Position numbers and translations under genes: made by a program
IMG/VR virus record: IMGVR_UViG_3300020185_000011
Origin: a virus
DNA: 64,000 nucleotides
Reading direction: 5' to 3' (one strand)
In this document: one piece after another, positions 1 through 64,000 of the stretch
How positions within the stretch are numbered: the first letter of the stretch is position 1
Layout of the letters: each line of letters opens with the position of its first letter
Notes under the pieces: generated by a model
The model's input: only the letters and a program-made list of their open reading frames with translations
Databases searched by the model: none
Told to the model about the DNA's origin: nothing

Positions 1-273
1 TATCTAAATGACAATTATAACGGTGGACAGACCTATTTTCCACCCAGTGAGACCTTCCCAGTTGGCCATGAGCATCCCCCACAGGCCGGTGAGGGACTTC
101 TTTTTCAAGGACTATACCTTGAACATGGGGTTTATCCAGTAAGAAGAGGCCCAAGACACACCATATCCATGTGGTTTACAGACATCGAAGATAAGATTAT
201 CATCGATACACCCATCAATCTAGACCAAAACCAACACCAAATCCAAAGAGAAAACTCCTACATCCCCCGCTAA
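1..273 (+). CDS. 2OG-Fe(II) oxygenase, C-terminal part (truncated by window edge)
   Basis: Manual frame-1 translation YLNDNYNGGQTYF...GLLFQGLYLEHGVYPVRRGPRHTISMWF, stop TAA 271-273; typical prolyl-hydroxylase-like C-terminal motifs. Confidence 0.8.
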   Translation, partial: YLNDNYNGGQTYFPPSETFPVGHEHPPQAGEGLLFQGLYLEHGVYPVRRGPRHTISMWFTDIEDKIIIDTPINLDQNQHQIQRENSYIPR

Positions 274-280
274 TCGTGCC

Positions 281-310
281 TTGACAATGCCCTAAGCTTT
301 TTGATATACT
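281..310 (+). promoter_or_regulatory. sigma70-type early promoter
   Basis: GCC-TTGACA (281-286), 18 nt, TGA-TATACT (305-310). Confidence 0.8.
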
Positions 311-338
311 ATGTGTATATTATGAAAAAGGATGAGGG

Positions 339-524
339 ATGAAGTACCTAAAAGAGATTACGGACTGGACTGAGTCGAAGTCTACAGTTCCAAACCATAC
401 TTACATAGTCAACGATGCTGGACAACTAGTTGGATACATCAAGACTGGAACCAAAGAAGAAATCATCTTCAAATCTCCAATGAAACAATTCTCTAAATCA
501 AGGAGAAAATTTATTACGCTCTAG
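339..524 (+). CDS. small hypothetical early protein
   Basis: 61-aa ORF directly after a promoter, with GAGGG upstream. Confidence 0.6.
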   Translation: MKYLKEITDWTESKSTVPNHTYIVNDAGQLVGYIKTGTKEEIIFKSPMKQFSKSRRKFITL

Positions 525-527
525 GCC

Positions 528-557
528 TTGACAATGCCATGCAGCTAATGATAGCAT
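528..557 (+). promoter_or_regulatory. sigma70-type early promoter (probably leaderless transcript)
   Basis: GCC-TTGACA 528-533, TAGCAT 552-557, ATG 564 six nt downstream. Confidence 0.65.
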
Positions 558-563
558 ATACTT

Positions 564-2960
564 ATGACTGAGACAAAAAGAAACCAAAAAGACCAACTTG
601 CCAAACTAATGGCAACCGAGAACATTACTATTGTTCATAAACCAATACCAACTGCATACTTCGATGTAAAGAATAGGATACTTGCTTGTCCTACTTTCAA
701 AGATGATATCAGTGACGAACTTTATGACTTGTTCATGGGTCACGAAGTTGGACATGCATTGAATACACCTTACGAGGGACTTCATAATGCATTGACTAAA
801 AACAAAACACTCAAAGGATATCTCAACGTTGTTGAAGATGTCAGAATTGAGAAAGCAATCAAAAACAAATTCCAAGGATTGAGAAAATCTTTCTACACTG
901 CATACAATGAGTTGATGGAAAAAGATTTCTTTGGTCTTAAAGGTAAAGACTTAAACACACTTTCTTGTATTGATAAAATCAACTTGATTACTAAGTGTGG
1001 TTCTAGGGTTCAAATTGAGTTGACCGACCAAGAGCAGAAGTTCTTGGACATGGCAGAAGCCTGTGTCACTTGGGAAGACGTTGAAGTTTGTGCTGAAGAA
1101 ATTTACAACTGGTCAAAAGAAAATGAGACTAGGGATGAGAGTGACGAAGCAATCGTTCCTAAAATGTTTCAACTTGATGATGAAGACCTTGAAGATGAAG
1201 ACATGGAAGGTGAAGATTCAGATGGTGGTGAAGAGTATGAAGATAATTACGAAGATGGTTCTTCAGACGAAGACGATTCAGAAGATGATGAAGACAAACT
1301 TCCCGAAGCACCCGAGTATGGTGAGGGCAACCAAGACATAGAAGGTGACGAAGACGAAGTAGAAGAAGAAGAGAAGTCTGAGAAAAAAACTACTGGAACT
1401 TCTAAAGAAGGTGGTGTTGCAAGTCCCGAAGATTACGATGGTGAAAATGGTGCTAGAGAATCTATCACTGAACACCATGCACATAACAACGAAGAAATGT
1501 TCCTTGAAGATAGCCCTGCTTGGAGAGAGCAAATCAATCTAAGAGATACTTTCAAGAACAACGATATGGATATTATTATTGGTCACAACCAAGTGTTATC
1601 AGACTGGAAAAAATACTTCAACGAGTATGCTAAGAACAACACTTCAAAAGAATTTGAACACAACATGTCAAAAATCCAGTTCACTGCCAAGAAACTTATT
1701 GACAAGAACAAGAAGATTGTTGCTCACATGGTTAAAGAATTCGAAATGAAGCAGACTGCACAAAGAAGTGTTAAAGCTTTCAGTGGTAAAACTGGTAAGT
1801 TGGATATGAACAAACTTGCAAAGTACCAAATCGTTGATGATGTTTTCAAGAGAGTTACTTACTTGCCTGATGGACAGAATCACGGTCTGAATGTTTTACT
1901 TGACTGGAGTGGTTCAATTTCAAACAGTTGTGCTGAGTTACTGGAACAAGCAATTATCCTTTCAGAGTTCTGCAGAAAAGCAAACATCCCTCACAGAGTT
2001 TACCTTTTCTCTGATGCATATCAGAGAGGTGAGTGGAGTTCAATGGGTGACGAAGGTTTCCTAGTTGAATTGTTCTCTAACGAAATGAACAACAAGAAGT
2101 ACAAAGAAATGATGGTGAATGTTGCAGCTCTATGGATGTGTCACTTCCTAGGAAAACTAGGTTGGAGAGGTAGTGAGAAAACTGCAAAGGCTCACAATAC
2201 ATTCTATGACTGGGACAGTGGTTTTGCAATTGACCACATTGACCAACCTTACTTTTGGTTCGATACCGATATCAGACCAATGCAGTATAGACTTGGTGGT
2301 ACACCACTTGACCATTGTTTGATTGCCTTGAGAAAAATACTTCCCGAGTTCAACAGTGCTTACGGAGTTGAGAAGTCAATCTTAACAGTTATCACAGATG
2401 GATTCTCACATGGAAGTCCTTGGTTGAGAAGAGATAGTGATGAAAAGTATGCTTGGTGTAAAGAGCAAGGTATTGACGCTTGGGACGTTCAGACTGTCGA
2501 AGAAATCATTGACCCTTTCTCAAACAAAGTATTTGAATACAGTGGTGCAACAAGCCACAGAGGAAGATATTACAACGCTTCTAATTTCAAGAAGACTCAG
2601 AACTTATTGTCATGGTTGTCTAAGACTTGTAACGTCACTGTGACTGGTTACTTTGTTTTAGACAAGAAGAGAGATATGGGTGACCTTATGGGATTCACTT
2701 CTTTAAAAGATACATGGTGGGATAACGACAGACAAATCTGGGCTGAGATTAGAAAGAATGGATTGGTTGTTGACTGTCACGGCTACAACAAAATGTTTTT
2801 GACTGCAACTTCTTCACTTGGTGTTGATGGTTCAGACGAATTAGATGATGATTTGGTTGATGCCAAAAAGTCAAGAGTGTTGGCTGCTTTCAAAAAGAAT
2901 CAGAAAGCAAAAACAACTTCAAGGTTTTTAACAAATGAGTTTATAAAGGAGATATCATGA
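564..2960 (+). CDS. metallopeptidase-vWA domain protein (CobT-like partner of MoxR AAA ATPase)
   Basis: HEVGH zincin motif, long D/E-rich linker, MIDAS LLDWSGS and ITDG; adjacent to a MoxR/CobS ATPase as in marine T4-like phages. Confidence 0.8.
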   Translation: MTETKRNQKDQLAKLMATENITIVHKPIPTAYFDVKNRILACPTFKDDISDELYDLFMGHEVGHALNTPYEGLHNALTKNKTLKGYLNVVEDVRIEKAIKNKFQGLRKSFYTAYNELMEKDFFGLKGKDLNTLSCIDKINLITKCGSRVQIELTDQEQKFLDMAEACVTWEDVEVCAEEIYNWSKENETRDESDEAIVPKMFQLDDEDLEDEDMEGEDSDGGEEYEDNYEDGSSDEDDSEDDEDKLPEAPEYGEGNQDIEGDEDEVEEEEKSEKKTTGTSKEGGVASPEDYDGENGARESITEHHAHNNEEMFLEDSPAWREQINLRDTFKNNDMDIIIGHNQVLSDWKKYFNEYAKNNTSKEFEHNMSKIQFTAKKLIDKNKKIVAHMVKEFEMKQTAQRSVKAFSGKTGKLDMNKLAKYQIVDDVFKRVTYLPDGQNHGLNVLLDWSGSISNSCAELLEQAIILSEFCRKANIPHRVYLFSDAYQRGEWSSMGDEGFLVELFSNEMNNKKYKEMMVNVAALWMCHFLGKLGWRGSEKTAKAHNTFYDWDSGFAIDHIDQPYFWFDTDIRPMQYRLGGTPLDHCLIALRKILPEFNSAYGVEKSILTVITDGFSHGSPWLRRDSDEKYAWCKEQGIDAWDVQTVEEIIDPFSNKVFEYSGATSHRGRYYNASNFKKTQNLLSWLSKTCNVTVTGYFVLDKKRDMGDLMGFTSLKDTWWDNDRQIWAEIRKNGLVVDCHGYNKMFLTATSSLGVDGSDELDDDLVDAKKSRVLAAFKKNQKAKTTSRFLTNEFIKEIS

Positions 2961-3226
2961 GAGACCCATTAAGAGTAGATGAAGCGTATTACATTAGCCA
3001 CCAAACTGATTATTCAAAGTTTGCAGATGCAGTTATGGATGTTGGGCCTGCCCCATGCACCTTCCACAATTGTTCGAAGATTAATGAATGTAAAACTGAA
3101 GAGAAGGAATGTTTTGCATTTAGGATTTGGGTCAATAAAGGTGAGAACTATCTGACTGAGAAAAACAAGAAGGGTTTAATTAAGTGTGTTGAGAAGATGG
3201 GAACTAGATTCGAGTCGCTGAAATAG
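2957..3226 (+). CDS. hypothetical protein with Cys cluster
   Basis: 89-aa ORF, AGGAG upstream, PC..C..C..C pattern. Confidence 0.6.
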   Translation: MRDPLRVDEAYYISHQTDYSKFADAVMDVGPAPCTFHNCSKINECKTEEKECFAFRIWVNKGENYLTEKNKKGLIKCVEKMGTRFESLK

Positions 3227-3228
3227 CC

Positions 3229-3258
3229 TTGACAGTGCCATCGGCTTTTTGATATACT
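3229..3258 (+). promoter_or_regulatory. sigma70-type early promoter
   Basis: GCC-TTGACA 3229-3234, TGA-TATACT 3253-3258. Confidence 0.8.
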
Positions 3259-3265
3259 ATAAAAG

Positions 3266-4534
3266 ATGAGAAAAGAATTGAAAAACGGAGAGACTATGAT
3301 AAATTCAATTGATATAAACGGTAAGAAATTCTCTTACACACCCGACAGGGCGGAGTTTTTGGGAGAACTCGTTTCTAAATTCCCTAACCAAACGTCCTTT
3401 GGAAGGAAGGAAATCAAAGATGCATTTGATGGATACTTCCCTTCATGGATAAAATCCTCGAAGTATAACTTCAAAGAAGCTCAAGAGACTGGGCCTTTGT
3501 TGTACAATCTTCAGGCTGTAATTACTGGATACAATGGTGGGTACTCTGAGTCAGCACCCCAACCTGCTCCAGCACCAGTCGTTGCAATTACTCCACCGAG
3601 TAATATGCCAGTGGCTGCACAAACAGAGTCAGTTAATCTACTCGATGATGAAGTTAAAATCATTCCCGAGAAGATGTCTAACTATGTTCCTTTTGGACAT
3701 TTCAGAGATGTCAAAAATATTATTAAATCCAAAATCTTCTTTCCAGTATTCGTTACTGGTCTGAGTGGTAATGGTAAAACTCTTATGATTGAACAAACTT
3801 GTGCTCAATTGAAGAGAGAACTTTACAGAGTCAACATCACCATCGAAACCGATGAAGATGATTTGATGGGTGGCCACACTCTTGTTAATGGTAACGTTGT
3901 CTTCAGAGAAGGCCCTGTTATCAAAGCAATGAGAAAAGGTGCTGTCCTTCTTCTTGACGAAGTTGACTTGGGTTCAAACAAGTTGATGTGTCTACAATCA
4001 GTTCTTGAAGGTAAAGGATACCTAATCAAGAAAACTGGTGAGTGGGTTTCACCTAAAGATGGTTTCACAATCCTTGCAACTGCAAACACGAAAGGTCAAG
4101 GGTCAGACGATGGTAAATTCATCGGGACTCAAATCATGAATGAAGCAATGTTGGAAAGATTTGCAATCACGATGCAACAAGAATACCCACCAGTGAAAAC
4201 TGAGAAGTCAATCCTTGCAAAAGAAATGGAATTGACTGGTGCCGTTGATGAAGACTTCGTTGAGAAGCTTGTCGACTGGGCTGACATAATCAGAAAGACA
4301 TACTACGAAGGTGGTATCGATGATGTTGTCACGACTAGAAGGTTGGTTCACATTGTCAATGCATTCAGAATGTTCAATGACAAGTTGAAGTCAATCACAA
4401 TGTGTATTTCAAGATTTGATGAAGAGACTAGGAGTTCAATCCTTGACCTCTACTCCAAGATTGATGCTGGAGTTGACTTGAATGCTGAAGCTGAAGAAAC
4501 TTCAGAAAACCCTGTTGACGAAACAGGGTACTAG
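3266..4534 (+). CDS. cobS: MoxR/CobS-like AAA+ ATPase
   Basis: Walker A GLSGNGKT, Walker B LLLDEVD, ATANTKG, NEAMLERF; alternative start at 3296. Confidence 0.9.
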   Translation: MRKELKNGETMINSIDINGKKFSYTPDRAEFLGELVSKFPNQTSFGRKEIKDAFDGYFPSWIKSSKYNFKEAQETGPLLYNLQAVITGYNGGYSESAPQPAPAPVVAITPPSNMPVAAQTESVNLLDDEVKIIPEKMSNYVPFGHFRDVKNIIKSKIFFPVFVTGLSGNGKTLMIEQTCAQLKRELYRVNITIETDEDDLMGGHTLVNGNVVFREGPVIKAMRKGAVLLLDEVDLGSNKLMCLQSVLEGKGYLIKKTGEWVSPKDGFTILATANTKGQGSDDGKFIGTQIMNEAMLERFAITMQQEYPPVKTEKSILAKEMELTGAVDEDFVEKLVDWADIIRKTYYEGGIDDVVTTRRLVHIVNAFRMFNDKLKSITMCISRFDEETRSSILDLYSKIDAGVDLNAEAEETSENPVDETGY

Positions 4535-4543
4535 GAGTATACT
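4515..4543 (+). promoter_or_regulatory. sigma70-type promoter
   Basis: TTGACG 4515-4520, 17 nt, TATACT 4538-4543, ATG at 4550. Confidence 0.7.
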
Positions 4544-4549
4544 AGTAAC

Positions 4550-4834
4550 ATGTCAGTAAAAATAAACTACAAATACAATGAGAAGGAACTCCTATCGGAG
4601 TTCTCTTCCTACATTGATAAGACATACGGTGAACACTATTCCAAAGATAGATTTCAGGCAACTGAGTTTATCATGGATGGTGGCCACGGTGAAGGATTTT
4701 GTATCGGTAACGTGATGAAATATGCACAACGATACGGCAAGAAGGATGGATATAATCGTGCCGACCTTCTCAAGGTTATCCATTACGGATTCCTTGCATT
4801 GTACAACCACGATACCTATAAGGAGACTAACTAG
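4550..4834 (+). CDS. DUF3310 / T7 gp1.7-like nucleotide kinase family protein
   Basis: HY...GFCIGNVMKYAQRYGKKDG..DLLKVIHY motif. Confidence 0.75.
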   Translation: MSVKINYKYNEKELLSEFSSYIDKTYGEHYSKDRFQATEFIMDGGHGEGFCIGNVMKYAQRYGKKDGYNRADLLKVIHYGFLALYNHDTYKETN

Positions 4835-5505
4835 TGATGAAAATTAGTAATGATACGAAGGATGTTCTAAAGAACTTCTCTACAATCAACTCGGGCATTC
4901 GAGTCAAAACAGGCAATAAACTGGAAACTATTTCCAATATGAAAAACATTCTTGCAGTTGCAACTGTGGCTGAGGACTTTCCTCAAGACTTCAGTATATA
5001 CAACTTGCCAGAGTTCTTAGGTGCAACGTCTTTAATGGACGACCCCGACTTCCAATTCAATGATTCATCATTGTCTGTGGCAGATAACAATTCCTCATTG
5101 TCATATTTCTATGCAGCTGAAGGAATGGTAACTGCACCCGAAAAAATGATAACCATGCCAGAGGCAGAGATTACTTTCAAAGTAACGTCAACTCTATTGA
5201 CCGACCTTAAGAAAGCTGCAGCTGTCCTAGGTGTTAATGATTTGATTCTCAAATCAGATGGTATCACAGTGACATTGATTGTCACAGATAAGAAGAGTCC
5301 TACTTCAAATACATTCTCAAGAATCGTAGAAGCTGAAGCAGATGGAACTTCTTATGAAATGAATTTCAAGATGGAAAATCTTAAGATTCTAGATGGTAAC
5401 TATGATGTTCAAGTATCATCAAAAGGTATATCTCATTTCAATAATGCAGATGTAGACTTAGAGTATTTTATTGCACTGGAGCCAGATAGCAAATACAATG
5501 TATAA
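4834..5505 (+). CDS. gp45: sliding clamp
   Basis: LKNFSTINSGI...FSIYNLPEFL...YFIALE; lies upstream of the clamp loader. Confidence 0.95.
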   Translation: MMKISNDTKDVLKNFSTINSGIRVKTGNKLETISNMKNILAVATVAEDFPQDFSIYNLPEFLGATSLMDDPDFQFNDSSLSVADNNSSLSYFYAAEGMVTAPEKMITMPEAEITFKVTSTLLTDLKKAAAVLGVNDLILKSDGITVTLIVTDKKSPTSNTFSRIVEAEADGTSYEMNFKMENLKILDGNYDVQVSSKGISHFNNADVDLEYFIALEPDSKYNV

Positions 5506-5616
5506 CCTATATAATAGTAGTGTGAATATTGTGCCAGTCTCTGCAATATACGCGGGAGTAGTCCTCACTCATCATTGGGTGGACTGCACTGCAAACTCGG
5601 TGGGGGGTTTGTTCTT

Positions 5617-6555
5617 ATGAATGAGTTTCTCTATGTAGAAAAGTATCGTCCACAAACAATTGAAGAGACGATACTGCCAAAGGAACTTAAAGATACCTTT
5701 AAGGAATTTGTCAAGAATGGAGAAGTACCTAATCTATTATTGTGTGGGTCAGCAGGTGTCGGTAAAACGACAGTTGCAAAAGCATTGTGTAACGAACTCG
5801 GTGCAGACTTTATAGTAATCAATGGTTCCGATGAAGGACGTTTGATTGACACACTCAGAACAAAGATTAAGAACTTTGCATCTTCGGTTTCATTATCGGG
5901 TGGTGCAAAGGTCGTAATCCTAGACGAAGCAGATTACATTTCTGCAGACTCAGTTCAACCAGCTTTGAGAAACTTTATAGAAGAGTTCTCGTCCAACTGT
6001 AGATTTATCTTTACATGTAATTACAAGAATAGGATTATTCCACCATTACATTCTAGAACTACAGTTATCGATTTTGGTATTACACCAAAACTAAAACCAC
6101 AACTTGCACAGCAGATGTTGGATAGATGTATACGAATATGTGTACAAGAAAACATTGAGGCCGATGAAAGAGTTCTTGCAGAACTCATCATGAAATTCTT
6201 CCCCGATTTTCGAAGAGTCCTCAATGAGATTCAACGATACGGTGCAAGTGGTGTTATTGATAGTGGGTTAATTTCAACTCTCTCCGAAGAGAAGTTAACC
6301 CCCTTGATTAATAACATCAAAGAAAAGAATTGGTCAGCCATGAGAAAATGGGTTGGTACTAATTCAGATAATGACTTTAATACATTATTCAGAAAAGTTT
6401 TCAATGCGTTAGAATTACAATTGGAGCCCCAATCAATTCCAGCGTGTGTGTTAATTATTGCAGACTATCAATACAAGTCTGCATTTGCAATGGATTCAGA
6501 GATAAACTTTGTTGCTTGTCTAACTGAAATCATGGGAGAATGTAAGTTCAAATGA
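5617..6555 (+). CDS. gp44: clamp loader large subunit
   Basis: VEKYRP, GSAGVGKTT, ILDEAD, LHSRT, FPDFRR; start taken at ATG 5617. Confidence 0.95.
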   Translation: MNEFLYVEKYRPQTIEETILPKELKDTFKEFVKNGEVPNLLLCGSAGVGKTTVAKALCNELGADFIVINGSDEGRLIDTLRTKIKNFASSVSLSGGAKVVILDEADYISADSVQPALRNFIEEFSSNCRFIFTCNYKNRIIPPLHSRTTVIDFGITPKLKPQLAQQMLDRCIRICVQENIEADERVLAELIMKFFPDFRRVLNEIQRYGASGVIDSGLISTLSEEKLTPLINNIKEKNWSAMRKWVGTNSDNDFNTLFRKVFNALELQLEPQSIPACVLIIADYQYKSAFAMDSEINFVACLTEIMGECKFK

Positions 6556-6812
6556 CAGAACATAACGAGAGAGTAGAACGACAAAGACTATTACTAGAAG
6601 CTGAAGAATGGGCTAGTGGTGTTAAATCCATCCATGCACATTCATTCACTTCAATGTGGTACGACACTAGACGTAATGATGGTTCAGTACTGGACGTTGA
6701 ATACAACAACGGTGTCGTACAAAGAACAATAAAGTCAAGCGGTGAGATTATTTACTTTGGTGAAGCTCTTACTGGTCAAGCACTACTCGACTCTTACATA
6801 AGAAACACTTAA
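6552..6812 (+). CDS. hypothetical protein
   Basis: 86-aa ORF coupled (ATGA) between gp44 and gp62. Confidence 0.65.
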   Translation: MTEHNERVERQRLLLEAEEWASGVKSIHAHSFTSMWYDTRRNDGSVLDVEYNNGVVQRTIKSSGEIIYFGEALTGQALLDSYIRNT

Positions 6813-6813
6813 A

Positions 6814-7206
6814 GTGTCGAAACGTAATCCATTCGATTTTGTTAAATCGGTCTCTTCCGATAAAACTGATATCATGGTTGATGATATCGAAGAGAAAGCA
6901 TATCAACCATTCCTCATAAACAAATCTTTGTCTTACCACCAAGATTCTGTTTTCTTTACTAACGAAATGAATTGTCGCCACGGTCTAGACAACCGTCTTC
7001 AGTATGTGTTTTTCCTAAATACTTTACGAAAACGACAAAGATTTTCTAAGTGGTCTAAACCATATGTTAGTAAAAAACTCGATGTCGTAAAAGAATATTA
7101 TCAGATGTCAACAAGAGAAGCAAAAGAATTGTATACTCTCTTATCTGATAAAGAATTACGTGAGTTGAAGAACAGAATGAATACTGGTGGTAATAACAAT
7201 GGATGA
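6814..7206 (+). CDS. gp62: clamp loader small subunit
   Basis: PFDFVKS...YQPFLINKSLS...NEMN...RKRQRFSKW; synteny. Confidence 0.92.
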   Translation: MSKRNPFDFVKSVSSDKTDIMVDDIEEKAYQPFLINKSLSYHQDSVFFTNEMNCRHGLDNRLQYVFFLNTLRKRQRFSKWSKPYVSKKLDVVKEYYQMSTREAKELYTLLSDKELRELKNRMNTGGNNNG

Positions 7207-7609
7207 TGCACAAGAAAAAATAGTTTCAGAATTAGTCGAAGTAACCTTCCCCGAGAAAGATGATTTCCTAAAGATAAGGGAAACACTATCACGCATAGGT
7301 GTTGCGTCTAGAAGAGAACAGGAACTATTCCAATCTTGTCATATCTTACACAAGCGTGGTCATTACTACATCACTCACTTCAAAGAGTTATTCAAACTCG
7401 ATGGTAAACCTACAAACATAGATGAGTCTGATATTGGTAGAAGAAATACTATCTGTAAGCTTCTAGAACAATGGAAACTCGTTACTTTGGTTGACCCTTC
7501 TAAGATAGTAGAACCATCTGCACCCCTTTCCCAAATCAAAATTATTCCATACAAAGAGAAATCTAACTGGAAATTGACCACAAAATACTCTATTGGTGGG
7601 TCTAAATAG
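7199..7609 (+). CDS. regA: translational repressor RegA
   Basis: DDFLKIRETLSRIGVAS, QSCHILHKRGHYYITHFKELF, WKLTTKYSIG. Confidence 0.95.
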   Translation: MDDAQEKIVSELVEVTFPEKDDFLKIRETLSRIGVASRREQELFQSCHILHKRGHYYITHFKELFKLDGKPTNIDESDIGRRNTICKLLEQWKLVTLVDPSKIVEPSAPLSQIKIIPYKEKSNWKLTTKYSIGGSK

Positions 7610-7645
7610 ATAAATACCTCTGTTAATAACTAACGGAGAAAACAT

Positions 7646-7840
7646 ATGTGGGATTTTATAAGTAGTATTTGGGCATTCATGTCAGCAATACCAGCGATTA
7701 TTTCTATATGTTCAGTCATTGTAATGATGACGGACACACCAAAAGACGATGCTATTTGGGCGAAGTGCTATAAATACATAGAAGTCTGTGCTCTAGCAAT
7801 AGGTAAAGCAAAAGACAAGAACCCATTACTTGATAAGTAA
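7646..7840 (+). CDS. small membrane protein
   Basis: 64 aa, hydrophobic N-half, TDTPKDD motif; GGAG RBS; TAAATA upstream. Confidence 0.65.
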   Translation: MWDFISSIWAFMSAIPAIISICSVIVMMTDTPKDDAIWAKCYKYIEVCALAIGKAKDKNPLLDK

Positions 7841-7859
7841 TTTAATTTAGGAGAACATT

Positions 7860-8108
7860 ATGGACGGAATAGTAATAGTAGCAATACTAGCTGTTGCATT
7901 CGTGTTTTTCGTTGTCAAAGGTAAGAAGAAAAAATCTTCAGTATCTAAGAAGACTACACCATCTAAGCCAAAGGCACCAACGGTTTCAGAGTTAAAAAAA
8001 TTAACTAAGAATCAATTGGTAGAACTTGCAGAAAAGAAAAACCTTAAGGTTAAAAAATCTGGCGCAAAGGCTGCAGTCATCAACGAAATTCGTGAACAAT
8101 TGAAATAA
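7860..8108 (+). CDS. N-terminal TM protein with basic Rho-N/SAP-like C-terminus
   Basis: TM helix, Lys-rich linker, ELKKLTKNQLVELAEK...KAAVINEI. Confidence 0.65.
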   Translation: MDGIVIVAILAVAFVFFVVKGKKKKSSVSKKTTPSKPKAPTVSELKKLTKNQLVELAEKKNLKVKKSGAKAAVINEIREQLK

Positions 8109-8127
8109 CTCTTTACGATGTCTTAAG

Positions 8128-8155
8128 AAGAGACTCGAAAGAGTCTCTTTTTTTT
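8128..8155 (+). terminator. Rho-independent terminator
   Basis: AAGAGACTC-GAAA-GAGTCTCTT followed by a T run. Confidence 0.9.
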
Positions 8156-8178
8156 GGCGTATAAGAAACCTAAAAGAA

Positions 8179-8184
8179 TAAATA
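8179..8184 (+). promoter_or_regulatory. T4-type late promoter heading the curli/cyclase operon
   Basis: ATAAATA, 5 nt, then ATG 8190; directly after the terminator. Confidence 0.65.
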
Positions 8185-8189
8185 ATTGC

Positions 8190-8486
8190 ATGAATGATAT
8201 ATTTGTTTTGATAGGTGAAGTGGGAGCCCCGATTGCAGGGAGCCTTGTGATGGGATTTTTTATCTTCATAGTCATCAAACAAATTTTAGAAGGCGTAGTT
8301 GACGACATTAAGACGTTAACAATGTTTTGCAACTCACTGGAGAACCGTGCAAGAACCATGTCAAATGAAATGATTAAGATTGACATGTTAGTTTCCGCTG
8401 CATTGGAACTCCGTCCCGATATAGAACGTGTAGCACGTGCAGAAAATTTTATTGAAGATGGAAAACTAGATGTGAGACGTGACTAA
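8190..8486 (+). CDS. small membrane protein upstream of csgF
   Basis: GAPIAGSLVMGFFIFIVIK TM followed by coiled coil. Confidence 0.75.
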   Translation: MNDIFVLIGEVGAPIAGSLVMGFFIFIVIKQILEGVVDDIKTLTMFCNSLENRARTMSNEMIKIDMLVSAALELRPDIERVARAENFIEDGKLDVRRD

Positions 8487-8593
8487 TGATAAATGAAATA
8501 GTAATGGTTGAATACAAATTCACTAGGGACTTTGTTCTTATGTGTTCATTAGGTCTCAACGTAGGATTTCTGTTAGGGTTATTGTTCATCTAA
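8486..8593 (+). CDS. 35-aa hydrophobic peptide (not in ORF track)
   Basis: MINEIVMVEYKFTRDFVLMCSLGLNVGFLLGLLFI; TAATG overlaps at both ends. Confidence 0.6.
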   Translation: MINEIVMVEYKFTRDFVLMCSLGLNVGFLLGLLFI

Positions 8594-8862
8594 TGGAAAG
8601 TATTGTAGCAGTAATAAGTGATTACGGATTTCCAATCGTTATGGCAGTTGGGCTAGGTTACTTCATCTATTACATTTGGTGGTTTGTAGGCGAGAAGCTA
8701 GAACCCGAGATTGAAAAACAACACTTTGCGTTAATCAAAGTCATCGACCAAGTAAGAATGTTAGACCAAGATTTGATTCGTCTCCAACAAAAGGTAGACG
8801 TAGTTCTCGAATATAAAGAGAACGCTAAGAAAGAGGCAGCTAAAAATGAGAATAGTAAGTAG
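8593..8862 (+). CDS. small membrane protein, paralog-like of 8190..8486
   Basis: YGFPIVMAVGLGYFIYYIW TM plus IDQVRMLDQDLIRL coiled coil. Confidence 0.75.
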   Translation: MESIVAVISDYGFPIVMAVGLGYFIYYIWWFVGEKLEPEIEKQHFALIKVIDQVRMLDQDLIRLQQKVDVVLEYKENAKKEAAKNENSK

Positions 8863-9304
8863 TATAATTTTAATGATGATGTGTATGTCTGCAAATGCAG
8901 ATGAAATTGTATTTGGATTTAAGAGTCCTAGTTTTAATGGGATAGGACAATCAGCTCATTATCTTACCATTGAAAATCAAGAAAAGTCAAGACGTGACAA
9001 GATAAGACAAGACATTGAAGATGCAATTGCAAAGGCAGATAGAGAAGCACAGAATACAACTCTTGCAAAATTTTTAAGAAATGTTGAGAGCAGAATTTAC
9101 GCTCAACTTGCAAAACAATTAGTAGAGAATATGTTCTCTAACGGTGAGGCTGCAATGTATGGAGTCTTCACTATCGAAGGTAATACGGTTACATATGAAC
9201 AGTTGGTTGGAGAAGATGGTGTGTCATTTATCAGATTGACTATTGTGTCAAGTGATGGAACGACAACAACATTGGATATACCAATAGGCACTGGGAGCTT
9301 TTAA
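8846..9304 (+). CDS. csgF: curli assembly protein CsgF-like
   Basis: Signal peptide then IVFGFKSPSFNG, ENQE; C-terminal TTTTLDIP; directly upstream of csgG. Confidence 0.85.
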   Translation: MRIVSSIILMMMCMSANADEIVFGFKSPSFNGIGQSAHYLTIENQEKSRRDKIRQDIEDAIAKADREAQNTTLAKFLRNVESRIYAQLAKQLVENMFSNGEAAMYGVFTIEGNTVTYEQLVGEDGVSFIRLTIVSSDGTTTTLDIPIGTGSF

Positions 9305-10213
9305 GTGAAGAATTTATGGATGGTGGGACTACTGGTCTTGCTCATCAGCGGGTGTGCTGCTATACCAAGCATGACGGATTCCTGTACATCATTGGTTATG
9401 GAACGAGTAGGTGAATGTGTCGAAATGGCAGAAGTAGTAAATATACCTACGTATCAAGAACTTGCAGACTTACCACCTGCTGACAATATGCCAGTAGTTG
9501 CAGTGTATGGGTTCTTAGATAAGACAGGACAAAGGAAGAGAATGGATAACATCGCATCATTCTCTACTGCAGTCACACAAGGTGCAGAATCATTTTTAAT
9601 TGATGCACTTAAGACTGCTGGAAAAGGTAAATGGTTTAGAGTAGTGGAACGTACAAGTTTAGACGCACTTGTAAGAGAGAGACAAATCATTCGTTCTACT
9701 AGAGAAGACTTTGCAAGACAGGAAGGTAATGAGGATGCTCCAACAGGCATTCAACCTCTCTTGTTTGCTGGTATCCTACTTGACGGTGGGATAATTGGTT
9801 ATGATACAAACATTGAAAGTGGTGGACGAGGCGCAAGATACTTAGGTATTGGTTCAAGTGTTTCCTATCGTAGAGATGTTGTCACAGTATCGTTGAGGGG
9901 AATATCAACTTTAACTGGTGAAATTTTACTCAATGTACAGACTACAAAGACGATTTTAAGTACAGGTGGTGGTTATGATGTATTCCGCTTCGTGGATATG
10001 GATACGAAGTTAGTGGAAATGGAAGACGGTATAGCAGCGAATGAAGGAGTTACGAAAGCAACTCGTTCTGCAATTGAGCTTGCTGTCTTAGAACTAATAT
10101 ACCAAGGACACGATAGAGGTTTTTGGGTAATTAAAGATGGACATCGTCATCCTCATGGAACACATGGGAGAAACGAATTACATCAAATAGAGGATAAACA
10201 AAATGAAGAATAA
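9305..10213 (+). CDS. csgG: curli secretion channel lipoprotein CsgG
   Basis: Lipobox LISGC; VAVYGFLDKTGQRK, FSTAVTQGA, WFRVVER..L..LVRERQIIR, GGIIGYDTN. Confidence 0.93.
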   Translation: MKNLWMVGLLVLLISGCAAIPSMTDSCTSLVMERVGECVEMAEVVNIPTYQELADLPPADNMPVVAVYGFLDKTGQRKRMDNIASFSTAVTQGAESFLIDALKTAGKGKWFRVVERTSLDALVRERQIIRSTREDFARQEGNEDAPTGIQPLLFAGILLDGGIIGYDTNIESGGRGARYLGIGSSVSYRRDVVTVSLRGISTLTGEILLNVQTTKTILSTGGGYDVFRFVDMDTKLVEMEDGIAANEGVTKATRSAIELAVLELIYQGHDRGFWVIKDGHRHPHGTHGRNELHQIEDKQNEE

Positions 10214-10934
10214 ATTATTCATTACATTATGTTTAACATTAGGGTTTTCTACTACAGCATTTGCTGGAGCAGACGACAATGAAATATGGTTGAATCAAAG
10301 CGGTACTGGTTTAGTATTAGATTTTACACAGAAAGGTTATGGAAACAAAGTTGGTCTAGATGATTTCTCGGGAACATCTGCTGATATGGTTTTAACTGGT
10401 GCATCTAATACGTTTACACTTGTCCAATTTGGAGACAATAACAAACTATACGGGCCTATGATTGCTGACTCAGCAACTATAAACCTTACCTTCACTGGTG
10501 ATTCAAATGTCATGGACTGGAACGTAGGATATGTTGGTAGTGCAGATAACTTAAATATGTTAGGAACTGTTACAGGTGATTCAAACACATTCGATATTGA
10601 TGTCGGATATGATGCATCTGCAGAATATCTTAACTGGGATTTAGCACTTACTGGTGACTCAAACGTATTCACTACTAAGATAGATAGTGACAATGCTGTT
10701 TGGAATTGGACTGTTACAGGTTCATCGAATGACATTAACACCAATCAATCAGATGCAACCGATAATAAAATCACAGCAATCTTAACTGGTTCAAGTAATG
10801 ATATAGACATCATTCAGAAATCGGGTTCAGATGCTGGTTGTCCAACTGGTCAATCATGTAGTGGTATTATCGATGTAACTTTCGTGACTTCTAATGCAGA
10901 TATTGACATCGTTCAGCAAGACTCTAACGATTAA
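10203..10934 (+). CDS. secreted curlin-like beta-solenoid repeat protein
   Basis: Signal peptide; repeated (Q/T)-x-G-x-x-N units (TQKGYGN, VQFGDNN, TGDSN x3, TGSSN x2); follows csgG. Confidence 0.75.
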   Translation: MKNKLFITLCLTLGFSTTAFAGADDNEIWLNQSGTGLVLDFTQKGYGNKVGLDDFSGTSADMVLTGASNTFTLVQFGDNNKLYGPMIADSATINLTFTGDSNVMDWNVGYVGSADNLNMLGTVTGDSNTFDIDVGYDASAEYLNWDLALTGDSNVFTTKIDSDNAVWNWTVTGSSNDINTNQSDATDNKITAILTGSSNDIDIIQKSGSDAGCPTGQSCSGIIDVTFVTSNADIDIVQQDSND

Positions 10935-12021
10935 TCTTTTACTTATTGGTTCACTTCAAGGTGAACCAATAGGTGAGATTACAGAACAAACAGGATACGC
11001 TGGGTTGCAGAGGGACGGTGAGAACACCGTCATCTCAGCGTCATATCTACCCGAAGTGCTAATGTATGATACAGCACAAACACAAAATGGGAGAATGAAA
11101 ATTCAGTTCCTTGGAGACGAGGAATTGGATTTAACAGAACACTCCAAGGTTTGGATAGACGAGGTTTACTATGACCCCGACCCATCCAAGTCCAAGATGG
11201 CCATAAGAATGGCACAAGGCACCGCTCGATTTGCTTCGGGTTTTGGTGGTAAAATAAACAAAGCGAACATAAATATAACTACACCTACTGCACAGATAAC
11301 AGTTAGAGGCACAGATTTCACAACTAGTATTGATGAAATCGGAAGGTCATTGATAATTCTGCTCCCCGATAAATGGGGTGGGCCCTCGGGAGAAATTGTA
11401 GTAAGTAATGCTGGTGGTTCGGTGACTATGAATGAAGCATATCAGACAACGATGGTTTCGACTTATGATGATTCACCTACAAAACCAGTTGTAGTAAATG
11501 GGATTACACCCAGTCTAATTGACAACTACTTCATTGTGTCCCCACCCGAAGAGGTGCAAGACCAAGTTGCAGAAGAAAGTAGTTCAGAGAATGATAGTAG
11601 TAACATTCTTGATGTAGACTTCCTAGAGTTTAACGACTTAGAGGAAGATTACTTCGAAGATGATGAACTAGAATATACAGAACTCGATAGAGACTTATTA
11701 GATATCGATTTCTTGCAAGATTTACTAGACGTTGTCTTAGAGATTGACCGTAAGGTTGGTATCGATAGAGAACGTGCAGCTTTTGGGTCGGTTCGAATAG
11801 AAGGAACGACCTCGGGGTTTGACAAAGACACTCAATACAATACAATTGTAGATAAGGGTCTTGGTCAAATATGGTTCTACAGGGAAGTGAATGGAATTAT
11901 TTCAATCAAGATTCCCATGTTTGCACAAGCAAGTATTAGAACCGTAACAGACGAAAAAGAGTCATCAATAAGGGTGGGTGATGGTTCGTCTTTAAATATT
12001 ACCATCACGCAAACAAACTAG
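10894..12021 (+). CDS. FecR-domain periplasmic protein
   Basis: LTEHSKVWIDEVYYDP, GTARFASG, ITTPTAQITVRGTDF; acidic C-terminal half. Confidence 0.85.
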   Translation: MQILTSFSKTLTINLLLIGSLQGEPIGEITEQTGYAGLQRDGENTVISASYLPEVLMYDTAQTQNGRMKIQFLGDEELDLTEHSKVWIDEVYYDPDPSKSKMAIRMAQGTARFASGFGGKINKANINITTPTAQITVRGTDFTTSIDEIGRSLIILLPDKWGGPSGEIVVSNAGGSVTMNEAYQTTMVSTYDDSPTKPVVVNGITPSLIDNYFIVSPPEEVQDQVAEESSSENDSSNILDVDFLEFNDLEEDYFEDDELEYTELDRDLLDIDFLQDLLDVVLEIDRKVGIDRERAAFGSVRIEGTTSGFDKDTQYNTIVDKGLGQIWFYREVNGIISIKIPMFAQASIRTVTDEKESSIRVGDGSSLNITITQTN

Positions 12022-12029
12022 GAGAATCT

Positions 12030-12176
12030 ATGAACCTATTAGAAAAATTCCGAGACTGGCATGAAACTCAATTATTTGGATTTCAGAAGGCTCTGCAATT
12101 GGATGACTACCACATGTTGTGGATAGCATTTGCAGAGGGAGTTATCTTATGTTTATTATTTCAATGGTTATTCTAA
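12030..12176 (+). CDS. 48-aa membrane peptide (not in ORF track)
   Basis: MNLLEKFRDWHE...DDYHMLWIAFAEGVILCLLFQWLF; AGGAG RBS. Confidence 0.65.
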   Translation: MNLLEKFRDWHETQLFGFQKALQLDDYHMLWIAFAEGVILCLLFQWLF

Positions 12177-12195
12177 TAAGAGAATTTGAAGAATT

Positions 12196-12834
12196 ATGAA
12201 AAAATTTTTATTATTAACTTTATTGATAAGCTTGCCGACATGGGCAGACGAAAATCATGTCCATGTTGAGCAGGTTGCAAGTGGAGATGTAGACCTTAAC
12301 ATAACACAAAAAGGTTATGATAATGAAATTAAGTTTACATTTGCACATAGTGGAAACACATTCAATCTATTGCAAACAGGAAATGGAAACTCTATTTCTT
12401 GGGTCTCTTACTGGGGGCCAGGAAAGTCTTGGGGTGGTGATGTAGACGGGACTAACAATACTGAAAACGTAGAACAAAGTGGTGGTGCAACATATGGTAG
12501 ACACATATGGGGAAACAGTAACACAGTAGATGTATACCAAAGTGGAACACATACACATAACATAGACGTTCACTCAAATTCAGTAGACCACGAAATACAT
12601 CAGTCGGGTAGTGGTTCACACTATGCACACACTTATTTCTATGGAAGTGCAACAGGTTCAGATAGTAGTATTATGCAGAAAGGCTCAGGAAGTCACAATG
12701 CACAAATTACATTACAAGGAAGTTATCCAACAACACTAAATCTTTTACAAGAAGGTTCAACAAACAAATCATATACACTAACACAAAATTGTCAAACAAC
12801 TACTGGTTGTTCAGTATCGGTGACACAGGAATGA
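12196..12834 (+). CDS. second curlin-like repeat protein (His-rich)
   Basis: Signal peptide; QxG repeats (TQKGYDN, LQTGNGN, YQSG, HQSGSGSH, MQKGSGSH, LQEG); C-terminal CQTTTGCSVSVTQ. Confidence 0.75.
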   Translation: MKKFLLLTLLISLPTWADENHVHVEQVASGDVDLNITQKGYDNEIKFTFAHSGNTFNLLQTGNGNSISWVSYWGPGKSWGGDVDGTNNTENVEQSGGATYGRHIWGNSNTVDVYQSGTHTHNIDVHSNSVDHEIHQSGSGSHYAHTYFYGSATGSDSSIMQKGSGSHNAQITLQGSYPTTLNLLQEGSTNKSYTLTQNCQTTTGCSVSVTQE

Positions 12835-13100
12835 ACTCAGAATGCCCACCCGAGTTTTACGAGTGTTATACTGAAGAACAGTTTAATGAGATATTAGACC
12901 TCTTTGAAGAGAATGAAATTGTAATGCCTGAAACACTTGAACCTTTGGGTGACGTTGAGGCAGCTATAAACTTTGGTTGGGAAGTTCTTTTTTTATCACC
13001 ATGGGAACTTGCGTACATAGCATTGCCTATGTCTGTACTTGCATTCTATGGACTATCTATCTATACAGTCTTTAAATGGGTACAGAAGAAATTCTCATAA
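12831..13100 (+). CDS. small membrane protein
   Basis: Acidic N-terminus, C-terminal TM; ATGA-coupled to the curlin gene. Confidence 0.6.
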   Translation: MNSECPPEFYECYTEEQFNEILDLFEENEIVMPETLEPLGDVEAAINFGWEVLFLSPWELAYIALPMSVLAFYGLSIYTVFKWVQKKFS

Positions 13101-13101
13101 A

Positions 13102-14943
13102 ATGTTTTCATGGAAATCAGTATTAATAACAATCGTAGCAATCTTTGCTCTAAAGATATGGAATCCTTATTTTGTTGAAAACATCTCATGGTCGTGGTTT
13201 GATTACCTTCACCAACAACAACCTGTAGTTTATGTTGACGATATTATACTTGTTGATATTGATGAGAAGAGTCTTGAGACTTTTGGACAGTATCCTATTC
13301 GCCGTGGTATTTACCGTGACATTCTTCTTAACACTCATTACTCTAACACTCACTTGTTCTCTACTCTTTTTTCGGAAAGTGATAGAGACCCTTCACAAGA
13401 CAATCTATTTGCTGAGGGGTTAGTCAATAGACTTACAATCCTTGGAGCTGCTCCAACATCACAAACTCAAAAAGGTTCTGCACCATTCGTAGGTAACTCT
13501 ACCTTTGGGGGTGGAAATGCAAAAGATTGGTTGTGGAATTTTACTGGAATTGTGTCGCCCATCGCGATGCTGATGGGGAATACTTATGGAGTCGGAGTTG
13601 TGACGGCTACTCCAGCTGTCACTGGAACACCTAATTTCGATGGAACTACGCGGTCTGTACCCCTTATGGTTACGGCAAATGGACAAGTATATCCATCTCT
13701 AGTTTTAGAGACATTACGTGCCTTACGTGACCAGCCTTCTTATCAAACTAAGATTACACCCGAAGCTGGAGTTGAATGGGTTAGAATGGGGAGAGACAAA
13801 CCTATTACAACAACTCCAACTTCAGACGTAATGGTTTCCTATTGGAATAAATTCCATAGAATATCTGCAGTTGACCTATCCGAATCTAATTTTGAGAATA
13901 AGATTCTTGTATGGGGTCTGACAGCTGAGGGTTTGAATAATCCAGTTTCAACCCCAAGGGGAGTAATGTATCCCCACGAAGTGCAAGCAAACCTGCTCCA
14001 AACCGTTTTGACAGGAGTTCAAATACAACAATCCTACTATCTTGAATCCTTAGAATCCGTTCTTCTTCTGTTAGTCCTAATAACGATATTGGGTTTGGTC
14101 TACAAAGCTCCCACACTTCTCTCGGGGGTAGGGAGTCTATTGCTTGTAGGATGCCAGATTGGCGGGAGTTATTATATTTGGACTTCAGAGCTCGTTCTTT
14201 TCGATACCTTTTTCTCATCGATTGCCTCCTTAGTGGTATTTGGTCATGCTTCTTTCAACAAATACTACATCACATATCAAGAAAAACAACAAATTAAGAA
14301 GCAGTTCCAAAAGTATTTATCACCCGACATGATTGAAGAGCTCCAAAAAGACCCATCAAAATTGAAGCTTGGTGGAGATAGAAAGGAACTTACCTTCATG
14401 TTTATGGACATCTGTGGGTTCACACCCATAAGCGAACACTACATGAAACAGGACGACCCCGAAGGATTGGTAGAACTAATTAACAAGTTCTTAGATATGC
14501 AGACTAAGATAATCCTAAATAATAATGGAACTATCGACAAGTATATGGGCGACTGTATTATGAGTTTTTGGAATGCACCTTTAGATTGTCCCGACCACGC
14601 CGAGATGGCAGTCAAGTCTGCAGAAGAAATACTAATAGCAACCAAGGAACTCAATGAAGAACTCAAACCACTCGGTCTTCCACCCATTAACGTGGGTATT
14701 GGGATTAATACTGGTGAGTGCATCGTTGGAAATATGGGGTCAGAACTTAGATTTGACTATTCCGTCATTGGAGATGCAGTCAACCTCGGTGCTAGACTTG
14801 AGGGACAAACAAGAAATTATGATGGGGTGGACGTGTTGTTGGGACAAGAAACTTATCTCCAATGTCCAAACAGAACATTCACAAAAGTTGATTCAATTAC
14901 AGTTAAAGGAAAATCAGAACCAGTCGTGGTTTACACTATCTGA
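13102..14943 (+). CDS. CHASE2-domain membrane adenylate cyclase (class III)
   Basis: N-terminal TM, ILVDIDEKSL..G.YP..R CHASE2 start, 3 TMs, FMDICGFT, DKYMGD, GIGINTG, DYSVIGDAVNLGARLE (K/D ATP-specifying residues). Confidence 0.92.
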   Translation: MFSWKSVLITIVAIFALKIWNPYFVENISWSWFDYLHQQQPVVYVDDIILVDIDEKSLETFGQYPIRRGIYRDILLNTHYSNTHLFSTLFSESDRDPSQDNLFAEGLVNRLTILGAAPTSQTQKGSAPFVGNSTFGGGNAKDWLWNFTGIVSPIAMLMGNTYGVGVVTATPAVTGTPNFDGTTRSVPLMVTANGQVYPSLVLETLRALRDQPSYQTKITPEAGVEWVRMGRDKPITTTPTSDVMVSYWNKFHRISAVDLSESNFENKILVWGLTAEGLNNPVSTPRGVMYPHEVQANLLQTVLTGVQIQQSYYLESLESVLLLLVLITILGLVYKAPTLLSGVGSLLLVGCQIGGSYYIWTSELVLFDTFFSSIASLVVFGHASFNKYYITYQEKQQIKKQFQKYLSPDMIEELQKDPSKLKLGGDRKELTFMFMDICGFTPISEHYMKQDDPEGLVELINKFLDMQTKIILNNNGTIDKYMGDCIMSFWNAPLDCPDHAEMAVKSAEEILIATKELNEELKPLGLPPINVGIGINTGECIVGNMGSELRFDYSVIGDAVNLGARLEGQTRNYDGVDVLLGQETYLQCPNRTFTKVDSITVKGKSEPVVVYTI

Positions 14944-15247
14944 ACAACCTAGTAATCTTCAGTGGGCTGCATTCATATCACTTCAATTTGCAGATATCTA
15001 TACCACATATCGTGGTCTCAAATACAGTTGTGTCAAAGAACTAAATCCTTTTCTTGGTGAATCACCTTCAGTTCCACAAATGTTTGCATTTAAGATTGCA
15101 GTTCTCATTCCTGCTATAAACTCAGATATTAAAAATGAGAGGGTAACACCATACGTTATGAATCAGATGAACTTCTTAATGTCTATGGTGATTGCAAGTA
15201 ATCTTGATATATTGAAAGATGCAAAAGAAAGATGCAGAAAATTCTAA
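14654..15247 (+). CDS. membrane protein (DUF5658-like); start uncertain, overlaps cyclase 3' end
   Basis: LQFADIYTTYRGL....ELNPFLG motif; the in-frame ATGs that precede this domain lie inside the cyclase gene (14654, 14774, 14819). Confidence 0.55.
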   Translation: MKNSNHSVFHPLTWVLGLILVSASLEIWGQNLDLTIPSLEMQSTSVLDLRDKQEIMMGWTCCWDKKLISNVQTEHSQKLIQLQLKENQNQSWFTLSEQPSNLQWAAFISLQFADIYTTYRGLKYSCVKELNPFLGESPSVPQMFAFKIAVLIPAINSDIKNERVTPYVMNQMNFLMSMVIASNLDILKDAKERCRKF

Positions 15248-15253
15248 AAACCC

Positions 15254-15303
15254 CTTGAAATTTTAGAAAAAACCCATATAATAGTAGTATGGTGTTATAA
15301 ATA
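15254..15303 (+). promoter_or_regulatory. stacked sigma32-like, sigma70-like and late promoters upstream of hsp20
   Basis: CTTGAAA 15254-15260 / CCCATAT 15273-15279; TATAAT 15277-15282; TATAAATA 15296-15303. Confidence 0.65.
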
Positions 15304-15362
15304 CCATTGTAATGCTCATTAGAGGTTACACATTATAACTTGCTTAATATAAGGAGAAAACT

Positions 15363-15791
15363 ATGACACATTTCAATGATGTCTTCGGAAAATTCACAAC
15401 AGAATTTCCATTCGCAATCGGGTTCGACAGAACTCTTCAACTATTAGAACGTGCAGATGTACAATCTAATTCTAACTATCCACCTTACAATATTGTAAAA
15501 GTAGATGAGGAAAACTTCCAAATTGAACTTGCAGTTGCTGGATTCAATAAGAAAGAAATTTCAATCTCAAAAGAGAAAGAAGTTCTTATCGTTATGGGTA
15601 ATCAGAAAGACCAAGGAAATGCAAGGGAGTTCGTCCATCAAGGACTTTCTTCTAGAAATTTCACTAGAAAGTTTACACTAGCAGACGACATTGTCGTTAA
15701 AGGTGCAGACATGAAGGATGGTATTCTAAGCGTATCACTTGAGAGAGTAATACCCGAAGAAGATAAACCTCAAGAAATCAAAATTTCATAA
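15363..15791 (+). CDS. hsp20: small heat-shock protein Hsp20 (IbpA-like)
   Basis: NYPPYNIVK, IELAVAGF, F.R.F.LAD, DGILSV. Confidence 0.95.
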   Translation: MTHFNDVFGKFTTEFPFAIGFDRTLQLLERADVQSNSNYPPYNIVKVDEENFQIELAVAGFNKKEISISKEKEVLIVMGNQKDQGNAREFVHQGLSSRNFTRKFTLADDIVVKGADMKDGILSVSLERVIPEEDKPQEIKIS

Positions 15792-15862
15792 GAAAGCCTA
15801 TATACAGATACACCTGTTTGTAATATAATAGGTGTATCTATTAAAATGGAGTATAGATTATT

Positions 15863-16390
15863 ATGACAGAAGAAGTAACAATGGGGTTAGAAATTATTGA
15901 AGGGGAAACTAGAGTACCCGAAGTAATCCTACCACAGAGAGTCGGTGGTGAATTTGTAACACTAGACACCCAACAACAGTTTGCTGGTAAAAGAGTGATT
16001 GTATTTGGATTGCCTGGCGCATTTACACCAACATGTTCAACTCAACAACTGCCTGGCTTTGATGAGAACTTTGAGAAGTTCCAAGAGAAAGGTATTGATG
16101 AGATTTACTGTGTATCAGTTAACGATACATTCGTAATGAACTCATGGTTCGAATCATTAGGTATCAAAAATGTTTACCCTCTTCCCGATGGTAACGGTGA
16201 GTTCACTCACTTAATTGGTGCAGAATGTTCTAAATCAAATCTTGGTTTCGGATACAGGTCTTGGAGATATGCAGCTGTAGTTAACGATGGAGTAATTGAA
16301 AAAATCTTTATCGAAGACGGTTACACTGATAATGCTGAGTCCGACCCTTACGAGGTTTCAACACCCGAAAATGTATTAGAAAATCTTTAA
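15863..16390 (+). CDS. peroxiredoxin (Prx5/redoxin family)
   Basis: LPGAFTPTCS, CVSVNDTFVM, PDGNGEFT, RSWRYA. Confidence 0.93.
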   Translation: MTEEVTMGLEIIEGETRVPEVILPQRVGGEFVTLDTQQQFAGKRVIVFGLPGAFTPTCSTQQLPGFDENFEKFQEKGIDEIYCVSVNDTFVMNSWFESLGIKNVYPLPDGNGEFTHLIGAECSKSNLGFGYRSWRYAAVVNDGVIEKIFIEDGYTDNAESDPYEVSTPENVLENL

Positions 16391-16398
16391 GAAACACC

Positions 16399-16428
16399 TT
16401 GACAGCGTTGTGCTAAATATAGTATAAT
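16399..16428 (+). promoter_or_regulatory. sigma70-type promoter of the methyltransferase-TET operon
   Basis: TTGACA 16399-16404, 18 nt, TATAAT 16423-16428, ATG 16435. Confidence 0.8.
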
Positions 16429-16434
16429 GGAGTC

Positions 16435-17712
16435 ATGATGAGTGATAATAAATATTTTCAATACAACCTAGAAGACCTTCACCGAAACAGTGAAAGTAAA
16501 CAGTTTAACTACATTACTTTCTTTGCTGGTGGTGGGGGTTCTTCATGTGGTTACAAACTAGCTGGTGGTGATGTAAAATACATGAATGAATTTCAACAGA
16601 TTCATGTCGACACCTACCTAGAAAATTTCCCTAATACAGTTCATGAATGTAGAGACATCAAAGAAGTCACTGCAGAAGGAATCATGGAGCTGACTGGACT
16701 TAAAAAATACGAATTAGATATCATGGATGGGTCACCACCTTGTCCACCATTTTCTATGGCAGGTTCCAAGAAAGAAGGATGGAACCAAGAGAAGATGGCA
16801 TATGGTATGAAACAACAGAACATCGAAGACCTTACATGGGAAATGATTAGGATTGCCGAAGGGTTGATGCCTAAAGTTATAGTATGTGAGAACGTGAAGG
16901 GTCTCTCGATGGACTATGCAAGAGACCATCTAAACAAGATGGTAAATGATTTTGAAGCACTAGGATACTCAGTGACTTGGAAAATCATGAAGGGACATGA
17001 ACATGGTGTTCCACAAAAAAGAGAAAGAGTATTCATGGTTGGTGTACGTGATGATGTACTTGAAGGTATTGGAATGCCTTGGATGTGTATGTCTTCAGTC
17101 TTCCCCGACCCAGTTAAAGAATTTGCATCCATTGAAGATGCAATTCAAGATTTAGAAACCGATGAAGAGAACATCAAGGATGCAGCTTATCTAGAAACTG
17201 CAATGAACGAATCTTCAAAGGGACATTGGGTAAATGGTTTCGAACAACATCCCGATGAGAAGTTCAAGGATTGTGGCCCATGTGGTGGAGTTACTCCTGT
17301 ACTACATGAGAGAGACAATCAAGCATATGTTTCTATTGGAGACCATATTGTTAAACCTTGGTTTCAAGAACAGATTAAGAACGGACACGTACAACCCGAA
17401 GATGAAAAACATTCTTACTACATGTCAAGAATTGTTCCTAAACATCTACCAGCTCACTCATTGACTGAACAGGGTTGTCAACCAAAATTTATGGGTGGTA
17501 ATCATTTCCACCATGGTGGTAAGAGAATCTACACACCAAAAGAAATGGTGAGATTAATGACTCTACCAAATGATTATAAAATGACTGGTGATTACAACGA
17601 CAAGGGTGCAAGAATTGGATTGATGGTAGCACCACTATGTATGTACTACTTAGTTGAAAACATCAAAGGACAAATATTAGAACCATGGAATTCACTGCAA
17701 CAAAAGACTTAG
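16435..17712 (+). CDS. C5 DNA cytosine methyltransferase
   Basis: Motif I FFAGGGG, IV GSPPCPPFS, VI ENV, VIII PQKRERVF. Confidence 0.93.
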   Translation: MMSDNKYFQYNLEDLHRNSESKQFNYITFFAGGGGSSCGYKLAGGDVKYMNEFQQIHVDTYLENFPNTVHECRDIKEVTAEGIMELTGLKKYELDIMDGSPPCPPFSMAGSKKEGWNQEKMAYGMKQQNIEDLTWEMIRIAEGLMPKVIVCENVKGLSMDYARDHLNKMVNDFEALGYSVTWKIMKGHEHGVPQKRERVFMVGVRDDVLEGIGMPWMCMSSVFPDPVKEFASIEDAIQDLETDEENIKDAAYLETAMNESSKGHWVNGFEQHPDEKFKDCGPCGGVTPVLHERDNQAYVSIGDHIVKPWFQEQIKNGHVQPEDEKHSYYMSRIVPKHLPAHSLTEQGCQPKFMGGNHFHHGGKRIYTPKEMVRLMTLPNDYKMTGDYNDKGARIGLMVAPLCMYYLVENIKGQILEPWNSLQQKT

Positions 17713-18686
17713 GATTTAAAGAAACATTTAAGAAATGGAACGGTAAGTATCTTACTGAAGATTCTTATGACACTGTTATCTCATCCATTGGTGTAGAAGA
17801 TGATACTATTAAAATATACAAACCTCATGGTACACTCATGGGGGAAACTTTACTTGCATGTATAGTAAAGAAAGCATACAAAGGTAAAACTTATAGAACA
17901 GTTAAAGACACTTTGTTCTCTATAGATGATACATCTACAATGAGAGCAAATGCAGCCGGGCCTATCGACCACGAAGAAATGAAAGCAAAAGGATTAATCG
18001 AAGGTAAAGACTATGTCCTAAGAACTCCAAACAGTTATTATCCATTAAAGAAGAACGGTGAGTTCAATCGTATTGCAGAAGCAAATGAGATTCATTCAGT
18101 TCTAATCGGGTATAAACGTGGCAGATTCACAGGAATGATTAAGGCAAGTGGTTGGATGGATAAGAAAGCAAACAAAGAAAAGTTTGAAACCCTTCAACAG
18201 ATTGCACAAGTAAATGAACAAGCATTAAAGACTGCAGTTCCCGAGATATGGAAGATGCAAAGAACATTTGCAGATGAATGTATAGAAGAGAAATACCATA
18301 TTGGTGGAGCTCCTATGACAGCGTTATCTGCAAACAAATATTCAACTGGTGGGACTGCAAAGATGTCTGCACATTTGGATGGTAAAGATTTAGAGTTCGG
18401 AATGACAACTATGTGTGTCTTCCGTATTGGAGAATTTGGGGGTGCATACTTATGTTTCCCTAGATATGGTATTGCTATTGAAGCAGATGATGGAGACGTA
18501 CTGATTGCAGATTCAAATGAATTGCACGGTGTATCACCTATCACTGGTGAAGGAGTAAGGTTATCATGTGTTGCATATTGTGATGAACATGTTGCAACTA
18601 AAGGGAGAGCTGGAAAGACTGAGAATCCTATCGGCCCTCATGCTGGAAAGTATGAGGAGAAAGGTTCACTTGACAGCTTTTTCTAG
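17685..18686 (+). CDS. TET/JBP-family 5-methylpyrimidine dioxygenase
   Basis: HLD (HxD), GGAYLCFPRYGIAI, ELHGVSPI, RLSCVAY; overlaps the C5-MTase by 28 nt. Confidence 0.85.
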   Translation: MEFTATKDLGFKETFKKWNGKYLTEDSYDTVISSIGVEDDTIKIYKPHGTLMGETLLACIVKKAYKGKTYRTVKDTLFSIDDTSTMRANAAGPIDHEEMKAKGLIEGKDYVLRTPNSYYPLKKNGEFNRIAEANEIHSVLIGYKRGRFTGMIKASGWMDKKANKEKFETLQQIAQVNEQALKTAVPEIWKMQRTFADECIEEKYHIGGAPMTALSANKYSTGGTAKMSAHLDGKDLEFGMTTMCVFRIGEFGGAYLCFPRYGIAIEADDGDVLIADSNELHGVSPITGEGVRLSCVAYCDEHVATKGRAGKTENPIGPHAGKYEEKGSLDSFF

Positions 18687-18769
18687 ACCTAAATAATAAT
18701 GTATCAACTGGAACGTTTCCTTTTGGACATCAAACGTCAAATCATATCCCCGTGGGATAAGGAGTAAAA

Positions 18770-19906
18770 ATGACAACACAACAACACCTGTCCGCAGGTT
18801 TAAAAAAGAGCTACGATATAGAACTCACCCGAGAACTATGTCCACCCAAAGAAACTTATCAAACTTGTAAATTCAAGAAAAGACTTGTAGTACACAAGGA
18901 TAAGATTTACATCATTGACCCTATTACAGGCGACCCATTGCAACCGAGAGAAGAAATCAATCTCACTCAAAATGTTATTGAGATTAAAACTTCATTCAAG
19001 TACAGAGGTTGGTTACATTCAGAAGAACCATTATTTGTACAAGTCGCTGCTGATGGAAACTTCATTCTAAGAAGTGGATTCAACAGATTCAAAGCTGCAA
19101 CGGAAAGTGGTTGGGAATATCTATTAGTAGATGTGTATGAAGATGCACCAGTCCAAAAGGACAACATTGCATTTAAGTATGTTTGTAACAATACTAACCT
19201 ACCATCTAAACCTAATAAAGATATTGACTTCATTAGAGGTGTAGTAGAAGCGATTGATGCAAATGCAATCAATCAAGAAGTCGAAGAAGAGATAATCTCA
19301 TTCTTAAAACAAATCACATCAACAGATGATGGTATGCGTTTAAAGACAGATGAAGAGATTGTCAATTATGTCGATGTAACAGAAGTAAATGACGATGGTT
19401 CAGAGAGTACTACTCAAGAACTATCAACTTCATGTTTACTATATAAGGTCTACAGACAGAGAGGAAAGAACAGAAACATTCTACCGTTAGATGGTAAATA
19501 TGCAAACGAAATTCTTAACAAACTTGGAAAGGGATGGGCTGGAGCAAGAAACAAAGATGTAACTGAGTTAGGTTATTGTTTTGAGAAAGGGAATAGTCTA
19601 CACAGAATATTGTGGGATGGTTTAAAACTTTATGGTAAGTATCAATCACCAATCATGTTATATGGATATGTTGAGAACCCATCATCAATGACTTTAAAGT
19701 CTGATAGAGCAGAAACATTTGCAAGATACGAGTGGTTCATAGAAGAATGTGTAAGAAGATTTACGGATTCTCTTGACTATCATAAGATGGGACTTAACTT
19801 CATGGAACTTGAATGGAAGTTCAGAGAAATCTTTCAGTGGGGTGGATTCATACCTCAAGATAAAACACCACATTGTGATGAAACTGGAAGGATAATACAA
19901 CTATGA
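18770..19906 (+). CDS. ParB/Srx-like N-terminal domain protein
   Basis: LQPR...SFKYRGW...LRSGFNRFKAA resembles the ParB GxxR motif; AAGGAG RBS. Confidence 0.55.
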   Translation: MTTQQHLSAGLKKSYDIELTRELCPPKETYQTCKFKKRLVVHKDKIYIIDPITGDPLQPREEINLTQNVIEIKTSFKYRGWLHSEEPLFVQVAADGNFILRSGFNRFKAATESGWEYLLVDVYEDAPVQKDNIAFKYVCNNTNLPSKPNKDIDFIRGVVEAIDANAINQEVEEEIISFLKQITSTDDGMRLKTDEEIVNYVDVTEVNDDGSESTTQELSTSCLLYKVYRQRGKNRNILPLDGKYANEILNKLGKGWAGARNKDVTELGYCFEKGNSLHRILWDGLKLYGKYQSPIMLYGYVENPSSMTLKSDRAETFARYEWFIEECVRRFTDSLDYHKMGLNFMELEWKFREIFQWGGFIPQDKTPHCDETGRIIQL

Positions 19907-20439
19907 TTATCATGGTTGGTGGAGTTCCATGTTCGGGAAAGTCAACTCTCATGAGAAGACTTATCTCTAGGTTAGATGAACCCAACCTAATTGAACCGAT
20001 GAAACTATTTAAGTGCCAAGAACATGGTGACGTATTAGTAGTCGGTCAATATCCCGAGGGAGAGACATTCGGTGGAACTGATAAGCTCTCTCACGGTTCT
20101 ATACCACAATTTAGAGAATTCATTGAGTGGGCAAACATTGCATATAAACATGTATTAATCGAAGGTGATAGATACTTTCGAGGTAAGGATATAGAATGGT
20201 TAATAGACAATCACGAAGCACGCGTTTACGTACTAACAGTAGAGTTATCGGAAGAACACAATCGTCACGCAGAACGTGGAGACACACAGTCCGAAGTGTG
20301 GTTGAAAGGGAGACGGAGTCAGATAAACAACATATTAACAAACATGAATCTACTAGGACAATTGCAGATTCGTGATAACAATTCTATAGAGACTTCTATG
20401 AAAATTGAGGAAGAAATATATGACAGAATTATTTCATAA
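19903..20439 (+). CDS. P-loop kinase, resembling phage hydroxymethylpyrimidine DNA kinases
   Basis: GGVPCSGKST, VGQYPEGETFGGTDKLS, IEGDR, R..RG..Q lid. Confidence 0.75.
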   Translation: MIIMVGGVPCSGKSTLMRRLISRLDEPNLIEPMKLFKCQEHGDVLVVGQYPEGETFGGTDKLSHGSIPQFREFIEWANIAYKHVLIEGDRYFRGKDIEWLIDNHEARVYVLTVELSEEHNRHAERGDTQSEVWLKGRRSQINNILTNMNLLGQLQIRDNNSIETSMKIEEEIYDRIIS

Positions 20440-20743
20440 AAAAGTCTACATGGTTGTAGAGAATCCCAATGAGGATGATGCAGCCATCGAACTAACAGGT
20501 GGAAAATGGGACGGACTTGTATACCAGTATGGCAAGATACAATTCGAAGAAGGTAAACCAAATATCAACTTCACAAGAACTATAAGAAGGTTTCCACATG
20601 GCCATGATGGCTGGAAGACAGAGATTGGACTTGAGGAACTCCTAAATAATAGTGAATTAAACGACCTCATGGGTGACATATTAATGGAACTTGTCGAGGA
20701 ACAAATGAAGAGGGAGAAAGAAGATGGCACTAGAGTATCATAA
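20420..20743 (+). CDS. conserved T4-like phage hypothetical protein
   Basis: AIELTGGKWDGLVYQYGKI...GDILMELVE. Confidence 0.65.
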   Translation: MTELFHKKVYMVVENPNEDDAAIELTGGKWDGLVYQYGKIQFEEGKPNINFTRTIRRFPHGHDGWKTEIGLEELLNNSELNDLMGDILMELVEEQMKREKEDGTRVS

Positions 20744-20888
20744 ATTTAGGCTAACAGCCGACGAGGTAGAGGAAGGACAGGAGATGTATGTTTTATCCTG
20801 TGAAGAAGGAATGCTTGACGCACTCAAAGGTGCTTACGCCGAATACACATGGGTAGAGAAGACTACTGAACCACCTACCCCCGAATAA
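20724..20888 (+). CDS. 54-aa hypothetical protein (not in ORF track)
   Basis: MALEYHKFRL...EPPTPE; GGAG upstream; fills the gap. Confidence 0.5.
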   Translation: MALEYHKFRLTADEVEEGQEMYVLSCEEGMLDALKGAYAEYTWVEKTTEPPTPE

Positions 20889-20904
20889 CAATAAGGATTA
20901 ATCA

Positions 20905-21360
20905 ATGAATAAAGAAGTATTGAAAGCACAAATTAAGCGTCATGAGGGCGAGGTACTTGAAGTATACGCAGACTCATTAGGATATCTAACACTTGGTGTT
21001 GGACATCTAATCAAAGAGGGTGATGCAGAACATGGACAACCAGCAGGAACTCCAGTATCACAATCAGTAGTAGATGCATACTACGAAGCAGATTTTGACA
21101 AACACGTGGATGAAACTATTCATTTGTTTGAATCAAAAGGTGGGAAGGATTTTTATTCTTTACCCGAAGATATTCAACACGTACTAGTCAATATGACATT
21201 CAACTTAGGTGGAAGTCGTTTTGGTAAGTTCAACAACATGTGGAAAGCAGTTGTATCAGAAGACTGGAAAAGAATGGCAGTTGAAATGGAAGACAGCCGT
21301 TGGTTCAGACAAGTCGGAAGACGTTCAGTTGAATTACAGGAGTCAGTACTAAATGTCTAA
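20905..21360 (+). CDS. lysozyme (GH24, T4 e-like endolysin)
   Basis: HEG..LEVYADSLGYLTLGVGHLI, NMTFNLG, F.NM, DSRWFRQVGRR. Confidence 0.9.
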   Translation: MNKEVLKAQIKRHEGEVLEVYADSLGYLTLGVGHLIKEGDAEHGQPAGTPVSQSVVDAYYEADFDKHVDETIHLFESKGGKDFYSLPEDIQHVLVNMTFNLGGSRFGKFNNMWKAVVSEDWKRMAVEMEDSRWFRQVGRRSVELQESVLNV

Positions 21361-21619
21361 CCCTATCAAATGTCTTCGTTTAGAAAACGGAGATGTCGTT
21401 ATTGGTAAAGTAACAGAAAAATTATTCAAGTACGTGGTAGAAGAAGCACATGCTTGTATTGTTGAGATTCAAGGTGGCCAAATGGAAGTAGGTCTAGCTC
21501 CATGGATACCTTATGCAAAAGACTATACTTTTGATATTTCTAAAGTCAGAGTAGTGTCTTGTTTTGAACCTAGACCAAACCTTGCACAAAACTACAAGGT
21601 GTTAACTGGAAATAAATAA
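21353..21619 (+). CDS. conserved Sm-like fold phage protein
   Basis: IKCLRLENGDVVIG...LAPWIPY...P..NLAQNY. Confidence 0.65.
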   Translation: MSNPIKCLRLENGDVVIGKVTEKLFKYVVEEAHACIVEIQGGQMEVGLAPWIPYAKDYTFDISKVRVVSCFEPRPNLAQNYKVLTGNK

Positions 21620-21620
21620 A

Positions 21621-21842
21621 GTGGCAGATATATTAAGAGCATTAGAAAAGAAGTACGAAGGTGATATTGCAGTACACACTGCAAACATTCAAGTCTACCA
21701 AGAAAACCCAGCAGGTATCGGAGACCATTCTGATATCGTTCAGGCAGTAGATGCAGAAGTTGAGAAACTTGCAGATGCTCAAGATAAGCTAAAATCAGTA
21801 AAAGAATTACTACATCCAACCAAAAAAACACTTGTAGAATAG
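21621..21842 (+). CDS. conserved small phage protein
   Basis: ANIQVYQENPAGIGDHSDIV motif. Confidence 0.7.
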   Translation: MADILRALEKKYEGDIAVHTANIQVYQENPAGIGDHSDIVQAVDAEVEKLADAQDKLKSVKELLHPTKKTLVE

Positions 21843-21860
21843 ACCTCTTTCTGTTATAAT
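21832..21860 (+). promoter_or_regulatory. sigma70-type promoter of gp43 (extended -10, leaderless)
   Basis: TTGTAG, 17 nt, TGT-TATAAT 21855-21860, ATG 21867. Confidence 0.65.
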
Positions 21861-21866
21861 AACAGT

Positions 21867-24359
21867 ATGGATTTTTATACTAATGTGTGTCGAACTCGCG
21901 ACAAAATACTCGTAAAAGGTTACCAAGGAAAGAAACAGGTTCAAATGTCTGTGGACTACCGTCCTAATCATTACGTCCCAACCAAAAAACCTTCTGCATT
22001 CAAATCACTGGATGGGAAGAACCTTGAGGCTGTTAATCTCAGTTCGATGGGTGGTGCAAGAAAGTTCCGAGAGAAGTTTGCTGGAACAGCAGGGATGGAA
22101 ATCCATGGGTATGATAGATACATCTATACATACATTGCTGATAAGTTTCAAGGGGACATCAAGTATGACCCAAAAGTTATCAAAATTGCAACACTAGATA
22201 TTGAGTGTGAATGTGAAGATGGGTTCCCCGAACCCATGCAAGCTTTGGAAAAAGTAAACGCAATCACCATCAAACCTTTTAGATTTATGGCTCACACATT
22301 CGGGATTGGGCCGTGGGACGAGGCACCAGCCAACGTACATTATCATGAAGCACAGGATGAGAAAGACCTACTTGAACAATTCATCAAGTACTGGAGAAAA
22401 GAAAAGTTCGACATCATTACTGGTTGGAATGTTAATACTTTTGACATCACTTACCTTTGTAATCGTGTGGACAGAGTATTCGGTTCGGAATCACATAGAA
22501 AGTTTTCACCATGGAACATGTGTGATGTCAGAGAGTTCAAGACCAACTGGGGTTCTACCCAACAGGTCTTTAATCTGTATGGAATCAATGTAATTGATTA
22601 CCTAGAGCTTTACAAAAAACATACTTTTGTAAACCAAGAGTCATACAGACTAGACCACATTGCAAATGTGGAACTAGGTAAATCAAAGATATCATATGAA
22701 GAGGAAGGTTCTCTTCACCATCTATACAGAAACAATTATTCCAAGTTCCTTGCTTACAATGTAAAGGATGTTACCTTGGTAGAAGACCTAGAGGAGAAAC
22801 TAGGTTTGATGGAATTGATTCTTGCAATGTCTTACAATGCTAAGTGTAATTACAACGACACTTTTGGTATGGTTAAGTATTGGGAAACAATCATCTATAA
22901 CTTTCTGAAGGAACAGAAAATTGCAACACCACCACAGAAGCTGTCACAAACAAAAGGTGATAGAATCCAAGGTGCATATGTCAAAGAACCTATCGTGGGT
23001 AAACATGAATGGGTTGTCTCATTCGATTTGAACTCACTGTATCCACACATCATCATGCAGTACAATATCTCACCCGAGAAAATGCAGAGAGGGTTGACCG
23101 ATACATCCGTAGAAAAATTATTCAACAAGGAAACGATTGTTGATGGCGCACTCGGTATCACACCAAACGGGGCTAGGTTCTCAAACGATAAACAAGGGTT
23201 CCTTCCCGAACTTATGCAGAAGTTCTATGACGAACGTAAGATGTGGAAGGGTAAAATGATTGGGTATCAGAAGGAACTACAAACTTGTACAGATAGGAAA
23301 CGTAAGAACGAACTCAACACATTAATCAAACGTTCTTACAATAACCAACAGGTTAGGAAGATTGCTTTGAACTCAGCATATGGTGCTTTGGCAAACCAAT
23401 ACTTTGCATTCTTTGACCCACAACTTGCAGAGGCAATCACATTGTCGGGTCAGCTGATTATTAAACACGCAGAGAAGACAATCAATGATTGGTTAAATAC
23501 CACACTCAAGACAGATGAAGACTATGTTGTTGCAATGGATACCGATTCTGTGTATATTACACTAGACAAACTGATACAGCAGGTAATGCCTAATGAGACT
23601 GATAAACAAAAAATTACAAACTTCATCGACTCAATCGCAAAGTCACACATGGAAGACGTTCTTGACAAAGGTTTCCAAGAACTTGCAAAATACACCAATG
23701 CCTTCGAACAGAAGATGGAGATGGGGAGAGAGGTCATCGCAGACCGTGGGATTTGGACTGCAAAGAAAAGATACATCCTCAACGTCATCGACAACGAAGG
23801 AGTCCGACTAGCCGAACCTAAACTCAAGATGATGGGTATTGAGACTGCAAAGTCCAGTACACCACAATGGGTTAGGGGTAAACTTACAGATGCATTCAAG
23901 ATTGTGATGCAAGGGACTGAAGAAGAACTATGGGACTTTGTTGAGAATGCACGGATGGATTTCCGTAGACTTGCACCCGAAGATATGTCTTCACCTAGAG
24001 GTTGTAATAACCTAGGACAGTATGCAGACCCAACACAAATCTATGGAAAGGGTACACCTATACACGTACGCGGTGCATTACTTTACAACCATCATTTAAA
24101 ACAGAAGAACATTCACAAACGTTATGAGTTGATTAAGAGTGGAGAAAAACTACACTTTACATATCTCACTACACCAAATCCAATCAACGAGAACGTCATA
24201 TCATTTATGAACGTTTTACCAAAGGAGTTCGACTTGCATAAGTATATCGATTATGATATGCAATTTGACAAGTCATTCATAGAACCATTGAAGGTGGTTA
24301 TAGAAAAGATTGGCTGGAATGTTGAACCAGTTGCCTCGCTAGATTCCTTTTTCGGATAA
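21867..24359 (+). CDS. gp43: family B DNA polymerase
   Basis: Exo DIECE, GWNV..FDI.Y; pol SFDLNSLYPHI, KIALNSAYG, DTDS, KKRY. Confidence 0.97.
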   Translation: MDFYTNVCRTRDKILVKGYQGKKQVQMSVDYRPNHYVPTKKPSAFKSLDGKNLEAVNLSSMGGARKFREKFAGTAGMEIHGYDRYIYTYIADKFQGDIKYDPKVIKIATLDIECECEDGFPEPMQALEKVNAITIKPFRFMAHTFGIGPWDEAPANVHYHEAQDEKDLLEQFIKYWRKEKFDIITGWNVNTFDITYLCNRVDRVFGSESHRKFSPWNMCDVREFKTNWGSTQQVFNLYGINVIDYLELYKKHTFVNQESYRLDHIANVELGKSKISYEEEGSLHHLYRNNYSKFLAYNVKDVTLVEDLEEKLGLMELILAMSYNAKCNYNDTFGMVKYWETIIYNFLKEQKIATPPQKLSQTKGDRIQGAYVKEPIVGKHEWVVSFDLNSLYPHIIMQYNISPEKMQRGLTDTSVEKLFNKETIVDGALGITPNGARFSNDKQGFLPELMQKFYDERKMWKGKMIGYQKELQTCTDRKRKNELNTLIKRSYNNQQVRKIALNSAYGALANQYFAFFDPQLAEAITLSGQLIIKHAEKTINDWLNTTLKTDEDYVVAMDTDSVYITLDKLIQQVMPNETDKQKITNFIDSIAKSHMEDVLDKGFQELAKYTNAFEQKMEMGREVIADRGIWTAKKRYILNVIDNEGVRLAEPKLKMMGIETAKSSTPQWVRGKLTDAFKIVMQGTEEELWDFVENARMDFRRLAPEDMSSPRGCNNLGQYADPTQIYGKGTPIHVRGALLYNHHLKQKNIHKRYELIKSGEKLHFTYLTTPNPINENVISFMNVLPKEFDLHKYIDYDMQFDKSFIEPLKVVIEKIGWNVEPVASLDSFFG

Positions 24360-24362
24360 ATA
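24357..24362 (+). promoter_or_regulatory. late promoter
   Basis: TAAATA, 5 nt, then ATG 24368. Confidence 0.6.
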
Positions 24363-24367
24363 ACGTT

Positions 24368-24790
24368 ATGGCATACTCAAAAGAAGTAGTTCAAAGATTT
24401 GAAGCAGTACTTGCAAACCCCGAAAAACATTCCGTAGGTCGATTAGACAAAGACGACCCACATGTTGCAACAGGTCTTGCAGGCGCACCCGCCTGTGGTG
24501 ATGTAATGCAATTACAACTATTACTGGACGATGATGAAAGAATCATTGACGTAAAGTTTAAAACCTATGGATGTGGAAGTGCAATTGCAAGTTCGTCCAT
24601 GTTTGTTGATATGATGATGGGTAAGACTATCGAAGAAGCTAAACTAATTAAGGATAAGGACATCGCTGATGCGTTAGACCTTCCGCCGATTAAACTTCAT
24701 TGTTCTGTTCTTGCTGAAGACGCAATCAAAAAGGCAATGATTGATTACGACACCAAGTTGGAACATCGCAGACACAACTATCCTAAATAG
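24368..24790 (+). CDS. iscU: Fe-S cluster scaffold IscU
   Basis: GAPACGDVM, FKTYGCGSAIASSS, LPPIKLHCSVLAEDAIK. Confidence 0.95.
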   Translation: MAYSKEVVQRFEAVLANPEKHSVGRLDKDDPHVATGLAGAPACGDVMQLQLLLDDDERIIDVKFKTYGCGSAIASSSMFVDMMMGKTIEEAKLIKDKDIADALDLPPIKLHCSVLAEDAIKKAMIDYDTKLEHRRHNYPK

Positions 24791-24794
24791 AACC

Positions 24795-25262
24795 ATGGGA
24801 ACTAAAAACTTTAAACAATGTGAATTTCATGTAAAGGTCAGTAAAATTGTCGACGGCGATACAGTTGATGTCGACATAGACTTAGGGTTCTCAACAGTTT
24901 TAAAGAAACAAAGAGTGCGACTAATGGGTATAGATACACCCGAATCAAGAACAAGAGACCTCGTGGAGAAATTGTTTGGTAAAGCATCTAAAAAACATCT
25001 TACACATCTTCTATCAGAAGGTGATATTACCCTCGTTAGTCACGACAAAGGAAAATTCGGACGCATACTTGGAGAGTTATTTGTTCATAGCGAAGATGAA
25101 TCAATCATCAATGTCAACAGACAAATGATTCTTGACCACCATGCAGTGGAATATACTGGTGAGAATAAAGACACCACAACAGAACGTCACATGGAGCATA
25201 GAAAGCTTCTAATGGAGAAAGGAGTCGTCACTCAAGAACAGATTGACAAGGTGATGTCATGA
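24795..25262 (+). CDS. staphylococcal-nuclease-like (SNase) protein
   Basis: IVDGDTVDVDIDLGF, RVRLMGIDTPESRT, GKFGRILG; TAAATA 24784-24789 upstream. Confidence 0.9.
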   Translation: MGTKNFKQCEFHVKVSKIVDGDTVDVDIDLGFSTVLKKQRVRLMGIDTPESRTRDLVEKLFGKASKKHLTHLLSEGDITLVSHDKGKFGRILGELFVHSEDESIINVNRQMILDHHAVEYTGENKDTTTERHMEHRKLLMEKGVVTQEQIDKVMS

Positions 25263-25438
25263 TTATTTCTCCAATGGATTGTTTCTATATTGCAATGATA
25301 TGTGCAATATTCGGATTCATAATCCACTTGGAATTAGGAATGTCAGAGTTAAAGGCTATGATGAAGGAACATACTAGGTTCGACAAAAAAATGTCTGAAG
25401 TTGGTAAGAAATTATCTGAAATAGAAAAAAAACTCTAA
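25259..25438 (+). CDS. 59-aa membrane peptide (not in ORF track)
   Basis: MIISPMDCFYIAMICAIFGFIIHL...; ATGA overlap. Confidence 0.55.
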   Translation: MIISPMDCFYIAMICAIFGFIIHLELGMSELKAMMKEHTRFDKKMSEVGKKLSEIEKKL

Positions 25439-25445
25439 AACCCCC

Positions 25446-25474
25446 TTGCACAAACCCCGAATATAGTCTATAAT
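25446..25474 (+). promoter_or_regulatory. sigma70-type promoter of uvsX
   Basis: TTGCAC, 17 nt, TATAAT. Confidence 0.6.
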
Positions 25475-25498
25475 GGATACACATTATGGAGAAGTGTT

Positions 25499-26554
25499 AT
25501 GTCATTTATTAAAGATTTAGTAAAAGCATCGGGAAACGAATATGCAAATGTCGTTTCGGACGGTGTTGCAGCTGGAGATGTCGATACCTTTGTAGACACA
25601 GGTAGTCACATTTTCAATGCACTATTAAGTGGTTCACTATACGGTGGACTTCCCGACAACAAAATTACTGCAATCGCAGGAGAATCAGCAACAGGTAAAA
25701 CATACTTTGCATTAGGCATAGTAAAACAATTCCTATCTGATAATCCCGATTCTGCAGTTATATACTTTGAGTCTGAGTCAGCAATATCAAAGGATATGAT
25801 TGAATCTAGGGGAATTGATTCCTCTAGGATGATTATTGTCCCAGTGGTTACTGTACAAGAATTCAGAACTCAATCGATTAGTATACTGGATAAGTATGCT
25901 GAAACCCCAAAATCCAAACGTCCACCTTTGATGATGTGTTTAGATTCACTTGGTATGTTATCAACAACCAAAGAAATCGAAGATACTGCAGAAGGTAAAG
26001 AGACAAAGGATATGACTCGAGCACAAATTGTAAAAGGTGCATTTAGAGTCCTAACTTTGAAACTTGGTCGAGTTGGTGTTCCTATGATTGTCACAAACCA
26101 CACATATGATGTGATTGGTTCTATGTTCCCTCAGAAAGAAATGGGTGGTGGTAGTGGACTCAAGTACGCTGCATCGTCTATCATCTATCTATCTAAAAAG
26201 AAAGAGAAGGATGGGACAGAGATAATCGGAAATATCATTCACTGTAAGAATGCAAAGTCAAGATTGACTGTAGAAAATAGAATAGTGGATGTTAGGCTTT
26301 CTTATGAAAAAGGATTGGACAGGTACTATGGTCTATTAGACATGGCACTTGCATTTGGCGTCTTTACAAAAGAAGGAACTCGTGTTAAACTACCTACAGG
26401 TAAAACCGAATTCGGAAAGACGATTAATAACAATCCCGAGAAGTACTTTACAGATGATGTAATGGCACAACTCGAACAGAAAGCACAGGAATATTTTAAG
26501 TATGGAACAAGTGAGACTAGAACAGACGATACTGAAGAACTTAGTTCAGAGTGA
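25499..26554 (+). CDS. uvsX: RecA-like recombinase UvsX
   Basis: [37 protein letters not shown]. Confidence 0.96.
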
Positions 26555-27899
26555 ATCTTTTACAAGGAAGGTAATACCATTCCTTAAGGAAGAGTATTTC
26601 TCCGAGTCGGACGAGAAGACTGTGTTCAACGAAGTAGTTTCATACTTCGATAAGTACACTAAACCACCTACAGTGGAAGCACTTCTCATAAATCTTGATA
26701 ACAATACGTCTCTTAATGACGGACAGTTATCGAACGCAAAAACTATTGTAGATAGTATTAGTAAGGACAGTGAAGAGACTCCAACCGAATGGTTGGTAGA
26801 AGAAACTGAGAAATGGTGTCAAGATAGAGCAATCTATATTGCAGTCATGGACAGTATCGAAGTCATCGACAAAAAGTCCCAACGTTCGACTGGAGAAATA
26901 CCCGACCTTTTAAAAGAAGCTTTATCTGTATCGTTTGACACTAACATTGGTCACGATTTCATTGAAAACTCAGATGATAGATTCGAATTCTACCACACTG
27001 AAGAAGAAAAACTTCCATTTGACTTGGAATACTTCAACAAGGTTACCAAAGGTGGTCTTCCAAACAAAACTCTAAACATATGTCTTGCTGGTACTGGTGT
27101 TGGTAAGTCATTGTTTATGTGTCACATGGCATCAGCCAACTTGATGATGAACAAGAACGTACTTTATATTACACTTGAAATGTCAGAAGAAAGGATTGCA
27201 GAGAGGATAGATTCGAACACATTGAATATCCCTATGAAAGACTTACCCGACTTATCTAAGAATCAATTTGATAAGAAGATTGACAAAATCAAAGAGAAGA
27301 CCAAAGGTAAACTTATTGTCAAAGAATATCCTACTGCATCAGCACATGTTGGTCACTTCCGACATCTATTACAAGAACTGAACATTAAGAAAGATTTCAA
27401 ACCCGATATGATTTATATCGACTATCTAAATATATGTTCAAGTGCAAGAGTCAAGCCAGGTAGTGGTGCAAACTCATATACACTAGTAAAGAGTATTGCA
27501 GAGGAACTTAGAGGACTTGCAGTAGAGTTTGATGTACCAATCATGAGTGCAACACAAACAACAAGAAGTGGATATGGTTCTACAGATGTAGAACTTACTG
27601 ATACTTCAGAATCATTTGGTTTACCAGCGACTGCAGACTTTATGTTTGCATTGATTACCAGTGATGAATTAGAAGAGTTAGACCAAATGGTGGTCAAACA
27701 ATTAAAGAACAGATACAATGACCCAACCGTATTCAAAAGGTTTGTTATTGGTGTCGACAGAAGTAGAATGAAACTCTACGACTGTGAACAAGAAGCACAA
27801 GAAGAACTGATAGACTCAGCCGTCGATGATTCAGTACCAGTGTTTGATAGAGGAAGAAATGATGGACAGAAACGAGACTTTTCAGAATTCAAGGTCTGA
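26502..27899 (+). CDS. gp41: replicative DNA helicase
   Basis: [47 protein letters not shown]. Confidence 0.96.
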
Positions 27900-28614
27900 T
27901 GATTTGTTATGGGGTAGTCCTGTAACTGCAATAGAACTTGACCCAACACCAATTGATGAGTGGTTTAAAGATAAAGATTTAGATAAACTATGTGCAGAGG
28001 AGTTTACATTCAGTAATTGTAAAACTTCAAATAATATAGATGCAAATCTTGAAATTGACTATGCACCAGTATTGGATTTAGTATATGACGAGTTCCAACA
28101 GTTCTTAGATTTGCTTGGGCCCAAGTGTGTCATTACCAGTAACTTCGAAGTACCTTGGATTAATGTATATGAAGAGGGTGGATTTCAAGATTCCCATGAC
28201 CATCAAGGTGATAGGTATAGTGACTTCTCATGGTGTTATGTACATGAAACTGGGAACTCTCATATTGTATTTAAAAATAGATATGCAACCAATAGTGATG
28301 CATGTCTAAAGAATTTACTTGCAGCTTATGAAGCCCATCAAGTCTATGTACCACAAATTAAAGATAAAGGGACATTGTATATCTTCCCTTCAACAATTTT
28401 TCATGCAGTATCACCCAACAAGTGTGCTGAACCTAGAATCACATTGTCGGGTAACATTAAACTTACACCCGATGTGACTTCAGAAGGATTAGTAAGGACT
28501 GAACTTATCGAAGAGGATTCACTTAAGGACATATCTCGTAACAATCTCAAATCAAGACCAAGGTTAGATATGACCCCAAGGAAAAGCCCGTTGACAAAAC
28601 CTAGGATATTGTAG
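27859..28614 (+). CDS. 2OG-Fe(II) oxygenase (TIGR02466-like)
   Basis: WINVY..GGFQDSHDH, IFPSTIFHAV, RITLSGN. Confidence 0.8.
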   Translation: MMDRNETFQNSRSDDLLWGSPVTAIELDPTPIDEWFKDKDLDKLCAEEFTFSNCKTSNNIDANLEIDYAPVLDLVYDEFQQFLDLLGPKCVITSNFEVPWINVYEEGGFQDSHDHQGDRYSDFSWCYVHETGNSHIVFKNRYATNSDACLKNLLAAYEAHQVYVPQIKDKGTLYIFPSTIFHAVSPNKCAEPRITLSGNIKLTPDVTSEGLVRTELIEEDSLKDISRNNLKSRPRLDMTPRKSPLTKPRIL

Positions 28615-28620
28615 TATAAT
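28591..28620 (+). promoter_or_regulatory. sigma70-type promoter
   Basis: TTGACA 28591-28596, 18 nt, TATAAT 28615-28620. Confidence 0.8.
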
Positions 28621-28645
28621 AAGACTATAGATTATGAGAGGTCTT

Positions 28646-30160
28646 ATGAAAAAATTAATTACTATACCAGTACTAGCATGTTTAGTTGGTTGTGGTGGTG
28701 GTGGAACATCATCCCCCGAACTCCAACAATTGCAGTCTTTATCAACCCCACCAGTTTCATCATCCCCGATTTACGGAACCAAAGTAATCGATGGATATGT
28801 AGAGGGAGCCAACGTGTTTGTTGATTTCAATTTCAACTTAACACAGGATGATGGTGAACCCTCGGGCGTATGGAATGCTGATACCAATGAGTACGAGTTC
28901 CAAGTATCAGACTTTAGTGCAATAAGCAACTTCACCACTGCATGTGGATTATCCCGCCCGAGGGTTGCACAAGTTCCAATAGGTGCATATGACTCAACAA
29001 GAGGATATGTAGAAAGTGCATACACCATGTTGTATTTCCCACATGGAGATAGTACATACAAAGCAAATGTGACACCATTCACTACCATGTTACTTACTGC
29101 AATCAATTCACAATTGAATACTGATATATCAGTTGCAGATGGTTGTGGTTCTACTGCAAACGATGTTGCATATTCACTTCAAGGGTCAGTAGACACATTC
29201 CTCTATAATCTAGAATCAAATTTCAATATCAGTAGATACTATTTCTATGATGATTTCATAGCTTCGGGAGACACCACACAACAAGCCATAGGTGAAAAGG
29301 TTGTAGACTTTCTTACTACACTACACACGGTTGAGACCGTTCTCAAAGAACAATACAATATGGGATTCAGAGGTATCTTAAATGAAGATATCATCACAAA
29401 GATTTTAAACAACGAGACTTTTACAGACGTAACATTCGACTTGCAGAATGAAACCGTAGGAGAACAACAAGACGAATGGTTCTCCTATAGGAGAATGCAC
29501 AACTTCAATGAAGTAAGAGGCAATTCCCAAGGACAAATTTTAGATGTCGACGGCAATCCAATTACAATCACAGTTGCAAATCTTGAAGCCAATGCTTCAG
29601 TAATCATATCAGAAAACTATCATGAAAACAAAGAGAGTGAAACTATTGTCAGTGGACATAGGATACACATATCTATAGAACAACAAAAAGAGGTGGATGG
29701 TTACAACTATGAGAAAACCTTTGTAAGATTTGTAGGTGATAGTTCACTTGAACTTGCTGTCAGAGACGGATGGAGAAGTGTTGTTCATAGTGGTGGGAGT
29801 GGTTCAACAAGTGACTTTGAATTTAGAATACATTCCGTTGATGCCAATCCATACTTTGATGAAAATATAGTCAATCTTATGGCAAACAGAAATCCAACAG
29901 AATTGGTTCAGTTATATACAGATATCACTGAGATTGATATGACCATGAGTGGGTCACAAAGTAACCTATACTTACTGTACGATAACGATTTCCATATTTA
30001 CGAAGGTGGTAACTCACAAATCAATCTGTGGCAGTTTAGACAACAGATGAGAGGTGGTTCCCTTATAGAAGAATGTAAATCTTGGGATTGGGATACAAGA
30101 GAAGAACTAGAATTTACTAGTGGGACGGAAGCGTACAATAGGTGTTCGTCAATGCTATAA
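28646..30160 (+). CDS. large lipoprotein
   Basis: Lipobox LVGC followed by GGGG/S-P linker; VIDGYVEGANVFVDFN and NVTPFTT motifs typical of proteobacterial surface lipoproteins. Confidence 0.75.
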   Translation: MKKLITIPVLACLVGCGGGGTSSPELQQLQSLSTPPVSSSPIYGTKVIDGYVEGANVFVDFNFNLTQDDGEPSGVWNADTNEYEFQVSDFSAISNFTTACGLSRPRVAQVPIGAYDSTRGYVESAYTMLYFPHGDSTYKANVTPFTTMLLTAINSQLNTDISVADGCGSTANDVAYSLQGSVDTFLYNLESNFNISRYYFYDDFIASGDTTQQAIGEKVVDFLTTLHTVETVLKEQYNMGFRGILNEDIITKILNNETFTDVTFDLQNETVGEQQDEWFSYRRMHNFNEVRGNSQGQILDVDGNPITITVANLEANASVIISENYHENKESETIVSGHRIHISIEQQKEVDGYNYEKTFVRFVGDSSLELAVRDGWRSVVHSGGSGSTSDFEFRIHSVDANPYFDENIVNLMANRNPTELVQLYTDITEIDMTMSGSQSNLYLLYDNDFHIYEGGNSQINLWQFRQQMRGGSLIEECKSWDWDTREELEFTSGTEAYNRCSSML

Positions 30161-30174
30161 ATACATATGATATT

Positions 30175-30351
30175 ATGACTACTAACTTGAAATCCTCAGA
30201 TGTGATTAGTGCAATTGAAGAAAAGATTGCGTTAAAAAAGAAACTTCGTGAAGCTAAGAAAGCTTCAGACGATTCTGCAACTAAGAAAATATCAAAGAAA
30301 ATCGATAAAATCGAGGATAAACTACACTCCACACCGCTCTCTAAAACATAA
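30175..30351 (+). CDS. small basic hypothetical protein
   Basis: Lys-rich ORF after TATAAATA at about 30156. Confidence 0.55.
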   Translation: MTTNLKSSDVISAIEEKIALKKKLREAKKASDDSATKKISKKIDKIEDKLHSTPLSKT

Positions 30352-30381
30352 ATAATTCTGTAAATACATACGGAGATATAA

Positions 30382-30768
30382 ATGTCAGAACTCACAGACC
30401 TAATTGCTGTTCAACAAGCTACAAAAGCAAAACTAGAGGATAAACTAGATTGGCATAACGGTGTAAACAAAACTTATTTTGTGGGCCAATCCAAATCAGA
30501 AACTTCTCCAGCAGAGTGGACAGGAGCTGGTAGAGCAGGATTCCTACAATGGCATAATGCACAAGGTGTTAACGAAGACGATTTAGACCAACTATTCGTA
30601 GATATGTATGCTGAATATATTGATACTGAAATTGGAGGTGCTAACGCCCTTGAAGTTAATGCAGATTTAGTTACAACAATGCAAGCATCAATCACTTCTT
30701 ATGCAGCCGACATTGCACACCTTCAATCAAGAGTCGATGCTGGTGATACAACTCTAGCAGACAGCTAA
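30382..30768 (+). CDS. hypothetical late protein
   Basis: 128 aa, GGAG RBS, TAAATA upstream. Confidence 0.65.
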   Translation: MSELTDLIAVQQATKAKLEDKLDWHNGVNKTYFVGQSKSETSPAEWTGAGRAGFLQWHNAQGVNEDDLDQLFVDMYAEYIDTEIGGANALEVNADLVTTMQASITSYAADIAHLQSRVDAGDTTLADS

Positions 30769-30783
30769 AAAATACATAAATAG

Positions 30784-30812
30784 TAGACAAGGACACCAAA
30801 TTGGTGTATAAT
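30784..30812 (+). promoter_or_regulatory. sigma70-type promoter
   Basis: TAGACA, 17 nt, TATAAT 30807-30812, ATG 30820. Confidence 0.65.
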
Positions 30813-30819
30813 ACCTACT

Positions 30820-32022
30820 ATGAGTGCAAAAAACTTACATTTAGAACATCTAGAAGACGAAATCATCAATCAAGGTATTGATGGTGGTCGTGGTGCAATT
30901 AACTTTCTTCAAGGTCTAAGAGACATGATGAAAGGTCATTCTAACTCTAAAGTTAATATGACTGTTAAGTGGGATGGAGCTCCTGCTATCTTTTGTGGAA
31001 GACATCCCGAGACAAATCAATTCTTTGTTGCAAAGAAATCCCTATTCAATAAGACTCCTTTATTTTATACCTCAGAAGATGAAATAAAGAATAGTCCCGA
31101 CCTAGGTGGCCAACTTAAAGAAAAATTCCTAACCTCATTCAAATACTTATCTAAACTATCTTGGAATACAGTCATGCAAGGTGACTTGATGTACACTAAC
31201 GACAAGAAAACACAGACGATAGATGGTAAGTCGTACATCACTTTCCAACCCAACACAATCCTCTATGCAGTTGATGAAGAATCACAACTTGGTAAAGTAA
31301 TCGCAAACTCTAAGATGGGTATTGTATTTCACACCACATACGAAGGTTCAACTATTGAAGGATTGAGTGCATCATTTGGTGCAAACATATCTAAGTTGGG
31401 AAGTAGCACAGATGTGTGGTTAGATGATGCAACGTATAAAGATGTCAGTGGTAACAGTACAATGACTGCAAAGGAAACGCTTGGATTGACTCAAGAATTG
31501 ACTGCAACAGGTAAAGCATTTCATGGTATCACTAGGAAAGACCTACAGAAGTTTCAAGAAATACAATCAACAATCACAAAGAAGGGTGCTGGTGCATCTT
31601 ATAAGACATACTGCAACTCATTAATCAGACAAGGTAAATTCAATCCAACATTTGACGGATACATTAAACACTTTGACGGTTACTGGAAAGATAAAGTTGT
31701 CGGTGGTGTTAAGACAGAGAAACATAAACTAATCAAAACAGAAATTGGTCAAGACCTTTTAAGAGAGTTGAAAAGTCTTAAAAAGTTTATCACAAATCTT
31801 ACTAGTTTCATGGGTCACTTGGTGTCTGCAAAACAAATCATAATCGTTGCTCTAAATAGAGTAAAGAGCATCGGAACATTCAAGAAAACGGACAAAGGAT
31901 TCGAAGCAGTTAACCCCGAAGGTTATGTTGCAATCGATAGAAGTGGTAAGGCTGTAAAGCTTGTCGACAGAATGGAATTTGCATTTAATAACTTTACAGC
32001 AATTAAGAACTGGGACAAGTAA
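30820..32022 (+). CDS. DUF6267-like protein with ligase-type nucleotidyltransferase motifs
   Basis: NLHLEHLED, TVKWDGAPA, QGDLMY, FQPNTI, PEGYVAI, VKLVDRMEF. Confidence 0.7.
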   Translation: MSAKNLHLEHLEDEIINQGIDGGRGAINFLQGLRDMMKGHSNSKVNMTVKWDGAPAIFCGRHPETNQFFVAKKSLFNKTPLFYTSEDEIKNSPDLGGQLKEKFLTSFKYLSKLSWNTVMQGDLMYTNDKKTQTIDGKSYITFQPNTILYAVDEESQLGKVIANSKMGIVFHTTYEGSTIEGLSASFGANISKLGSSTDVWLDDATYKDVSGNSTMTAKETLGLTQELTATGKAFHGITRKDLQKFQEIQSTITKKGAGASYKTYCNSLIRQGKFNPTFDGYIKHFDGYWKDKVVGGVKTEKHKLIKTEIGQDLLRELKSLKKFITNLTSFMGHLVSAKQIIIVALNRVKSIGTFKKTDKGFEAVNPEGYVAIDRSGKAVKLVDRMEFAFNNFTAIKNWDK

Positions 32023-32222
32023 TGAAATCATTTAAACAATTTTTAGAAGAAGAGTTTGCATTACCAAAGTATCCTGCTCAAACAGATATCAAGTTTAAAG
32101 ATGATGACTGGGTAGTGGGTGACCCCGAAAAAGCATTCGAATACGACACTTCAAAAGATGGTTATGAAAACATCGATAAAATGGATGACATGGTAGACCA
32201 AGACCGAGAGAAAATGAAATGA
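32022..32222 (+). CDS. small protein with T4 capsid-targeting-like N-terminus
   Basis: MKSFKQFLEE. Confidence 0.6.
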   Translation: MKSFKQFLEEEFALPKYPAQTDIKFKDDDWVVGDPEKAFEYDTSKDGYENIDKMDDMVDQDREKMK

Positions 32223-33505
32223 AAAAGACATTCGGAAAATTTCTAACAGAAGCAAAAGACAAAGGTGTGGTATTCACATTCGGTAGATTCAATCCACCCA
32301 CAACTGGTCATGCAAAGTTAGTAGACAAACTTAAGAAAGAAGCTGGTGGTGGATATCAACCTATGCTTTTCTCTTCTCACTCAAACGACAAAAAGAAAAA
32401 TCCATTAGACCACAAGGTTAAAGTAAGATATCTTAAGAAGTTCTTTGGTAGGATAGTTGCAGACGTACAAGCACGTACTGTATTTGAAATTGCAAACGAG
32501 TTACAAAGACAAAAGTTCACACGTGTCAAGATGGTAGTTGGTTCTGATAGAATCAAAGAATTCGAAATGTTACTTAAGAAGTACAACGGAGTTAAAGCAA
32601 GACACGGTTATTACAAATTCGATGAGATTGAAATCGTATCAGCAGGGGAGAGAGACCCCGATGCAGATGACTTAAGTGGAATGAGTGCATCTAAGTTGAG
32701 AGCTCTTGCAGAACAGGGTGATTTCAAAGCATTTGCACAAGGTGTTCCAACCAAGAACAAGAAAGATATAGAACAACTATACAAAGATATCCGTAAAGGA
32801 ATGGGTATCGTAGAGTCCACACTACCCGACTATATGATTGAAGATTTAATCAACGAAGGGGTCTATGACCAAGGAACGTTTAAAGCAGTTTTCTTTAGTG
32901 GTGGGCCTGGAAGTGGTAAGTCGACAGTTGTAAATAAGTTATCATTAAGAGCTCTTGGTCTTAAACTGGTCAATACAGATAAGGCATTCGAGAACGGATT
33001 AAAGAAAGCAGGAATGTCTCTTGACCTTAGAGGTGCAGACTTCGACAAGGTTGACCCAATTCGTGCAAGGGCAAAGGATATCACTACAAAGAATATGAAT
33101 GCCTATATCGGTGGTAGACTTGGAATGATATTCGACACTACAAGTGCAAACATATCCAAAGTTAAAGCATATAAAACCCAGTTAGATAAACTTGGGTATG
33201 ATTCTAAGATGTTGTTTGTTAGTGCATCATTGGACAATGCACAAAAAAGAAATGCAAAAAGAGCTAGAAAACTACCATCTGCAATTGTAAAACAAGATTG
33301 GGATAATGCACAAAAGAATTCAAAAGAACTACAAAAGGTATTCGGTAGAGACTTTGTAGAGATTTCAAACGATGATGATGTTAAATCATTAGAAGCTAAA
33401 ACTACTAAACTATATTCAAAACTACTCGGTTGGACTGGTTCATTCCCGAGTAATAAGACAGCACTTGCATGGAAACAAGCAGAACTAGATGCTAAAAAAC
33501 GATAA
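32219..33505 (+). CDS. cytidylyltransferase-like (HIGH family) domain fused to P-loop kinase
   Basis: TFGRFNPPTTGH, VVGSDR, SAGERDPD, MSASKLR; then SGGPGSGKST, IFDTT, RNAKRAR. Confidence 0.85.
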   Translation: MKKTFGKFLTEAKDKGVVFTFGRFNPPTTGHAKLVDKLKKEAGGGYQPMLFSSHSNDKKKNPLDHKVKVRYLKKFFGRIVADVQARTVFEIANELQRQKFTRVKMVVGSDRIKEFEMLLKKYNGVKARHGYYKFDEIEIVSAGERDPDADDLSGMSASKLRALAEQGDFKAFAQGVPTKNKKDIEQLYKDIRKGMGIVESTLPDYMIEDLINEGVYDQGTFKAVFFSGGPGSGKSTVVNKLSLRALGLKLVNTDKAFENGLKKAGMSLDLRGADFDKVDPIRARAKDITTKNMNAYIGGRLGMIFDTTSANISKVKAYKTQLDKLGYDSKMLFVSASLDNAQKRNAKRARKLPSAIVKQDWDNAQKNSKELQKVFGRDFVEISNDDDVKSLEAKTTKLYSKLLGWTGSFPSNKTALAWKQAELDAKKR

Positions 33506-33513
33506 ATAGTACT

Positions 33514-34467
33514 ATGGACATATTAGAATCAATACTTAACGAAAGAAAAGTTAAACAAGATAAAGATATTGAAGACCGTAAAGGTACTCAACCATCTAAG
33601 TATTATGCAAAGGATGCTGATGGTGATGAAATGTCTAAATCCACCAAACAAAAACGTGCAGCTCATTTTGCACAGAAGAAAGACGGCCCTGCACCTGGCG
33701 ACCATGATGCAGAAACTAAACCTTCCAAACACACTAAGAAGTATAAAGATATGTACGAAGATGCTGGTAAGTCACTTGCAAAGAAAGCGGATAAATCGGG
33801 TATCTCTAAAGGTATTCTACAACAGGTTTATAACAGAGGTGTCGCTGCATGGAAGACTGGTCACAGGCCAGGCACTACTCCAGAGCAATGGGGACATGCA
33901 AGAGTAAACTCTTTCATTACTAAAGGTAAAGGAACATGGGGTGGTGCAGATAAAGACCTTGCAAAGAAAGCTGGTGCATCTGAGTCAGTCCAAGAAGGAA
34001 AACTAGTTACCAGTGCTCATGAAATTATTGATTTAATCATGAAAAAGGTTGGTCAAAAAATGGAAGATGAACTCAAAAAGAATCCCGAAAAAGGTATTGG
34101 TCTCATCAACACAATCGGTGCAATGATTAAACATAAGGTTACTGATAAGAAACAAGAGAAAGGTAAACTATTTCTTAAGTTCGGTGACAATCTAGAAGGT
34201 GATGAACTATTCGAAGATGCAGCTGTAGATGCAGCGGAGTTAAAAGCAAAACAGGCAGGTGAACTCGAAAGACTCAAACAGAGACAAGAGGATGAACTTG
34301 AAGCATTGACTAAAAGACACGAAAGAGAACAAGAAAGAGTTGATGGTCAGAAAGAGAAAGAGACTGCAGACAAACAAATTCAAGCAAAACGTGATGCAGA
34401 CAGAAAGAAGTCTGAAGCACAATCAGAAAGTTTTAAGACATTACTGAAATTAAGAGGTATCAAATGA
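33514..34467 (+). CDS. conserved phage protein (DUF5824-like), probable internal head protein
   Basis: TKPSKHTKK, LQQVYNRGVAAWKTGHRPG..QWGHARVNSF; TAAATA-N5-ATG. Confidence 0.65.
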   Translation: MDILESILNERKVKQDKDIEDRKGTQPSKYYAKDADGDEMSKSTKQKRAAHFAQKKDGPAPGDHDAETKPSKHTKKYKDMYEDAGKSLAKKADKSGISKGILQQVYNRGVAAWKTGHRPGTTPEQWGHARVNSFITKGKGTWGGADKDLAKKAGASESVQEGKLVTSAHEIIDLIMKKVGQKMEDELKKNPEKGIGLINTIGAMIKHKVTDKKQEKGKLFLKFGDNLEGDELFEDAAVDAAELKAKQAGELERLKQRQEDELEALTKRHEREQERVDGQKEKETADKQIQAKRDADRKKSEAQSESFKTLLKLRGIK

Positions 34468-34895
34468 GCGGAAACAAAACAGATAACGGAGTACACGAAG
34501 TGGGTACCGATGAAATTAGAAAGGCGTATCAAGACGATACACCAGGCCAACAGGTAGAAAAATACCTATCACAAATCAAAGATGTTAATGAAGCAATACA
34601 AAAGAAACACTTCTCTACTAAGTACCCTAATCCATTAAAGGGATATCCTTATCAGAAGGAAGAGAAACTAAAAGAAGAAGTTACCGAAGACTTAACAGAG
34701 AAATTTAATTCAAAAAAAGAAGTAGCTGATGTTAAAAGAATTGATAAGTTATTAGAACAAGCATATAAAGGTATGAATAAATTACAATATGGTAAGTCAA
34801 CATACATGATGGATGTTAATGACGGTATTGTAAAGGCAAGAAGAGCATTAATTACATATTCAGATATAGCAGCTAATGGTGAACTAGACGACTAA
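34464..34895 (+). CDS. hypothetical protein
   Basis: EVGTDEIRKAYQDDTPGQ motif; coupled ORF. Confidence 0.65.
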   Translation: MSGNKTDNGVHEVGTDEIRKAYQDDTPGQQVEKYLSQIKDVNEAIQKKHFSTKYPNPLKGYPYQKEEKLKEEVTEDLTEKFNSKKEVADVKRIDKLLEQAYKGMNKLQYGKSTYMMDVNDGIVKARRALITYSDIAANGELDD

Positions 34896-35431
34896 TGAAA
34901 ACGTTGAGAGAAGTCGCAATAGACGAAACATTAGAGTCTTTGCAGTCAGAAGGTATCAACCTTACAGATAACCCATTCAGATTAGGTTCAATGATGTATT
35001 TTGAAATCATCAAAGAAGCACGAAAGCTTGTTGCTGAAGACAGGTACACACTCACAGAAGTCGACAAACAAATCATAGAAACAGACCTAGGTCAATTCGA
35101 AGTATACGAAGGGAACATTGTTCCTTTAGATTGTCCTATGATTATGGAAGAAGAAGACAAGAAAGACGTTAAACTGAACTCACCAAAGGTTGGTGGCTCC
35201 AAAAAATACTATGTCTATGTAAAAGACGGTGATAAGATTAAGAAGATATCATGGGGTGATACCACAGGGTTGAAAGTAAAACTGAATAACAAGAAGGCAA
35301 GAGCATCTTTTGTTGCAAGACACCAATGTGACACAAAGAACGATAAGACTACGGCAGGCTATTGGGCATGTCGACTACCGTACTACGCAAAACAATTAGG
35401 TTTGAGTGGTGGGGGAGATTTTTTTTGGTAG
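34895..35431 (+). CDS. conserved phage protein
   Basis: KKYYVYVK...WGD...ARASFVARHQC....AGYWAC. Confidence 0.7.
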   Translation: MKTLREVAIDETLESLQSEGINLTDNPFRLGSMMYFEIIKEARKLVAEDRYTLTEVDKQIIETDLGQFEVYEGNIVPLDCPMIMEEEDKKDVKLNSPKVGGSKKYYVYVKDGDKIKKISWGDTTGLKVKLNNKKARASFVARHQCDTKNDKTTAGYWACRLPYYAKQLGLSGGGDFFW

Positions 35432-35456
35432 TCTAAATATAGGTGTAGGTTATATT

Positions 35457-35717
35457 ATGAGAGAATTATATCACAGTTATTTAAGGGATGATAGAAAAGC
35501 AGAAGTCTATAAGACAGACAAGGGCTGGGAAGTTGACCTTAGCAGTTTAACAAACAACGAATATGCAACAAGGAAGGTTCACGACCACTCAGAAACATAT
35601 GCTGAGAATCTCGCAGAGAACTATGTTGATAAGATATTTGATTTAGAACCAAATGACTTTGGATACTATGGATATAAGGAAAAGACAGACAACTATGTCC
35701 ACGAACTTGACGACTAA
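35457..35717 (+). CDS. hypothetical protein
   Basis: HSETYAENLAENYV motif; CTAAATA upstream. Confidence 0.6.
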   Translation: MRELYHSYLRDDRKAEVYKTDKGWEVDLSSLTNNEYATRKVHDHSETYAENLAENYVDKIFDLEPNDFGYYGYKEKTDNYVHELDD

Positions 35718-35994
35718 ACCATACACAGAAAAAATAGAAGAACAACATGGTACAGGTGTACCATATGTTATCAGAGAGTTCACAGAAAGTGTTGAAGATG
35801 AAGAACTAGTATGGCACCGTGATAAAGAATCAAGGGTGGTCAGTGTTCTAAGTGGAAAAGGCTGGTCGTTACAACATGATGATGAGTTACCTATACAATT
35901 AAACCAAGGAGAAGAGTATTATATCCCAAGAATGACCTACCACAGGTTGATAAAAGGACAAGGAAATCTTGTTGTTAGGATACGAATTACATAA
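35695..35994 (+). CDS. cupin-like small protein
   Basis: ELVWHRD...W.LQ.DDELP...IPRMTYHRLIKG. Confidence 0.7.
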   Translation: MSTNLTTKPYTEKIEEQHGTGVPYVIREFTESVEDEELVWHRDKESRVVSVLSGKGWSLQHDDELPIQLNQGEEYYIPRMTYHRLIKGQGNLVVRIRIT

Positions 35995-36002
35995 ATAAGA
36001 CT

Positions 36003-36599
36003 ATGAGTTATAAATCAGAAAATTGGAAAGAAAAACTAGACGAGGTTCGTAACTATATTGAACCACGTAAAGAAGGTACAGTAGAAAAGACTGCTGAGCA
36101 AATTATTTCCGATGAAATAGACCAAGAATTGTCAACATTCTTTTCGGAAGATACGCTTCCCGAAGTAGAAGAGATAGAAGAAGATATTCTATTAGAAGCA
36201 TCTGCTGGTGCAATGATTGATAAGTTATTCAATCTTAAAGGTGATAAAGATTCACAATACGGTGTTGCAAAGATGCTATCTATGACTGGTGTCAAAGTAG
36301 TCCAATCAATGCAGAAACAAAACCCAAAAGGATTCGAAAAGTTAATTGTTCAGTTAGGTAAAGAGAAAAAGATTACACTACCTACCAACAATAAACTATT
36401 GGCAATGTTCAGAGATGCAGGCGTTAAACCTCTCAAAGATGAAGTTGAAGTTAAAGAAGAGAACACATCTCTCGAAAAGACAGTTGAAAAATTAACAGAA
36501 AAAAACATGTTAGGTAGACTTGCAAAGTCTTTACGTCTTGATGAACAAGGTAAAGAAAAAATGTTTGACTACTTCGAAAAAGGGGAATTAGAACAATGA
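36003..36599 (+). CDS. hypothetical late protein
   Basis: 198 aa, K/E-rich; TAAATA-N5-ATG. Confidence 0.65.
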   Translation: MSYKSENWKEKLDEVRNYIEPRKEGTVEKTAEQIISDEIDQELSTFFSEDTLPEVEEIEEDILLEASAGAMIDKLFNLKGDKDSQYGVAKMLSMTGVKVVQSMQKQNPKGFEKLIVQLGKEKKITLPTNNKLLAMFRDAGVKPLKDEVEVKEENTSLEKTVEKLTEKNMLGRLAKSLRLDEQGKEKMFDYFEKGELEQ

Positions 36600-37828
36600 A
36601 ATTTGAAGGACTAGGACATGGTTTATCTGCAGACTTACTTGCAGCTGCCAATGCAATTGTATTAGAGAGTGGAGACTACAAGAAGTTTTTCCAAGCTGCA
36701 CTTAAGAAGTTTGGTGTTACATCACCAGCAGAACTTAAAGGTGACAAAGAGAAAGAATTCTATGATTACATCGATAAGAATTGGGATGGAAAAGATGAGA
36801 AAAATGAACACCATCAAAAGAAAGGTGACAAACCTCATGCACACGAGTCAAAGATAGACGAAGATGTTCGAGATATGAAAAACTTCAAAAATAAAGACCG
36901 TAGAGGTCATGAAGCTAGTTTATATATCGAAACAAAGGGTAAAATTTCCAAAGATGAATTAACAGTTATAGATAAACTAATTAGTAAAATTAAGAAAATG
37001 CATGTAACTAGTTTTGATGGTGCATCTGATGAACCAAATTCTTTAGAATTTTATGGTGATGAAAAGTCTTTAGACAAATTTATTTCTGATAGAAATGTAC
37101 AAAAGATTGTTAAAAAGTATAGGGGTAAGGTCAACGGGCCAACGAAAAACGAATCAGTTAAAATTGAAGAAGTCCTACCAACACCAATTGACGGTGTCGC
37201 AGAATCAGAAACATTTAACGAGAAGGCTGGAAAGTATGCAAAATACTCAGACCTTCTTATGCAAAAAGCACGACTAGTTGCACAAGGCCCAGTTGCAACT
37301 AAAGAAGTTGGTGACATCAACAAGAAGATTGCATCTGAAATTAAAAAACTAGGTATTAAAGAAGACAAAGGATTTGAAAAGATTCTTATGGCTGCATTCA
37401 GTGAAGGTTTAGACGAAGCAAAACCAAGTAAAAAATTCATTAAACTTGGAGATGAAAAAAAAAATCTAAAGCAGCCTGTTACTGAGGCAAGTAGAGATTA
37501 CTACAAACAAGTAGATGCTCTTATAGCAAAACACGGTAATGAAAAACCATTCATCTATAAGGCACCTAAGTTAAATAAAATTTTAAAAGACCTAGATAAA
37601 TTAATGAAGACGGAGAAAGAATTTCCCGATTCACAAAAATACGGTAAACTTATACAAGGACACTTAAAGAAGTGTGAAGTTATGGGTTACGAAGAGAATA
37701 TTGTATTAACAAACAGAATGCACGATAAGTTTTCGAAAGATTTCCAAGGTGATACAATGTTTAGAGAAGAGATGGCAGAAATCATTATGCAAGATGCTAT
37801 CTTGTCATACGCAATATTTGGAGAGTAG
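36596..37828 (+). CDS. hypothetical K/E-rich late protein (probable internal head protein)
   Basis: YKKFFQAALKKFGVTSPAEL...KEFYDYIDKNW motif; modules separated by x-x-E sites. Confidence 0.65.
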   Translation: MKFEGLGHGLSADLLAAANAIVLESGDYKKFFQAALKKFGVTSPAELKGDKEKEFYDYIDKNWDGKDEKNEHHQKKGDKPHAHESKIDEDVRDMKNFKNKDRRGHEASLYIETKGKISKDELTVIDKLISKIKKMHVTSFDGASDEPNSLEFYGDEKSLDKFISDRNVQKIVKKYRGKVNGPTKNESVKIEEVLPTPIDGVAESETFNEKAGKYAKYSDLLMQKARLVAQGPVATKEVGDINKKIASEIKKLGIKEDKGFEKILMAAFSEGLDEAKPSKKFIKLGDEKKNLKQPVTEASRDYYKQVDALIAKHGNEKPFIYKAPKLNKILKDLDKLMKTEKEFPDSQKYGKLIQGHLKKCEVMGYEENIVLTNRMHDKFSKDFQGDTMFREEMAEIIMQDAILSYAIFGE

Positions 37829-37829
37829 A

Positions 37830-38891
37830 ATGAATTTATTTCACGAAGCAAAGAAGGTACTAGACAAGGATGGGAAAGTTAATCCTTTAGGCCCTTATGG
37901 TAAGATGAAACTTACTGGTAGAGAAGTTTCTACCTATTTCAGAAGAAACAAAGTCAGTGACCCCGAAGTCAAGAAAGCAGTAGAAGTTGCACTTGACATG
38001 AGTGGTGCAATGGATATTGCAGCTAAAGAAATTAAGAAGTTCTTTGGTGATAAGATTCTTAAATCAAAAGAAGTACAGTCTGCACTTAAGTATGCAAACG
38101 AAGGAACTATATCAGAAGGTGAAATGGTATCAGAAGATTACAAAAAAGTAATCAAAATGTTCCCAAGAGATAACGACTGGAAAAAACTTATCACAAAATA
38201 TAAACGTGATATTGACAAATTCAGAAACAACAATAAAGATTTACCTAAAAAGGTAGAAGATGAATTACTAGGTTGGGCATCACAAACTGGTGAAGTCAGT
38301 GGTAAACATGATGCAGAAGACTTCATAATGTCAATCCTTGATGAAAGTACTATATCAGAGAACTATAGAGTTCTTGCAAAACATGGTATGGGTGCAGAGA
38401 CTAAGAACTCAATCAAAGTTGGTACAGAAGTAGATTACTATCAAGCAGACGGTGCAAAGTACATGGGTAAAGTCGTCAAGATGGGCCCTAAGAGTTACAT
38501 CGTAAGAGATGACAAGACTAAGAAGAATTACCAGTTCTTTTACCATGACAGAGTTAAGGCAAAGAAATATCTTAAGCAAGGTGATAACATAGGTGAATCA
38601 TACCTAAACATGTTTGCAGAAGAAGTACAGGACATTACTGTAGACCCAAAGAACAAAAAGTTCAGTAGTCCATCTGACCAAAACTATCATGGAATGGAAA
38701 TTGCAAAAGCAGCGAGAAGATTTAAACTTAAAGCTGCAGTTTTAGGTAAACACGTAAGAATCAAAGGAAATAAAAAGCAGGTAAACGACTTTCTAAGAGT
38801 GGTCATAGGTAAATCTTCATATGGAGACCCTACAAATGGTGATTACACCACACCACAAATAGATAAGATGTTAACCAAAGGAATGAAGTAA
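37830..38891 (+). CDS. hypothetical late protein
   Basis: Open frame from MNLFHEAKK; repeated TISE. Confidence 0.65.
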   Translation: MNLFHEAKKVLDKDGKVNPLGPYGKMKLTGREVSTYFRRNKVSDPEVKKAVEVALDMSGAMDIAAKEIKKFFGDKILKSKEVQSALKYANEGTISEGEMVSEDYKKVIKMFPRDNDWKKLITKYKRDIDKFRNNNKDLPKKVEDELLGWASQTGEVSGKHDAEDFIMSILDESTISENYRVLAKHGMGAETKNSIKVGTEVDYYQADGAKYMGKVVKMGPKSYIVRDDKTKKNYQFFYHDRVKAKKYLKQGDNIGESYLNMFAEEVQDITVDPKNKKFSSPSDQNYHGMEIAKAARRFKLKAAVLGKHVRIKGNKKQVNDFLRVVIGKSSYGDPTNGDYTTPQIDKMLTKGMK

Positions 38892-38892
38892 A

Positions 38893-39438
38893 ATGAGCGT
38901 CAAAGGTGATGCAAGATACAAAATTTTTAAGGAAAAACTTAAAAAATTAGGGTACATCAAAGACGCTGCAAAGAAGACCAATGCCGTAATGGAGAAGGCT
39001 TCAGATTTTGCAATGATGAGTGACGGTGGCAATAAGAAGATTGCACGTGCAGTATCAAAGGCAAAATCAGAAAAAGAATTGCGTGCCATGATACAGAAAA
39101 TCAGCACTATGGCTGGTGGAAAGTATTCGGAAGCACAAGAGGATGAAGTTATCGATAGAGCTATCGATGCTTTTAACTCAAAGGCAGCGGGAATGCAATT
39201 AAGACCCGATGCAAACATCTTAGTACAACTATCGAAAATGGTTGATACTAAACGTGATACCGAGATTAGAACCGATGACATGAAAAAGTTAAAGGTAAAA
39301 GCAGCGGATGCAGAGAAAGTTTATGACGCTTTAATGTCTGTTAAGCCTGCCTTGCGTGATAAATACTCTCGTCTATTACAAAAAGATGTAAAAACATTTA
39401 AAAAGACTTTTGATACTATATTAAGAGTCGCAAAATAA
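38893..39438 (+). CDS. hypothetical basic protein
   Basis: 181-aa ORF in operon. Confidence 0.65.
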   Translation: MSVKGDARYKIFKEKLKKLGYIKDAAKKTNAVMEKASDFAMMSDGGNKKIARAVSKAKSEKELRAMIQKISTMAGGKYSEAQEDEVIDRAIDAFNSKAAGMQLRPDANILVQLSKMVDTKRDTEIRTDDMKKLKVKAADAEKVYDALMSVKPALRDKYSRLLQKDVKTFKKTFDTILRVAK

Positions 39439-39451
39439 AGAGGAAATTAAA

Positions 39452-40024
39452 ATGGCACTATGGGGACATACAAGTGGAACTGAATCAAAACCTAACTGGT
39501 TGAGTGACGCGGATAAAACAAACACATCAGCAAAACCACACGGTTGGGAACTGAAGAAGGTTGTGGGAAGTAGAACATTGACTGAAGTCCTAGTGGCATG
39601 GTCAAGCTCTGGTCTAACAACTGCTTTGGGTGCTGCTGATATCACTGATATCGATTGGGTATCAACTGCATGGGACGTATCTGCTGGTGGAACACTATCT
39701 GCCAAAGTTATATTTAACGAAGCAGTAGACGTTACTGGAACACCTCAACTATCAGTTACTAACGGTAACCAAGGTAGTGGAAGTGGAAGAGGCCCACACG
39801 TACTATCATATGCAAGTGGAACAGGTTCTAACGAACTTACATTCTCAATTACATACGGTGCAGCGAATGCAGCGATTGCAGCGGATGACGTATTAAGTAT
39901 TGGTGCTAACGCAGTTGCATTGAACGGTGGTACAATTAAAGATAAAGGAACTTCAACAGTTTCTACAATCACTTCAGTCGCAGGTATCGGTACCGCAGCT
40001 GGAACGATTACTGCAGTAGCATAA
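39452..40024 (+). CDS. virion structural protein (Ig-like / decoration)
   Basis: MALWG start; G/T/A-rich; FNEAVDVTGTPQL, YASGTGSNELTF, LNGGTIKD. Confidence 0.7.
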   Translation: MALWGHTSGTESKPNWLSDADKTNTSAKPHGWELKKVVGSRTLTEVLVAWSSSGLTTALGAADITDIDWVSTAWDVSAGGTLSAKVIFNEAVDVTGTPQLSVTNGNQGSGSGRGPHVLSYASGTGSNELTFSITYGAANAAIAADDVLSIGANAVALNGGTIKDKGTSTVSTITSVAGIGTAAGTITAVA

Positions 40025-40033
40025 GAGTCTTAA

Positions 40034-40261
40034 ATGGCTTGGGTGGCAGTATCGGGCTCTAACGGAATTTGGGAGTATGAAAACTCTGCAGATAAATCAA
40101 CTGCAGATACATACTCCGAATCCAATGGAACTGTAGCAAATGGTATTAGAACGTTTACATCGATTGGCGGTAATACAGAGAGAGTCTACATTAAGTGTAG
40201 AAAAGTCGGTGAAACAATAGTTCGTGGTGAGTTAAATAAAAACTACTACGACAATCAATAA
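40034..40261 (+). CDS. small hypothetical (structural?) protein
   Basis: 75-aa ORF following the structural gene. Confidence 0.6.
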   Translation: MAWVAVSGSNGIWEYENSADKSTADTYSESNGTVANGIRTFTSIGGNTERVYIKCRKVGETIVRGELNKNYYDNQ

Positions 40262-40273
40262 TAGGAAAAAATT

Positions 40274-40672
40274 ATGAAAAAATTCAATCAATTCATGGCA
40301 GAACAGCAATTCAATGCTTGGCCTGGAGATGAGCATGCCCCATACGACATTGATGATTCATCTGTGAAAGCAAAAATTAATGCAGTACTAGGACATTGTG
40401 CTAGTTCAGAATACATGAACCCACAAGCTGCAGTAGAACAAATGAAGGCAAAACTTTCTCACGTAGGACTATCATGTAAGCAATATGATGACGTGGAGTT
40501 CAATGAAAGTGGTGAGTTTGACCTTTCATTCTCTCAATATGGTGAGACTTTCGGGAAGACAGTCGATACCCCTATCGATGAGTTTGAAAAAGAAGAAAAA
40601 ATAATTTCACTCAAAGTGAAATATGAGAGATTGATGAACAACAGCTATAAAGTATACGGTTCATTGGTCTAA
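40274..40672 (+). CDS. hypothetical protein with capsid-targeting-like N-terminus
   Basis: MKKFNQFMAE; AGGA RBS. Confidence 0.65.
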   Translation: MKKFNQFMAEQQFNAWPGDEHAPYDIDDSSVKAKINAVLGHCASSEYMNPQAAVEQMKAKLSHVGLSCKQYDDVEFNESGEFDLSFSQYGETFGKTVDTPIDEFEKEEKIISLKVKYERLMNNSYKVYGSLV

Positions 40673-40727
40673 CTCCTTTAGTTGCGTCTACTAAATACTG
40701 GTAGACCAACTAACTTTATAATACATT

Positions 40728-41099
40728 ATGAGTCTATTTGACAAACTAACTGCTAAAAACTTTTCTGCATTTGCTCTGAAGCACTATGATGACCCTCAAT
40801 GTGAGGACATGGAAGACTTCCAAGAGGACTTACGTAGATTTAGATACTTTAAAAGATTACTCTTTAGATACCATGAAAGTGGGGAACTAAGAGAACGCCT
40901 GTTACTCAATCATCTCATATGTCTATTCAACGTATTTGGATACGATGCATGTATGAGAATGTTGAATTTTAAAATCAAAGAAGATAGATACTGGTCTTCA
41001 ATCAAAACTCTATTACTATACTTAGATTACATCACACAGGATTTCAGGCCTGAACTACCAATTGATGATGTGATTGCACAAAGATTGAGAGAATTGTAA
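40728..41099 (+). CDS. conserved T4-like phage protein
   Basis: FALKHYDDPQC...F.EDL.RF.Y.KRL...LRERLLLNHLI..FNVFG. Confidence 0.75.
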   Translation: MSLFDKLTAKNFSAFALKHYDDPQCEDMEDFQEDLRRFRYFKRLLFRYHESGELRERLLLNHLICLFNVFGYDACMRMLNFKIKEDRYWSSIKTLLLYLDYITQDFRPELPIDDVIAQRLREL

Positions 41100-41175
41100 G
41101 CTCCCATAGCTCAGCTGGTAGAGCAACTGATTTGTAATCAGTAGGTCAACCGTTCGAATCGGTTTGGGAGCTCCA
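41100..41175 (+). tRNA. tRNA-Thr(UGU)
   Basis: GCTCCCA/TGGGAGC acceptor, D-arm AGCTCAGCTGGTAGAGC, anticodon loop TT-TGT-AA, TTCGAAT, CCA. Confidence 0.95.
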
Positions 41176-41200
41176 CTGCTCAAATCACCTAAATAGATAT

Positions 41201-41785
41201 ATGAGAATCATAGATACTTTAATAGTCTTTAGAATACTCAAGATGTTGACTACACCTTGGGAGAAAATGCAGGCATATAAATTTGGGTTTATCGACAAGA
41301 ATGGAACGAGGATAAAACAGATAAAAGTCGATGGTAAGAATGTCGACAACAACCCCGAATCAGCTGCAGAGAAAGCTTCCTTGACACCTCTCCATCGTTT
41401 AGTATGGAATCTAAAGAAAATTATAAACAAGGTACCATTTGGTAAATCACAATTTGCATCATATGCTGTTGCATTACTCATGTTAAAAGAAACAAATGAG
41501 TTAGATGAAGACCAAATGGAAGAACTGTGTGAAAAGTTTTACAGACACCTAAAAGAATTAGGTAAGGTTGATTCAGAGGTTCTAGAAGAATCCATGTCAG
41601 TCGGAAAACTCCATGTTGGTGGTCAGTATCACTTAAGACGAACACTCGAACAATTAGATGTGGTACATCCACATAAAACTGCAGTCGAAATAACAGAACA
41701 TCATTCAAAAGTCTTCGGCATTGATGTTTATATCGGCTACGCAAACGAAGACAGGGTATTGGTAACAGAAAATGACGTATATTAG
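41201..41785 (+). CDS. conserved T4-like phage protein
   Basis: FRILKMLTTPW...AYKFGFIDKNG...TPLHRLVWNLKKII; TAAATA-N5-ATG. Confidence 0.75.
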   Translation: MRIIDTLIVFRILKMLTTPWEKMQAYKFGFIDKNGTRIKQIKVDGKNVDNNPESAAEKASLTPLHRLVWNLKKIINKVPFGKSQFASYAVALLMLKETNELDEDQMEELCEKFYRHLKELGKVDSEVLEESMSVGKLHVGGQYHLRRTLEQLDVVHPHKTAVEITEHHSKVFGIDVYIGYANEDRVLVTENDVY

Positions 41786-41966
41786 TACACTATTTGATGT
41801 GAACAAGAAGAAGGTTGAAGACAACCTTCAGACCGAAGATGCACCTATGAATGCCACAGGTGCAGCTGTTTCAACTGATGCAAGTAGTATCGGTTTCAAG
41901 AAGAGGAATAAGAAGTATGAACCGAATGCTCTATTCGGTCTCTTGAGAAGAAACATTAAGAGATAG
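41772..41966 (+). CDS. small hypothetical protein
   Basis: EDAPMNATGAAV motif. Confidence 0.55.
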   Translation: MTYISTLFDVNKKKVEDNLQTEDAPMNATGAAVSTDASSIGFKKRNKKYEPNALFGLLRRNIKR

Positions 41967-41969
41967 ATT

Positions 41970-43145
41970 ATGAACAGATTTTTGAATTACCTCGCGGTAA
42001 TTACGTCTTTAGGAATTGCATCTATAGCTGCATATTTCTCAGTGTTAGGACTTGCAACAATATTTGCTGGTGCTTTCATGGGTATCGTAATTATGGCAGG
42101 TGCTTTAGAATTCGGTAAAGTTGTCACCGCAGCCTATCTGCATCTTGCATGGGAAAAACTCAACTACATGAAATACTATCTAGTGTTTGCAGTATTTGTT
42201 CTCATGTTAATCACATCACTAGGTATATTTGGATACCTATCAAAAGCACACTCAGAACAAACAGGTGATACTGCACAAGCACAGTCCGTTGTTACTCGTA
42301 TCGAGAATCAGATTGCAAGGGAACAGAACAAGATACAAACATATCAAGATAGAATAGACAATCTTGGTGGTGGAAAGATAGATGTATCAGAGTCTATTAA
42401 ACAACAGGAAACTATCAGAGATGGTGCATGGGCCAGAGTTCAAGGGGATATAGACTATGCACAAGGTCAGATAACATCTCTAAGGGGTACTGTGACCTCG
42501 CTAGACACGGCTGTATCCACTCTTAGGAACAAAGGTGTTGAAGTCATCACTACCGATGAAGGGGGTGTTTTTAGACAAAGTGAATCAGAAACCATAGACT
42601 ATGTTGAACAGGCAAACACTCTATTTGACCAACAATCATCTCAGAGAGAACAGATAAGGGATGACATATCAGAACAACAGAGTAACATTGATAAGTATAG
42701 AGCTCAAGCGCAGAAGACAATCGATGATGCAAATGCAGAGATTAAAAGACTGCAACAATCATCTACTGGTGATGCAGATGAGATTATACAAAAAACAGAC
42801 GAATTCAACTTGTTGATTGATGAGTCTTATGATATCATAGATGGATACAAAGACGATATGTTCGAGAGTAAACAGATTATACTCTCATTAGAACGTGAAG
42901 TAGGCCCAATTAAGTATATTGCAGAGGTAATGTATGGACAAGAGGACAGTGTCAAGTACCTTGACAATGCCGTAAGGTGGGTAATTTACATGCTAATCTT
43001 TGTGTTTGACCCGCTAGCAATCCTGTTACTAGTCACATCACTAGGACTGTTACAGGGTAAGGGTCACACTAAAAAGTTGAGAGAAACCCAAAGAATTGTT
43101 CTACAGGTACCGAAAAAGAAGGTCGAGAACCTTCAAAAAAACTAA
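41970..43145 (+). CDS. multi-TM membrane protein with long coiled coil
   Basis: AAYFSVLGL, LEFGKVV, LITSLGIFGYLSKAH; EVGPIKYIA; FVFDPLAILL. Confidence 0.75.
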   Translation: MNRFLNYLAVITSLGIASIAAYFSVLGLATIFAGAFMGIVIMAGALEFGKVVTAAYLHLAWEKLNYMKYYLVFAVFVLMLITSLGIFGYLSKAHSEQTGDTAQAQSVVTRIENQIAREQNKIQTYQDRIDNLGGGKIDVSESIKQQETIRDGAWARVQGDIDYAQGQITSLRGTVTSLDTAVSTLRNKGVEVITTDEGGVFRQSESETIDYVEQANTLFDQQSSQREQIRDDISEQQSNIDKYRAQAQKTIDDANAEIKRLQQSSTGDADEIIQKTDEFNLLIDESYDIIDGYKDDMFESKQIILSLEREVGPIKYIAEVMYGQEDSVKYLDNAVRWVIYMLIFVFDPLAILLLVTSLGLLQGKGHTKKLRETQRIVLQVPKKKVENLQKN

Positions 43146-43176
43146 ATAAAAGTATAAATATTTCTTGGAGAAATCA

Positions 43177-43626
43177 ATGGCCGACACAAACAAACCCAAT
43201 TTAGACCCTCGTTTAAAAATAGAACAGATGATATACGACATTCGTGGAATGTTGCTAGACATCGAACATACACTTGGACAAATACCACATAAAGAAGAGA
43301 ATGTTGAAGACTATTCTGTAGTATTTGTAGAATCTACTGAAGGTGATTACATCCACCCCGAGACACCTACTCACCCATGCCCTGAAGGATTTGGAGAAGA
43401 TGCTTATTGGGATTGTATTTATCAGTGTTGGATGCAACCAAACGATATGGAAGAAGATGAGTATAACTTGTCTACTAACATTGACACGGATGCATGTTAC
43501 GACCCTGTAGCAGGTGAATGGATTAGAACTGAAGAAGATGATTGGTCAAATGACTGGACTAACTTCATCATGGAACTCGAAGAAATGGAAGCAGAAATGG
43601 AATCAACAACTGGAGAACAAGAATAA
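43177..43626 (+). CDS. highly acidic hypothetical protein
   Basis: D/E-, W- and C-rich; GGAG RBS; CTAAATA upstream. Confidence 0.6.
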   Translation: MADTNKPNLDPRLKIEQMIYDIRGMLLDIEHTLGQIPHKEENVEDYSVVFVESTEGDYIHPETPTHPCPEGFGEDAYWDCIYQCWMQPNDMEEDEYNLSTNIDTDACYDPVAGEWIRTEEDDWSNDWTNFIMELEEMEAEMESTTGEQE

Positions 43627-43811
43627 TGGCAATTTCAGATAGTATGACTTTAGTAGAGTTTATGGCAGAATTGGTAGCAACTGAACCTTCTATGGACGGA
43701 GCTCCTGCTGAAGGAACAGATGGTAGAGCTCTTGCTCAGACATCTTATGACACATCTAAAGCAGCTTGGGACACCGAAGTAGCACGTGTTCAAGCACTTA
43801 TAGACGGATAA
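43626..43811 (+). CDS. small hypothetical protein
   Basis: 61-aa coupled ORF. Confidence 0.55.
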   Translation: MAISDSMTLVEFMAELVATEPSMDGAPAEGTDGRALAQTSYDTSKAAWDTEVARVQALIDG

Positions 43812-43828
43812 TAATCCTAAAAAACACC

Positions 43829-43857
43829 TTGTAATTTAGCATGGATTCATGTATAAT
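43829..43857 (+). promoter_or_regulatory. sigma70-type promoter of primase (leaderless)
   Basis: TTGTAA, 17 nt, TATAAT 43852-43857, ATG 43864. Confidence 0.65.
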
Positions 43858-43863
43858 GAATGT

Positions 43864-44901
43864 ATGCTATGGTTAGAGAGAAAATACCTCTCCATGTGCG
43901 TAGGTTCGTTAGAACTTGCAAAATGGAAAGGAGACACAACGTTGAATCACAGGTGTTTATACTGTGGTGATTCACAGAAGAATAAGCATAAGGCTCGTGG
44001 ATATCACTTTGTCGTAGAACAAAGTTTTATATTTAAGTGTCATAATTGTGGTAAATCTACTTCAAGTGTGACCTTTATCAAAGACCATTTCCCTGTACTA
44101 CATAAAGAGTACATCAAGGAATGGTTAACAGAGAGTGGTAAGAAACCTAAAAAACACGCATCTAATCATAAGATGCCAAGTGCAAACGTTTTCAAGTTCA
44201 CTCCAAAAACAGAATTACTAAATATGAAGAAAGTTGACTTGTCGGCAATTATGTTTCCAGCAAAAGAGAAACATGTTGCACGTGACTACCTCGAAAAGAG
44301 ACTAGTCCCTAATGATAAGATTGATGAGCTGTGGTATGTCGACTCTGCACAAACTCTAAGTTTGTTATCAGATAAGTATAAGGATAGAGTCCTTGGAAAC
44401 GACCCACGGATAGTAATACCATTCTTTAGAGAGGATGGGGAACTTGTAGGAGTATCGGGCAGAGCAATCAATGACTCACCATTACGATATCTTACTATGA
44501 GACTCCTAGATGACGTTCCACTCATCTATAACATACAAAATGTGGACAAAACAAAAACTATCTATGTCACCGAAGGCCCTATAGATAGTTTATTCCTTCC
44601 CAACAGTATCGCAGTCGGGGGAAGTGACTTTAAAAAAATAGACGATGGTATCAAAGATAATTCAATTATCATTTATGATAATGAACCACGTAATGAAGAG
44701 ATACTCAAAAAGCTAGAAGAGGTAATTGAGTTAGGTTATAAAGTTTGCATATGGGACGACAAACGTATTGCAGATTGTAAAGATATAAACGATATGATAG
44801 TAAGTGGATTGGAACAAAGTGAAATAGTAGGTATCATTAATACTTGTACATTTGAAGGTCTTTCGGCAAAACTAAAACTAATGGAGTACAAGAAAATATG
44901 A
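43864..44901 (+). CDS. gp61: DNA primase
   Basis: Zn finger CLYCGDS...CHNCG; TOPRIM VTEGPIDSLF, YDNEPRN, KDINDM. Confidence 0.95.
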   Translation: MLWLERKYLSMCVGSLELAKWKGDTTLNHRCLYCGDSQKNKHKARGYHFVVEQSFIFKCHNCGKSTSSVTFIKDHFPVLHKEYIKEWLTESGKKPKKHASNHKMPSANVFKFTPKTELLNMKKVDLSAIMFPAKEKHVARDYLEKRLVPNDKIDELWYVDSAQTLSLLSDKYKDRVLGNDPRIVIPFFREDGELVGVSGRAINDSPLRYLTMRLLDDVPLIYNIQNVDKTKTIYVTEGPIDSLFLPNSIAVGGSDFKKIDDGIKDNSIIIYDNEPRNEEILKKLEEVIELGYKVCIWDDKRIADCKDINDMIVSGLEQSEIVGIINTCTFEGLSAKLKLMEYKKI

Positions 44902-47186
44902 ATGCAGAGTTTAAAGTAATTAAGTCCGATGGTAGTAAAACTAATATCAACTTAGATAAAATCCATAGGATGATGGAGAAAGCTTGTAAAGGAATTACAG
45001 GTGTGTCAGAGTCATCTGTAGAAATGAACAGTGGTCTACAGTTCTTTGATGGAATCACCACAAAAGATATTCAACAAATTCTAGTGAAGAGTGCAAGTGA
45101 TTTGATATCACTAGAGAATCCGAACTATCAGTTCGTTGCAGCCAGATTACTATTGTTTGGAGTGCAGAAACAGGTGTTCAATACTAAATGGAAAGATTCA
45201 GAAATCTATCCACCACTATTAGACATCATCAAAAGAAACATTGAAATTGGTGTGTATGATAAGGACATCCTTAACCACTACACAGATGAAGAGATAGAAC
45301 AATGTGCTAAATTTATCAGACACAACAGAGATTTAGATTTTACTTATGCTGGTCTACAACAGATAGTAGACAAGTATTTGGTACAAGACAGGTCTAGTAA
45401 TACATTATATGAGACACCACAGTTCATGTATATGATGATTGCTATGACATTATTCAGAAACTATGGAGAAAGTAGGTTACAATATGTCAAAGGATATTAC
45501 GATGCAATATCACAATTTAAAATTAACATCCCAACCCCCATTATGGCAGGGGTTAGAACACCACTTCGACAATTTGCAAGTTGTGTTCTCGTTGACTCAG
45601 ACGACACCCTCGACTCAATCTTCTCCAGTGACATGGCAATCGGTAAGTACGTTGCTCAGAGAGCTGGTATTGGAATCAACGCAGGAAGAATTAGGGGACT
45701 TGGTAGTAAAATTAGAGGTGGAGAAGTCCAGCATACTGGAGTCATACCATTTCTTAAAAAATTTGAAGCAACCGTTAGAAGCTGTACCCAAAACGGAGTC
45801 AGAGGTGGAAGCGCAACGGTACACTTTCCAATCTGGCATGCAGAAATCGAAGACATCTTGGTACTTAAAAACAACAAAGGCACCGAAGACAACAGAGTAA
45901 GAAAGTTAGACTACTCTATACAGCTGTCAGAACTTTTCTATCAAAGATTCCTAAAGAATGAGGAGATTACATTGTTCTCTCCACATGATGTTAAAGGATT
46001 GTATGAAGCATTTGGTACACCCGAGTTCAATGAACTCTATGAAAAGTACGAACGTGCAACTAGTATTCCTAAGAAGAAAATTAGTGCAAGAGAATTATTT
46101 ACAAGTTTATTAAAAGAACGAGCAGAGACTGGCCGTATTTACATTATGAATATCGACCATTGCAATACGCATAGTAGTTTTGTCGACAAGGTTAACATGA
46201 GTAACCTATGTCAAGAGATAACACTACCCACCGACCCTATCAGTCATATCGATGGGGAAGGTGAGATTGCGTTATGTATTCTATCTGCAATTAACGTAGG
46301 CATTATCAAGAACTATGATGAGCTTGGTAGTCTATGTGACCTTGCAGTTAGAGGGCTAGAAGAATTAATAGATTATCAACAATATCCAGTTGTCGCTGCA
46401 GAAAGGTCAACACTTGCAAGAAGAAGTCTTGGTATTGGATACATTGGACTCGCACATTTCCTTGCGAAAAACAAGGTTAAGTATGATGACCCCGAAGCAC
46501 ATAGAATAGTACATGAACTAACGGAGAGATTCCAGTACGAATTACTGAAGTCATCTAATCAAATTGCATCTGAGAAAGGTGCGTGTGATTACTTCGATAG
46601 AACTAAGTATTCACAGGGTATACTACCTATCGACACCTACAAAAAGGATGTTGACAGTATCACACCAAATGTGTTAAACTGTGACTGGGATAAACTAAGA
46701 ACATGTATTAAAGTGCATGGTCTAAGACACTCCACATTGACTGCACAGATGCCTTCAGAGTCCTCTAGCGTGGTCTCTAATGCAACGAATGGAGTTGAAC
46801 CCCCAAGAGATTACCTTAGTGTCAAGAAAAGTAAAAAAGGCACCCTAAAACAGGTAGTTCCACAATATAGTTTATTAAAGAATAATTACACATTATTATG
46901 GGACATGGATAGTAACGAAGGGTATATCAAAGTACTTGCAGTGATGCAAAAGTTCTTTGACCAAGCAATTAGTGGCAATTGGTCTTACAACCCCGAGAAT
47001 TATGACAAGGGTGAAGTACCAGTTTCAGTAATGGCTAGAGATTTACTGAATACATATAAGTATGGATGGAAAACTTCTTATTACCAAAATACTATGGACG
47101 GTAAAGTAGAAGATGTAGTAGAGGAACCTCTTGCACAGAGTGACTTTACAGAAAGTGAGGATGATTGCGATGCCTGTGCCATTTGA
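44898..47186 (+). CDS. nrdA: ribonucleotide reductase class Ia alpha
   Basis: ATP cone; PTPIMAG, QFASCVL, SNLCQEI, MPSESSS, C-terminal CDACAI. Confidence 0.97.
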   Translation: MNAEFKVIKSDGSKTNINLDKIHRMMEKACKGITGVSESSVEMNSGLQFFDGITTKDIQQILVKSASDLISLENPNYQFVAARLLLFGVQKQVFNTKWKDSEIYPPLLDIIKRNIEIGVYDKDILNHYTDEEIEQCAKFIRHNRDLDFTYAGLQQIVDKYLVQDRSSNTLYETPQFMYMMIAMTLFRNYGESRLQYVKGYYDAISQFKINIPTPIMAGVRTPLRQFASCVLVDSDDTLDSIFSSDMAIGKYVAQRAGIGINAGRIRGLGSKIRGGEVQHTGVIPFLKKFEATVRSCTQNGVRGGSATVHFPIWHAEIEDILVLKNNKGTEDNRVRKLDYSIQLSELFYQRFLKNEEITLFSPHDVKGLYEAFGTPEFNELYEKYERATSIPKKKISARELFTSLLKERAETGRIYIMNIDHCNTHSSFVDKVNMSNLCQEITLPTDPISHIDGEGEIALCILSAINVGIIKNYDELGSLCDLAVRGLEELIDYQQYPVVAAERSTLARRSLGIGYIGLAHFLAKNKVKYDDPEAHRIVHELTERFQYELLKSSNQIASEKGACDYFDRTKYSQGILPIDTYKKDVDSITPNVLNCDWDKLRTCIKVHGLRHSTLTAQMPSESSSVVSNATNGVEPPRDYLSVKKSKKGTLKQVVPQYSLLKNNYTLLWDMDSNEGYIKVLAVMQKFFDQAISGNWSYNPENYDKGEVPVSVMARDLLNTYKYGWKTSYYQNTMDGKVEDVVEEPLAQSDFTESEDDCDACAI

Positions 47187-48123
47187 GAAAAAGACTGTAG
47201 AATATTGTATAAAGGACTTAGAACAAGAAGGTAAACTTCTAACTGGTAGAACTACACCCGAGACGTGGTCTTTAATGAAGGACAGGTTCGTAGTTCTAAG
47301 AGATTTCATTCCCAAAGATATCATCAACATGTCACTAGATGCATGGAAAACTATTGAGCATAACAAAGAGTGGGATGATGCAATCTTCAAAAGAGAAACG
47401 GAGATTACCCAAAACTCACCAAAAGATTCACTAGGTAAATCACGTGCAAACTATTGTACTCCGATGGCAGTTTCCCTACATAGATGGCTAAAGGAAAAGC
47501 TGAACAATGTTATTGACATGGGTCTAAGAGAAACATACTCATATTCTAGAAAGTATGAGAGGGGTGCATATCTAAGAGCTCATACTGATAGACCATCATG
47601 TGAAATAAGTGCAACAATTTGTTTAGATTACCAAACAGATGACAATGCACCATGGAAGATTTGGGTACAGAATGATGGTAACTATGTTGATTCTCCAAGT
47701 ATGGATGAGGTGTTTGAAATGTCTCAAGGATTACCACATAGAGCAAGGAAGGGAATTCCAATAACACTAGAGCCTGGAGACGTTTTACTATACCAAGGGC
47801 CTAATGTTATACACTGGAGAGATTACCTAGTGGGTGATTACTCCTATCACATGTTCCTACATTTTTGGAATGAGGACAGTAAGTTAAACCAAATAAATGC
47901 AATGCATACAGGTTGCCCTGAACATTTAGCACTAGACTTTGATGGTAGACCAAATAGATATGCAGATGAGAACAATGAGGAGCATGTCAAAGAAACAAAG
48001 AAATGGTTCAGTGAGTTCTCAGATGTATACTTTAATCATATAGATGAAAAAAGTGCATTTACTAACAATTATGATGATTTTGAACTAGACACACGTGGAA
48101 GAAAAAGAAATGACAGTATTTAA
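47170..48123 (+). CDS. 2OG-Fe(II) oxygenase inserted between nrdA and nrdB
   Basis: TYSYSRKY..G..L.AHTDRPSCEISATI, GDVLLYQG....HWR, FLH. Confidence 0.85.
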   Translation: MPVPFEKKTVEYCIKDLEQEGKLLTGRTTPETWSLMKDRFVVLRDFIPKDIINMSLDAWKTIEHNKEWDDAIFKRETEITQNSPKDSLGKSRANYCTPMAVSLHRWLKEKLNNVIDMGLRETYSYSRKYERGAYLRAHTDRPSCEISATICLDYQTDDNAPWKIWVQNDGNYVDSPSMDEVFEMSQGLPHRARKGIPITLEPGDVLLYQGPNVIHWRDYLVGDYSYHMFLHFWNEDSKLNQINAMHTGCPEHLALDFDGRPNRYADENNEEHVKETKKWFSEFSDVYFNHIDEKSAFTNNYDDFELDTRGRKRNDSI

Positions 48124-49207
48124 TAAAAAGAACGTAGACTTCACAAAAGAATCTATGTTTTTCGGGGAAGAGTTAAACACCCAAAGATTTGACACATTCA
48201 AATATCCAATATTTGACAAACTAACACAGACACAATTGAGCTTCTTTTGGAGACCCGAAGAGGTATCCTTACAGAAAGATAGAAGTGATTATCAGAATCT
48301 ATCTGATGCACAAAAACACATCTTTACCTCTAACTTGAGGTATCAAACTTTACTCGACTCAGTTCAAGGACGAGCTCCATCCATAGCATTTTTACCGTTT
48401 GTGAGCTTGCCTGAACTTGAGTCTTGTATTATTACATGGGACTTCATGGAGACTATTCATTCACGAAGTTACACTCATATTATAAAAAATGTATATAGTG
48501 ACCCTAGTCAGATATTTGACACAATACTAGATGAACCAGCAATCGTAGCTAGAGCAGAACAGGTAACAGAAAAATACGACAAGTTTATTGAACTAGGAAG
48601 ACGTAAATTACTAGGTCTTAAAGTAGATGAATATGAGCTTAAGAAAGCATTATACCTTGCACTAGTATCAGTTAACATCTTAGAGGGAATTAGATTCTTC
48701 GTATCCTTTGCATGTTCATTTGCATTCGGAGAGTTAAAACAGATGGAAGGAAGTGCAAAGATTATATCTCTTATTGCAAGGGATGAAGCACAACATCTAG
48801 CAATCACACAACACATTCTGAAAGCATATAAGAACCAAGAGAACGATAAAGATATGTTGAAGATTATGGAAGAGACTGAGGATGAGGTATATGCAATGTA
48901 CCGTGATGCAGTAGACCAAGAGAAAGAATGGGCAGACTTCTTATTTAAGGACGGTTCTATGATTGGACTATCTACTGCACTGCTTGGTCAGTACGTAGAA
49001 TACACAGCAAACAAGAGATTACGTGCATTGGGACTCAACCCACTGTTCGATATCTCATCAACGAACAACCCACTACCATGGACTAATCATTGGTTCAATA
49101 GTAGAGGATTGCAAAACGCCCCACAAGAGACGGAGATTGAATCCTATCTTATTGGTGGCATCAAACAGGACGTAGATGATTCTACATTTGAGGATTTTGA
49201 GTTATAA
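48110..49207 (+). CDS. nrdB: ribonucleotide reductase class Ia beta
   Basis: FFWRPEE, LDSVQGR, ETIHSRSY, LEGIRF, RDEAQH, APQETE. Confidence 0.97.
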   Translation: MTVFNKKNVDFTKESMFFGEELNTQRFDTFKYPIFDKLTQTQLSFFWRPEEVSLQKDRSDYQNLSDAQKHIFTSNLRYQTLLDSVQGRAPSIAFLPFVSLPELESCIITWDFMETIHSRSYTHIIKNVYSDPSQIFDTILDEPAIVARAEQVTEKYDKFIELGRRKLLGLKVDEYELKKALYLALVSVNILEGIRFFVSFACSFAFGELKQMEGSAKIISLIARDEAQHLAITQHILKAYKNQENDKDMLKIMEETEDEVYAMYRDAVDQEKEWADFLFKDGSMIGLSTALLGQYVEYTANKRLRALGLNPLFDISSTNNPLPWTNHWFNSRGLQNAPQETEIESYLIGGIKQDVDDSTFEDFEL

Positions 49208-49515
49208 TGACTACCAACATAGATTTACTATCAGTAATTGAGCTCATTGAAAAATGGCACTACGACAGAAACCTTATTGAAGGTGCAACAGATAAAGACC
49301 AAGTATGTAAACTTATCCAAGAGGTGGGTGAACTATCGGACAATGTCTGTAAAGAAAAAGATGTAGCCGATGATATTGGTGACATCATTGTCGTATTAAT
49401 TAACATTGCAGCTAGAAATGGACTAGGTCTACAACATTGTCTAAATGTTGCATATCATGACATCAAAGACCGTAAGGGACGTATGGTCGATGGGATTTTT
49501 ATTAAGGAAGAGTAA
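49207..49515 (+). CDS. mazG: MazG-like nucleotide pyrophosphohydrolase
   Basis: KLIQEVGEL, DDIGDIIVVL, AY.DIKDRKG. Confidence 0.85.
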   Translation: MTTNIDLLSVIELIEKWHYDRNLIEGATDKDQVCKLIQEVGELSDNVCKEKDVADDIGDIIVVLINIAARNGLGLQHCLNVAYHDIKDRKGRMVDGIFIKEE

Positions 49516-50126
49516 TGCACGATTGTGTTGTTATGTTTAGTGGTGGAGTTGAATCCACTGCATTATTGAACTGGTGTGTAGAGAAAGGTAAGAAACCTAT
49601 TGCCCTGCATTCACTATGGGACAATCCTATCACGACAGCAAATCAACTACATAGTAATATTACACAAATATGTGATATACTGGATGTTGATTTGATTACT
49701 CATAAGCATCCTAAATATGACCATGAAGAAAGGTCAGAAGAATACTTTCATTCTGCACGACACTGGTCAGTCGCATGTTTAAGTGCGTTGACTCAGTTCC
49801 CACATATAGAGGAATACTATTGGGGTGTCAACAGTGGAATGATAAATTATGCTGATGACCACAAGCATCATTCTGATTGGCCATGGGTACCACGTGCATG
49901 GGAATTTCAAATGGTGTTTGAGTTCTATGCGAGATTGATGAATAAGAACCACAACTACAGACTTTACCCACCATTAGGTGGTCAGACTAAGTTAAACCAG
50001 TGGAATTCAATACCGTCAGAAATCAGAACACTAGTCAATTCATGCGCTTTGGGTTACCCAAATCAATGTGGGGAATGTTCTAAGTGTGTGGAATTTAAAC
50101 ATTTAACAAGAATAACGGGATTTTAA
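49515..50126 (+). CDS. QueC-like PP-loop ATPase
   Basis: MFSGGVEST; C-terminal SC...CGECSKC. Confidence 0.7.
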   Translation: MHDCVVMFSGGVESTALLNWCVEKGKKPIALHSLWDNPITTANQLHSNITQICDILDVDLITHKHPKYDHEERSEEYFHSARHWSVACLSALTQFPHIEEYYWGVNSGMINYADDHKHHSDWPWVPRAWEFQMVFEFYARLMNKNHNYRLYPPLGGQTKLNQWNSIPSEIRTLVNSCALGYPNQCGECSKCVEFKHLTRITGF

Positions 50127-50127
50127 T

Positions 50128-50349
50128 ATGATAGAAATATTTGGAAAAACACAATGTCCATTCTGTGATAAAGCAAAAGCTTTATGTGAACAGAAAGGAC
50201 TAGAATACACTTATAAACAGTTGGATACTGATTTCACTAGAGAAGAACTCTTTGAGGAATTTCCAACTGCACGAACATTTCCACAAATCAGAGTGGATGG
50301 AAATGCTATTGGTGGATATGACCAACTTGCAGAGTTTGTAAAAGACTAA
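50128..50349 (+). CDS. nrdC: glutaredoxin
   Basis: CPFC, RTFPQI, IGGYDQL. Confidence 0.92.
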   Translation: MIEIFGKTQCPFCDKAKALCEQKGLEYTYKQLDTDFTREELFEEFPTARTFPQIRVDGNAIGGYDQLAEFVKD

Positions 50350-50594
50350 TGAATTCTGTTCACGTATACTTACGAAGACCACATCAACAAACGGCTGATG
50401 ATATGAGATTAGAGCATATTGCACGTACAGTCGATAAGGACTTAGTCGAAGTCAGAGTATATACATGTGGAGAGGATTTCTTCAATAATGACATACCCGA
50501 GGGTAGAACACTGCCTTATGGTGTTATTGATGGGAAAACCAAGTCAAATGACAACTTTTTTAATGAAATAGTAGGAGAAAAAATTGAAGATTAG
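50349..50594 (+). CDS. hypothetical protein (degenerate glutaredoxin-like?)
   Basis: 81-aa coupled ORF containing RTLPYGVIDG. Confidence 0.55.
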   Translation: MNSVHVYLRRPHQQTADDMRLEHIARTVDKDLVEVRVYTCGEDFFNNDIPEGRTLPYGVIDGKTKSNDNFFNEIVGEKIED

Positions 50595-50733
50595 GATACA
50601 TTGTTCGGATTGTAAATCTGAATGTTTAGTCATTCATGAGATGGATGCACACCCATATGGAATAGACCATTGTCCCTTCTGTGGTGCAGAGATTGACGAG
50701 GATATGCAAGAGGAGTTAGAAGAAGACGAATAA
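50584..50733 (+). CDS. 49-aa zinc-ribbon protein (not in ORF track)
   Basis: TTG start after AGGAG; CSDC...CPFCG, acidic tail. Confidence 0.65.
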   Translation: MKIRIHCSDCKSECLVIHEMDAHPYGIDHCPFCGAEIDEDMQEELEEDE

Positions 50734-50737
50734 GGCC

Positions 50738-50767
50738 TTGACAATGACCTAGCAATTTTGATATAAT
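50738..50767 (+). promoter_or_regulatory. sigma70-type early promoter
   Basis: GCC-TTGACA-ATG, 18 nt, TATAAT. Confidence 0.8.
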
Positions 50768-50768
50768 T

Positions 50769-51212
50769 ATGGCACGACTACAGAGAAAGGAAATATACCC
50801 TTTGATTGACATTCAAATTAATGGTCAAATTGCACAAAAACGGCGTATCAGAACTTATATTAAGTCATGTATTGCCTATTTATCGCCCAGATTACGTAAA
50901 GATATAAGAATAGAACTAAACGTTCTAACCACCCTAGAAGAATCAGCTTATGCACACTGTTATGGAGACCGAAATGGGGTTCAAATCGACCTAGCACGAT
51001 GCTCAGGGCATCTAAAGTTCTCCTTAGAGGAGCAGATGTTGAACCTTGCACACGAATTAGTCCATGCAAAACAGTTCATTACAGGACAATTGAGTCCAAT
51101 TAAACAGAATTGGAAGAAAAAAGACTATTCCACAACCCCTTATAGCCGTCAACCATGGGAGCGTGAGGCATATGCAAAGGAAGAAAAACTATACAAAATA
51201 TTTTGGGAATAG
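50769..51212 (+). CDS. HEXXH metallopeptidase-like protein (true start possibly TTG 50802)
   Basis: LAHELVHAKQF...PWEREAY. Confidence 0.8.
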   Translation: MARLQRKEIYPLIDIQINGQIAQKRRIRTYIKSCIAYLSPRLRKDIRIELNVLTTLEESAYAHCYGDRNGVQIDLARCSGHLKFSLEEQMLNLAHELVHAKQFITGQLSPIKQNWKKKDYSTTPYSRQPWEREAYAKEEKLYKIFWE

Positions 51213-51224
51213 GCCCGAAATGCC

Positions 51225-51254
51225 TTGACAATGGCCCCTGTTTTAGGTTATACT
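51225..51254 (+). promoter_or_regulatory. sigma70-type early promoter (leaderless)
   Basis: GCC-TTGACA 51225-51230, TATACT 51249-51254, ATG 51261. Confidence 0.8.
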
Positions 51255-51260
51255 ATACGT

Positions 51261-51764
51261 ATGGAAAATAAAAGAGTAAAGAGAATCTTCATCGATATGG
51301 ATGGAGTACTAGCCGATTTCAACACTGGAGTTGAAACATTGACAGGGAGAGAGTTCCCTAACACCGACCAAGGTCATAACGATTATGACGAAAGGAAGGA
51401 AGAGTTAACGAACAAGAGATTGTTCAGAAACTTACCACCTATGCCTGATATGTATGATTTGGTTGGGTATGTAAGACACACTGGATTGCCTTGGGAAATC
51501 CTAACTGCAGCTGGTGTGATTAACAGAGAATTGGTCGTTTACGACAAGAATGAGTGGATTAGAGAACATGTCAGTCCAACAGTGGTAGTCACTTGTACTA
51601 TGACTGGTAGTCAAAAAGGTATGTTTGCAATCAAAGGGAGTGTCCTTATTGATGACAGACAAAAGAACCTTGATGCATGGGTAGAACATGGTGGAATAGG
51701 TATCCTTCACACGAGTGCAGAAGATACTATTGCACAGTTGAAAGAGTTAAGAAACGGTGAATAA
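51261..51764 (+). CDS. HAD-family 5'(3')-deoxyribonucleotidase
   Basis: IDMDGVLADF, ILTA, LIDDR..N..AW...GGIGILH. Confidence 0.9.
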   Translation: MENKRVKRIFIDMDGVLADFNTGVETLTGREFPNTDQGHNDYDERKEELTNKRLFRNLPPMPDMYDLVGYVRHTGLPWEILTAAGVINRELVVYDKNEWIREHVSPTVVVTCTMTGSQKGMFAIKGSVLIDDRQKNLDAWVEHGGIGILHTSAEDTIAQLKELRNGE

Positions 51765-51765
51765 T

Positions 51766-51842
51766 GCCCTTGTAGCTCAACTGGATAGAGCAACAGCCTT
51801 CTAAGCTGTAGGTTAGAGGTTCAAGTCCTCTCGGGGGTGCCA
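51766..51842 (+). tRNA. tRNA-Arg(UCU)
   Basis: GCCCTTG/CGGGGGT acceptor, anticodon CT-TCT-AA, TTCAAGT, CCA. Confidence 0.93.
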
Positions 51843-51906
51843 CCGTTTTACAGTGACACTAAATAAGAGTATGGATTAATTCCATACTTTTTGGTATATA
51901 AAAATT

Positions 51907-52539
51907 ATGAGACGAGAAATACATCGACAACAACAAGAACAAGAACGAACTATAGAAGACTTGGGTGAGCATGTTCTGTTATACCAAGGTTTTGCCACGG
52001 ATGAGTTTATTGACTATGTGTTAGACATATATCAGAAGTGTGAAGACCGTGGTTTAACACTACCAAGAAAGTCCTACGATACACAAATCATTACATCCAA
52101 ATCAGACGATGCAATCAGCATCACTTCAGTACCCGAATCATATTTCGGTGGTCAGATGAATCGATTACTAGACATCTTCGAAGAGGAAGGTGGGGTAATT
52201 GATAGTTGGTTTGACAAGTACCCAGTCCGAGACAACTACAGGGGTCTTATGGTCAGTGGTGCAAAGATTCAAAAGACACTACCACAACAAGGATATCATG
52301 TCTGGCATTGTGAACATTGTAATTGTCCATCAAGCAGTAAATCCCTACTGGCATGGGCAATCTTCCTAAATGACGTGGAAGAGGGGGGTGAGTTAGAATT
52401 CCTATATCAATCATTACGTATCAAACCAAAGAGAGGTGACATTGTATTGTGGCCTGCTGGTTTTACGCATATGCATAGAGGCAACCCACCATTGAAGGGA
52501 GAGAAGAAAATAATAACAGGATGGATAGACTATGCTTAA
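51907..52539 (+). CDS. 2OG-Fe(II) oxygenase
   Basis: GYHVWHCE, FLNDVEEGGELEF, WPAGFTHMHRGNPP, KKIITGW. Confidence 0.9.
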   Translation: MRREIHRQQQEQERTIEDLGEHVLLYQGFATDEFIDYVLDIYQKCEDRGLTLPRKSYDTQIITSKSDDAISITSVPESYFGGQMNRLLDIFEEEGGVIDSWFDKYPVRDNYRGLMVSGAKIQKTLPQQGYHVWHCEHCNCPSSSKSLLAWAIFLNDVEEGGELEFLYQSLRIKPKRGDIVLWPAGFTHMHRGNPPLKGEKKIITGWIDYA

Positions 52540-52792
52540 AAAGATAGGAGTATTCATGCGTAGAGGGGTATGGGTCATTTGGGAATGGCTGAAATCCCTA
52601 TTCAAAGCAGAATACAAGATTACAATCTACCGTCAATCGGAAGGTGGTAATATGTACAAGTCGGAATATGTATCAAGAAATGTCATGATTAATAGACCGA
52701 AACATTTAAAATTCAAAGACTATGAAACCAAGAACGTAGTAGAGATACGTTCGGTCAAAGGACTTGAAGTAAAAATAGAGGAGATAGATTAA
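52532..52792 (+). CDS. hypothetical protein
   Basis: 86-aa coupled ORF. Confidence 0.6.
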   Translation: MLKKIGVFMRRGVWVIWEWLKSLFKAEYKITIYRQSEGGNMYKSEYVSRNVMINRPKHLKFKDYETKNVVEIRSVKGLEVKIEEID

Positions 52793-53175
52793 TGAATCAA
52801 TTAACTATGGGTCTTCTAGTAGCAGTGGGATTGTTTTGTTTCTTTTTGTATAATGAGAATCAAACACTTACCCAAAATAACATTAAGTTAGAAGCTGCAG
52901 TAGAAGAACAACAACGTGCTATGGAAGTAATGAAAGAACAGTTTGAGAAACAGGGTAAAGCATTACAAAACATGAGTCGTAAAAATGCATCGATTGAAGC
53001 AGAAAAGGCGGAGTATCTACAGATATTCCAAAGACATAATTTAAACGCTCTTGCAGTTGCAAAGCCTGGTATAATGACAGGTAAGTTCAATCGTGGAACT
53101 GATAGAGTATTTGAGGGAATAGAAGATGATACACAAGAAATTTATAATCTTGACGAGTCTAATCGCGACGATTAG
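52792..53175 (+). CDS. putative inner-membrane spanin (Rz-like)
   Basis: Single N-terminal TM plus long coiled coil; overlaps the downstream lipoprotein. Confidence 0.6.
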   Translation: MNQLTMGLLVAVGLFCFFLYNENQTLTQNNIKLEAAVEEQQRAMEVMKEQFEKQGKALQNMSRKNASIEAEKAEYLQIFQRHNLNALAVAKPGIMTGKFNRGTDRVFEGIEDDTQEIYNLDESNRDD

Positions 53176-53671
53176 TGGTTGTAGTTTATTAGGAACCAAG
53201 CAGATTGAGGTTGTATCTGCACCTATTGAAATAGATATCATTCAACCTACATTACCAAGACCTATTGAAATGACTGCACCTACATGGTTTGTTGTATCAG
53301 AGGCAAAGAAAGATAACCTATGCAGAAAGACCCTATCATTTGACCCTAAGAAGTTCGATGAAGAGGGTGTAGAACAACTTAAACGTCCTAAGACATGTAA
53401 CCTTGAGGACAGAGACAATCCCGAGTGGCCAGTTGGTTACACACACCTTGATTATTTCTTAGATGAAATGAAAGAACAGAATGGTGGTGAGGTTGTATTC
53501 GTTGCGACTACCATAGGAGACTATGAGGTCATGAGTGCAAACATGCAAGAACTCAAACGATACATAAAGCAATTAGGTGAAGTAGTTGTATACTACAGAA
53601 ACGTTACTATCAAAACCCCGAAAGGAAATGAGAAGGGGGTTGCAGTTAAAATAGAGAAGGCGGATGACTAA
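53126..53671 (+). CDS. putative outer-membrane spanin lipoprotein (Rz1-like)
   Basis: Lipobox ISGC, Pro-rich segment, C-terminal NMQELKRYIKQ helix. Confidence 0.6.
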   Translation: MIHKKFIILTSLIATISGCSLLGTKQIEVVSAPIEIDIIQPTLPRPIEMTAPTWFVVSEAKKDNLCRKTLSFDPKKFDEEGVEQLKRPKTCNLEDRDNPEWPVGYTHLDYFLDEMKEQNGGEVVFVATTIGDYEVMSANMQELKRYIKQLGEVVVYYRNVTIKTPKGNEKGVAVKIEKADD

Positions 53672-53909
53672 GTGGTTTGACAAATTTGTAGATTGGGCTT
53701 GGCAAGAAGATAAAGAAATCGTGTATGATGTGTCGATAGAACCTAAAAAAATCGACATGATGGAAGATGATGTTGACCCCAACGACATATCAATTGAGAA
53801 TGCGTACAAGACAAGATGGATTTGGTATCATACCATTCTTGCAATCGGTATCTTCATGACAAACATATTACTAATATCAATTTTACTATTATTGGCGATT
53901 AAACTATGA
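53664..53909 (+). CDS. small membrane protein
   Basis: C-terminal TM after NAYKTRWIWYHTIL. Confidence 0.65.
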   Translation: MTKWFDKFVDWAWQEDKEIVYDVSIEPKKIDMMEDDVDPNDISIENAYKTRWIWYHTILAIGIFMTNILLISILLLLAIKL

Positions 53910-54661
53910 AACCTGCGAAACAAGACCAACAGAAGTTTCAACCAGCACGACATAGGGTGATACCTATGTTTGCGACACCATTCTTGAGGGGTCAATTAGA
54001 TTACTCACCAGGCTTGGTGAAGAGAGATATAGACAAGTTGATTGACCATGTTGCTGGAAAGAGTAACAAGGACAAGTTGTCTAATTACACATCATACTTT
54101 GATGAGGACATAAGAACTCAAACTCATATCTTACCATGGTTCAAGGATTTCTCAAACACAATCAAAGATACCTATATCGAGTTCGTAAGAACACAATTCG
54201 ATAGAGATGTTAGACAATACTGCAGAGACGATATACATCTGTTTGCATGGGTCAACAGATATGATGCAGAGCATCAACACGAAATACACAATCACGTAGA
54301 TTCACATATGAGTGGTACATGGTATATCAATTCATCCGACAGACCAATCAAGTTTTGGAATCCTAACATGGCTGCATGTCATGTACATAATGGAGTTGAG
54401 GATTTGAGAACGTTCAATGATAAACCCCATATGGAGTTTACTGGATGTACTGGATTTCAGTCTGATATGATGTTCTACCCAACGGCTGGTGATTTCCTAC
54501 TTTGGCCGTCTTATTTGATGCATGCTGTTCCACCGTCTATGGAATCAGAAAGCAAAGAACTGAGATATTCACTATCATTCAACCTTAAACTAAGAGAACA
54601 ATTCAACAGCAATACTACTGGTGACAATATGTCATATCGTCACCTTTTTGACGGCAAATAA
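53906..54661 (+). CDS. 2OG-Fe(II) oxygenase (TIGR02466-like)
   Basis: AWVNRY...HEIHNH...SGTWY, WPSYLMHAV, RYSLSFN. Confidence 0.85.
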   Translation: MKPAKQDQQKFQPARHRVIPMFATPFLRGQLDYSPGLVKRDIDKLIDHVAGKSNKDKLSNYTSYFDEDIRTQTHILPWFKDFSNTIKDTYIEFVRTQFDRDVRQYCRDDIHLFAWVNRYDAEHQHEIHNHVDSHMSGTWYINSSDRPIKFWNPNMAACHVHNGVEDLRTFNDKPHMEFTGCTGFQSDMMFYPTAGDFLLWPSYLMHAVPPSMESESKELRYSLSFNLKLREQFNSNTTGDNMSYRHLFDGK

Positions 54662-54669
54662 ATAATATT

Positions 54670-55368
54670 ATGAAAAAGACTTACGCACTTGATGAGCTGT
54701 ATGCAATCAACCCCAAACTAGATTATGAATTCGAGAATGGTGTTCTCACAATACACGATTTCTTTGAGAACCCCGAAGACATATATGACCACATCTCAAG
54801 TAGACAGTACCCTATGTGGAAATACTCTACAGAAAGAGATTCACCCAATGGTACCGTATACAATGATTGTCGTATTACAGACAAGATAGGACATCCTACT
54901 AGAGTCGGGATTAATGAAATGGATAGAATCCTAGAACTATGTAGAAAATACTGGTGGACAGGAGACTATGACTACAAACAGATTCATGAGTTTAATTGTT
55001 TTCAAACAATAACAGAGTTTGATACTAGAATGCAACACTACCCACACATCGACAGTGATTTCATCACACCCGATGATAAGTCCACATTGAATATGTTAGT
55101 ATACATGGATAAAGAAGAGAGCGGTGGAACTGCAGTATATAAAGGTGAGTGGATTACCAACATGGAACATATGGGTGTTCTATATCCAGTTGAAGAAGAG
55201 TTTGAGATTGATTACATCATACCAGCCAAATACAACACATGTGTTATTTTCACTGGTAACAAATTACATGGTGCATGGATAGATGATTACACCAAATATT
55301 GTGAAGACAAATGGAGATACTCATACGTGAGATTCTTCCACCCTGTACCAAATCATAGAGACAGATAA
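54670..55368 (+). CDS. 2OG-Fe(II) oxygenase-like (DUF6445-like)
   Basis: IHDFFENP, PHID, GGTAVY, KYNTCVIF...LHGA, R. Confidence 0.75.
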   Translation: MKKTYALDELYAINPKLDYEFENGVLTIHDFFENPEDIYDHISSRQYPMWKYSTERDSPNGTVYNDCRITDKIGHPTRVGINEMDRILELCRKYWWTGDYDYKQIHEFNCFQTITEFDTRMQHYPHIDSDFITPDDKSTLNMLVYMDKEESGGTAVYKGEWITNMEHMGVLYPVEEEFEIDYIIPAKYNTCVIFTGNKLHGAWIDDYTKYCEDKWRYSYVRFFHPVPNHRDR

Positions 55369-56012
55369 TGCCGATACGAAAACTAGTAGTCAGTACACAA
55401 GTAGTCAAAGATGCTTCACATGAGTATGAGGAGACTGCATCCAATCTACTAATGATTGCAGATAGCGTATTGACACAAGAGTCATGTGATGTTATTATAA
55501 ATGTAATGGATAGAATGGTAATATCCGAAGTTTTCCAAGAGGATAATGGACAGATATGTGCCAAAGAACTGTCTGTTATGGATAAATCATGGAGATACGA
55601 ACATCCACGTACTGGACACGATGTGACTGTACTGGAACAAGGTACTACACCATTCGAGGAAGTTCTAGACTTAGTGGAGCCATATCTTCCTAAAACTGCA
55701 GAGTTTGGAGAAATAACGTATGCTACGATAATGAAATATCCAACGGATACAATGTTCCAATGGCATAAAGATGAAGCAGACCAAGATGATACAGGTACAA
55801 CAATCTTTATGTTGAATGACAATTATCAAGGTGGACGTTTGAATGTCGAAGGACATATCTTACAACCACGAACAGGAACCATGGTTGCATTCAACAATTC
55901 CACTGAAAGGTGGCATGGAGTGGAACCTCTCTTTCAAGGTGAAAGATACGTTCTAGCAATATGGTTTAAACGACATAACGAAGAAGGAAGTGACTTCGAT
56001 GAACAAGATTAA
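55368..56012 (+). CDS. 2OG-Fe(II) oxygenase
   Basis: WHKD, LNDNYQGG, WHGVEP...GERYVLAIWF. Confidence 0.88.
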   Translation: MPIRKLVVSTQVVKDASHEYEETASNLLMIADSVLTQESCDVIINVMDRMVISEVFQEDNGQICAKELSVMDKSWRYEHPRTGHDVTVLEQGTTPFEEVLDLVEPYLPKTAEFGEITYATIMKYPTDTMFQWHKDEADQDDTGTTIFMLNDNYQGGRLNVEGHILQPRTGTMVAFNNSTERWHGVEPLFQGERYVLAIWFKRHNEEGSDFDEQD

Positions 56013-56172
56013 ATGTAGTGAGTGTAAAAAAGAACTAGATATGACACAAGTCAAATACCACACACCAATCAACCAAAAACCAGTGCATGTTTTTTGTGAT
56101 GCATATTGTAGTCATGACTGGCATGTTAAACATAAACCCCGAACCAAGGAGCAAAATGCCGACAAAATTTAA
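55999..56172 (+). CDS. small zinc-finger protein
   Basis: CSEC...FCDAYCS. Confidence 0.6.
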   Translation: MNKIKCSECKKELDMTQVKYHTPINQKPVHVFCDAYCSHDWHVKHKPRTKEQNADKI

Positions 56173-56395
56173 ACCAACCCAAAAAACCGTTGCACGTGGA
56201 ACAGGAAAAGTTTCAGTAACACATTATTATATGAAATCTACTCCACTGAAAGAGCTTATTGAAGAATACAATAAGATACTTACACAACGAGGGAAAGGTA
56301 AATTGCGTCAGAAGATTGCAAACGAGTTCGTGAGAAGAAGAAAGAATGGATTGCCACATGCAGTCCTTACTGAAAAGAGGTCAGATGAAGAATAG
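56156..56395 (+). CDS. small basic conserved phage protein
   Basis: MPTKFKP...THYYMKS; AAGGAG RBS. Confidence 0.65.
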   Translation: MPTKFKPTQKTVARGTGKVSVTHYYMKSTPLKELIEEYNKILTQRGKGKLRQKIANEFVRRRKNGLPHAVLTEKRSDEE

Positions 56396-57014
56396 CCCTG
56401 AAGGTGAACTCATCACACCATTCGGCCCACCAGTTTGGGTTGGAAAGATGGATATGGATGTCATCGATGAAGTTAATCGAGATATAGAATCACGTAGATA
56501 CAACAAAGACCACAAGATAGGTGCAGACTTACTTGCTGGTAGAGTTGATACACAAGTATCCATTGAAGATGTAGTAACCGAGAATACAAAGAGTCACATT
56601 CTAGACCATGTAGTGACATGGGCCCAACAGATAGGTATGGAAGTTTACAGTGAACAGCTGCAAATAGAGGGCCTTTGGGTTAATCTACAGAAAGAATTTG
56701 AATACAATCCTATTCATGCACATGATGGTATGTTTAGTTTCGTATTCTACACAAAGAACACCATCAAACGAGATGTCGCTATCAATAATCAATTTGATAG
56801 GGCCACAACGAAAGAGTCTAGACCACTTGCTGGTCATATAGACTTACATTATGGAGAGAACAATTTTATGAATTGGACATCCATGTCACATTACCCCGAG
56901 AAGGGAGATATACTTATCTTCCCATCGTGGTTGAATCATTCTGTCTACCCATTCCATGACCCACAAGGTGAAAGGATATCGGTAGCAGGTAACGTACACT
57001 ATAAAACGGTGTAA
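56385..57014 (+). CDS. 2OG-Fe(II) oxygenase (TIGR02466-like)
   Basis: LWVNLQKEFEYNPIHAHDG, FPSWLNHSVYPF, RISVAGN. Confidence 0.85.
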   Translation: MKNSPEGELITPFGPPVWVGKMDMDVIDEVNRDIESRRYNKDHKIGADLLAGRVDTQVSIEDVVTENTKSHILDHVVTWAQQIGMEVYSEQLQIEGLWVNLQKEFEYNPIHAHDGMFSFVFYTKNTIKRDVAINNQFDRATTKESRPLAGHIDLHYGENNFMNWTSMSHYPEKGDILIFPSWLNHSVYPFHDPQGERISVAGNVHYKTV

Positions 57015-57028
57015 AGGAGAAGTAATTT

Positions 57029-57190
57029 ATGGCATTTTGGGATAAATTCACAGACTGGTTAGGATTTGAATGGGTCAGAGCAAGAGACGAGAAAGGTCGT
57101 TTTGTTGCAGACGATAAATCTACACCTAACATAGACGAGTCTAAAAAGAAAGTCTATAAGTCAAGAAAGACAAAACAAATTAAAGAATAG
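57029..57190 (+). CDS. 53-aa protein (not in ORF track)
   Basis: AAGGAG RBS; MAFWDKFTDW...RARDEKGRFVADDKSTP. Confidence 0.65.
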   Translation: MAFWDKFTDWLGFEWVRARDEKGRFVADDKSTPNIDESKKKVYKSRKTKQIKE

Positions 57191-57196
57191 TTTACT

Positions 57197-57272
57197 GGGG
57201 CTATAGCTCAGTTGGGAGAGCGACTGGTTTGCAATCAGTAGGTCGTGGGTTCGATTCCCTCTAGCTCCACCA
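57197..57272 (+). tRNA. tRNA-Ala(UGC)
   Basis: GGGGCTA/TAGCTCC acceptor with G3:U70, anticodon TT-TGC-AA, TTCGATT, CCA. Confidence 0.93.
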
Positions 57273-57319
57273 GTACTAATCATGATAATAAAATCATGAT
57301 AATAAAAAAAGGAGAATAT

Positions 57320-57961
57320 ATGAAAAATATATTAGCAACATTATTGTTTACAGTAATGTCATTTGGAGTCTTAGCAGATGAAAGAGCAGGGGTGGAATCA
57401 ACACCATCATTTTCTTTCACTGGTGAGATAGGTTATAAATCAGACTATGTATGGAGAGGTGTCTCACAAGGAAACCAACCAGCATTGTCAGTCGGTGGTT
57501 TGGTTCTTCACGAGGGAACTGGACTATATGTTGGTGCATGGAACTCAGACGTTGAGTTTGATGATGCAACCAGTGAGACAGATTTCTATGGTGGTCTATT
57601 ACTACCTATAACCGACAAGGTAACATTGAACGTTGGGTATATCAGATATACATACGATGGGTCAGTGGAATCTTTTGAAGAGTTATATGCAGCTGCAGAT
57701 ATTGGCAACCTATCCTTATCATACTATCAAGATATTGATACGAATGATAACTATGCCGAGATTGGATATGACCTATGGTTCATTCCAGTATTGGACGTAA
57801 CATTGGTTGGTGGTCTATATGACAGTGAAGATACATTCGGTCAACTCAATGTGAGTTATGACTTGAATGAGAGTTTTACCTTAACAGGTATGATTGGTCA
57901 AGATGTGTTCGAAGACCAAGTTGCAGATAGTATATCAGTAGGATTACTATACAACTTCTAA
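57320..57961 (+). CDS. outer-membrane beta-barrel protein (TorF / TIGR02001-like)
   Basis: Signal peptide; SDYVWRGVSQ, GLYVGAW.S.V, ETDFYGG, C-terminal YNF. Confidence 0.85.
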   Translation: MKNILATLLFTVMSFGVLADERAGVESTPSFSFTGEIGYKSDYVWRGVSQGNQPALSVGGLVLHEGTGLYVGAWNSDVEFDDATSETDFYGGLLLPITDKVTLNVGYIRYTYDGSVESFEELYAAADIGNLSLSYYQDIDTNDNYAEIGYDLWFIPVLDVTLVGGLYDSEDTFGQLNVSYDLNESFTLTGMIGQDVFEDQVADSISVGLLYNF

Positions 57962-57980
57962 GTTGTTGATTCACCTATAT

Positions 57981-58010
57981 ATAAGTGTGACACATAAATG
58001 TCACACTTAT
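57981..58010. repeat. perfect 12-bp inverted repeat
   Basis: ATAAGTGTGACA-CATAAA-TGTCACACTTAT. Confidence 0.85.
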
Positions 58011-58091
58011 GTAACAAGTACGATACAAGAGTAAGTAGATTAAGTTCGAAGTCCGAGTATCAGATTGTTACGACAAATATAGGAGATAAAA

Positions 58092-58205
58092 ATGCAATAT
58101 TACGCATCATTGTCTGCCTCGTATCTTAGGACACTAGCAGACAAATTTAACGATATGATGAAGAGTGGTGACATACACGTTCTTGTAGAAGAAATGTTTA
58201 AATAG
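58092..58205 (+). CDS. 37-aa small ORF (not in ORF track)
   Basis: AGGAG RBS; MQYYASLSASYLRTLADKFNDMMKSGDIHVLVEEMFK. Confidence 0.55.
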   Translation: MQYYASLSASYLRTLADKFNDMMKSGDIHVLVEEMFK

Positions 58206-58209
58206 CCAG

Positions 58210-58258
58210 TTGACGAGACCCTTCATATATCTTATAATAGAAGTATGAAGGGTTTTTT
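58210..58258 (+). terminator. terminator-like hairpin overlapping a sigma70 promoter
   Basis: ACCCTTCATA...TATGAAGGGT plus T run; TTGACG-17-TATAAT inside it. Confidence 0.55.
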
Positions 58259-58310
58259 ATACCCTAAATAAAATCAGAAATCAAATATATTATTTTTATA
58301 GGAGTGTTAA

Positions 58311-59189
58311 ATGTTTGAAGTGGTTACAATTAAGACCGATGGTCTTGGAGTTACATCTGAAGATGTAAATCGATTAAAGTTATCGTTAGACAGACAGAGA
58401 AGTCTAACAAATGACGGTATGTCCATCGCAAGGTTATCTTGCTATACCGATGACCCTACAGGTCTTGATGAAGGCATCCGTGTTATCCCATTAATGAAAG
58501 ACCCCGAAATCATTCATGACGAATGGTATCAAGTCTTACTATGGGACGGAGATATGAAGGGACTTAGAGAAGAATCTAAGTGTACCTATGTCAATGCAAG
58601 AGTCGTTGCAAGACAAATGTGTACATCCGTCATATACGAAGGTCTACCTTCTAAAGGTACTACAGACGAATGCAACTTCACCTTCACAGATGAAGAAACT
58701 GCAGCTATCAAAGAGAATAATACATCATTCTTCTTTCAAGAAAGAAACTGGATGGAAGATGGGGATACTCAATACTTCCCACATTTCTGTGGCTGGGTAC
58801 AAGGTGATGGTAAGTACATTATCGACAATTTCCTCGCTGACAAAGCAGGCATTCAAGAAAAGTATGGTGCAAACGTACAGCAATACATCGAAGACCAAAT
58901 TGCAGAGAACAAAGGTATGGTGTTAAACACTAACCATGGTATCGTAGGTCAATACATTATTGGTGATGAGTTTGCAAACTTGGAAATGAATCAGAAATGG
59001 GAAACCAATGTACGACCATCATTCGAGAATGAAGGAGAATGGAGAGGACTTGGTGGAGACCAACAAGCACAATTCATTACCTTTGAACACGAGTACAGAG
59101 ATATCAGTCAACAATGTAGCTTTCTACATTTAAAAGGAGAAGGGAAAGACCCTAAATCCGACAGGTATCTTGAACTGTGGGTTCTATAA
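58311..59189 (+). CDS. divergent glycosyltransferase-like (GT-A) phage protein
   Basis: VNRL...CYTDDPTGLDEGIRVIPL...WY resembles phage GT N-termini, but no clear DxD. Confidence 0.5.
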   Translation: MFEVVTIKTDGLGVTSEDVNRLKLSLDRQRSLTNDGMSIARLSCYTDDPTGLDEGIRVIPLMKDPEIIHDEWYQVLLWDGDMKGLREESKCTYVNARVVARQMCTSVIYEGLPSKGTTDECNFTFTDEETAAIKENNTSFFFQERNWMEDGDTQYFPHFCGWVQGDGKYIIDNFLADKAGIQEKYGANVQQYIEDQIAENKGMVLNTNHGIVGQYIIGDEFANLEMNQKWETNVRPSFENEGEWRGLGGDQQAQFITFEHEYRDISQQCSFLHLKGEGKDPKSDRYLELWVL

Positions 59190-59884
59190 GACAATCCGAA
59201 GACTATCACATAGTCATACCAAAGTTCTACAGTGAAGTCGAATGTGACTCCATTGTAGAACTTATTTCTACACATCACACACAACTTATCGAAGAATTCT
59301 CACCCGAGAATATCGTATGGGCAGACTCCGATGGATACACTGGTCTCACTGCACTACATTCCACCTATAACTGGATACCTCTTATCGAAGACGAACTGGG
59401 TATCAATCTCATAGAAAGAATCATGTCATTCGTAGACACACGAGACTGCAAGGATGTGTTTATTAAGAGTTGGTGTAATCGATGGGACAAAGGCGAAGGC
59501 ATAAGACCCCACATTCACGCGGGTCTAGAGTTAAATCAAATAGGGGAACACGATTGGGAAATAGATAAGTCACAACAACACATCATTCCTATCGTAAACC
59601 AACACATGATTAGCGGTAATATATTCCTTAGTCATAACGACCATAGAGAATACGGTACATGGTATCAAGGTAAGGGATGGGTAGAAAACATAAGAGGTGA
59701 CTTGCATTTGTTTAGTCCACTCATCGTGCATTCCGTAGACTCCAACACGAGACAGGAGGCTAGATGTTCTCAAGCATTCGACATTCACATAGACGGTCAC
59801 ATGTCATCAACAACATTAAACCCACCCAGTATATACCACGAGGAACGAGCCTTAGAGTCTTTTCTACATATAGAGATAGATTAA
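59177..59884 (+). CDS. 2OG-Fe(II) oxygenase-like
   Basis: SWCNRW..GEGIRPHIH, ISGNIFL, LFSPLIVHSV, RCSQAFD. Confidence 0.75.
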   Translation: MGSIRQSEDYHIVIPKFYSEVECDSIVELISTHHTQLIEEFSPENIVWADSDGYTGLTALHSTYNWIPLIEDELGINLIERIMSFVDTRDCKDVFIKSWCNRWDKGEGIRPHIHAGLELNQIGEHDWEIDKSQQHIIPIVNQHMISGNIFLSHNDHREYGTWYQGKGWVENIRGDLHLFSPLIVHSVDSNTRQEARCSQAFDIHIDGHMSSTTLNPPSIYHEERALESFLHIEID

Positions 59885-60522
59885 TTATTATCGTTTGCTA
59901 GTTCCCCAACAACCAACTCACCAATCAAATTCACATTACTAATCCACCTATCAATCCCCATAGTATTTTGATAGGAATGCCACGACCTTTGAGACGGTCT
60001 AAACATATAAGCATCATTCACACCCCACTCATGACACCATACACGAGACACGGGCTTAGACTTATCAGAGGTAATACCATGAAACTTCGTAGGGTCACCC
60101 ATATCACTTAAAGGAACAAGTATCGTCAGCAACTTCCTGCTTCCCATATCCGTATGAGGGGGATAAAGCTTATTATAGGGGGGAGAACCACGTGCAGACT
60201 CATCAACCCATTGAGGAACCTTAGTGTTATCCCCATGGTATTGAATGTCATCTATCTCAGTCAATTCACGTATAAGAGACCAATTATCCAATAACCATTG
60301 AGACTTCTCAGAGACAAACTTAGATTGTGGGTCAGTGGTATACTCTATTTTCATAGATGGATAACAAGTATCGGGTACATACCCACCTATCTTATTCACA
60401 TCATGTGCTATACGCTCTCTTATATGTGTCAGTTCCTTCTCAGAGTAGTAGTTAGGAATACGAAAGATTTCCCCATAGAGGGGGACTGAGGGGGTGATTG
60501 AATATAATTCAAAGGGTATCAT
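59881..60522 (-). CDS. 2OG-Fe(II) oxygenase-like (only clear minus-strand gene)
   Basis: YPPHTD..KLLTILV, SWHSY, R..SNVN; convergent with the upstream gene. Confidence 0.7.
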   Translation of the reverse strand: MIPFELYSITPSVPLYGEIFRIPNYYSEKELTHIRERIAHDVNKIGGYVPDTCYPSMKIEYTTDPQSKFVSEKSQWLLDNWSLIRELTEIDDIQYHGDNTKVPQWVDESARGSPPYNKLYPPHTDMGSRKLLTILVPLSDMGDPTKFHGITSDKSKPVSRVWCHEWGVNDAYMFRPSQRSWHSYQNTMGIDRWISNVNLIGELVVGELANDNN

Positions 60523-60749
60523 GGTGGACTCTAATATAATGTGTGGTATAGTGTGTCAAAGTGTGTAATAATAATGGTATTTAGTTGGAGTGTGAGAAAG
60601 TGGAATAAAGTGGGTTTCGGTGCTTGTGTTCGGAGACCTTAATCACATATTTAGTTGGGGGTCAAGGCACCTCAGAGGGGTCAGAGGGGCTCAGAGTATA
60701 TCACAGAAAGCCCGTAATAGCAAGGCTGGCGCATTGATTTCGCTAGGGA

Positions 60750-60798
60750 AACTACACTTTCTTGCAGTAAATTCTTCTGAGCAACTACACTTTCTTGC
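60750..60798. repeat. 16-bp direct repeat in non-coding region
   Basis: AACTACACTTTCTTGC at 60750-60765 and 60783-60798. Confidence 0.85.
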
Positions 60799-60837
60799 GG
60801 GAACTCAAAGAAATCCGCAGAACTTCGGCGAGAAGCC

Positions 60838-60866
60838 TTGACAATGACCCGCTATCTTGGTATAAT
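60838..60866 (+). promoter_or_regulatory. sigma70-type early promoter (leaderless)
   Basis: GCC-TTGACA, 17 nt, TGG-TATAAT, ATG 60873. Confidence 0.85.
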
Positions 60867-60872
60867 ATACGT

Positions 60873-60971
60873 ATGATAAAGATTATTAAACAACACGGAC
60901 TGCTTGATGCAGACTTCATTCAACCTATTATAGGACTATTGGTTCTTATTACGCTAGGGGAAATCATCTAA
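60873..60971 (+). CDS. 32-aa hydrophobic peptide
   Basis: MIKIIKQHGLLDADFIQPIIGLLVLITLGEII; TAATG-coupled to the next ORF. Confidence 0.5.
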   Translation: MIKIIKQHGLLDADFIQPIIGLLVLITLGEII

Positions 60972-61195
60972 TGTATAACGGACTGAATGGTGTGCATCTA
61001 GCATCCAATATACCTGTCTCTATAGAGCTTAATGACGTAGAGATGTCGTATGCATGTGATAGTGACCCTGTTAGCTGTAACGCTAGTTGGGAGACTATGT
61101 GTGCGATGGTGCTTGAGCGTCTGGGTATCGAGATTATAGACTGCATAGAACTAGAAGAAATCGTCATAAAGGGGGTTGCAAAACCCTTTCATTGA
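60971..61195 (+). CDS. hypothetical early protein
   Basis: 74-aa ORF. Confidence 0.55.
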   Translation: MYNGLNGVHLASNIPVSIELNDVEMSYACDSDPVSCNASWETMCAMVLERLGIEIIDCIELEEIVIKGVAKPFH

Positions 61196-61355
61196 TGGTA
61201 TACTAGTAGTATGAAATAGAAACATGGGAGTTGAACTGAGGATTGTACCGTGGATTGCTAAGAGTTAAGTCTCAGTGGGTTGTTACCGAAAGCACGCGTG
61301 GTGATGAGAAGCGCCACCCCTCTAGGCCCTGCTATAGCAGGGTTTCCTAGGGGCC

Positions 61356-61384
61356 TTGACAAGAGCACGCTAATATGTTATAAT
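61356..61384 (+). promoter_or_regulatory. sigma70-type early promoter
   Basis: GCC-TTGACA, 17 nt, TGT-TATAAT. Confidence 0.85.
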
Positions 61385-61392
61385 GGAGAGTT

Positions 61393-61572
61393 ATGTCAAC
61401 GAAATGGAATACTGTAGATGTATACAGTATAGATACGAAGGTGACCAATATAGATGGGTCACATGAGTTACTTAAGCGTACAGAGAAACCTGTGAGTCTC
61501 AGAGAGGCGCTCAGAGTGTGTGCAGAGTTAGAGGAGGCCCAACACGTAGTCGAACTACGGAAAGCCTCTTAG
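61393..61572 (+). CDS. 59-aa hypothetical early protein (not in ORF track)
   Basis: MSTKWNTVDVYS...VELRKAS directly after the promoter. Confidence 0.55.
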   Translation: MSTKWNTVDVYSIDTKVTNIDGSHELLKRTEKPVSLREALRVCAELEEAQHVVELRKAS

Positions 61573-61684
61573 AACAGTGCTGTGGGACTCCTAGGGTATC
61601 TGGGCAGCAACTCAACCCCCTACCTCTATAGCTCTATGAAGCATTCTATATGACCACAGTAAATTTTTTTTTTGGTAAATTTTT

Positions 61685-61945
61685 ATGAGTAAATTCAAAA
61701 TAATACAAGGGAGTAAATCCGAGAAGGATAGAATACTCTTATATAATGGACGTGCAGTAGCATTCGAAGATGTTGCAAAGATGTGTATCTTCTTTATAGC
61801 AAACGAAGACAACTTATACCCACCCCCTAGATTTAAAGGTGGTCAAATGTTCATAGATTATATGACAGAGGTCTTAGAGACAAGACGTGTACCTACAGAT
61901 AGTAAGTATGCAATACAAAAGAACAAGGGAGTGGTTAAGGTATGA
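61685..61945 (+). CDS. hypothetical protein
   Basis: 86-aa ORF containing NEDNLYPPPRFKGG. Confidence 0.6.
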   Translation: MSKFKIIQGSKSEKDRILLYNGRAVAFEDVAKMCIFFIANEDNLYPPPRFKGGQMFIDYMTEVLETRRVPTDSKYAIQKNKGVVKV

Positions 61946-62175
61946 GTCCTAAATCACGAAGAATACACAAAGAAACCTTTACCACAGTCTTCACTGGCTT
62001 GTTAATTAACTATCCATTGAATCTATTGGGTCTCTATGTCTGTATTGACCTACTCGAATGGACAGACACACTCACCATAGGTAGTACCATTACTGCATGG
62101 ATGACAGGTGTTGCATACACACGTGTGTATATCATACGTAGACATTTTTATAATAGGGGTGTTGCATCTAATTAG
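61942..62175 (+). CDS. small membrane protein
   Basis: Two TMs; E...V.TGLLINY...R.Y.IRR.F pattern. Confidence 0.65.
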   Translation: MSPKSRRIHKETFTTVFTGLLINYPLNLLGLYVCIDLLEWTDTLTIGSTITAWMTGVAYTRVYIIRRHFYNRGVASN

Positions 62176-62316
62176 AGACCTAAGTCATGCTTAGGCATCT
62201 AATTGCACTCACTCGGGGTAGGGACAGGGAATCGAACATCACCAAGTCCACAAATACTTACACGACATGCGTGAAACCGTATTCCCATCCCCCCAGTTTT
62301 ATGGTATAATAGACTT

Positions 62317-62532
62317 ATGAAAAAATATTTAATTACGATACTATCAGTATTCACTATGACCTCTTGCAGTACATTGGATAAAGCAATTGAAATAGAAGAA
62401 ATCATCAATGACCCCTACCGTACACCCTTAGAGGAACGATTAGAACGATACGAAGCCTGTGAGTGGTTATTAGAGTTGGATACATTCGAACAATATTTGA
62501 TGTGTATATGTCCTACGTGTCATATATCATGA
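62317..62532 (+). CDS. small putative lipoprotein
   Basis: MKKYLITILSVFTMTSC lipobox-like; TGG-TATAAT 6 nt upstream. Confidence 0.55.
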   Translation: MKKYLITILSVFTMTSCSTLDKAIEIEEIINDPYRTPLEERLERYEACEWLLELDTFEQYLMCICPTCHIS

Positions 62533-62831
62533 GGCATGGTTCAATGACACACTCTTTTAGTGGTAAGAAACGTAAAACCAATGCATGGAAGACTCGTACT
62601 AAGACCGCTAAGGATTATAATTGGAATGTGAGTGTGAAAACGGTAGCTCCTTACGTGCGTGAGAGTGTATACTATCCGTCGGCGTCACCTTGTGATTCCC
62701 CTAAGACATCAAATACCCTAAGTAAAGAAGAACGTCAACGTATCTCGTCCGAGTATACCATTGCACCGTCTTATAATAAGGGTGCGTATCAAGTAATACC
62801 TCGGAATGAGGTCAAACACATAGGGAGATAG
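62529..62831 (+). CDS. conserved T4-like phage protein
   Basis: YTIAPSYNKGAYQVI motif. Confidence 0.7.
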   Translation: MRHGSMTHSFSGKKRKTNAWKTRTKTAKDYNWNVSVKTVAPYVRESVYYPSASPCDSPKTSNTLSKEERQRISSEYTIAPSYNKGAYQVIPRNEVKHIGR

Positions 62832-62837
62832 TAACTT

Positions 62838-63005
62838 ATGAGATTATTTTTAGTGTCGTACCTAGGATGTAGAATATTTAAAGACAGAAGTCCCGCTGGT
62901 GTACCACGTTTCATCGTAGAGACACCGAATTCGGTTCGATTGTACTCTTCCACATGGTATAACCTACCACAAATAAAAGGATTTATTGAAAATGAGTTTC
63001 TTTGA
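62838..63005 (+). CDS. 55-aa hypothetical protein (not in ORF track)
   Basis: GGGAG RBS; MRLFLVSYLGCRIFKDRSPAG... Confidence 0.55.
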   Translation: MRLFLVSYLGCRIFKDRSPAGVPRFIVETPNSVRLYSSTWYNLPQIKGFIENEFL

Positions 63006-63126
63006 TATTCTTTTTCTACCTTTTTACGTGTTTGCATTCTGTGTAACCCTAGGATTATGGTTTACACTCTTTATATTCGTCCATTATCAACTGAAAAAAT
63101 ACCTATCTTACAGGAGAACTAAATAA
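62992..63126 (+). CDS. 44-aa membrane peptide (not in ORF track)
   Basis: MSFFDILFLPFYVFAFCVTLGLWFTLFIFVH...; AAGGA upstream. Confidence 0.45.
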   Translation: MSFFDILFLPFYVFAFCVTLGLWFTLFIFVHYQLKKYLSYRRTK

Positions 63127-63130
63127 AACC

Positions 63131-63310
63131 ATGAGTACTGAATTAATATTAATACATATCGGGTTTATATCTGCACTCGTTTACTTTGTGTTCCGTAGTG
63201 GACAAAGAAGTGGACGTGAAGAGATGGTGAGCCAACTCATTCACGACAAATTTGTCGACCCAAAGGCTATAATAACTTTCTACCGTGGCAATGAAGACAC
63301 TGTAGAGTAA
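63131..63310 (+). CDS. 59-aa membrane peptide (not in ORF track)
   Basis: TAAATA-N5-ATG; MSTELILIHIGFISALVYFVFRSG... Confidence 0.55.
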   Translation: MSTELILIHIGFISALVYFVFRSGQRSGREEMVSQLIHDKFVDPKAIITFYRGNEDTVE

Positions 63311-63326
63311 CAACAAAGGATATATT

Positions 63327-64000
63327 ATGAGAATAATTGGAATTAATTCCAGCCATGATACCAGTTTATGTATCATGGAAGATGGAGAGGTAGTAGAACT
63401 CTTCGAAGAAGAAAGAGAAAGACGTGAAAAGTATTATTCACCGACTTTAGATGCACCTCACTTACATGTAATCGACTCTAAAGGTCTTGCAGATTCATTG
63501 GTGGATGAGGAAGGTAACGTACAGGGTGAGTTAGTCTTCGCATCTTTCGATAGACGTGACATGAAACTCGAAATGGATAAAGATTATCTCATGGATAATC
63601 GTCTCATTGCAATAGAGTTTGCAGATGCACTTGCAAAGGAACAATTAACCGAAGCAAGAATCCAAGAATTAATTAAAGCCTATCCCAAAGTGGGACTTAA
63701 AGAAGACTGGCACGAAGAAATGGATGAAACCATTCATGATGAGATGTGTAAACAGTTCTTTGACGTAGACCAGTATCACTTTGACACAGAACATCACATG
63801 TATCATGCATACAGTGGTTATTATCTCAGTCCTTTCTTTGAAAAGGGTGAGAATGCAATAGCAATTGCATGGGACGGTGGTGGTGCTAAGTGCTATCATG
63901 AGACACATCCGAACTATCAAGAGATTGAATCCATTTGGAAGTGTGACTTTGACACTAAGACTATTGTTCCCCAGTGGAAGAAGATGTCTAATCACCGTAT
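63327..64000 (+). CDS. carbamoyltransferase (NodU/CmcH family), N-terminal part, truncated by window edge
   Basis: Manual translation MRIIGINSSHDTSLC...EEERERREKY...EHHMYHAYSGYYLSPF...AIAWDGGG. Confidence 0.85.
   Translation, partial: MRIIGINSSHDTSLCIMEDGEVVELFEEERERREKYYSPTLDAPHLHVIDSKGLADSLVDEEGNVQGELVFASFDRRDMKLEMDKDYLMDNRLIAIEFADALAKEQLTEARIQELIKAYPKVGLKEDWHEEMDETIHDEMCKQFFDVDQYHFDTEHHMYHAYSGYYLSPFFEKGENAIAIAWDGGGAKCYHETHPNYQEIESIWKCDFDTKTIVPQWKKMSNHR

Follow-up and report, generated by a model that had tools for sequence, protein, structure and literature searches.

Short motifs are purged from the genome of a methylase- and TET-encoding marine phage except where they touch a GC[C/T] cytosine

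Introduction

Some phages encode a C5-cytosine DNA methyltransferase (C5-MT) together with a TET dioxygenase. For methylases and TETs of clades I and II, the measured specificity is GpC[C/T]; clade I enzymes leave GpCA untouched in every case and also act on GpCG (Burke 2021, PMC8256090). The composition of the phage genomes was left aside in that work. In a later preprint, the same group, which discovered phage TET pathways, considered that a GpC-limited modification "seems unlikely" to protect genome-wide, and called it unknown if these pathways act on the DNA of the phage or on that of the host (10.1101/2023.12.21.572611). Melnitz (MZ577097.1), a phage of Methylophilales/OM43 that is cultured on Methylophilales sp. 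H5P1, possesses both an MT and a TET, and only a possible protective methylase is mentioned in the paper that describes it (PMC9004378). Here, a related phage genome is analysed in which the composition of the DNA appears to be closely tied to such a modification.

Results

The methylase/TET cluster

The window, a stretch of 64,000 nucleotides, belongs to the IMG/VR record IMGVR_UViG_3300020185_000011 of 145,922 bp. It contains a cluster (Table 1) in which the order Hsp20-redoxin-MT-TET-...-P-loop kinase is that of the published clade I/A layout (PMC8256090). The TET gene lies on the strand of the methylase gene, within five genes. Both catalytic motifs of the methylase are intact (PC, in DGSPPCPPFS, and ENV, in CENVKG), and alignment reveals an insert of 22 amino acids in its target-recognition region compared with the Melnitz methylase, which is of the clade II-type layout. 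Judging from the footprint described below, the target of this methylase would be GC[C/T]. The 378-amino-acid protein encoded downstream of the TET gene gave a weak match to ParB_N (E 0.04) and no significant match in Pfam, PHROGs or a PDB sequence search; its predicted ParB/Srx fold was placed by fold search and concerns the N-terminal domain only, with no assignment obtained for the C-terminal half. The kinase is of the Ploopntkinase3 type, for which phosphorylation of 5-hydroxymethylpyrimidines in DNA has been proposed. Neither a glycosyltransferase nor an amino-acid:DNA transferase was detected in the cluster with Pfam and PHROGs. The phage is present in marine metagenomes from 13 studies, as contigs or Illumina reads.

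Table 1. Genes of the cluster and informative sites in the window
Feature	Position	Strand	Remarks
Compositional footprint	1..64000	.	GATC, GGWCC and GTGCAC absent; CCWGG (12), CCWGA/TCWGG (29) and CCGG (2) only in accordance with the GC[C/T] rule (61120 excepted)
Tolerated CCWGG, example	12418..12422	.	Context gCCAGG; outer C in GCC context
Other 11 CCWGG	16013, 16052, 27456, 32906, 33694, 33868, 34542, 40322, 47773, 53065, 54008		All GCCWGG/CCWGGC
Hsp20 gene	15363..15791	+	Pfam PF00011, E 5e-19; typically precedes the MT and TET genes in clade I/A clusters (PMC8256090)
Redoxin/AhpC-type peroxiredoxin	15863..16390	+	Pfam PF08534, E 2.5e-27; typical clade I/A upstream neighbour (PMC8256090)
C5-cytosine DNA methyltransferase	16435..17712	+	PF00145, E 2e-49, 169 bits, positions 1-323 of 324
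TET/JBP-type 5-methylpyrimidine dioxygenase	17685..18686	+	PF12851, 50 bits (curated cut-off 34.9); reading frame overlaps that of the methylase at its stop codon
378-aa protein, predicted N-terminal ParB/sulfiredoxin-fold domain	18770..19906	+	AF2 model pLDDT 77; Foldseek ParB/KorB/Noc, E ~1e-5
P-loop nucleotide kinase (Ploopntkinase3)	19903..20439	+	PF18751, E 1.2e-7; 55% identical to the Melnitz homologue
CCTCC without adjoining GC[C/T]	30634..30638	-	GGAGG on plus strand; sole such CCTCC/GGAGG copy genome-wide
CGACG with GC[A/G]-context neighbour only	53166..53170	+	
Lone CCWGA/TCWGG without overlapping or abutting GC	61120..61124	-	CCAGAcGC on minus strand, one-base gap

Motif avoidance in the window and the whole genome

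Observed counts were compared with a null model of 200 synonymous-codon shuffles of the whole record, in which proteins and codon usage are kept; all expected values given for this phage refer to the 146-kb genome. GATC (0 observed vs. 424 ± 15 expected) and GGWCC (0 vs. 75 ± 6) are entirely missing, and the same applies to CCGG (0 vs. 58) and CCWGG (0 vs. 67 ± 7) without an overlapping GC, while CCWGA/TCWGG without an adjoining GC is found once (vs. 349 ± 13). The depletion z-scores of these five classes range from -9 to -29. Where a GC is in place, the sites persist: CCWGA/TCWGG with an adjoining GC matches expectation (69 vs. 64), and CCWGG with an overlapping GC is 2.2-fold enriched (51 vs. 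23 ± 4, z +7). Indeed, each of the 51 CCWGG in the genome is flanked as GCCWGG or CCWGGC, a GC lies at most 2 nt from all 70 CCWGA/TCWGG, and only four CCGG copies remain. The related CCWGT/ACWGG is undepleted (622 vs. 511).

An earlier sequence-only reading of the window had drawn attention to this pattern. The 12 CCWGG it listed, all GCCWGG or CCWGGC, occur at exactly the coordinates it gave; for CCWGA/TCWGG, of which it reported roughly 28 near a GC, once at 2 nt, the count is 29 (16 CCWGA and 13 TCWGG), 28 of them overlapping or abutting a GC; the remaining copy, at 61120, is the one it had placed at 2 nt. It had found neither GATC nor GGWCC, and both are absent from the window, which contains two CCGG. 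It had further proposed a codon-shuffled count stratified by distance to the nearest GpC, and this count bears out the avoidance, which is lifted only by an overlapping or abutting GpC. Purging extends beyond the motifs it named to CCGG, CCTCC/GGAGG, CGACG/CGTCG and GTGCAC, with one unprotected CCTCC (vs. 134 expected), no unprotected CGACG (vs. 84), no GTGCAC (vs. 21) and two unprotected CCTGCA (vs. 59). The counts thus confirm that approximately ten short motifs have been stripped from the genome, save for copies touching a GC[C/T] cytosine. In the window, such a cytosine, in the site or on the adjoining base pair, accompanies 12/12 CCWGG, 28/29 CCWGA/TCWGG and 2/2 CCGG.

The avoidance is written into codon choice. 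Pro-Asp/Glu is encoded as CCC-GAN in 159 of 181 pairs and Ser-Gly as TCG-GGN, with TCW-GGC as the alternative; GAT never precedes C, and none of the 43 Gly-Pro pairs is written GGT/GGA-CCN, which leaves GGCCC/GGGCC. These habits, TCW-GGC apart, had been recognised in the sequence-only reading. Of the 48 Pro-Gly pairs, 37 are written CCW-GGC, even though only 7% of Gly codons are GGC. Selection works on DNA and not on translation, given that CCTCC and GGAGG are both lost on either strand and that the choice of codon pairs runs counter to the codon usage of the genome. Shine-Dalgarno avoidance as a reason for the loss of GGAGG was ruled out: CCTCC is equally purged, and surviving copies adjoin a GC.

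Reach and context of the rescue

Survival of a site follows a step function, being approximately 1 where a GpC overlaps or abuts it and approximately 0 at a gap of one base. For CCWGA, the protected copies occur about as often as expected (gCCWGA, 50 observed vs. 44 expected; gcCCWGA, 12 vs. 9; CCWGAgc, 7 vs. 9), whereas only one copy has its GC one base away (vs. 36) and none has it farther off (vs. ~310). A GC dinucleotide, and no single flanking base, decides on survival. It acts from both sides of the site, in any of three registers (-1/0, 0/1 or 6/7); for example, CCCWGA is kept only where G precedes it.

The base after the dinucleotide is equally important, as rescue is provided by GC[C/T] only, GCA being ineffective and GCG weak or ineffective. 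CCTGC, which contains a GC of its own, is avoided unless this internal GC stands in a GC[C/T] context. In the present phage, CCTGC with GCA only is found 3 times (vs. 63 expected), with GCA and GCG 7 times (vs. 21) and with GC[C/T] 100 times (vs. 111); in Melnitz, the corresponding values are 1 vs. 92, 1 vs. 25 and 121 vs. 117. Similarly, CTGCAG in Melnitz amounts to 0 vs. 39 with GCA only and 14 vs. 22 with GC[C/T]. The rescuing context (GC[C/T], not GCA) is the methylation motif measured for TET-linked phage methylases.

These data modify two claims of the sequence-only reading. It had described GC-containing palindromes as common, which is true of TGCA (537 in the window), present at 2.5 times expectation, whereas GGCC (54) and AGCT (130) are merely unpurged. 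It had also implied that TGCA is a protected palindrome; because the GCA context gives no rescue, it is not, and GTGCAC is among the motifs lost. GC[C/T] cover, in turn, does not suffice for every motif, since GCAGCA is purged (7 vs. 96) despite the GCT on its bottom strand, AGCT is 3-fold depleted in Melnitz, and the covered copies of CCGG and CCTCC fall below expectation (4 vs. 21 and 7 vs. 17, respectively).

Relatives and a control genome

Melnitz is syntenic with this phage, with 77 shared ORFs, and at a mean amino-acid identity of 43%, synonymous sites between the two are saturated. Nonetheless, a GC covers 68/68 CCWGG and 15/15 CCGG in Melnitz, GGWCC is absent, and GC-flanked CCWGG is 2.7-fold enriched (z +11.6, codon shuffle). 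In the 77 IMG/VR contigs that carry a methylase of at least 53% identity, cover was found for 124 of the 125 CCWGG. At the level of sequence, the rule is thus common to this phage, Melnitz and the methylase-bearing contigs. The motif set is not constant. Melnitz purges CCTGA but not CCAGA (440 copies), also purges CGCG, CTGCAG and AACGTT besides AGCT, and keeps GATC (23). The purged asymmetric motif, CCTGA or CCAGA, varies by lineage, and survivors are GC-adjacent in every one. The single CCWGR specificity predicted by the sequence-only reading therefore dissolves into a union of CCTGA/CCTGC, CCAGA and CCWGG, as lineages purge CCTGA and CCAGA independently.

A comparison with a relative lacking the TET cluster, which the same reading had suggested, is offered by the complete genome of HTVC008M, which has neither PF00145 nor PF12851 and does not follow the rule. 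Of its 136 CCWGG, 111 are uncovered (101 expected); CCWGA and GGWCC are not avoided, and TGCA is not in excess. HTVC008M has much of the gene repertoire in common and a different set of purged motifs, among them CCGA (covered, 13 vs. 42; uncovered, 3 vs. 117) and GATGC (covered, 19 vs. 85; uncovered, 4 vs. 109). Survival of these motifs is 0.2-0.37 of expectation in a GC[C/T] context and 0-0.06 elsewhere, a weaker form of the same trend; therefore, unmodelled flank effects could lie behind a minor part of the GC association. HTVC008M was taken as the control instead of the UvsX-anchored contigs L086-L165, which are 6-34% complete, so that a missing methylase on them is uninformative. Among UvsX-anchored IMG/VR fragments without a methylase, six obey the rule and four do not; L099, L127 and L135, for example, obey it, and these fragments (7-22% complete) show no methylase.

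Discussion

A proposed mechanism

It is highly probable that the phage covers some nuclease targets with an MT/TET modification and purges the rest, and that the two measures have shaped each other. This reading accommodates what the sequences show, namely how strong the avoidance is against the null, how far the rescue reaches, on which context it depends and in which genomes it is conserved. The C5-methyltransferase would mark GC[C/T] cytosines, which number approximately 3,090 (5.5% of cytosines, one per 47 bp), and the TET dioxygenase would oxidise the methyl group, on which the kinase and the ParB-fold protein probably build further. A modified cytosine in the target or on the directly adjoining base pair would block sequence-specific nucleases, which most likely are of the restriction type and come from the host population, and copies that cannot be covered would be removed through selection on synonymous codons and codon pairs. 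GATC and GGWCC may be wholly absent because they start with G on both strands and could be abutted by GC only in the non-protective GCG context. Where the protein forces a site, as in Pro-Gly, a covering GC would be installed (CCW-GGC).

The GpC[C/T] activity of methylases and TETs is taken from published work on homologues (PMC8256090); that the present phage carries the modification on its own DNA, and that host nucleases are the selecting agents, we infer from the genome. The view of the sequence-only reading that GpC modification masks sites is upheld in so far as rescue, context, conservation and control fit it, and is narrowed to GC[C/T], given the failure of GCA and GCG. Masking by a modification made by the phage's own methylase and TET is thus supported, as far as genome comparison can speak to it.

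Alternative explanations

The alternative that fares best, although rather unlikely, concerns the protecting group, which might be merely 5-methyl- or 5-hydroxymethylcytosine, the one-base reach reflecting ordinary flank contacts of nucleases. TET43 gave 5hmC as its sole product, and only 5mC and 5hmC were measured for clusters without a glycosyltransferase (Burke et al., PMC8256090), with which the failure to detect a glycosyltransferase or an amino-acid:DNA transferase here is in keeping. However, the TET gene is directly followed by genes for a ParB-fold protein and for a P-loop kinase that belongs to the DNA-5-hydroxymethylpyrimidine class, the latter being conserved in Melnitz too. Moreover, protection appears to be at full strength even where the cytosine lies beyond the recognised bases (gcCCWGA and CCWGAgc above). 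With restriction enzymes, a methyl group outside the recognised bases rarely protects so fully. The bulky or charged adduct envisaged in the sequence-only reading is therefore plausible, since protection reaches the adjoining base pair and the kinase and ParB-fold genes come after the TET.

It is also conceivable, but highly improbable, that the nucleases behind the selection belong to the phage and serve to degrade host DNA, its own genome being immune through purging and modification. An analogy exists in T4, where unmodified cytosine DNA is the substrate of endonucleases II and IV; moreover, several nuclease-like genes are annotated in these phages (Melnitz annotation), and the shifts of the asymmetric purged set between fairly close lineages could follow a gene of the phage just as they could follow one of the host. 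Nevertheless, the roughly ten motifs purged together include the classical restriction palindromes GATC, GGWCC, CCGG and GTGCAC, among the genomes compared, no candidate gene changes along with the purged set, and HTVC008M shares much of the gene repertoire and yet purges another set.

Finally, the idea that no modification exists and that nucleases simply have longer or flank-sensitive sites (e.g., HCCWGGD), so that G/C-flanked copies are non-targets, is barely credible: the leftover CCGA and GATGC copies of HTVC008M, which lacks MT/TET, are somewhat richer in GC[C/T], but one flank rule would have to serve at least seven unrelated motifs, what this rule demands is a dinucleotide, on either side and in one of three registers, and not one base, GC[C/T] is split from GCA/GCG exactly as in the measured methylation motif of the family, the fate of CCTGC is set by the base after its internal GC, and survival of the covered class is approximately 1.0 here compared with 0.2-0.37 in HTVC008M.

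Implications

To return to covering and purging, sparse sequence-specific hypermodification and codon-level purging have probably co-evolved as a single strategy, 'cover or purge'. In that case, the phage sequence alone would report the modification motif (GC[C/T], not GCA/GCG), how far it reaches sterically (one base pair beyond the site in either direction) and which nucleases the host population possesses, among them asymmetric specificities of streamlined marine bacteria that are as yet unreported (CCTG[A/C/G], CCAG[A/G], CCTCC and CGACG). The question of whether phage DNA is what GpC-limited TET modifications act on, and anti-restriction what they serve, would be settled as well. A modification on approximately 5% of cytosines can, the data suggest, still protect an entire genome, because all other targets have been purged. 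For uncultured phages, modification motifs, reach and host nuclease specificities might thus become readable by a sequence-only method.

Comparison with known systems

As in classical restriction-site avoidance, GATC, GGWCC, CCGG and GTGCAC are under-represented against a codon-preserving null through synonymous codon and codon-pair choice. Unlike in the classical form, avoidance is conditional here, being lifted completely by an overlapping or abutting GC[C/T]; covering GCs are actively installed, with GCCWGG in 2.2- to 2.7-fold excess; and the asymmetric 5-mers CCTGA, CCAGA, CCTCC and CGACG are purged on both strands. The T-even glucosyl-hydroxymethylcytosine likewise sets a C5-cytosine modification, which in the present phage would be the counterpart, against sequence-specific nucleases. 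T-even phages replace all cytosines before replication and therefore need no site purging, whereas here only ~5.5% of cytosines are eligible, the proposed modification would be post-replicative and sequence-specific, and genome-wide protection would rely on purging.

Melnitz is a close counterpart, a T4-like marine phage with an MT-TET-...-kinase cluster, the methylase of which is 54% and the kinase 55% identical; in Melnitz, however, the cluster directly follows PolB (clade II/B layout), and the methylase has no insert. In having adjacent MT and TET genes with Hsp20/redoxin upstream and a P-loop kinase downstream, the present cluster resembles the clade I/A C5-MT/TET (5mYOX) clusters (PMC8256090). 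Compared with clade II, clade I/A methylases carry an extra insert in the target-recognition domain, to which the insert seen here against the Melnitz methylase may correspond. While the enzymes themselves are known, our literature search found no paper describing a 'cover or purge' footprint. Burke et al. characterised the enzymes in E. coli (PMC8256090); the present analysis concerns the composition of a phage genome that appears co-adapted to the modification. The footprint would thus be an evolutionary answer to the doubt raised in the preprint: the phage genome appears to be built around the modification, and its protected contexts reproduce the motif of the enzyme.

Site avoidance and its relief

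On a sequence-only reading, restriction-like sites in the window had been claimed to be avoided unless a GpC overlaps or abuts them, and on recount all of its figures proved correct. The 12 CCWGG (12418, 16013, 16052, 27456, 32906, 33694, 33868, 34542, 40322, 47773, 53065, and 54008) are all GCCWGG or CCWGGC, GATC and GGWCC are absent, and 28 of 29 CCWGA/TCWGG copies have an overlapping or abutting GC, the exception (61120) showing a one-base gap. In the whole record, 51/51 CCWGG and 4/4 CCGG are GC-flanked, 70/70 CCWGA/TCWGG have a GC at most 2 nt away, and GATC and GGWCC again number zero. In an unbiased scan of all 5-mers, only these words, together with CCTCC/GGAGG and CGACG/CGTCG, had no copies away from GC, whereas GC-free 5-mers have on average 84% of their copies without a GC within 2 nt.

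For a null model, ORFs were called (94% coding) and synonymous codons were shuffled within each gene 100-200 times, which preserves both proteins and codon usage. The avoidance held against these controls, with, across the whole genome, GATC at 0 observed vs 424 expected, GGWCC at 0 vs 75, CCGG without GC at 0 vs 58, CCWGG without GC at 0 vs 67, and CCWGA/TCWGG without adjacent GC at 1 vs 349. CCWGG with GC, however, is enriched (51 vs 23, z +7), CCWGA/TCWGG with adjacent GC is at expectation (69 vs 64), and CCWGT/ACWGG is not depleted. Codon-pair tables reveal how purging is achieved: as had been noticed, Pro-Asp/Glu is written CCC-GAN (159/181 pairs), GAT never precedes C, and Gly-Pro never uses GGT or GGA, although together these make up 85% of Gly codons. 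Pro-Gly is CCW-GGC in 37/48 pairs, yet GGC is 7% of Gly codons.

Reach and sequence context of the proposed protection

When CCWGA copies were classed by nearest GC, survival was all but confined, as claimed, to copies with an overlapping or abutting GC: gCCWGA (50 observed vs 44 expected), gcCCWGA (12 vs 9), and CCWGAgc (7 vs 9). A one-base gap left 1 copy vs 36, and a larger gap or no GC left 0 vs about 310. Thus, a GC cytosine inside the motif or on the adjoining base pair protects fully, and one located a base further out does not protect. CCCWGA survives only with a preceding G; hence, the determinant is the dinucleotide GC rather than a single flanking base.

Not every GpC masks a site, however: the claim stands for GC[C/T] but fails for GCA, and GCG has little or no effect. 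In CCTGC, the GC inside the word always reads GCA on the bottom strand, and the base that follows the word decides its fate. With only GCA, 3 copies remain vs 63 expected (1 vs 92 in Melnitz, a cultured OM43 phage, MZ577097.1); with GCA and GCG, 7 vs 21 (Melnitz, 1 vs 25); and with GC[C/T], 100 vs 111 (Melnitz, 121 vs 117). GTGCAC is absent from both genomes (21 expected here, 19 in Melnitz), CTGCAG in Melnitz is found at 0 vs 39 with GCA only and 14 vs 22 with GC[C/T], and CGACGc, whose GC is in GCG context on the motif-facing strand, at 0 vs 16. GATC and GGWCC are never rescued because a GC abutting a G-initial motif is always GCG on that strand. From these contexts, we infer that the modification motif of this phage would be GC[C/T]. 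Such coverage is not sufficient in every case: covered CCGG and CCTCC are fewer than expected, AGCT is depleted in Melnitz, and GCAGCA is lost from this genome.

TGCA (537 copies in the window) is in excess in this genome, at 1341 vs 871 expected (z +27), and makes up 34% of its GC dinucleotides. The share is 27% in Melnitz (z +9.7) and 14% in the pelagiphage HTVC008M (z -9), which has no methylase or TET; in the IMG/VR fragment L099 it reaches 60%. As the sole GC context with GCA on both strands, TGCA presumably always escapes modification. Either a GC that can be modified carries a cost, or such GCs are lost by deamination, like methylated CpG in vertebrates. Separately, GCAGCA/TGCTGC is found at 7 vs 96 in this genome despite its bottom-strand GCT (Melnitz, 70 vs 94), and Ala-Ala is consequently almost never GCA-GCA. 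This loss could reflect another nuclease, unblocked by modification, or a repeat effect.

Related genomes

Melnitz has both methylase and TET, and synonymous sites are saturated between the two genomes. All 68 of its CCWGG are covered, where 25 covered copies are expected (z +11.6) and 66 uncovered ones; uncovered CCGG (0 vs 48) and GGWCC (0 vs 62) are missing, and CCTGA is reduced to 31 vs 206, the remaining copies being GC-adjacent, whereas CCAGA is unrestrained (440 copies). CGCG, AACGTT, CTGCAG, and AGCT are also purged. On 80 IMG/VR contigs (721 kb) encoding a homologous methylase, 132/142 CCWGG are GC-flanked; counting just the 77 with a methylase identity of 53% or more, 124/125 are covered. 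Contig sub-lineages purge CCTGA, CCAGA, or both, with GC-adjacent survivors in each. The single CCWGR specificity that had been proposed is thus a composite of distinct specificities that differ between lineages, and as CCTGC[A/G] is lost together with CCTGA, these may be asymmetric, CCTG[A/C/G]-like and CCAG[A/G]-like.

In six low-completeness UvsX-anchored fragments (L099, L127, L135, L113, L102, and L147), a cytosine in GC[C/T] context covers each of the 37 CCWGG, and CCAGA is avoided in all but L113. None of these fragments, which are not whole genomes, carries the methylase, including in the 4.6-6.7 kb upstream of PolB. It lies upstream of PolB in closer relatives of this phage and downstream in Melnitz; the cluster may be elsewhere in these six genomes. 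Fragmentary contigs of this kind were left out as TET-free comparators, and the complete genome of HTVC008M took that role.

HTVC008M (NC_020484.1, complete), a related phage with neither enzyme, does not follow the GC rule: 111 of its 136 CCWGG are uncovered (101 expected), and CCWGA, CCTGC, and GGWCC are not avoided. It purges another set (TCGA, 2 vs 194; CCGA; GATGC; CACTG; TCAAGA), residual copies of which reach 0.2-0.37 of expectation in GC[C/T] context and 0-0.06 elsewhere, far short of the contrast of about 1.0 vs about 0 in this genome. Of the 51 CCGG in HTVC008M, 42 have a flanking GC. Behind this pattern there may be some other form of GC-linked protection, so far unrecognised, or nucleases that are flank-specific.

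The phage and its gene cluster

The phage is a T4-like marine myovirus; its PolB and cyanomyovirus gp43 share 47% identity. It has 77 syntenic ORFs in common with Melnitz (mean identity 43%; major capsid protein, 68%). The window corresponds to the minus strand of bases 28089-92088 in the 145,922-bp IMG/VR record, estimated to be ~80% complete. The 16 positions at which window and record differ (7 at 8625-8673, in under 50 bp; the rest at 23468, 49216-49244, 53914, and 61207-61214) neither create nor remove purged motifs. A curli CsgF/CsgG/curlin-FecR-CHASE2 adenylate cyclase module (8179-15247) is common to Melnitz and HTVC008M.

Genes of the putative modification cluster (window coordinates)
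Gene product	Position
Hsp20	15363-15791
Redoxin	15863-16390
C5-methyltransferase	16435-17712
TET/JBP dioxygenase	17685-18686
378-aa protein, between TET and kinase	18770-19906
P-loop nucleotide kinase	19903-20439

Family searches gave no above-threshold match for the 378-aa protein, but its AlphaFold model (pLDDT 77) matches ParB/KorB/Noc N-domains (E ~1e-5), and its N-domain is thus predicted to be a ParB/sulfiredoxin fold. Activation of phage T-dioxygenases by ParB partners was recently shown (PMC13229309); here, the ParB-fold gene belongs to a cytosine-directed clade I/A-type cluster.

Interpretation and comparison with known systems

The footprint is very probably best read as 'cover or purge'. 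In this reading, a C5 modification added after replication at GC[C/T] (3,088 positions, 5.5% of cytosines, one per 47 bp), traced here by its imprint on the sequence, as public data consist of contigs and Illumina reads, would block nucleases at covered sites; selection would have removed all uncovered copies and installed covering GCs where the protein sequence forces a site. It is unlikely that the protecting group is just 5mC or 5hmC and not some larger adduct, an alternative that bears solely on the chemistry of the group. It is considerably more doubtful that the selecting agent is a set of phage-encoded nucleases directed against host DNA, and flank-sensitive nucleases acting with no modification are scarcely credible.

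Both the enzymes and the GpC[C/T] motif they act on have been described before, whereas literature searches found no description of the footprint itself. The Melnitz paper mentions the methylase merely as possibly protective (PMC9004378), and a 2023 preprint by the discoverers of phage TETs considers genome protection by GpC-limited modification unlikely and says it is not known if the target is phage DNA (10.1101/2023.12.21.572611). GC[C/T] is the motif measured by Burke et al. for clade I and II methylases/TETs of such clusters, and their clade I enzymes did not methylate GpCA (PMC8256090). Their clade I/A clusters have exactly the Hsp20-redoxin-...-kinase neighbourhood of this phage, and clade I/A methylases carry an insert in the target-recognition region (PMC8256090). 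The methylase here has 22 extra residues in that region when aligned with that of Melnitz.

Follow-up and report, generated by a model that had tools for sequence, protein, structure and literature searches.

The gene block analysed here belongs among the viral type VIII (curli) secretion modules and is carried by an abundant, uncultured lineage of marine T4-like phages. It lies within a 64,000-nucleotide stretch of viral DNA (IMGVR_UViG_3300020185_000011), which we refer to as the window. Our analysis makes it slightly better than an even bet that the block represents two bacterial units fused in one late operon, with a FecR-domain protein passing signals to an adenylate cyclase in a form of cAMP sensing. 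The preliminary description of the block as a complete module stands in that the curlins, FecR protein and cyclase are all present. It cannot stand as a claim of novelty, as the csgF-csgG-curlin-FecR-curlin-cyclase arrangement was described in pelagiphages in 2022 (PMC9599517). The features of the block are as follows.

~8125..8156, +, predicted intrinsic terminator of the upstream unit (12-bp stem, GAAA loop, U-run)
8179..8184, +, putative T4-type late promoter core TAAATA (AATAAATA context; direct sequence reading)
8190..8486, +, sm1, small membrane protein of 98 aa, one TM then a helical tail (phrog_18771, 1.4e-23)
8486..8593, +, 35-aa membrane peptide (ORF; hydrophobic C-terminal segment, residues 17-35)
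8593..8862, +, sm2, small membrane protein of 89 aa (phrog_18771, 9e-25)
8846..9304, +, CsgF-like curli assembly protein with signal peptide (Pfam CsgF, 2.9e-14; phrog_35372, 3.3e-38)
9305..10213, +, CsgG outer-membrane lipoprotein pore (Pfam CsgG, 2.7e-48)
10203..10934, +, curlin-like 1, predicted secreted β-solenoid (Curlin_rpt matches of homologues, AF2 model)
10894..12021, +, FecR-domain protein of 375 aa, predicted secreted (Pfam FecR, 1.4e-9)
12030..12176, +, 48-aa membrane peptide (hydrophobic C-terminal segment, residues 30-48)
12196..12834, +, curlin-like 2, predicted secreted (homology to curlin-like 1)
12831..13100, +, 89-aa acidic protein with C-terminal TM (ORF; hydrophobic segment, residues 63-81)
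13102..14943, +, CHASE2 receptor class III adenylate cyclase: TM, CHASE2, three TM, cyclase (Pfam)
14654..15247, +, overlapping +1-frame gene of 197 aa: signal-like N-terminus and DUF5658 membrane domain

Every element listed in the preliminary description was located where it had been placed, and the predicted hydrophobic segments and signal-like N-termini of the block proteins match those reported there. The packed gene run sits behind a strong terminator hairpin (dG -20.8 kcal/mol, z -5.2 versus shuffles, with 0 of 200 shuffles folding equally well) and a TAAATA late-type box, with the first ATG at 8190, 5 nt past the box. By its resemblance to the T4-like late consensus, the box would act as a late promoter. 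The genes follow in the order sm1, 35-aa peptide, sm2, CsgF, CsgG, curlin-like 1, FecR protein, 48-aa peptide, curlin-like 2, tail-anchored 89-aa protein and CHASE2/class III cyclase, at spacings of -41 to +19 nt; the genes for curlin-like 1 and the FecR protein overlap by 41 nt. This interleaving and overlap fits co-translation.

The secretion components of the block are readily recognised. The CsgF match spans the whole Pfam profile (positions 2-132 of 132), with no direct sequence match in the PDB. CsgG matches the E. coli CsgG structures at 3e-45 and has a lipobox (LISGC) and the pore-loop sequence SFSTAV, although the pore-loop residues Y51 and N55 of the E. coli protein are not conserved. 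CsgE had been reported missing, and a search of the 145.9-kb record (80% complete) with PF10627 indeed gave no hit at E <= 0.1. Pfam Curlin_rpt is matched by 26 of 29 curlin-like 1 homologues (best 1.6e-5) but not by the window copy of curlin-like 1, and the window copy of curlin-like 2 falls below the Pfam cut-off (E 0.068). The AF2 model of curlin-like 1 is all-β (pLDDT 81), and its top structural match among 48,161 chains is CsgA (8c50, Z 17.4). The two curlin-like proteins align with each other (hhalign 99.6%, 7.5e-24); the curlin-like 2 alignment shows Q-x-G-x-x-N/H repeats and the corresponding HMM retrieves curlin genes adjoining bacterial csgFG.

The FecR protein is modelled in three parts: a FecR fold beginning at about residue 27, behind a short signal-like N-terminus; an acidic disordered linker (residues 215-298, with 30 D/E per 84 residues and pLDDT <50); and a phage-specific C-terminal β domain of 76 aa. 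Residues 27-200 of the model match the PupR CCSSD (6ovk) with Z 15.2 over 135 residues, whilst residues 23-123 superpose on the retention module of MpIBP (5ix9; Z 9.1, rmsd 2.4, 73/76 residues, 23% identity). The protein has no cytoplasmic anti-sigma domain and no TM helix (no hydrophobic 19-mer above threshold), and a Pfam search found no RTX or other further domain.

The cyclase matches CHASE2 at 7.4e-27 (residues 31-352 of the long ORF) and Guanylate_cyc at 5.8e-16 in Pfam, has hydrophobic segments at residues 1-25 and 316-382, and matches adenylate cyclase structures at 1e-33. A TTG start at 13039 was rejected, the alignment placing the start at ATG 13102. The metal-binding Asp pair (D436/D484), the substrate Lys (K480) and the transition-state residues (N561/R565) are invariant among 40 phage and bacterial homologues; the specificity Lys aligns opposite the Glu of the guanylate cyclase Cya2, and Ser fills the second specificity position, which is also the case in CyaK. 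At the level of sequence, then, the preliminary domain calls hold, as does the claim that catalytic and ATP-specifying residues are intact. Identity to S. meliloti CyaK is 32% over the full length (6e-76).

A number of smaller proteins accompany these. The TM of sm1 is a hydrophobic 19-mer (residues 11-29), and sm1 is found in 46 of 48 viral loci. Comparison within the genome identifies sm2 as an sm1 paralogue of weak similarity. A Pfam search found no kinase domain in either, though they occupy the position given as 'HK' in PMC9599517. The 35-aa ORF overlaps its neighbours by 1 nt at both start and stop. Where the cyclase shares 66% identity or more with that of the window, most loci keep the 48-aa peptide, which went undetected below 66%; the 89-aa protein is present in a subset of relatives. 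To this set we add the 197-aa ORF, which was absent from the preliminary description and shares 290 nt with the 3' end of the cyclase gene, read in the +1 frame. Its DUF5658 score is 25.9 bits (cut-off 25.2) and AAGGA lies 5 nt ahead of its ATG. Across 46 homologues, stops per 291 nt of the overlap number 0.11 in the +1 frame versus 10.6 in the +2 frame, and cyclase synonymous diversity drops within the overlap. By these sequence measures the ORF is conserved, out of frame with the cyclase.

Conservation of the block was surveyed in 48 IMG/VR relatives with enough flank. Gene order is kept in 46 of these, across lineages with 41-94% cyclase identity, and the same block is found in Pelagibacter phage HTVC008M and Methylophilales (OM43) phage Melnitz, so the synteny survey proposed at the outset comes out in favour of a conserved order. 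One relative (L126) carries curlin 2 and the cyclase with neither csgFG nor FecR nearby. The module has been reported in both podo- and myoviruses, FecR invariably accompanying the viral curli genes but the cyclase only frequently (PMC9599517), which suggests that FecR may serve secretion first.

The premise that an outer-envelope FecR protein works with a CHASE2 cyclase is borne out by the S. meliloti pSymB locus, where the gene for a 1190-aa FecR+TPR protein adjoins cyaK, and by the finding that signal perception in that species needs both NsrA and CyaK (PMC7529298). FecR is also paired with CHASE2 in Campylobacterota and Burkholderiales (PMC9239204, PMC5192318), and CyaD1 turns constitutive once CHASE2 is removed (PMC5498481). 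A FecR-domain ORF lies no more than 9 kb away, often immediately upstream, in 23 of the 52 closest alphaproteobacterial cyclase loci; the neighbours of the closest bacterial cyclases include FecR+cadherin/RTX giants, close to genes for LapG-like protease and TolC-like proteins. On sequence comparison the phage FecR/cyclase pair has homologues in Sinorhizobium NsrA/CyaK and also in alphaproteobacterial loci whose LapA-like RTX adhesins begin with a FecR domain. By comparison, FecR is found in one of ~65 csgG loci without phage-type small proteins, and that one (L179) is a short MAG contig carrying the phage-type block. Genuine bacterial csgFG loci in our sample lack FecR and cyclase, and bacterial FecR-cyclase loci lack csgFG. 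The fusion of the two therefore looks viral.

How might the fused units work? The first (csgF, csgG and two paralogous curlin-repeat β-solenoids) would provide an outer-membrane pore exporting curlin-like protein. The second pairs a secreted FecR-domain protein with a CHASE2 adenylate cyclase of the inner membrane, both relatives of NsrA/CyaK. The periplasmic FecR domain would inform the periplasmic CHASE2 domain of conditions at the outer envelope, which might be occupancy of the pore, export of curlin or a ligand at the surface. CHASE2 would normally keep the cyclase off, and its release would raise cAMP late in the infected cell. The analysis establishes the genes with their order, homology, folds and intact catalytic residues, whereas we infer the FecR-CHASE2 contact, the cue and the effect of cAMP; since the FecR protein and cyclase are relatives of the rhizobial sensor pair, cAMP signalling by the phage pair is plausible but unproven. 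Several observations run counter to this sensing role: the phage FecR protein is without the TPR and β-barrel parts of NsrA, viral curli genes invariably come with FecR yet only frequently with the cyclase (PMC9599517), L126 keeps curlin 2 and the cyclase without nearby csgFG or FecR, and the 80%-complete phage genome encodes no cNMP-binding protein.

An unlikely elaboration is that the FecR protein forms a tether across the outer membrane through the curli pore, on the LapA principle, and relays to cAMP. The FecR/retention-module-like domain may remain in the periplasm and contact CHASE2, the 84-residue acidic disordered linker may thread the CsgG/CsgF channel in place of the missing CsgE gate, and the phage-specific C-terminal β domain may lie outside, possibly holding curlin fibres. 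A pull on the tether, its loss or the binding of a basic ligand may then lead directly to cAMP. If true, this would make the FecR protein a phage-built surface or contact sensor.

Other explanations of the block have to be weighed against cAMP sensing. A possible, though clearly less probable, one is that its purpose is to equip the infected cell with curli-like fibres, which would either promote aggregation ('sibling capture') or prevent superinfection. FecR and the cyclase would then do no more than regulate or tune secretion, for example by cAMP-dependent expression. This hypothesis was put forward in PMC7029224 and PMC9599517 and draws on a complete, conserved set of CsgF, CsgG and both curlin-like subunits, on the retrieval of genuine bacterial curlins beside csgFG by the phage curlin HMM and on the presence of FecR in viral T8SS even without a cyclase (PMC9599517). 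Melnitz cultures, however, showed no clumping (PMC9004378), the 80%-complete genome has genes for neither a CsgD-type regulator nor a cNMP-binding protein, and transcription looks to be driven by a phage late promoter rather than by cAMP; fibre production is, moreover, compatible with sensing. We think it quite improbable that the FecR-cyclase pair and curli genes, though acquired jointly, have independent functions. Their separation in bacterial loci and the L126 arrangement would fit, but the curlin-FecR-curlin-cyclase genes are interleaved and overlapping, and their order is kept in 46/48 loci with 41-94% cyclase identity and reportedly in both podo- and myoviruses (PMC9599517).

More doubtful still is the suggestion, made for Melnitz (PMC9004378), that CsgG/CsgF acts as a gated outer-membrane pore or pinholin-like lysis timer, with the small membrane proteins and cyclase part of a timing circuit. 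The late-type promoter, the six small membrane proteins of the block and the absence of the CsgE gate are in keeping with it. CsgG, being in the outer membrane, could not depolarise the inner membrane, however; CsgF and two conserved curlin substrates favour secretion, and a Pfam search found no endolysin- or spanin-like protein in the block. Import of iron or cofactors was proposed in PMC9599517, and the match of the FecR fold to PupR fits it; FecR would play the part it has in ferric citrate signalling, and siderophores or cofactors would enter by the CsgG pore. We regard it as highly improbable: the FecR protein has a signal-like N-terminus and lacks a cytoplasmic anti-sigma domain or transmembrane helix, TonB_C has no match in the phage genome, and in bacteria this FecR clade is partnered by CHASE2 proteins rather than by TonB-dependent transducers.

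Compared with the E. coli CsgABCDEFG system, the phage block has in common CsgG, CsgF and secreted Q/N/G-rich repeat subunits but is without CsgE, CsgC and CsgD, and its curlin-like subunits are longer, with a C-terminal Cys pair. With FecR/PupR anti-sigma factors the FecR protein shares the periplasmic CCSSD fold, the cytoplasmic domain and TM helix being absent; a partner TonB-dependent transducer and ECF sigma factor could come from a host. LapA/MpIBP-type RTX adhesins have an N-terminal periplasmic retention module, on an example of which (5ix9) the FecR model superposes, and in LapA, as in the phage protein, a flexible linker follows (10.1101/198937). RTX repeats, T1SS signal and LapG-type protease are missing from the phage system, and export would be via Sec and CsgG rather than a TolC-like pore.

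Like NsrA/CyaK (with CyaD1/D2), which signals from the outer membrane to cAMP, the phage combines a FecR-domain gene with a CHASE2 class III cyclase, the two lying ~1 kb apart in one operon. The FecR domains are 32% identical over 74 aa and the cyclases have the same Lys/Ser specificity pair. The rhizobial protein, whose cue is a basic host protein, has 1190 aa with TPRs and its own C-terminal β-barrel, whereas its phage counterpart, 375 aa long, carries an acidic linker and small β domain, CsgG being the sole outer-membrane barrel of the block. Also closely related is the pelagiphage viral T8SS (PMC9599517, PMC7029224; Melnitz, PMC9004378), whose gene content and order match those of the phage block (two small proteins, CsgF, CsgG, curlin repeat, FecR, curlin repeat and adenylate cyclase), CsgE being absent from both. 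The window lineage is, however, a different, uncultured one (cyclase 40% identical to HTVC008M, DNA polymerase 47% to cyanophages), and its block lies between regA and hsp20/gp43 rather than near tail genes and carries additional small ORFs and the overlapping DUF5658 gene.

The source of the window is a marine T4-like myophage, represented by an IMG/VR record of 145,922 bp that is ~80% complete. Upstream of the gene block described here lie genes for the sliding clamp (gp45), the clamp loader (gp44/62) and RegA, and downstream of it genes for Hsp20, a peroxiredoxin, a C5-methyltransferase, a TET/JBP oxygenase and DNA polymerase (gp43). The polymerase shares just 47% identity with those of the nearest GenBank phages, which are cyanophages, and megablast of the block region against GenBank phages gave no match. 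The lineage is without a close cultured relative, yet very common: the identical FecR protein is present on 105 contigs, with more than 4,000 homologues at E <= 0.001 in a set of 5.8 billion proteins. Just downstream of the block (16435-18686), the C5-cytosine methyltransferase gene overlaps the TET/JBP-type oxygenase gene, a layout suggestive of a system that modifies cytosine in DNA.

The RegA region and two small ORFs are followed by a hairpin (12-bp stem, GAAA loop, U-run; dG -20.8 kcal/mol, z -5.2) and then by a TAAATA late box at 8179-8184. Only 5 nt separate this box from the first ATG of the block at 8190 (8179-8192), which, if transcription begins as in T4, leaves no space for a Shine-Dalgarno leader. 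The genes of the block up to 14943 are tightly spaced, with gaps of -41 to +19 nt, and follow one another in this order:

8190-8486 (+), sm1, a small membrane protein, followed by a 35-aa peptide
8593-8862 (+), sm2, a paralogue of sm1 (both phrog_18771, one transmembrane segment each)
CsgF (Pfam 2.9e-14)
CsgG (Pfam 2.7e-48; lipobox LISGC; 3e-45 to E. coli CsgG structures)
Curlin-like protein 1, a FecR-domain protein (Pfam FecR 1.4e-9), a 48-aa membrane peptide and curlin-like protein 2
An acidic, tail-anchored protein of 89 aa
13102-14943 (+), cyclase of 613 aa: a transmembrane helix, CHASE2 (7.4e-27), three further hydrophobic segments and a class III cyclase domain (5.8e-16); the ATG at 13102 is placed by alignment with homologues

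The terminator, late box and run of genes noted in a preliminary description of this DNA, made from the sequence by eye, are thus all present, as hairpin, TAAATA and Pfam/PHROG matches respectively. CsgE, which it had not found, was likewise not detected in the 145,922-bp record, nor were a second cyclase, a TonB C-terminal domain or a cNMP-binding domain.

The block is well conserved. The order sm1-sm2-CsgF-CsgG-cur1-FecR-cur2-cyclase (cur1 and cur2 being the curlin-like proteins) is kept in 46 of the 48 IMG/VR loci that were retrieved via the cyclase with at least 5.4 kb upstream, over a range of cyclase identities from 94% down to 41%, and the order from sm1/sm2 to the cyclase is annotated likewise in Pelagibacter phage HTVC008M and Methylophilales phage Melnitz, both of them cultured. 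Gene order across phages, put forward earlier as a check on the proposal, is therefore maintained. The module itself is already in the literature and is not new here. csgF and csgG have been reported in pelagimyophages (PMC7029224), a pore or pinholin has been proposed for Melnitz (PMC9004378) and the arrangement 'HK-CsgF-CsgG-CsgA/B-FecR-CsgA/B-AC' was described in 2022 in podo- and myoviral pelagiphages, with evidence of global distribution and transcripts (PMC9599517), so that the present finding is a further case of a known module. Pfam searches of sm1 and sm2 identified no domain, histidine kinase or otherwise, even at E 5. In one divergent relative from IMG/VR, sm1/sm2 follow a 197-aa TonB_C-domain gene in place of csgF (8210-9450 of that relative's contig, - strand), a layout that hints that the two small proteins might be part of a TonB-like energising unit. 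The same contig carries cur2 and a CHASE2 cyclase (5187-7951, + strand) with no csgF, csgG or FecR within 5.8 kb.

The catalytic and ATP-specifying residues of the cyclase, earlier described as intact, prove to be so when 40 homologues from phages and bacteria are aligned. The metal-binding D436 and D484, the substrate-binding K480 and the transition-state residues Asn561 and Arg565 are invariant, and the domain matches solved adenylate cyclases at ~1e-33. K480 aligns with the glutamate of the guanylate cyclase Cya2; the second specificity position is a serine, as in S. meliloti CyaK.

The 3' end of the cyclase gene probably also encodes a second, overprinted protein:

14654-15247 (+), ORF of 197 aa in the +1 frame, overlapping the cyclase gene by 290 nt, with an AAGGA box ahead of its start

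This ORF has a signal-like N-terminus and a C-terminal part at the Pfam cut-off for the membrane domain DUF5658. Amongst 46 non-identical relatives with the ORF, the final 291 nt of the cyclase gene contain on average 0.11 stops in the +1 frame; the +2 frame has 10.6 there, and further upstream the +1 frame has 9.2 stops per 291 nt. In 22 relatives lacking the ORF, the same stretch has 6.2 +1-frame stops. Synonymous codon diversity in the cyclase falls within the overlap only in those relatives that possess the ORF.

The two curlin-like proteins are homologues of one another (hhalign 99.6%, 7.5e-24). Pfam Curlin_rpt matches 26 of 29 cur1 homologues (best 1.6e-5), the copy in the window being below the cut-off, and an HMM of the phage cur2 family detects the curlin genes flanking csgFG in Methylobacterium, Sphingomonas, Hymenobacter and other bacteria. 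The AlphaFold model of cur1 is an all-β solenoid (pLDDT 81). Its best match in an exhaustive VIA search of 48,161 chains is the CsgA curli subunit 8c50 (Z 17.4, 19% identity), a weak match on its own, as generic β-helices come close behind and Foldseek against the PDB gave no match at E <= 0.001.

The FecR protein begins with a short signal-like segment and is tripartite, comprising a FecR fold (27-200), which resembles the cell-surface-signalling domain of PupR (Z 15.2), a conserved acidic stretch that is predicted to be disordered (215-298; 30 D/E in 84 residues) and a confidently modelled 76-residue β domain. Lacking both a cytoplasmic anti-sigma domain and a transmembrane helix, it can be ruled out as a Fec-type anti-sigma factor. 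The C-terminal ending 'I-x-I-x-Q-x-N' resembles curlin strands and a curlin repeat was therefore considered, but is not supported (hhalign 1.3% against cur1, 19% against cur2). A profile search with the C-terminal β domain in 1.84 billion proteins returned 159 clusters, nearly all of them the same viral family or its fragments, the few large multi-stretch matches being generic β-repeat proteins (e.g. DUF346, CarboxypepD_reg); an Atlas feature search on it found nothing. Every one of the whole protein's closest relatives in the 5.8-billion-protein set, all sharing at least 80% identity with it, comes from a virus, and none offers a bacterial context. Prediction of a complex between CHASE2 (21-318) and the FecR domain (24-215), with alignments for both, gave a score of 0.01 and a mark of 0.32, which allows no call either way.

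Where do the two halves of the block come from? The 80 bacterial proteins closest to the cyclase as a whole are mostly alphaproteobacterial and align over their full length at 30-35% identity. A phage-derived HMM finds a FecR-domain ORF within 9 kb of the cyclase in 23 of the 52 bacterial loci that have 5 kb or more to either side, and CsgG, CsgF and curlin in none. Recurring neighbours are GAF-HD proteins (15 loci), LapG-like BTLCP proteases (12) and TolC-like OEP (8). In Bradyrhizobium and Methylobacterium, the FecR ORF is huge, with its FecR domain at the N-terminus and cadherin/Big_9 and RTX repeats behind it, and lies 4-98 nt upstream of the cyclase in the same orientation:

~3500-8900 (+) in loci L014-L016, L021, L022, L042 and L056, giant FecR ORFs directly upstream of CHASE2 cyclases

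Judged from gene content, these giants may link a bacterial surface adhesin to cAMP. In a second sample, the closest bacterial homologues of CsgG, genuine bacterial loci have csgF-csgG and curlins without FecR or cyclase. The full block is seen only on contigs that also bear the phage-type sm1/sm2 (L166-L177, L183, L192 and L221, filed as Saprospirales, Rhodobacterales, Planctomycetaceae and Pelagibacter MAGs), which are probably phage DNA binned into MAGs. As genuine bacterial loci carry one unit only, fusion of the curli and FecR/cyclase units is confined to phage-type DNA in this sample, as PMC9599517 also states.

A structural parallel connects the FecR protein with surface adhesins. Residues 23-123 of its model superpose on PDB 5ix9 (Z 9.1, rmsd 2.4, 73/76 residues, 23% identity), the retention module found at the N-terminus of MpIBP, an RTX adhesin of Marinomonas, and the template for the one in LapA. 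Such a module remains in the periplasm and holds the adhesin threaded in its TolC-like pore (10.1101/198937; PMC5550230). Taken with the giant RTX ORFs headed by FecR, and with the LapG-like and TolC-like genes beside bacterial CHASE2 cyclases, the match suggests a shared design in which a surface-tethered protein has a periplasmic FecR-like knob within reach of a CHASE2 sensor. CHASE2 proteins in general may read the state of such tethered proteins, which would bear on the question of the CHASE2 ligand. In the phage, the knob is followed by the acidic disordered linker and small β domain, and the sole outer-membrane channel is CsgG/CsgF, without its usual CsgE gate. That the FecR protein is itself a tether through the curli pore, as fold and context might imply, seems unlikely.

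On balance, we lean towards a reading in which the block would export a curlin-like protein and the FecR protein would signal the state of the outer envelope to CHASE2, whereupon the cyclase would make more cAMP at a late stage of infection. Among the genes of the available 80% of the genome there is none for a cNMP-binding protein. The published view, in which fibres serve in aggregation or superinfection exclusion with FecR and cyclase as regulators, is compatible with such a sensor and is a possibility to which we give lesser but real weight; in its favour, FecR reportedly always accompanies viral curli genes, the cyclase being only frequent (PMC9599517). It is improbable that the FecR-cyclase pair and the curli genes are two independent modules, and distinctly improbable that the block forms a lysis-timing pore. 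PMC9599517 casts FecR as an iron regulator, with no mention of CHASE2; iron import we find hardly credible.

The phages that carry the block are very abundant in the ocean, and with it infected cells gain a secretion system of the outer membrane that is absent from hosts such as SAR11 and OM43 (PMC9599517, PMC9004378). In Campylobacterota, FecR-domain proteins cluster with CHASE2 adenylate cyclases (PMC9239204), and in Burkholderiales and P. aeruginosa their CHASE2 partners are histidine kinases (PMC5192318), so the pairing is a general bacterial sensor arrangement, whatever the output domain. The premise of the preliminary description, that a Sinorhizobium FecR protein works with a CHASE2 cyclase, holds. 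On S. meliloti pSymB, a 1190-aa 'FecR domain-containing protein' (FecR 66-160, TPRs 417-587) precedes cyaK with overlapping stop and start; by position, length and published description we equate it with NsrA, whose residues 600-1200 are described as an outer-membrane β-barrel and which is required together with CyaK for signal perception (PMC7529298). The CyaK paralogue CyaD1 is constitutive once CHASE2 is removed (PMC5498481). CyaK and the phage cyclase can be aligned from end to end (32% identity, 6e-76), and the phage FecR domain aligns with that of pSymB over 74 residues (32%, 9e-7). This link to a genetically studied pair replaces the unspecific label of 'regulator' with a hypothesis open to test, that of a phage-encoded envelope sensor writing to cAMP.

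Follow-up and report, generated by a model that had tools for sequence, protein, structure and literature searches.

The closest described counterparts of the locus reported here are pairs of a DNA cytosine-C5 methyltransferase (C5-MT or MTase) and a TET dioxygenase. An HSP gene and a redoxin gene form the signature neighborhood of contigs with clade I/A C5-MT/TET pairs, and the tested pairs of this clade make Gp5mC and then Gp5hmC (Burke et al., 2021, PMC8256090). One of the enzymes, TET88, originates from a kinase-bearing contig, and phosphorylation of 5hmC was proposed in the same study for contigs with HSP, redoxin, C5-MT, TET, and a P-loop kinase (Burke et al., 2021, PMC8256090). The route put forward in the initial annotation of our locus is the same one; it is reasonable but not new. 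In the literature, we found no paper that tests 5hmC phosphorylation by such kinases and no tested enzyme of the kinase family PF18751. Commercial 5-HMUDK is reported to be inactive on 5hmC, and phosphorylation of 5hmC by a PF18751 kinase would therefore be a new activity. A further counterpart is carried by the cultured Methylophilales phage Melnitz (OM43 clade), for which a "type II DNA methylase" was annotated while TET and kinase went unmentioned (Buchholz et al., 2022, PMC9004378).

We characterized the cassette in a 64,000-nt stretch of viral DNA (the window) from an IMG/VR record that is ~80% complete, a value that bears on any absence of genes. The source genome is that of a T4-like, Melnitz-like marine myophage. 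The four genes for C5-MTase, TET/JBP dioxygenase, a 378-aa ParB-like protein, and kinase all lie on the + strand where the initial annotation had placed them, in the following setting:

15363..15791, + strand: Hsp20 gene (PF00011, E 5e-19), a conserved neighbor upstream and not a pathway enzyme
15863..16390, + strand: redoxin/AhpC-type peroxiredoxin gene (PF08534, E 2.5e-27), which precedes the MTase in relatives too
16399..16428, + strand: sigma-70-type (early-type) promoter, TTGACA-18-TATAAT, 12/12 consensus
16435..17712, + strand: DNA cytosine-C5 methyltransferase (PF00145, E 2e-49), probably GpC-specific
17685..18686, + strand: TET/JBP-family Fe(II)/2OG dioxygenase (PF12851, 50 bits), predicted to oxidize 5mC in DNA, giving 5hmC
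18670..18697, + strand: second promoter-like site, 11/12 consensus, preceding the ParB-like gene
18770..19906, + strand: 378-aa ParB/Srx-fold protein with an N-terminal fold match and an alpha/beta C-terminal domain, an optional accessory gene
19903..20439, + strand: P-loop kinase of 178 aa (PF18751, 31.9 bits), a predicted 5hmC DNA kinase
20405..20743, + strand: 112-aa acidic protein (phrog_3998), probably not pathway-specific

The promoter ends 6 nt ahead of the MTase ATG, in agreement with the early promoter originally proposed to drive this gene, and sigma-70-like boxes precede the MTase in 24/67 related loci; expression of the cassette is probably early. The order of the cassette genes is not due to chance: dozens of IMG/VR contigs show it, and so does Melnitz. 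The last gene listed, orf112, was considered as a pathway enzyme and rejected, being present after both of the cassette types described below. A "terminase small subunit" label (phrog_800) was also rejected, because a T4 gp16-type small terminase is located elsewhere in the genome.

The overlap of a C5-MTase with a TET/JBP dioxygenase bearing an HxD...H...R signature was borne out by profiles, motifs, and gene coordinates. The MTase matched PF00145 with 169 bits (curated cut-off 22) and has intact motifs, namely motif I (FFAGGGG, residues 29-35), a catalytic PPC with Cys103, and ENV at 152-154. The dioxygenase exceeded the PF12851 cut-off of 34.9 bits, and five homologues, the most distant at 55% identity, all retain its residues H230-x-D232, H281, and R292; a PDB sequence search with the TET family gave no match. 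The two genes overlap by 28 nt. In a dereplicated set of 68 related loci, whose TETs are 52-100% identical, the MTase lies upstream of TET in 64/68 (the remaining four were untraced). With overlapping C5-MT, HSP and redoxin genes, and a kinase or glycosyltransferase downstream, the synteny corresponds to clade A of Burke et al. (2021). Since tested pairs of clade I/A act at GpC, the formation of 5mC and then 5hmC originally suggested for the pair fits the locus well.

CCWGG sites provided sequence-level evidence that the phages modify GpC in vivo and that this is under selection as protection from restriction. Over four genomes with the MTase-TET pair, 210/210 of these sites abut GpC through a 5' G or a 3' C (51/51, 68/68, 49/49, and 42/42 per genome), where a share of 14-25% was expected (P 1e-32 to 1e-42 in the four genomes). 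The corresponding count in HTVC008M, a relative without MTase and TET, was 24/136. Together with the relationship to the clade I enzymes of Burke et al. (2021), this GpC-linked footprint suggests that the MTase is probably GpC-specific. The footprint is just as strong in a glycosyltransferase-type genome, and so it backs GpC modification but is silent on phosphorylation.

What happens to the TET product is suggested by the gene that follows. Downstream of the MTase-TET pair, a kinase was found in 58 and TAGT/AGT glycosyltransferases in 9 of the 68 dereplicated loci. Relatives with TETs 72-87% identical hold the glycosyltransferases in the very position of the kinase, as the initial annotation had supposed, and both cassette types continue into the same pair of genes, orf112 and then lysozyme. 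The exchange points to the TET product as the substrate of the kinase. We therefore read the locus, at a probability of roughly 0.58, as a post-replicative cytosine modification cassette in which MTase, TET, and kinase act in turn and which protects GpC sites. The C5-MTase would methylate GpC cytosines, as homology, gene context, and the genome footprint suggest, and TET would oxidize 5mC to 5hmC, a step consistent with its homology to the clade A enzymes that were assayed and with the 5hmC glycosyltransferases of sister loci. The PF18751 kinase would then use ATP to phosphorylate the hydroxymethyl group, yielding 5-(phosphoryloxymethyl)cytosine in DNA. The resulting base may be the final virion modification, or it may be processed by an enzyme of no recognized family; either way, the modification would guard sites that overlap GpC, e.g., GCCWGG, against host restriction.

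It is conceivable that the kinase acts instead on 5hmU, with a TET that also oxidizes thymine and a methylase that stands apart from a thymidine pathway. Both T and 5mC are substrates of TET89 and of the 5mYOX enzymes, every tested base kinase acts on 5hmU, and the nearest kinase relatives outside Melnitz, those of Wooper and Cr30, lie in thymine-type clusters with an amino-acid:DNA transferase (AADT) and no C5-MT. However, thymine-type TETs are not flanked by a C5-MT and are in most cases accompanied by an AADT, whereas here no AADT was found in the record or in Melnitz and the methylase is upstream in nearly all loci, overlapping the TET gene in the window. In addition, the sister loci hold AGT-family 5hmC glucosyltransferases and the CCWGG footprint is linked to GpC, so that we regard a thymidine pathway as highly improbable.

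The kinase gene at 19903-20439 does encode a P-loop kinase, as first annotated, and its family was placed by profile search. The protein is a marginal member of PF18751 (Ploopntkinase3), with 31.9 bits where the cut-off is 27 and core members score 198-238 bits; precomputed PF18751 labels sit on many of its orthologues. PF18748 (HMUDK_HMUD1) gave no match for the protein at E <=0.01 and none genome-wide at E <=1, whereas M6 gp54, ViI gp67, and SP10 gp186, the characterized 5-hmdU DNA kinases that were placed, all match PF18748 with 65-386 bits. The kinase does have Walker A and G48, G58, D60, E87, G88, and R121 in common with M6 gp54 and ViI gp67. Hence the statement in the initial annotation that kinases of this type phosphorylate 5hmU was too strong: the motif positions are shared, but the family is PF18751 and not PF18748. 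The nearest cultured relatives outside Melnitz occur in TET-bearing clusters, which comprise ParB-TET-AADT-kinase in Gordonia phage Wooper and include TET, AADT, and kinase in Caulobacter phage Cr30. PF18751 kinases also adjoin deazaguanine (QueC/D/E) genes without a hydroxymethyl base, e.g., in Mycobacterium phage Saguaro, indicating that the family is not tied to hydroxymethylpyrimidines.

These features leave room for the view that the kinase acts as a nucleotide kinase or assists the ParB-like or packaging machinery, leaving the modified base alone, and that the cassette ends in plain 5hmC, or in 5mC mixed with 5hmC, at GpC. The predicted structure (pLDDT 89) is of the generic NMP-kinase type, and a fold search with it returned adenylate, guanylate, and nicotinamide-riboside kinases, and a PDB sequence search with the family gave P-loop-level matches only. 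Actinophage PF18751 genes adjoin large terminase and ParB-like genes, and some of these clusters are of the deazaguanine kind, with nothing to phosphorylate. In our lineage the ParB-like gene is confined to kinase loci (29/29), and no downstream transferase was found in the record, related contigs, or Melnitz. Nevertheless, a housekeeping nucleotide kinase would not be expected to trade places with 5hmC glycosyltransferases at one position, the G-x-Y...G-x-D loop is common to the kinase and the DNA-base kinases, and a recognizable ParB-like gene is absent from half of the kinase loci. We consider such a role unlikely, and retain a DNA kinase acting after TET as the preferred reading.

The 378-aa protein that separates TET from the kinase had been called ParB-like, a description that holds for the predicted fold of its N-terminal domain but not for its sequence profile, since the match to PF02195 (ParB_N), at 14.4 bits (E 0.04), stayed below the threshold of 26.3 bits. 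Foldseek matched the AlphaFold model (pLDDT 73) to ParB N-domains with E 3e-5 and probability 1.0, and VIA aligned it with pNOB8 ParB-N (Z 9.6, 156 residues, rmsd 3.4), PadC (Z 9.4), and sulfiredoxin (Z 7.8). On the strength of these model-based matches, "ParB-like" is valid at the level of the fold for residues ~32-231. An invariant LxSGFNR motif (S102-G103-F104-N105-R106) contains the Gly-x-x-Arg box expected at the nucleotide site. Structure comparison of the C-terminal domain gave no informative match, and a PDB sequence search with the ParB-like family gave none.

The gene is not a fixed part of the cassette but is dispensable in close relatives. It was found in 29/58 kinase-type and 0/9 glycosyltransferase-type loci, and is missing from relatives whose TETs are 93-95% identical; close relatives lack it along with its 84-nt upstream spacer, so that the kinase starts ~4 nt past TET. 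Different relatives fill the slot between TET and kinase differently, with the 378-aa protein, Melnitz gene 06, or ORFs of 189-458 aa. Comparison of the ParB-like family with gene 06 and the 189-458-aa ORFs by hhalign gave no match, although the method also missed annotated actinophage ParB-like proteins. Complex prediction of the kinase with the ParB-like protein returned a score of 0.00, which counts neither for nor against pairing. The ParB-like protein may be an optional helper tied to the kinase branch.

Further substitution of the base by a transferase encoded outside the locus had been suggested, and this was not supported by genome-wide searching. Using the AADT profile PF18724, we found no match in the IMG/VR record, five related contigs, or the complete Melnitz genome, while the positive controls M6 gp51, Wooper gp3, and Cr30 gp123 all matched. 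Because the record is ~80% complete, a downstream enzyme could be missing from it; complete Melnitz is likewise without AADT. A comparison of gene content between three kinase-type genomes and one glycosyltransferase-type genome plus HTVC008M revealed no kinase-specific partner, the yield being limited to a cell-wall hydrolase and small ORFs without annotation, but it was of low power, the glycosyltransferase-type record being 71% complete. The lack of a detectable AADT in the lineage suggests that the phosphorylated base is the final modification, or the substrate of an enzyme outside the recognized families. Under the second option, phospho-5hmC would be only an activated intermediate, whose phosphate is swapped by a slot protein or by the product of a gene in the missing ~20%. 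The 5-PmdU of thymine pathways is always an intermediate, and diverse unannotated proteins fill the slot among relatives, but the slot is empty in several close relatives, the complete Melnitz genome has no AADT, and the gene-content comparison, despite its low power, gave no partner. An exchange of the phosphate thus appears distinctly unlikely. To our knowledge, phosphorylated bases in DNA occur only as intermediates and in no case as the end point of modification. It is nonetheless possible, and we put it forward tentatively, that the enzyme is a 5hmC-specific DNA kinase, that virion DNA carries 5-(phosphoryloxymethyl)cytosine at GpC as its completed base, and that the ParB-like protein aids the kinase step and not the oxidase.

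If so, phospho-5hmC would join the bases that occur naturally in DNA as a new one, and the finished phospho-base would belong to a globally abundant group of marine myophages. With the known base kinase confined to 5hmU, a 5hmC DNA kinase would be a new activity and a possible tool for tagging 5hmC. Whatever its identity, the base made by the cassette is common in the sea: the exact kinase sequence is shared by 139 contigs, and its matches extend to 276 protein clusters, of which the 120 listed are at least 53% identical. The presence of the unrecognized cassette in cultured Melnitz makes the hypothesis of 2021 directly testable on virion DNA.

Among known systems, the clade I/A contigs share with our locus HSP, redoxin, overlapping C5-MT/TET, and a kinase or glycosyltransferase, with ParB and lysozyme genes nearby (Burke et al., 2021, PMC8256090). 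MTases, TETs, and glycosyltransferases were tested in that study, the kinase not being among them. The swap counts, the absence of AADT from a complete genome, and the CCWGG footprint are not part of it and are new here, as are the placement in PF18751 and the distribution of the ParB-like gene. Thymidine hypermodification likewise involves a small P-loop kinase beside base-modifying genes and shares the logic that phosphorylation activates a 5-hydroxymethyl group (Lee et al., 2018, 2021; PMC5889632, PMC8989533). Its 5-HMUDK resembles the cassette kinase in Walker A, the G-Y...G-D loop, and the EG and Arg positions, but belongs to PF18748 instead of PF18751. Moreover, its 5hmU is incorporated at replication, whereas the predicted substrate here is 5hmC made post-replication by MTase and TET, and the thymidine pathway has the AADT that was not found in our record or Melnitz. 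In the 5mYOX clade C1 ParB-dependent T-dioxygenases, TET/JBP also lies beside ParB-like and P-loop kinase genes (O'Toole et al., 2026, PMC13229309), and our ParB-like protein appears from its model to keep the same N-terminal nucleotide-binding fold. The clade C1 enzymes, however, act on thymine and have no adjacent C5-MT (PMC13229309). Given the methylase upstream in 64/68 of our loci and the absence of the ParB-like gene beside 93-95% identical TETs, an obligatory role as TET activator is unlikely for the ParB-like protein. Melnitz (MZ577095; PMC9004378) has the same MTase-TET-slot-kinase order with 53-55% protein identity and the CCWGG footprint, and differs in the slot, where gene 06 (427 aa) bears no similarity to the 378-aa protein.

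The DNA examined here belongs to a 145.9-kb IMG/VR virus record with a completeness of ~80%, and the nearest cultured relative of this record is the Methylophilales phage Melnitz, a T4-like marine myophage. The genes of the putative cytosine-modification cassette named in the initial annotation were found, with the catalytic motifs of the methylase and TET intact. The cassette and its neighbors are arranged as follows.

Cassette and flanking features (window coordinates, strand, description)
15363-15791, +, Hsp20
15863-16390, +, peroxiredoxin
16399-16428, +, sigma-70 promoter, consensus match 12/12
16435-17712, +, C5-methyltransferase (MTase; PF00145, E 2e-49)
17685-18686, +, TET/JBP dioxygenase (PF12851, 50 bits vs. 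cut-off 34.9), 28-nt overlap with the MTase
18770-19906, +, ParB-like protein, 378 aa (fold match of model)
19903-20439, +, P-loop kinase, 178 aa (PF18751, 31.9 bits vs. cut-off 27)
20405-20743, +, acidic protein, 112 aa (orf112)
20905-21360, +, lysozyme

The Pro-Cys and ENV motifs of the methylase could be read in its sequence, and TET residues H230-x-D232, H281, and R292 are all present and invariant among homologues. Only 6 nt separate the -10 box of this full-consensus promoter from the MTase ATG (window 16428-16437); a ribosome-binding site would not fit there, and the MTase mRNA may be leaderless. Elsewhere in the window are a homologue of the 5'-deoxynucleotidase NT5C (51225-51764) and a second 2OG-Fe(II) oxygenase (PF13640; 51907-52539).

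The cassette is real, intact, and widespread, and this kind of locus was described in 2021, when metaviromes were screened for C5-MT/TET pairs (Burke et al., 2021; PMC8256090). In that study, clade I methylases and clade A/B TETs generated 5mC and then 5hmC in E. coli, mainly at GpC, and TET88, from a kinase-bearing contig, had the specificity of TET43. For contigs 49, 76, and 88, the authors proposed the kinase as a possible enzyme for phosphorylating the 5hmC made by TET and suggested further modification by downstream hypothetical proteins; the kinase was not among the enzymes tested (Burke et al., 2021). Since our literature searches found no later test of this proposal, the route from 5mC through 5hmC to 5-phosphomethyl-C, as put forward in the initial annotation, is plausible but not new, and is already the working hypothesis for such loci.

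Evidence for the first two steps comes from the genomes themselves. In four genomes with the methylase-TET pair, all CCWGG sites (210/210) are flanked by a 5' G or a 3' C: 51/51 in this record (expected 17.8%, P 6e-39), 68/68 in Melnitz, and 49/49 in G003, a 146-kb relative, all with a kinase downstream of the pair, and 42/42 in G005, a relative with glycosyltransferases there. The count is 24/136 in Pelagibacter phage HTVC008M, from which methylase and TET are both absent. The control words CCATGG, CCTAGG, and CCWWGG showed no flank enrichment in this record; CCWWGG is enriched in G005 (14/17, P 8e-9). CCGG sites of HTVC008M are flank-enriched too (41/51). In this record CCGG occurs 4 times vs. 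108 expected, all 4 adjoining GpC, and none of the five 4-base palindromes that contain GpC falls below its expected count. GTGCAC (0 vs. 31 expected) is avoided despite containing GpC, and GACGTC is likewise missing (0 vs. 12). Most simply, a nuclease of CCWGG type would select against sites that lack protection, and a modified cytosine in a GpC abutting the site would shield it. The footprint supports GpC methylation and TET oxidation in vivo, and is silent on the kinase because it is present in both cassette types. GATC, with 567 sites expected in this record, has 0 there and in G003, 23 in Melnitz, and 332 in G005; the hosts may differ, or the two modifications may not protect the same sequences.

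Gene order bears on the third step. Loci were sampled from IMG/VR (80, with TETs 52-100% identical to that of the window) and via the kinase (33), and 68 were kept after removal of duplicate contigs and of loci with too little downstream sequence to read. A methylase was traced upstream of TET in 64 of these. Downstream, 58 carry a kinase, 9 carry glycosyltransferases instead, and 1 carries neither. The glycosyltransferases belong to PF20691 (TET-associated) and PF11440 (T4 alpha-glucosyltransferase), some accompanied by an epimerase and a spermine-synthase-like gene; TETs of these loci are 72-87% identical to the window TET, and orf112-lysozyme genes come after both cassette types alike. The earlier observation that a kinase occupies the usual glycosyltransferase position thus holds, with the same flanks, and so neat an exchange at a single position is an argument for a kinase that, like the glycosyltransferases, acts on 5hmC in DNA. 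Four loci (L108, L111, L112, and L113) carry tandem kinase paralogues downstream of TET, whose identities to the window kinase are ~67% and 40%, a pairing that resembles the two 5-hmdU kinases of Salmonella phage ViI.

The family of the kinase fits the comparison with 5hmU kinases less well. Characterized 5-hmdU DNA kinases (M6 gp54, ViI gp67, and SP10 gp186) match PF18748 in 3/3 cases and PF18751 in 0/3, a placement that leaves out PhiW-14 gp37 and ViI gp243; profile searches of PhiW-14 gave no match to either family. The window kinase had zero match to PF18748, and its PF18751 match is marginal. At the sequence level the two families are nonetheless related: in an 8-sequence alignment, Walker A, G48, G58, D60, E87, G88, and R121 are common to both, as is the loop GQY..GETFGGTD noted initially. 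The likeness therefore stands for shared motifs and fails for PF18748 membership; assignment of the kinase to a family is less secure than had been assumed. Strong PF18751 members are actinophage proteins adjoining the large terminase. The gene order is ParB-TET-AADT (amino-acid:DNA transferase)-kinase in Gordonia phage Wooper. In Mycobacterium phage Saguaro it is ParB, a DpdA-annotated gene (no Pfam match), QueC, QueD, QueE, FolE, and kinase, so that a PF18751 kinase sits among deazaguanine genes and no hydroxymethyl base is apparent. Moreover, commercial 5-HMUDK (5-hmdU DNA kinase) is reported to phosphorylate 5hmU only, and the window kinase model (pLDDT 89) has a generic NMP-kinase fold that does not reveal the substrate. 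These points of family, neighborhood, substrate, and predicted fold keep alive the alternative that the window kinase is not a base kinase. With the swap on the other side, we regard phosphorylation of 5hmC as a plausible, putative activity, at a probability of about 0.6.

The closest cultured kinase homologue after Melnitz is in Caulobacter phage Cr30, which carries a TET/JBP gene, an AADT (gp123), and a PF18751-like kinase (gp114) at ~51.8-60 kb and has no C5-MT; its gene content probably marks a system for thymine hypermodification that has gone unrecognized in this cultured phage. Cr30 gp122 is a weak TET-associated glycosyltransferase-like gene, and gp114 is wrongly labeled "terminase small subunit." RefSeq gives the same label to M6 gp54 (L038:16686-17249), a proven 5-hmdU DNA kinase, and the PHROG family phrog_800, which the window kinase matches, has it as well; for these two it looks like a propagated misannotation.

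A transferase outside the window had been suggested as acting after the kinase. The AADT profile, which recovered the known genes of M6, Wooper, and Cr30 as positive controls, had no match in this record, five related contigs (61-146 kb), or the complete circular Melnitz genome, and gene-content comparison of three kinase-type genomes, one glycosyltransferase-type genome, and HTVC008M yielded no kinase-specific partner. The suggestion is therefore unsupported; the modification may end at phospho-5hmC, or an unrecognized enzyme may take it further. The value of finding this cassette in the Melnitz lineage is that the kinase question is now answerable on a cultured phage.

Another feature of the locus is its ParB-like gene. 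By sequence, its 378-aa product matches ParB_N only below threshold. By structure, residues ~32-231 of the model (pLDDT 73) match ParB N-domains (Foldseek E 3e-5; VIA Z 9.6) as well as PadC, KorB, and sulfiredoxin; the alpha/beta domain at the C terminus gave no informative match. In close relatives (TETs 93-95% identical) the position between TET and kinase is empty, with the kinase starting ~4 nt past the TET gene; other relatives have ParB-like versions 21-44% identical, and Melnitz has an unrelated 427-aa protein. Judged by gene content, the ParB-like gene is dispensable. A recognizable copy occurs in 29/58 kinase-type vs. 0/9 glycosyltransferase-type loci, which are not independent, and this is suggestive of a gene whose presence goes with the kinase and not with the oxidase. 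In ParB-dependent thymine dioxygenase systems, ParB activates the oxidase and there is no adjacent C5-MT (O'Toole et al., 2026; PMC13229309). The window locus is unlike these systems, in that its ParB-like protein is linked to the kinase by occurrence and is dispensable.
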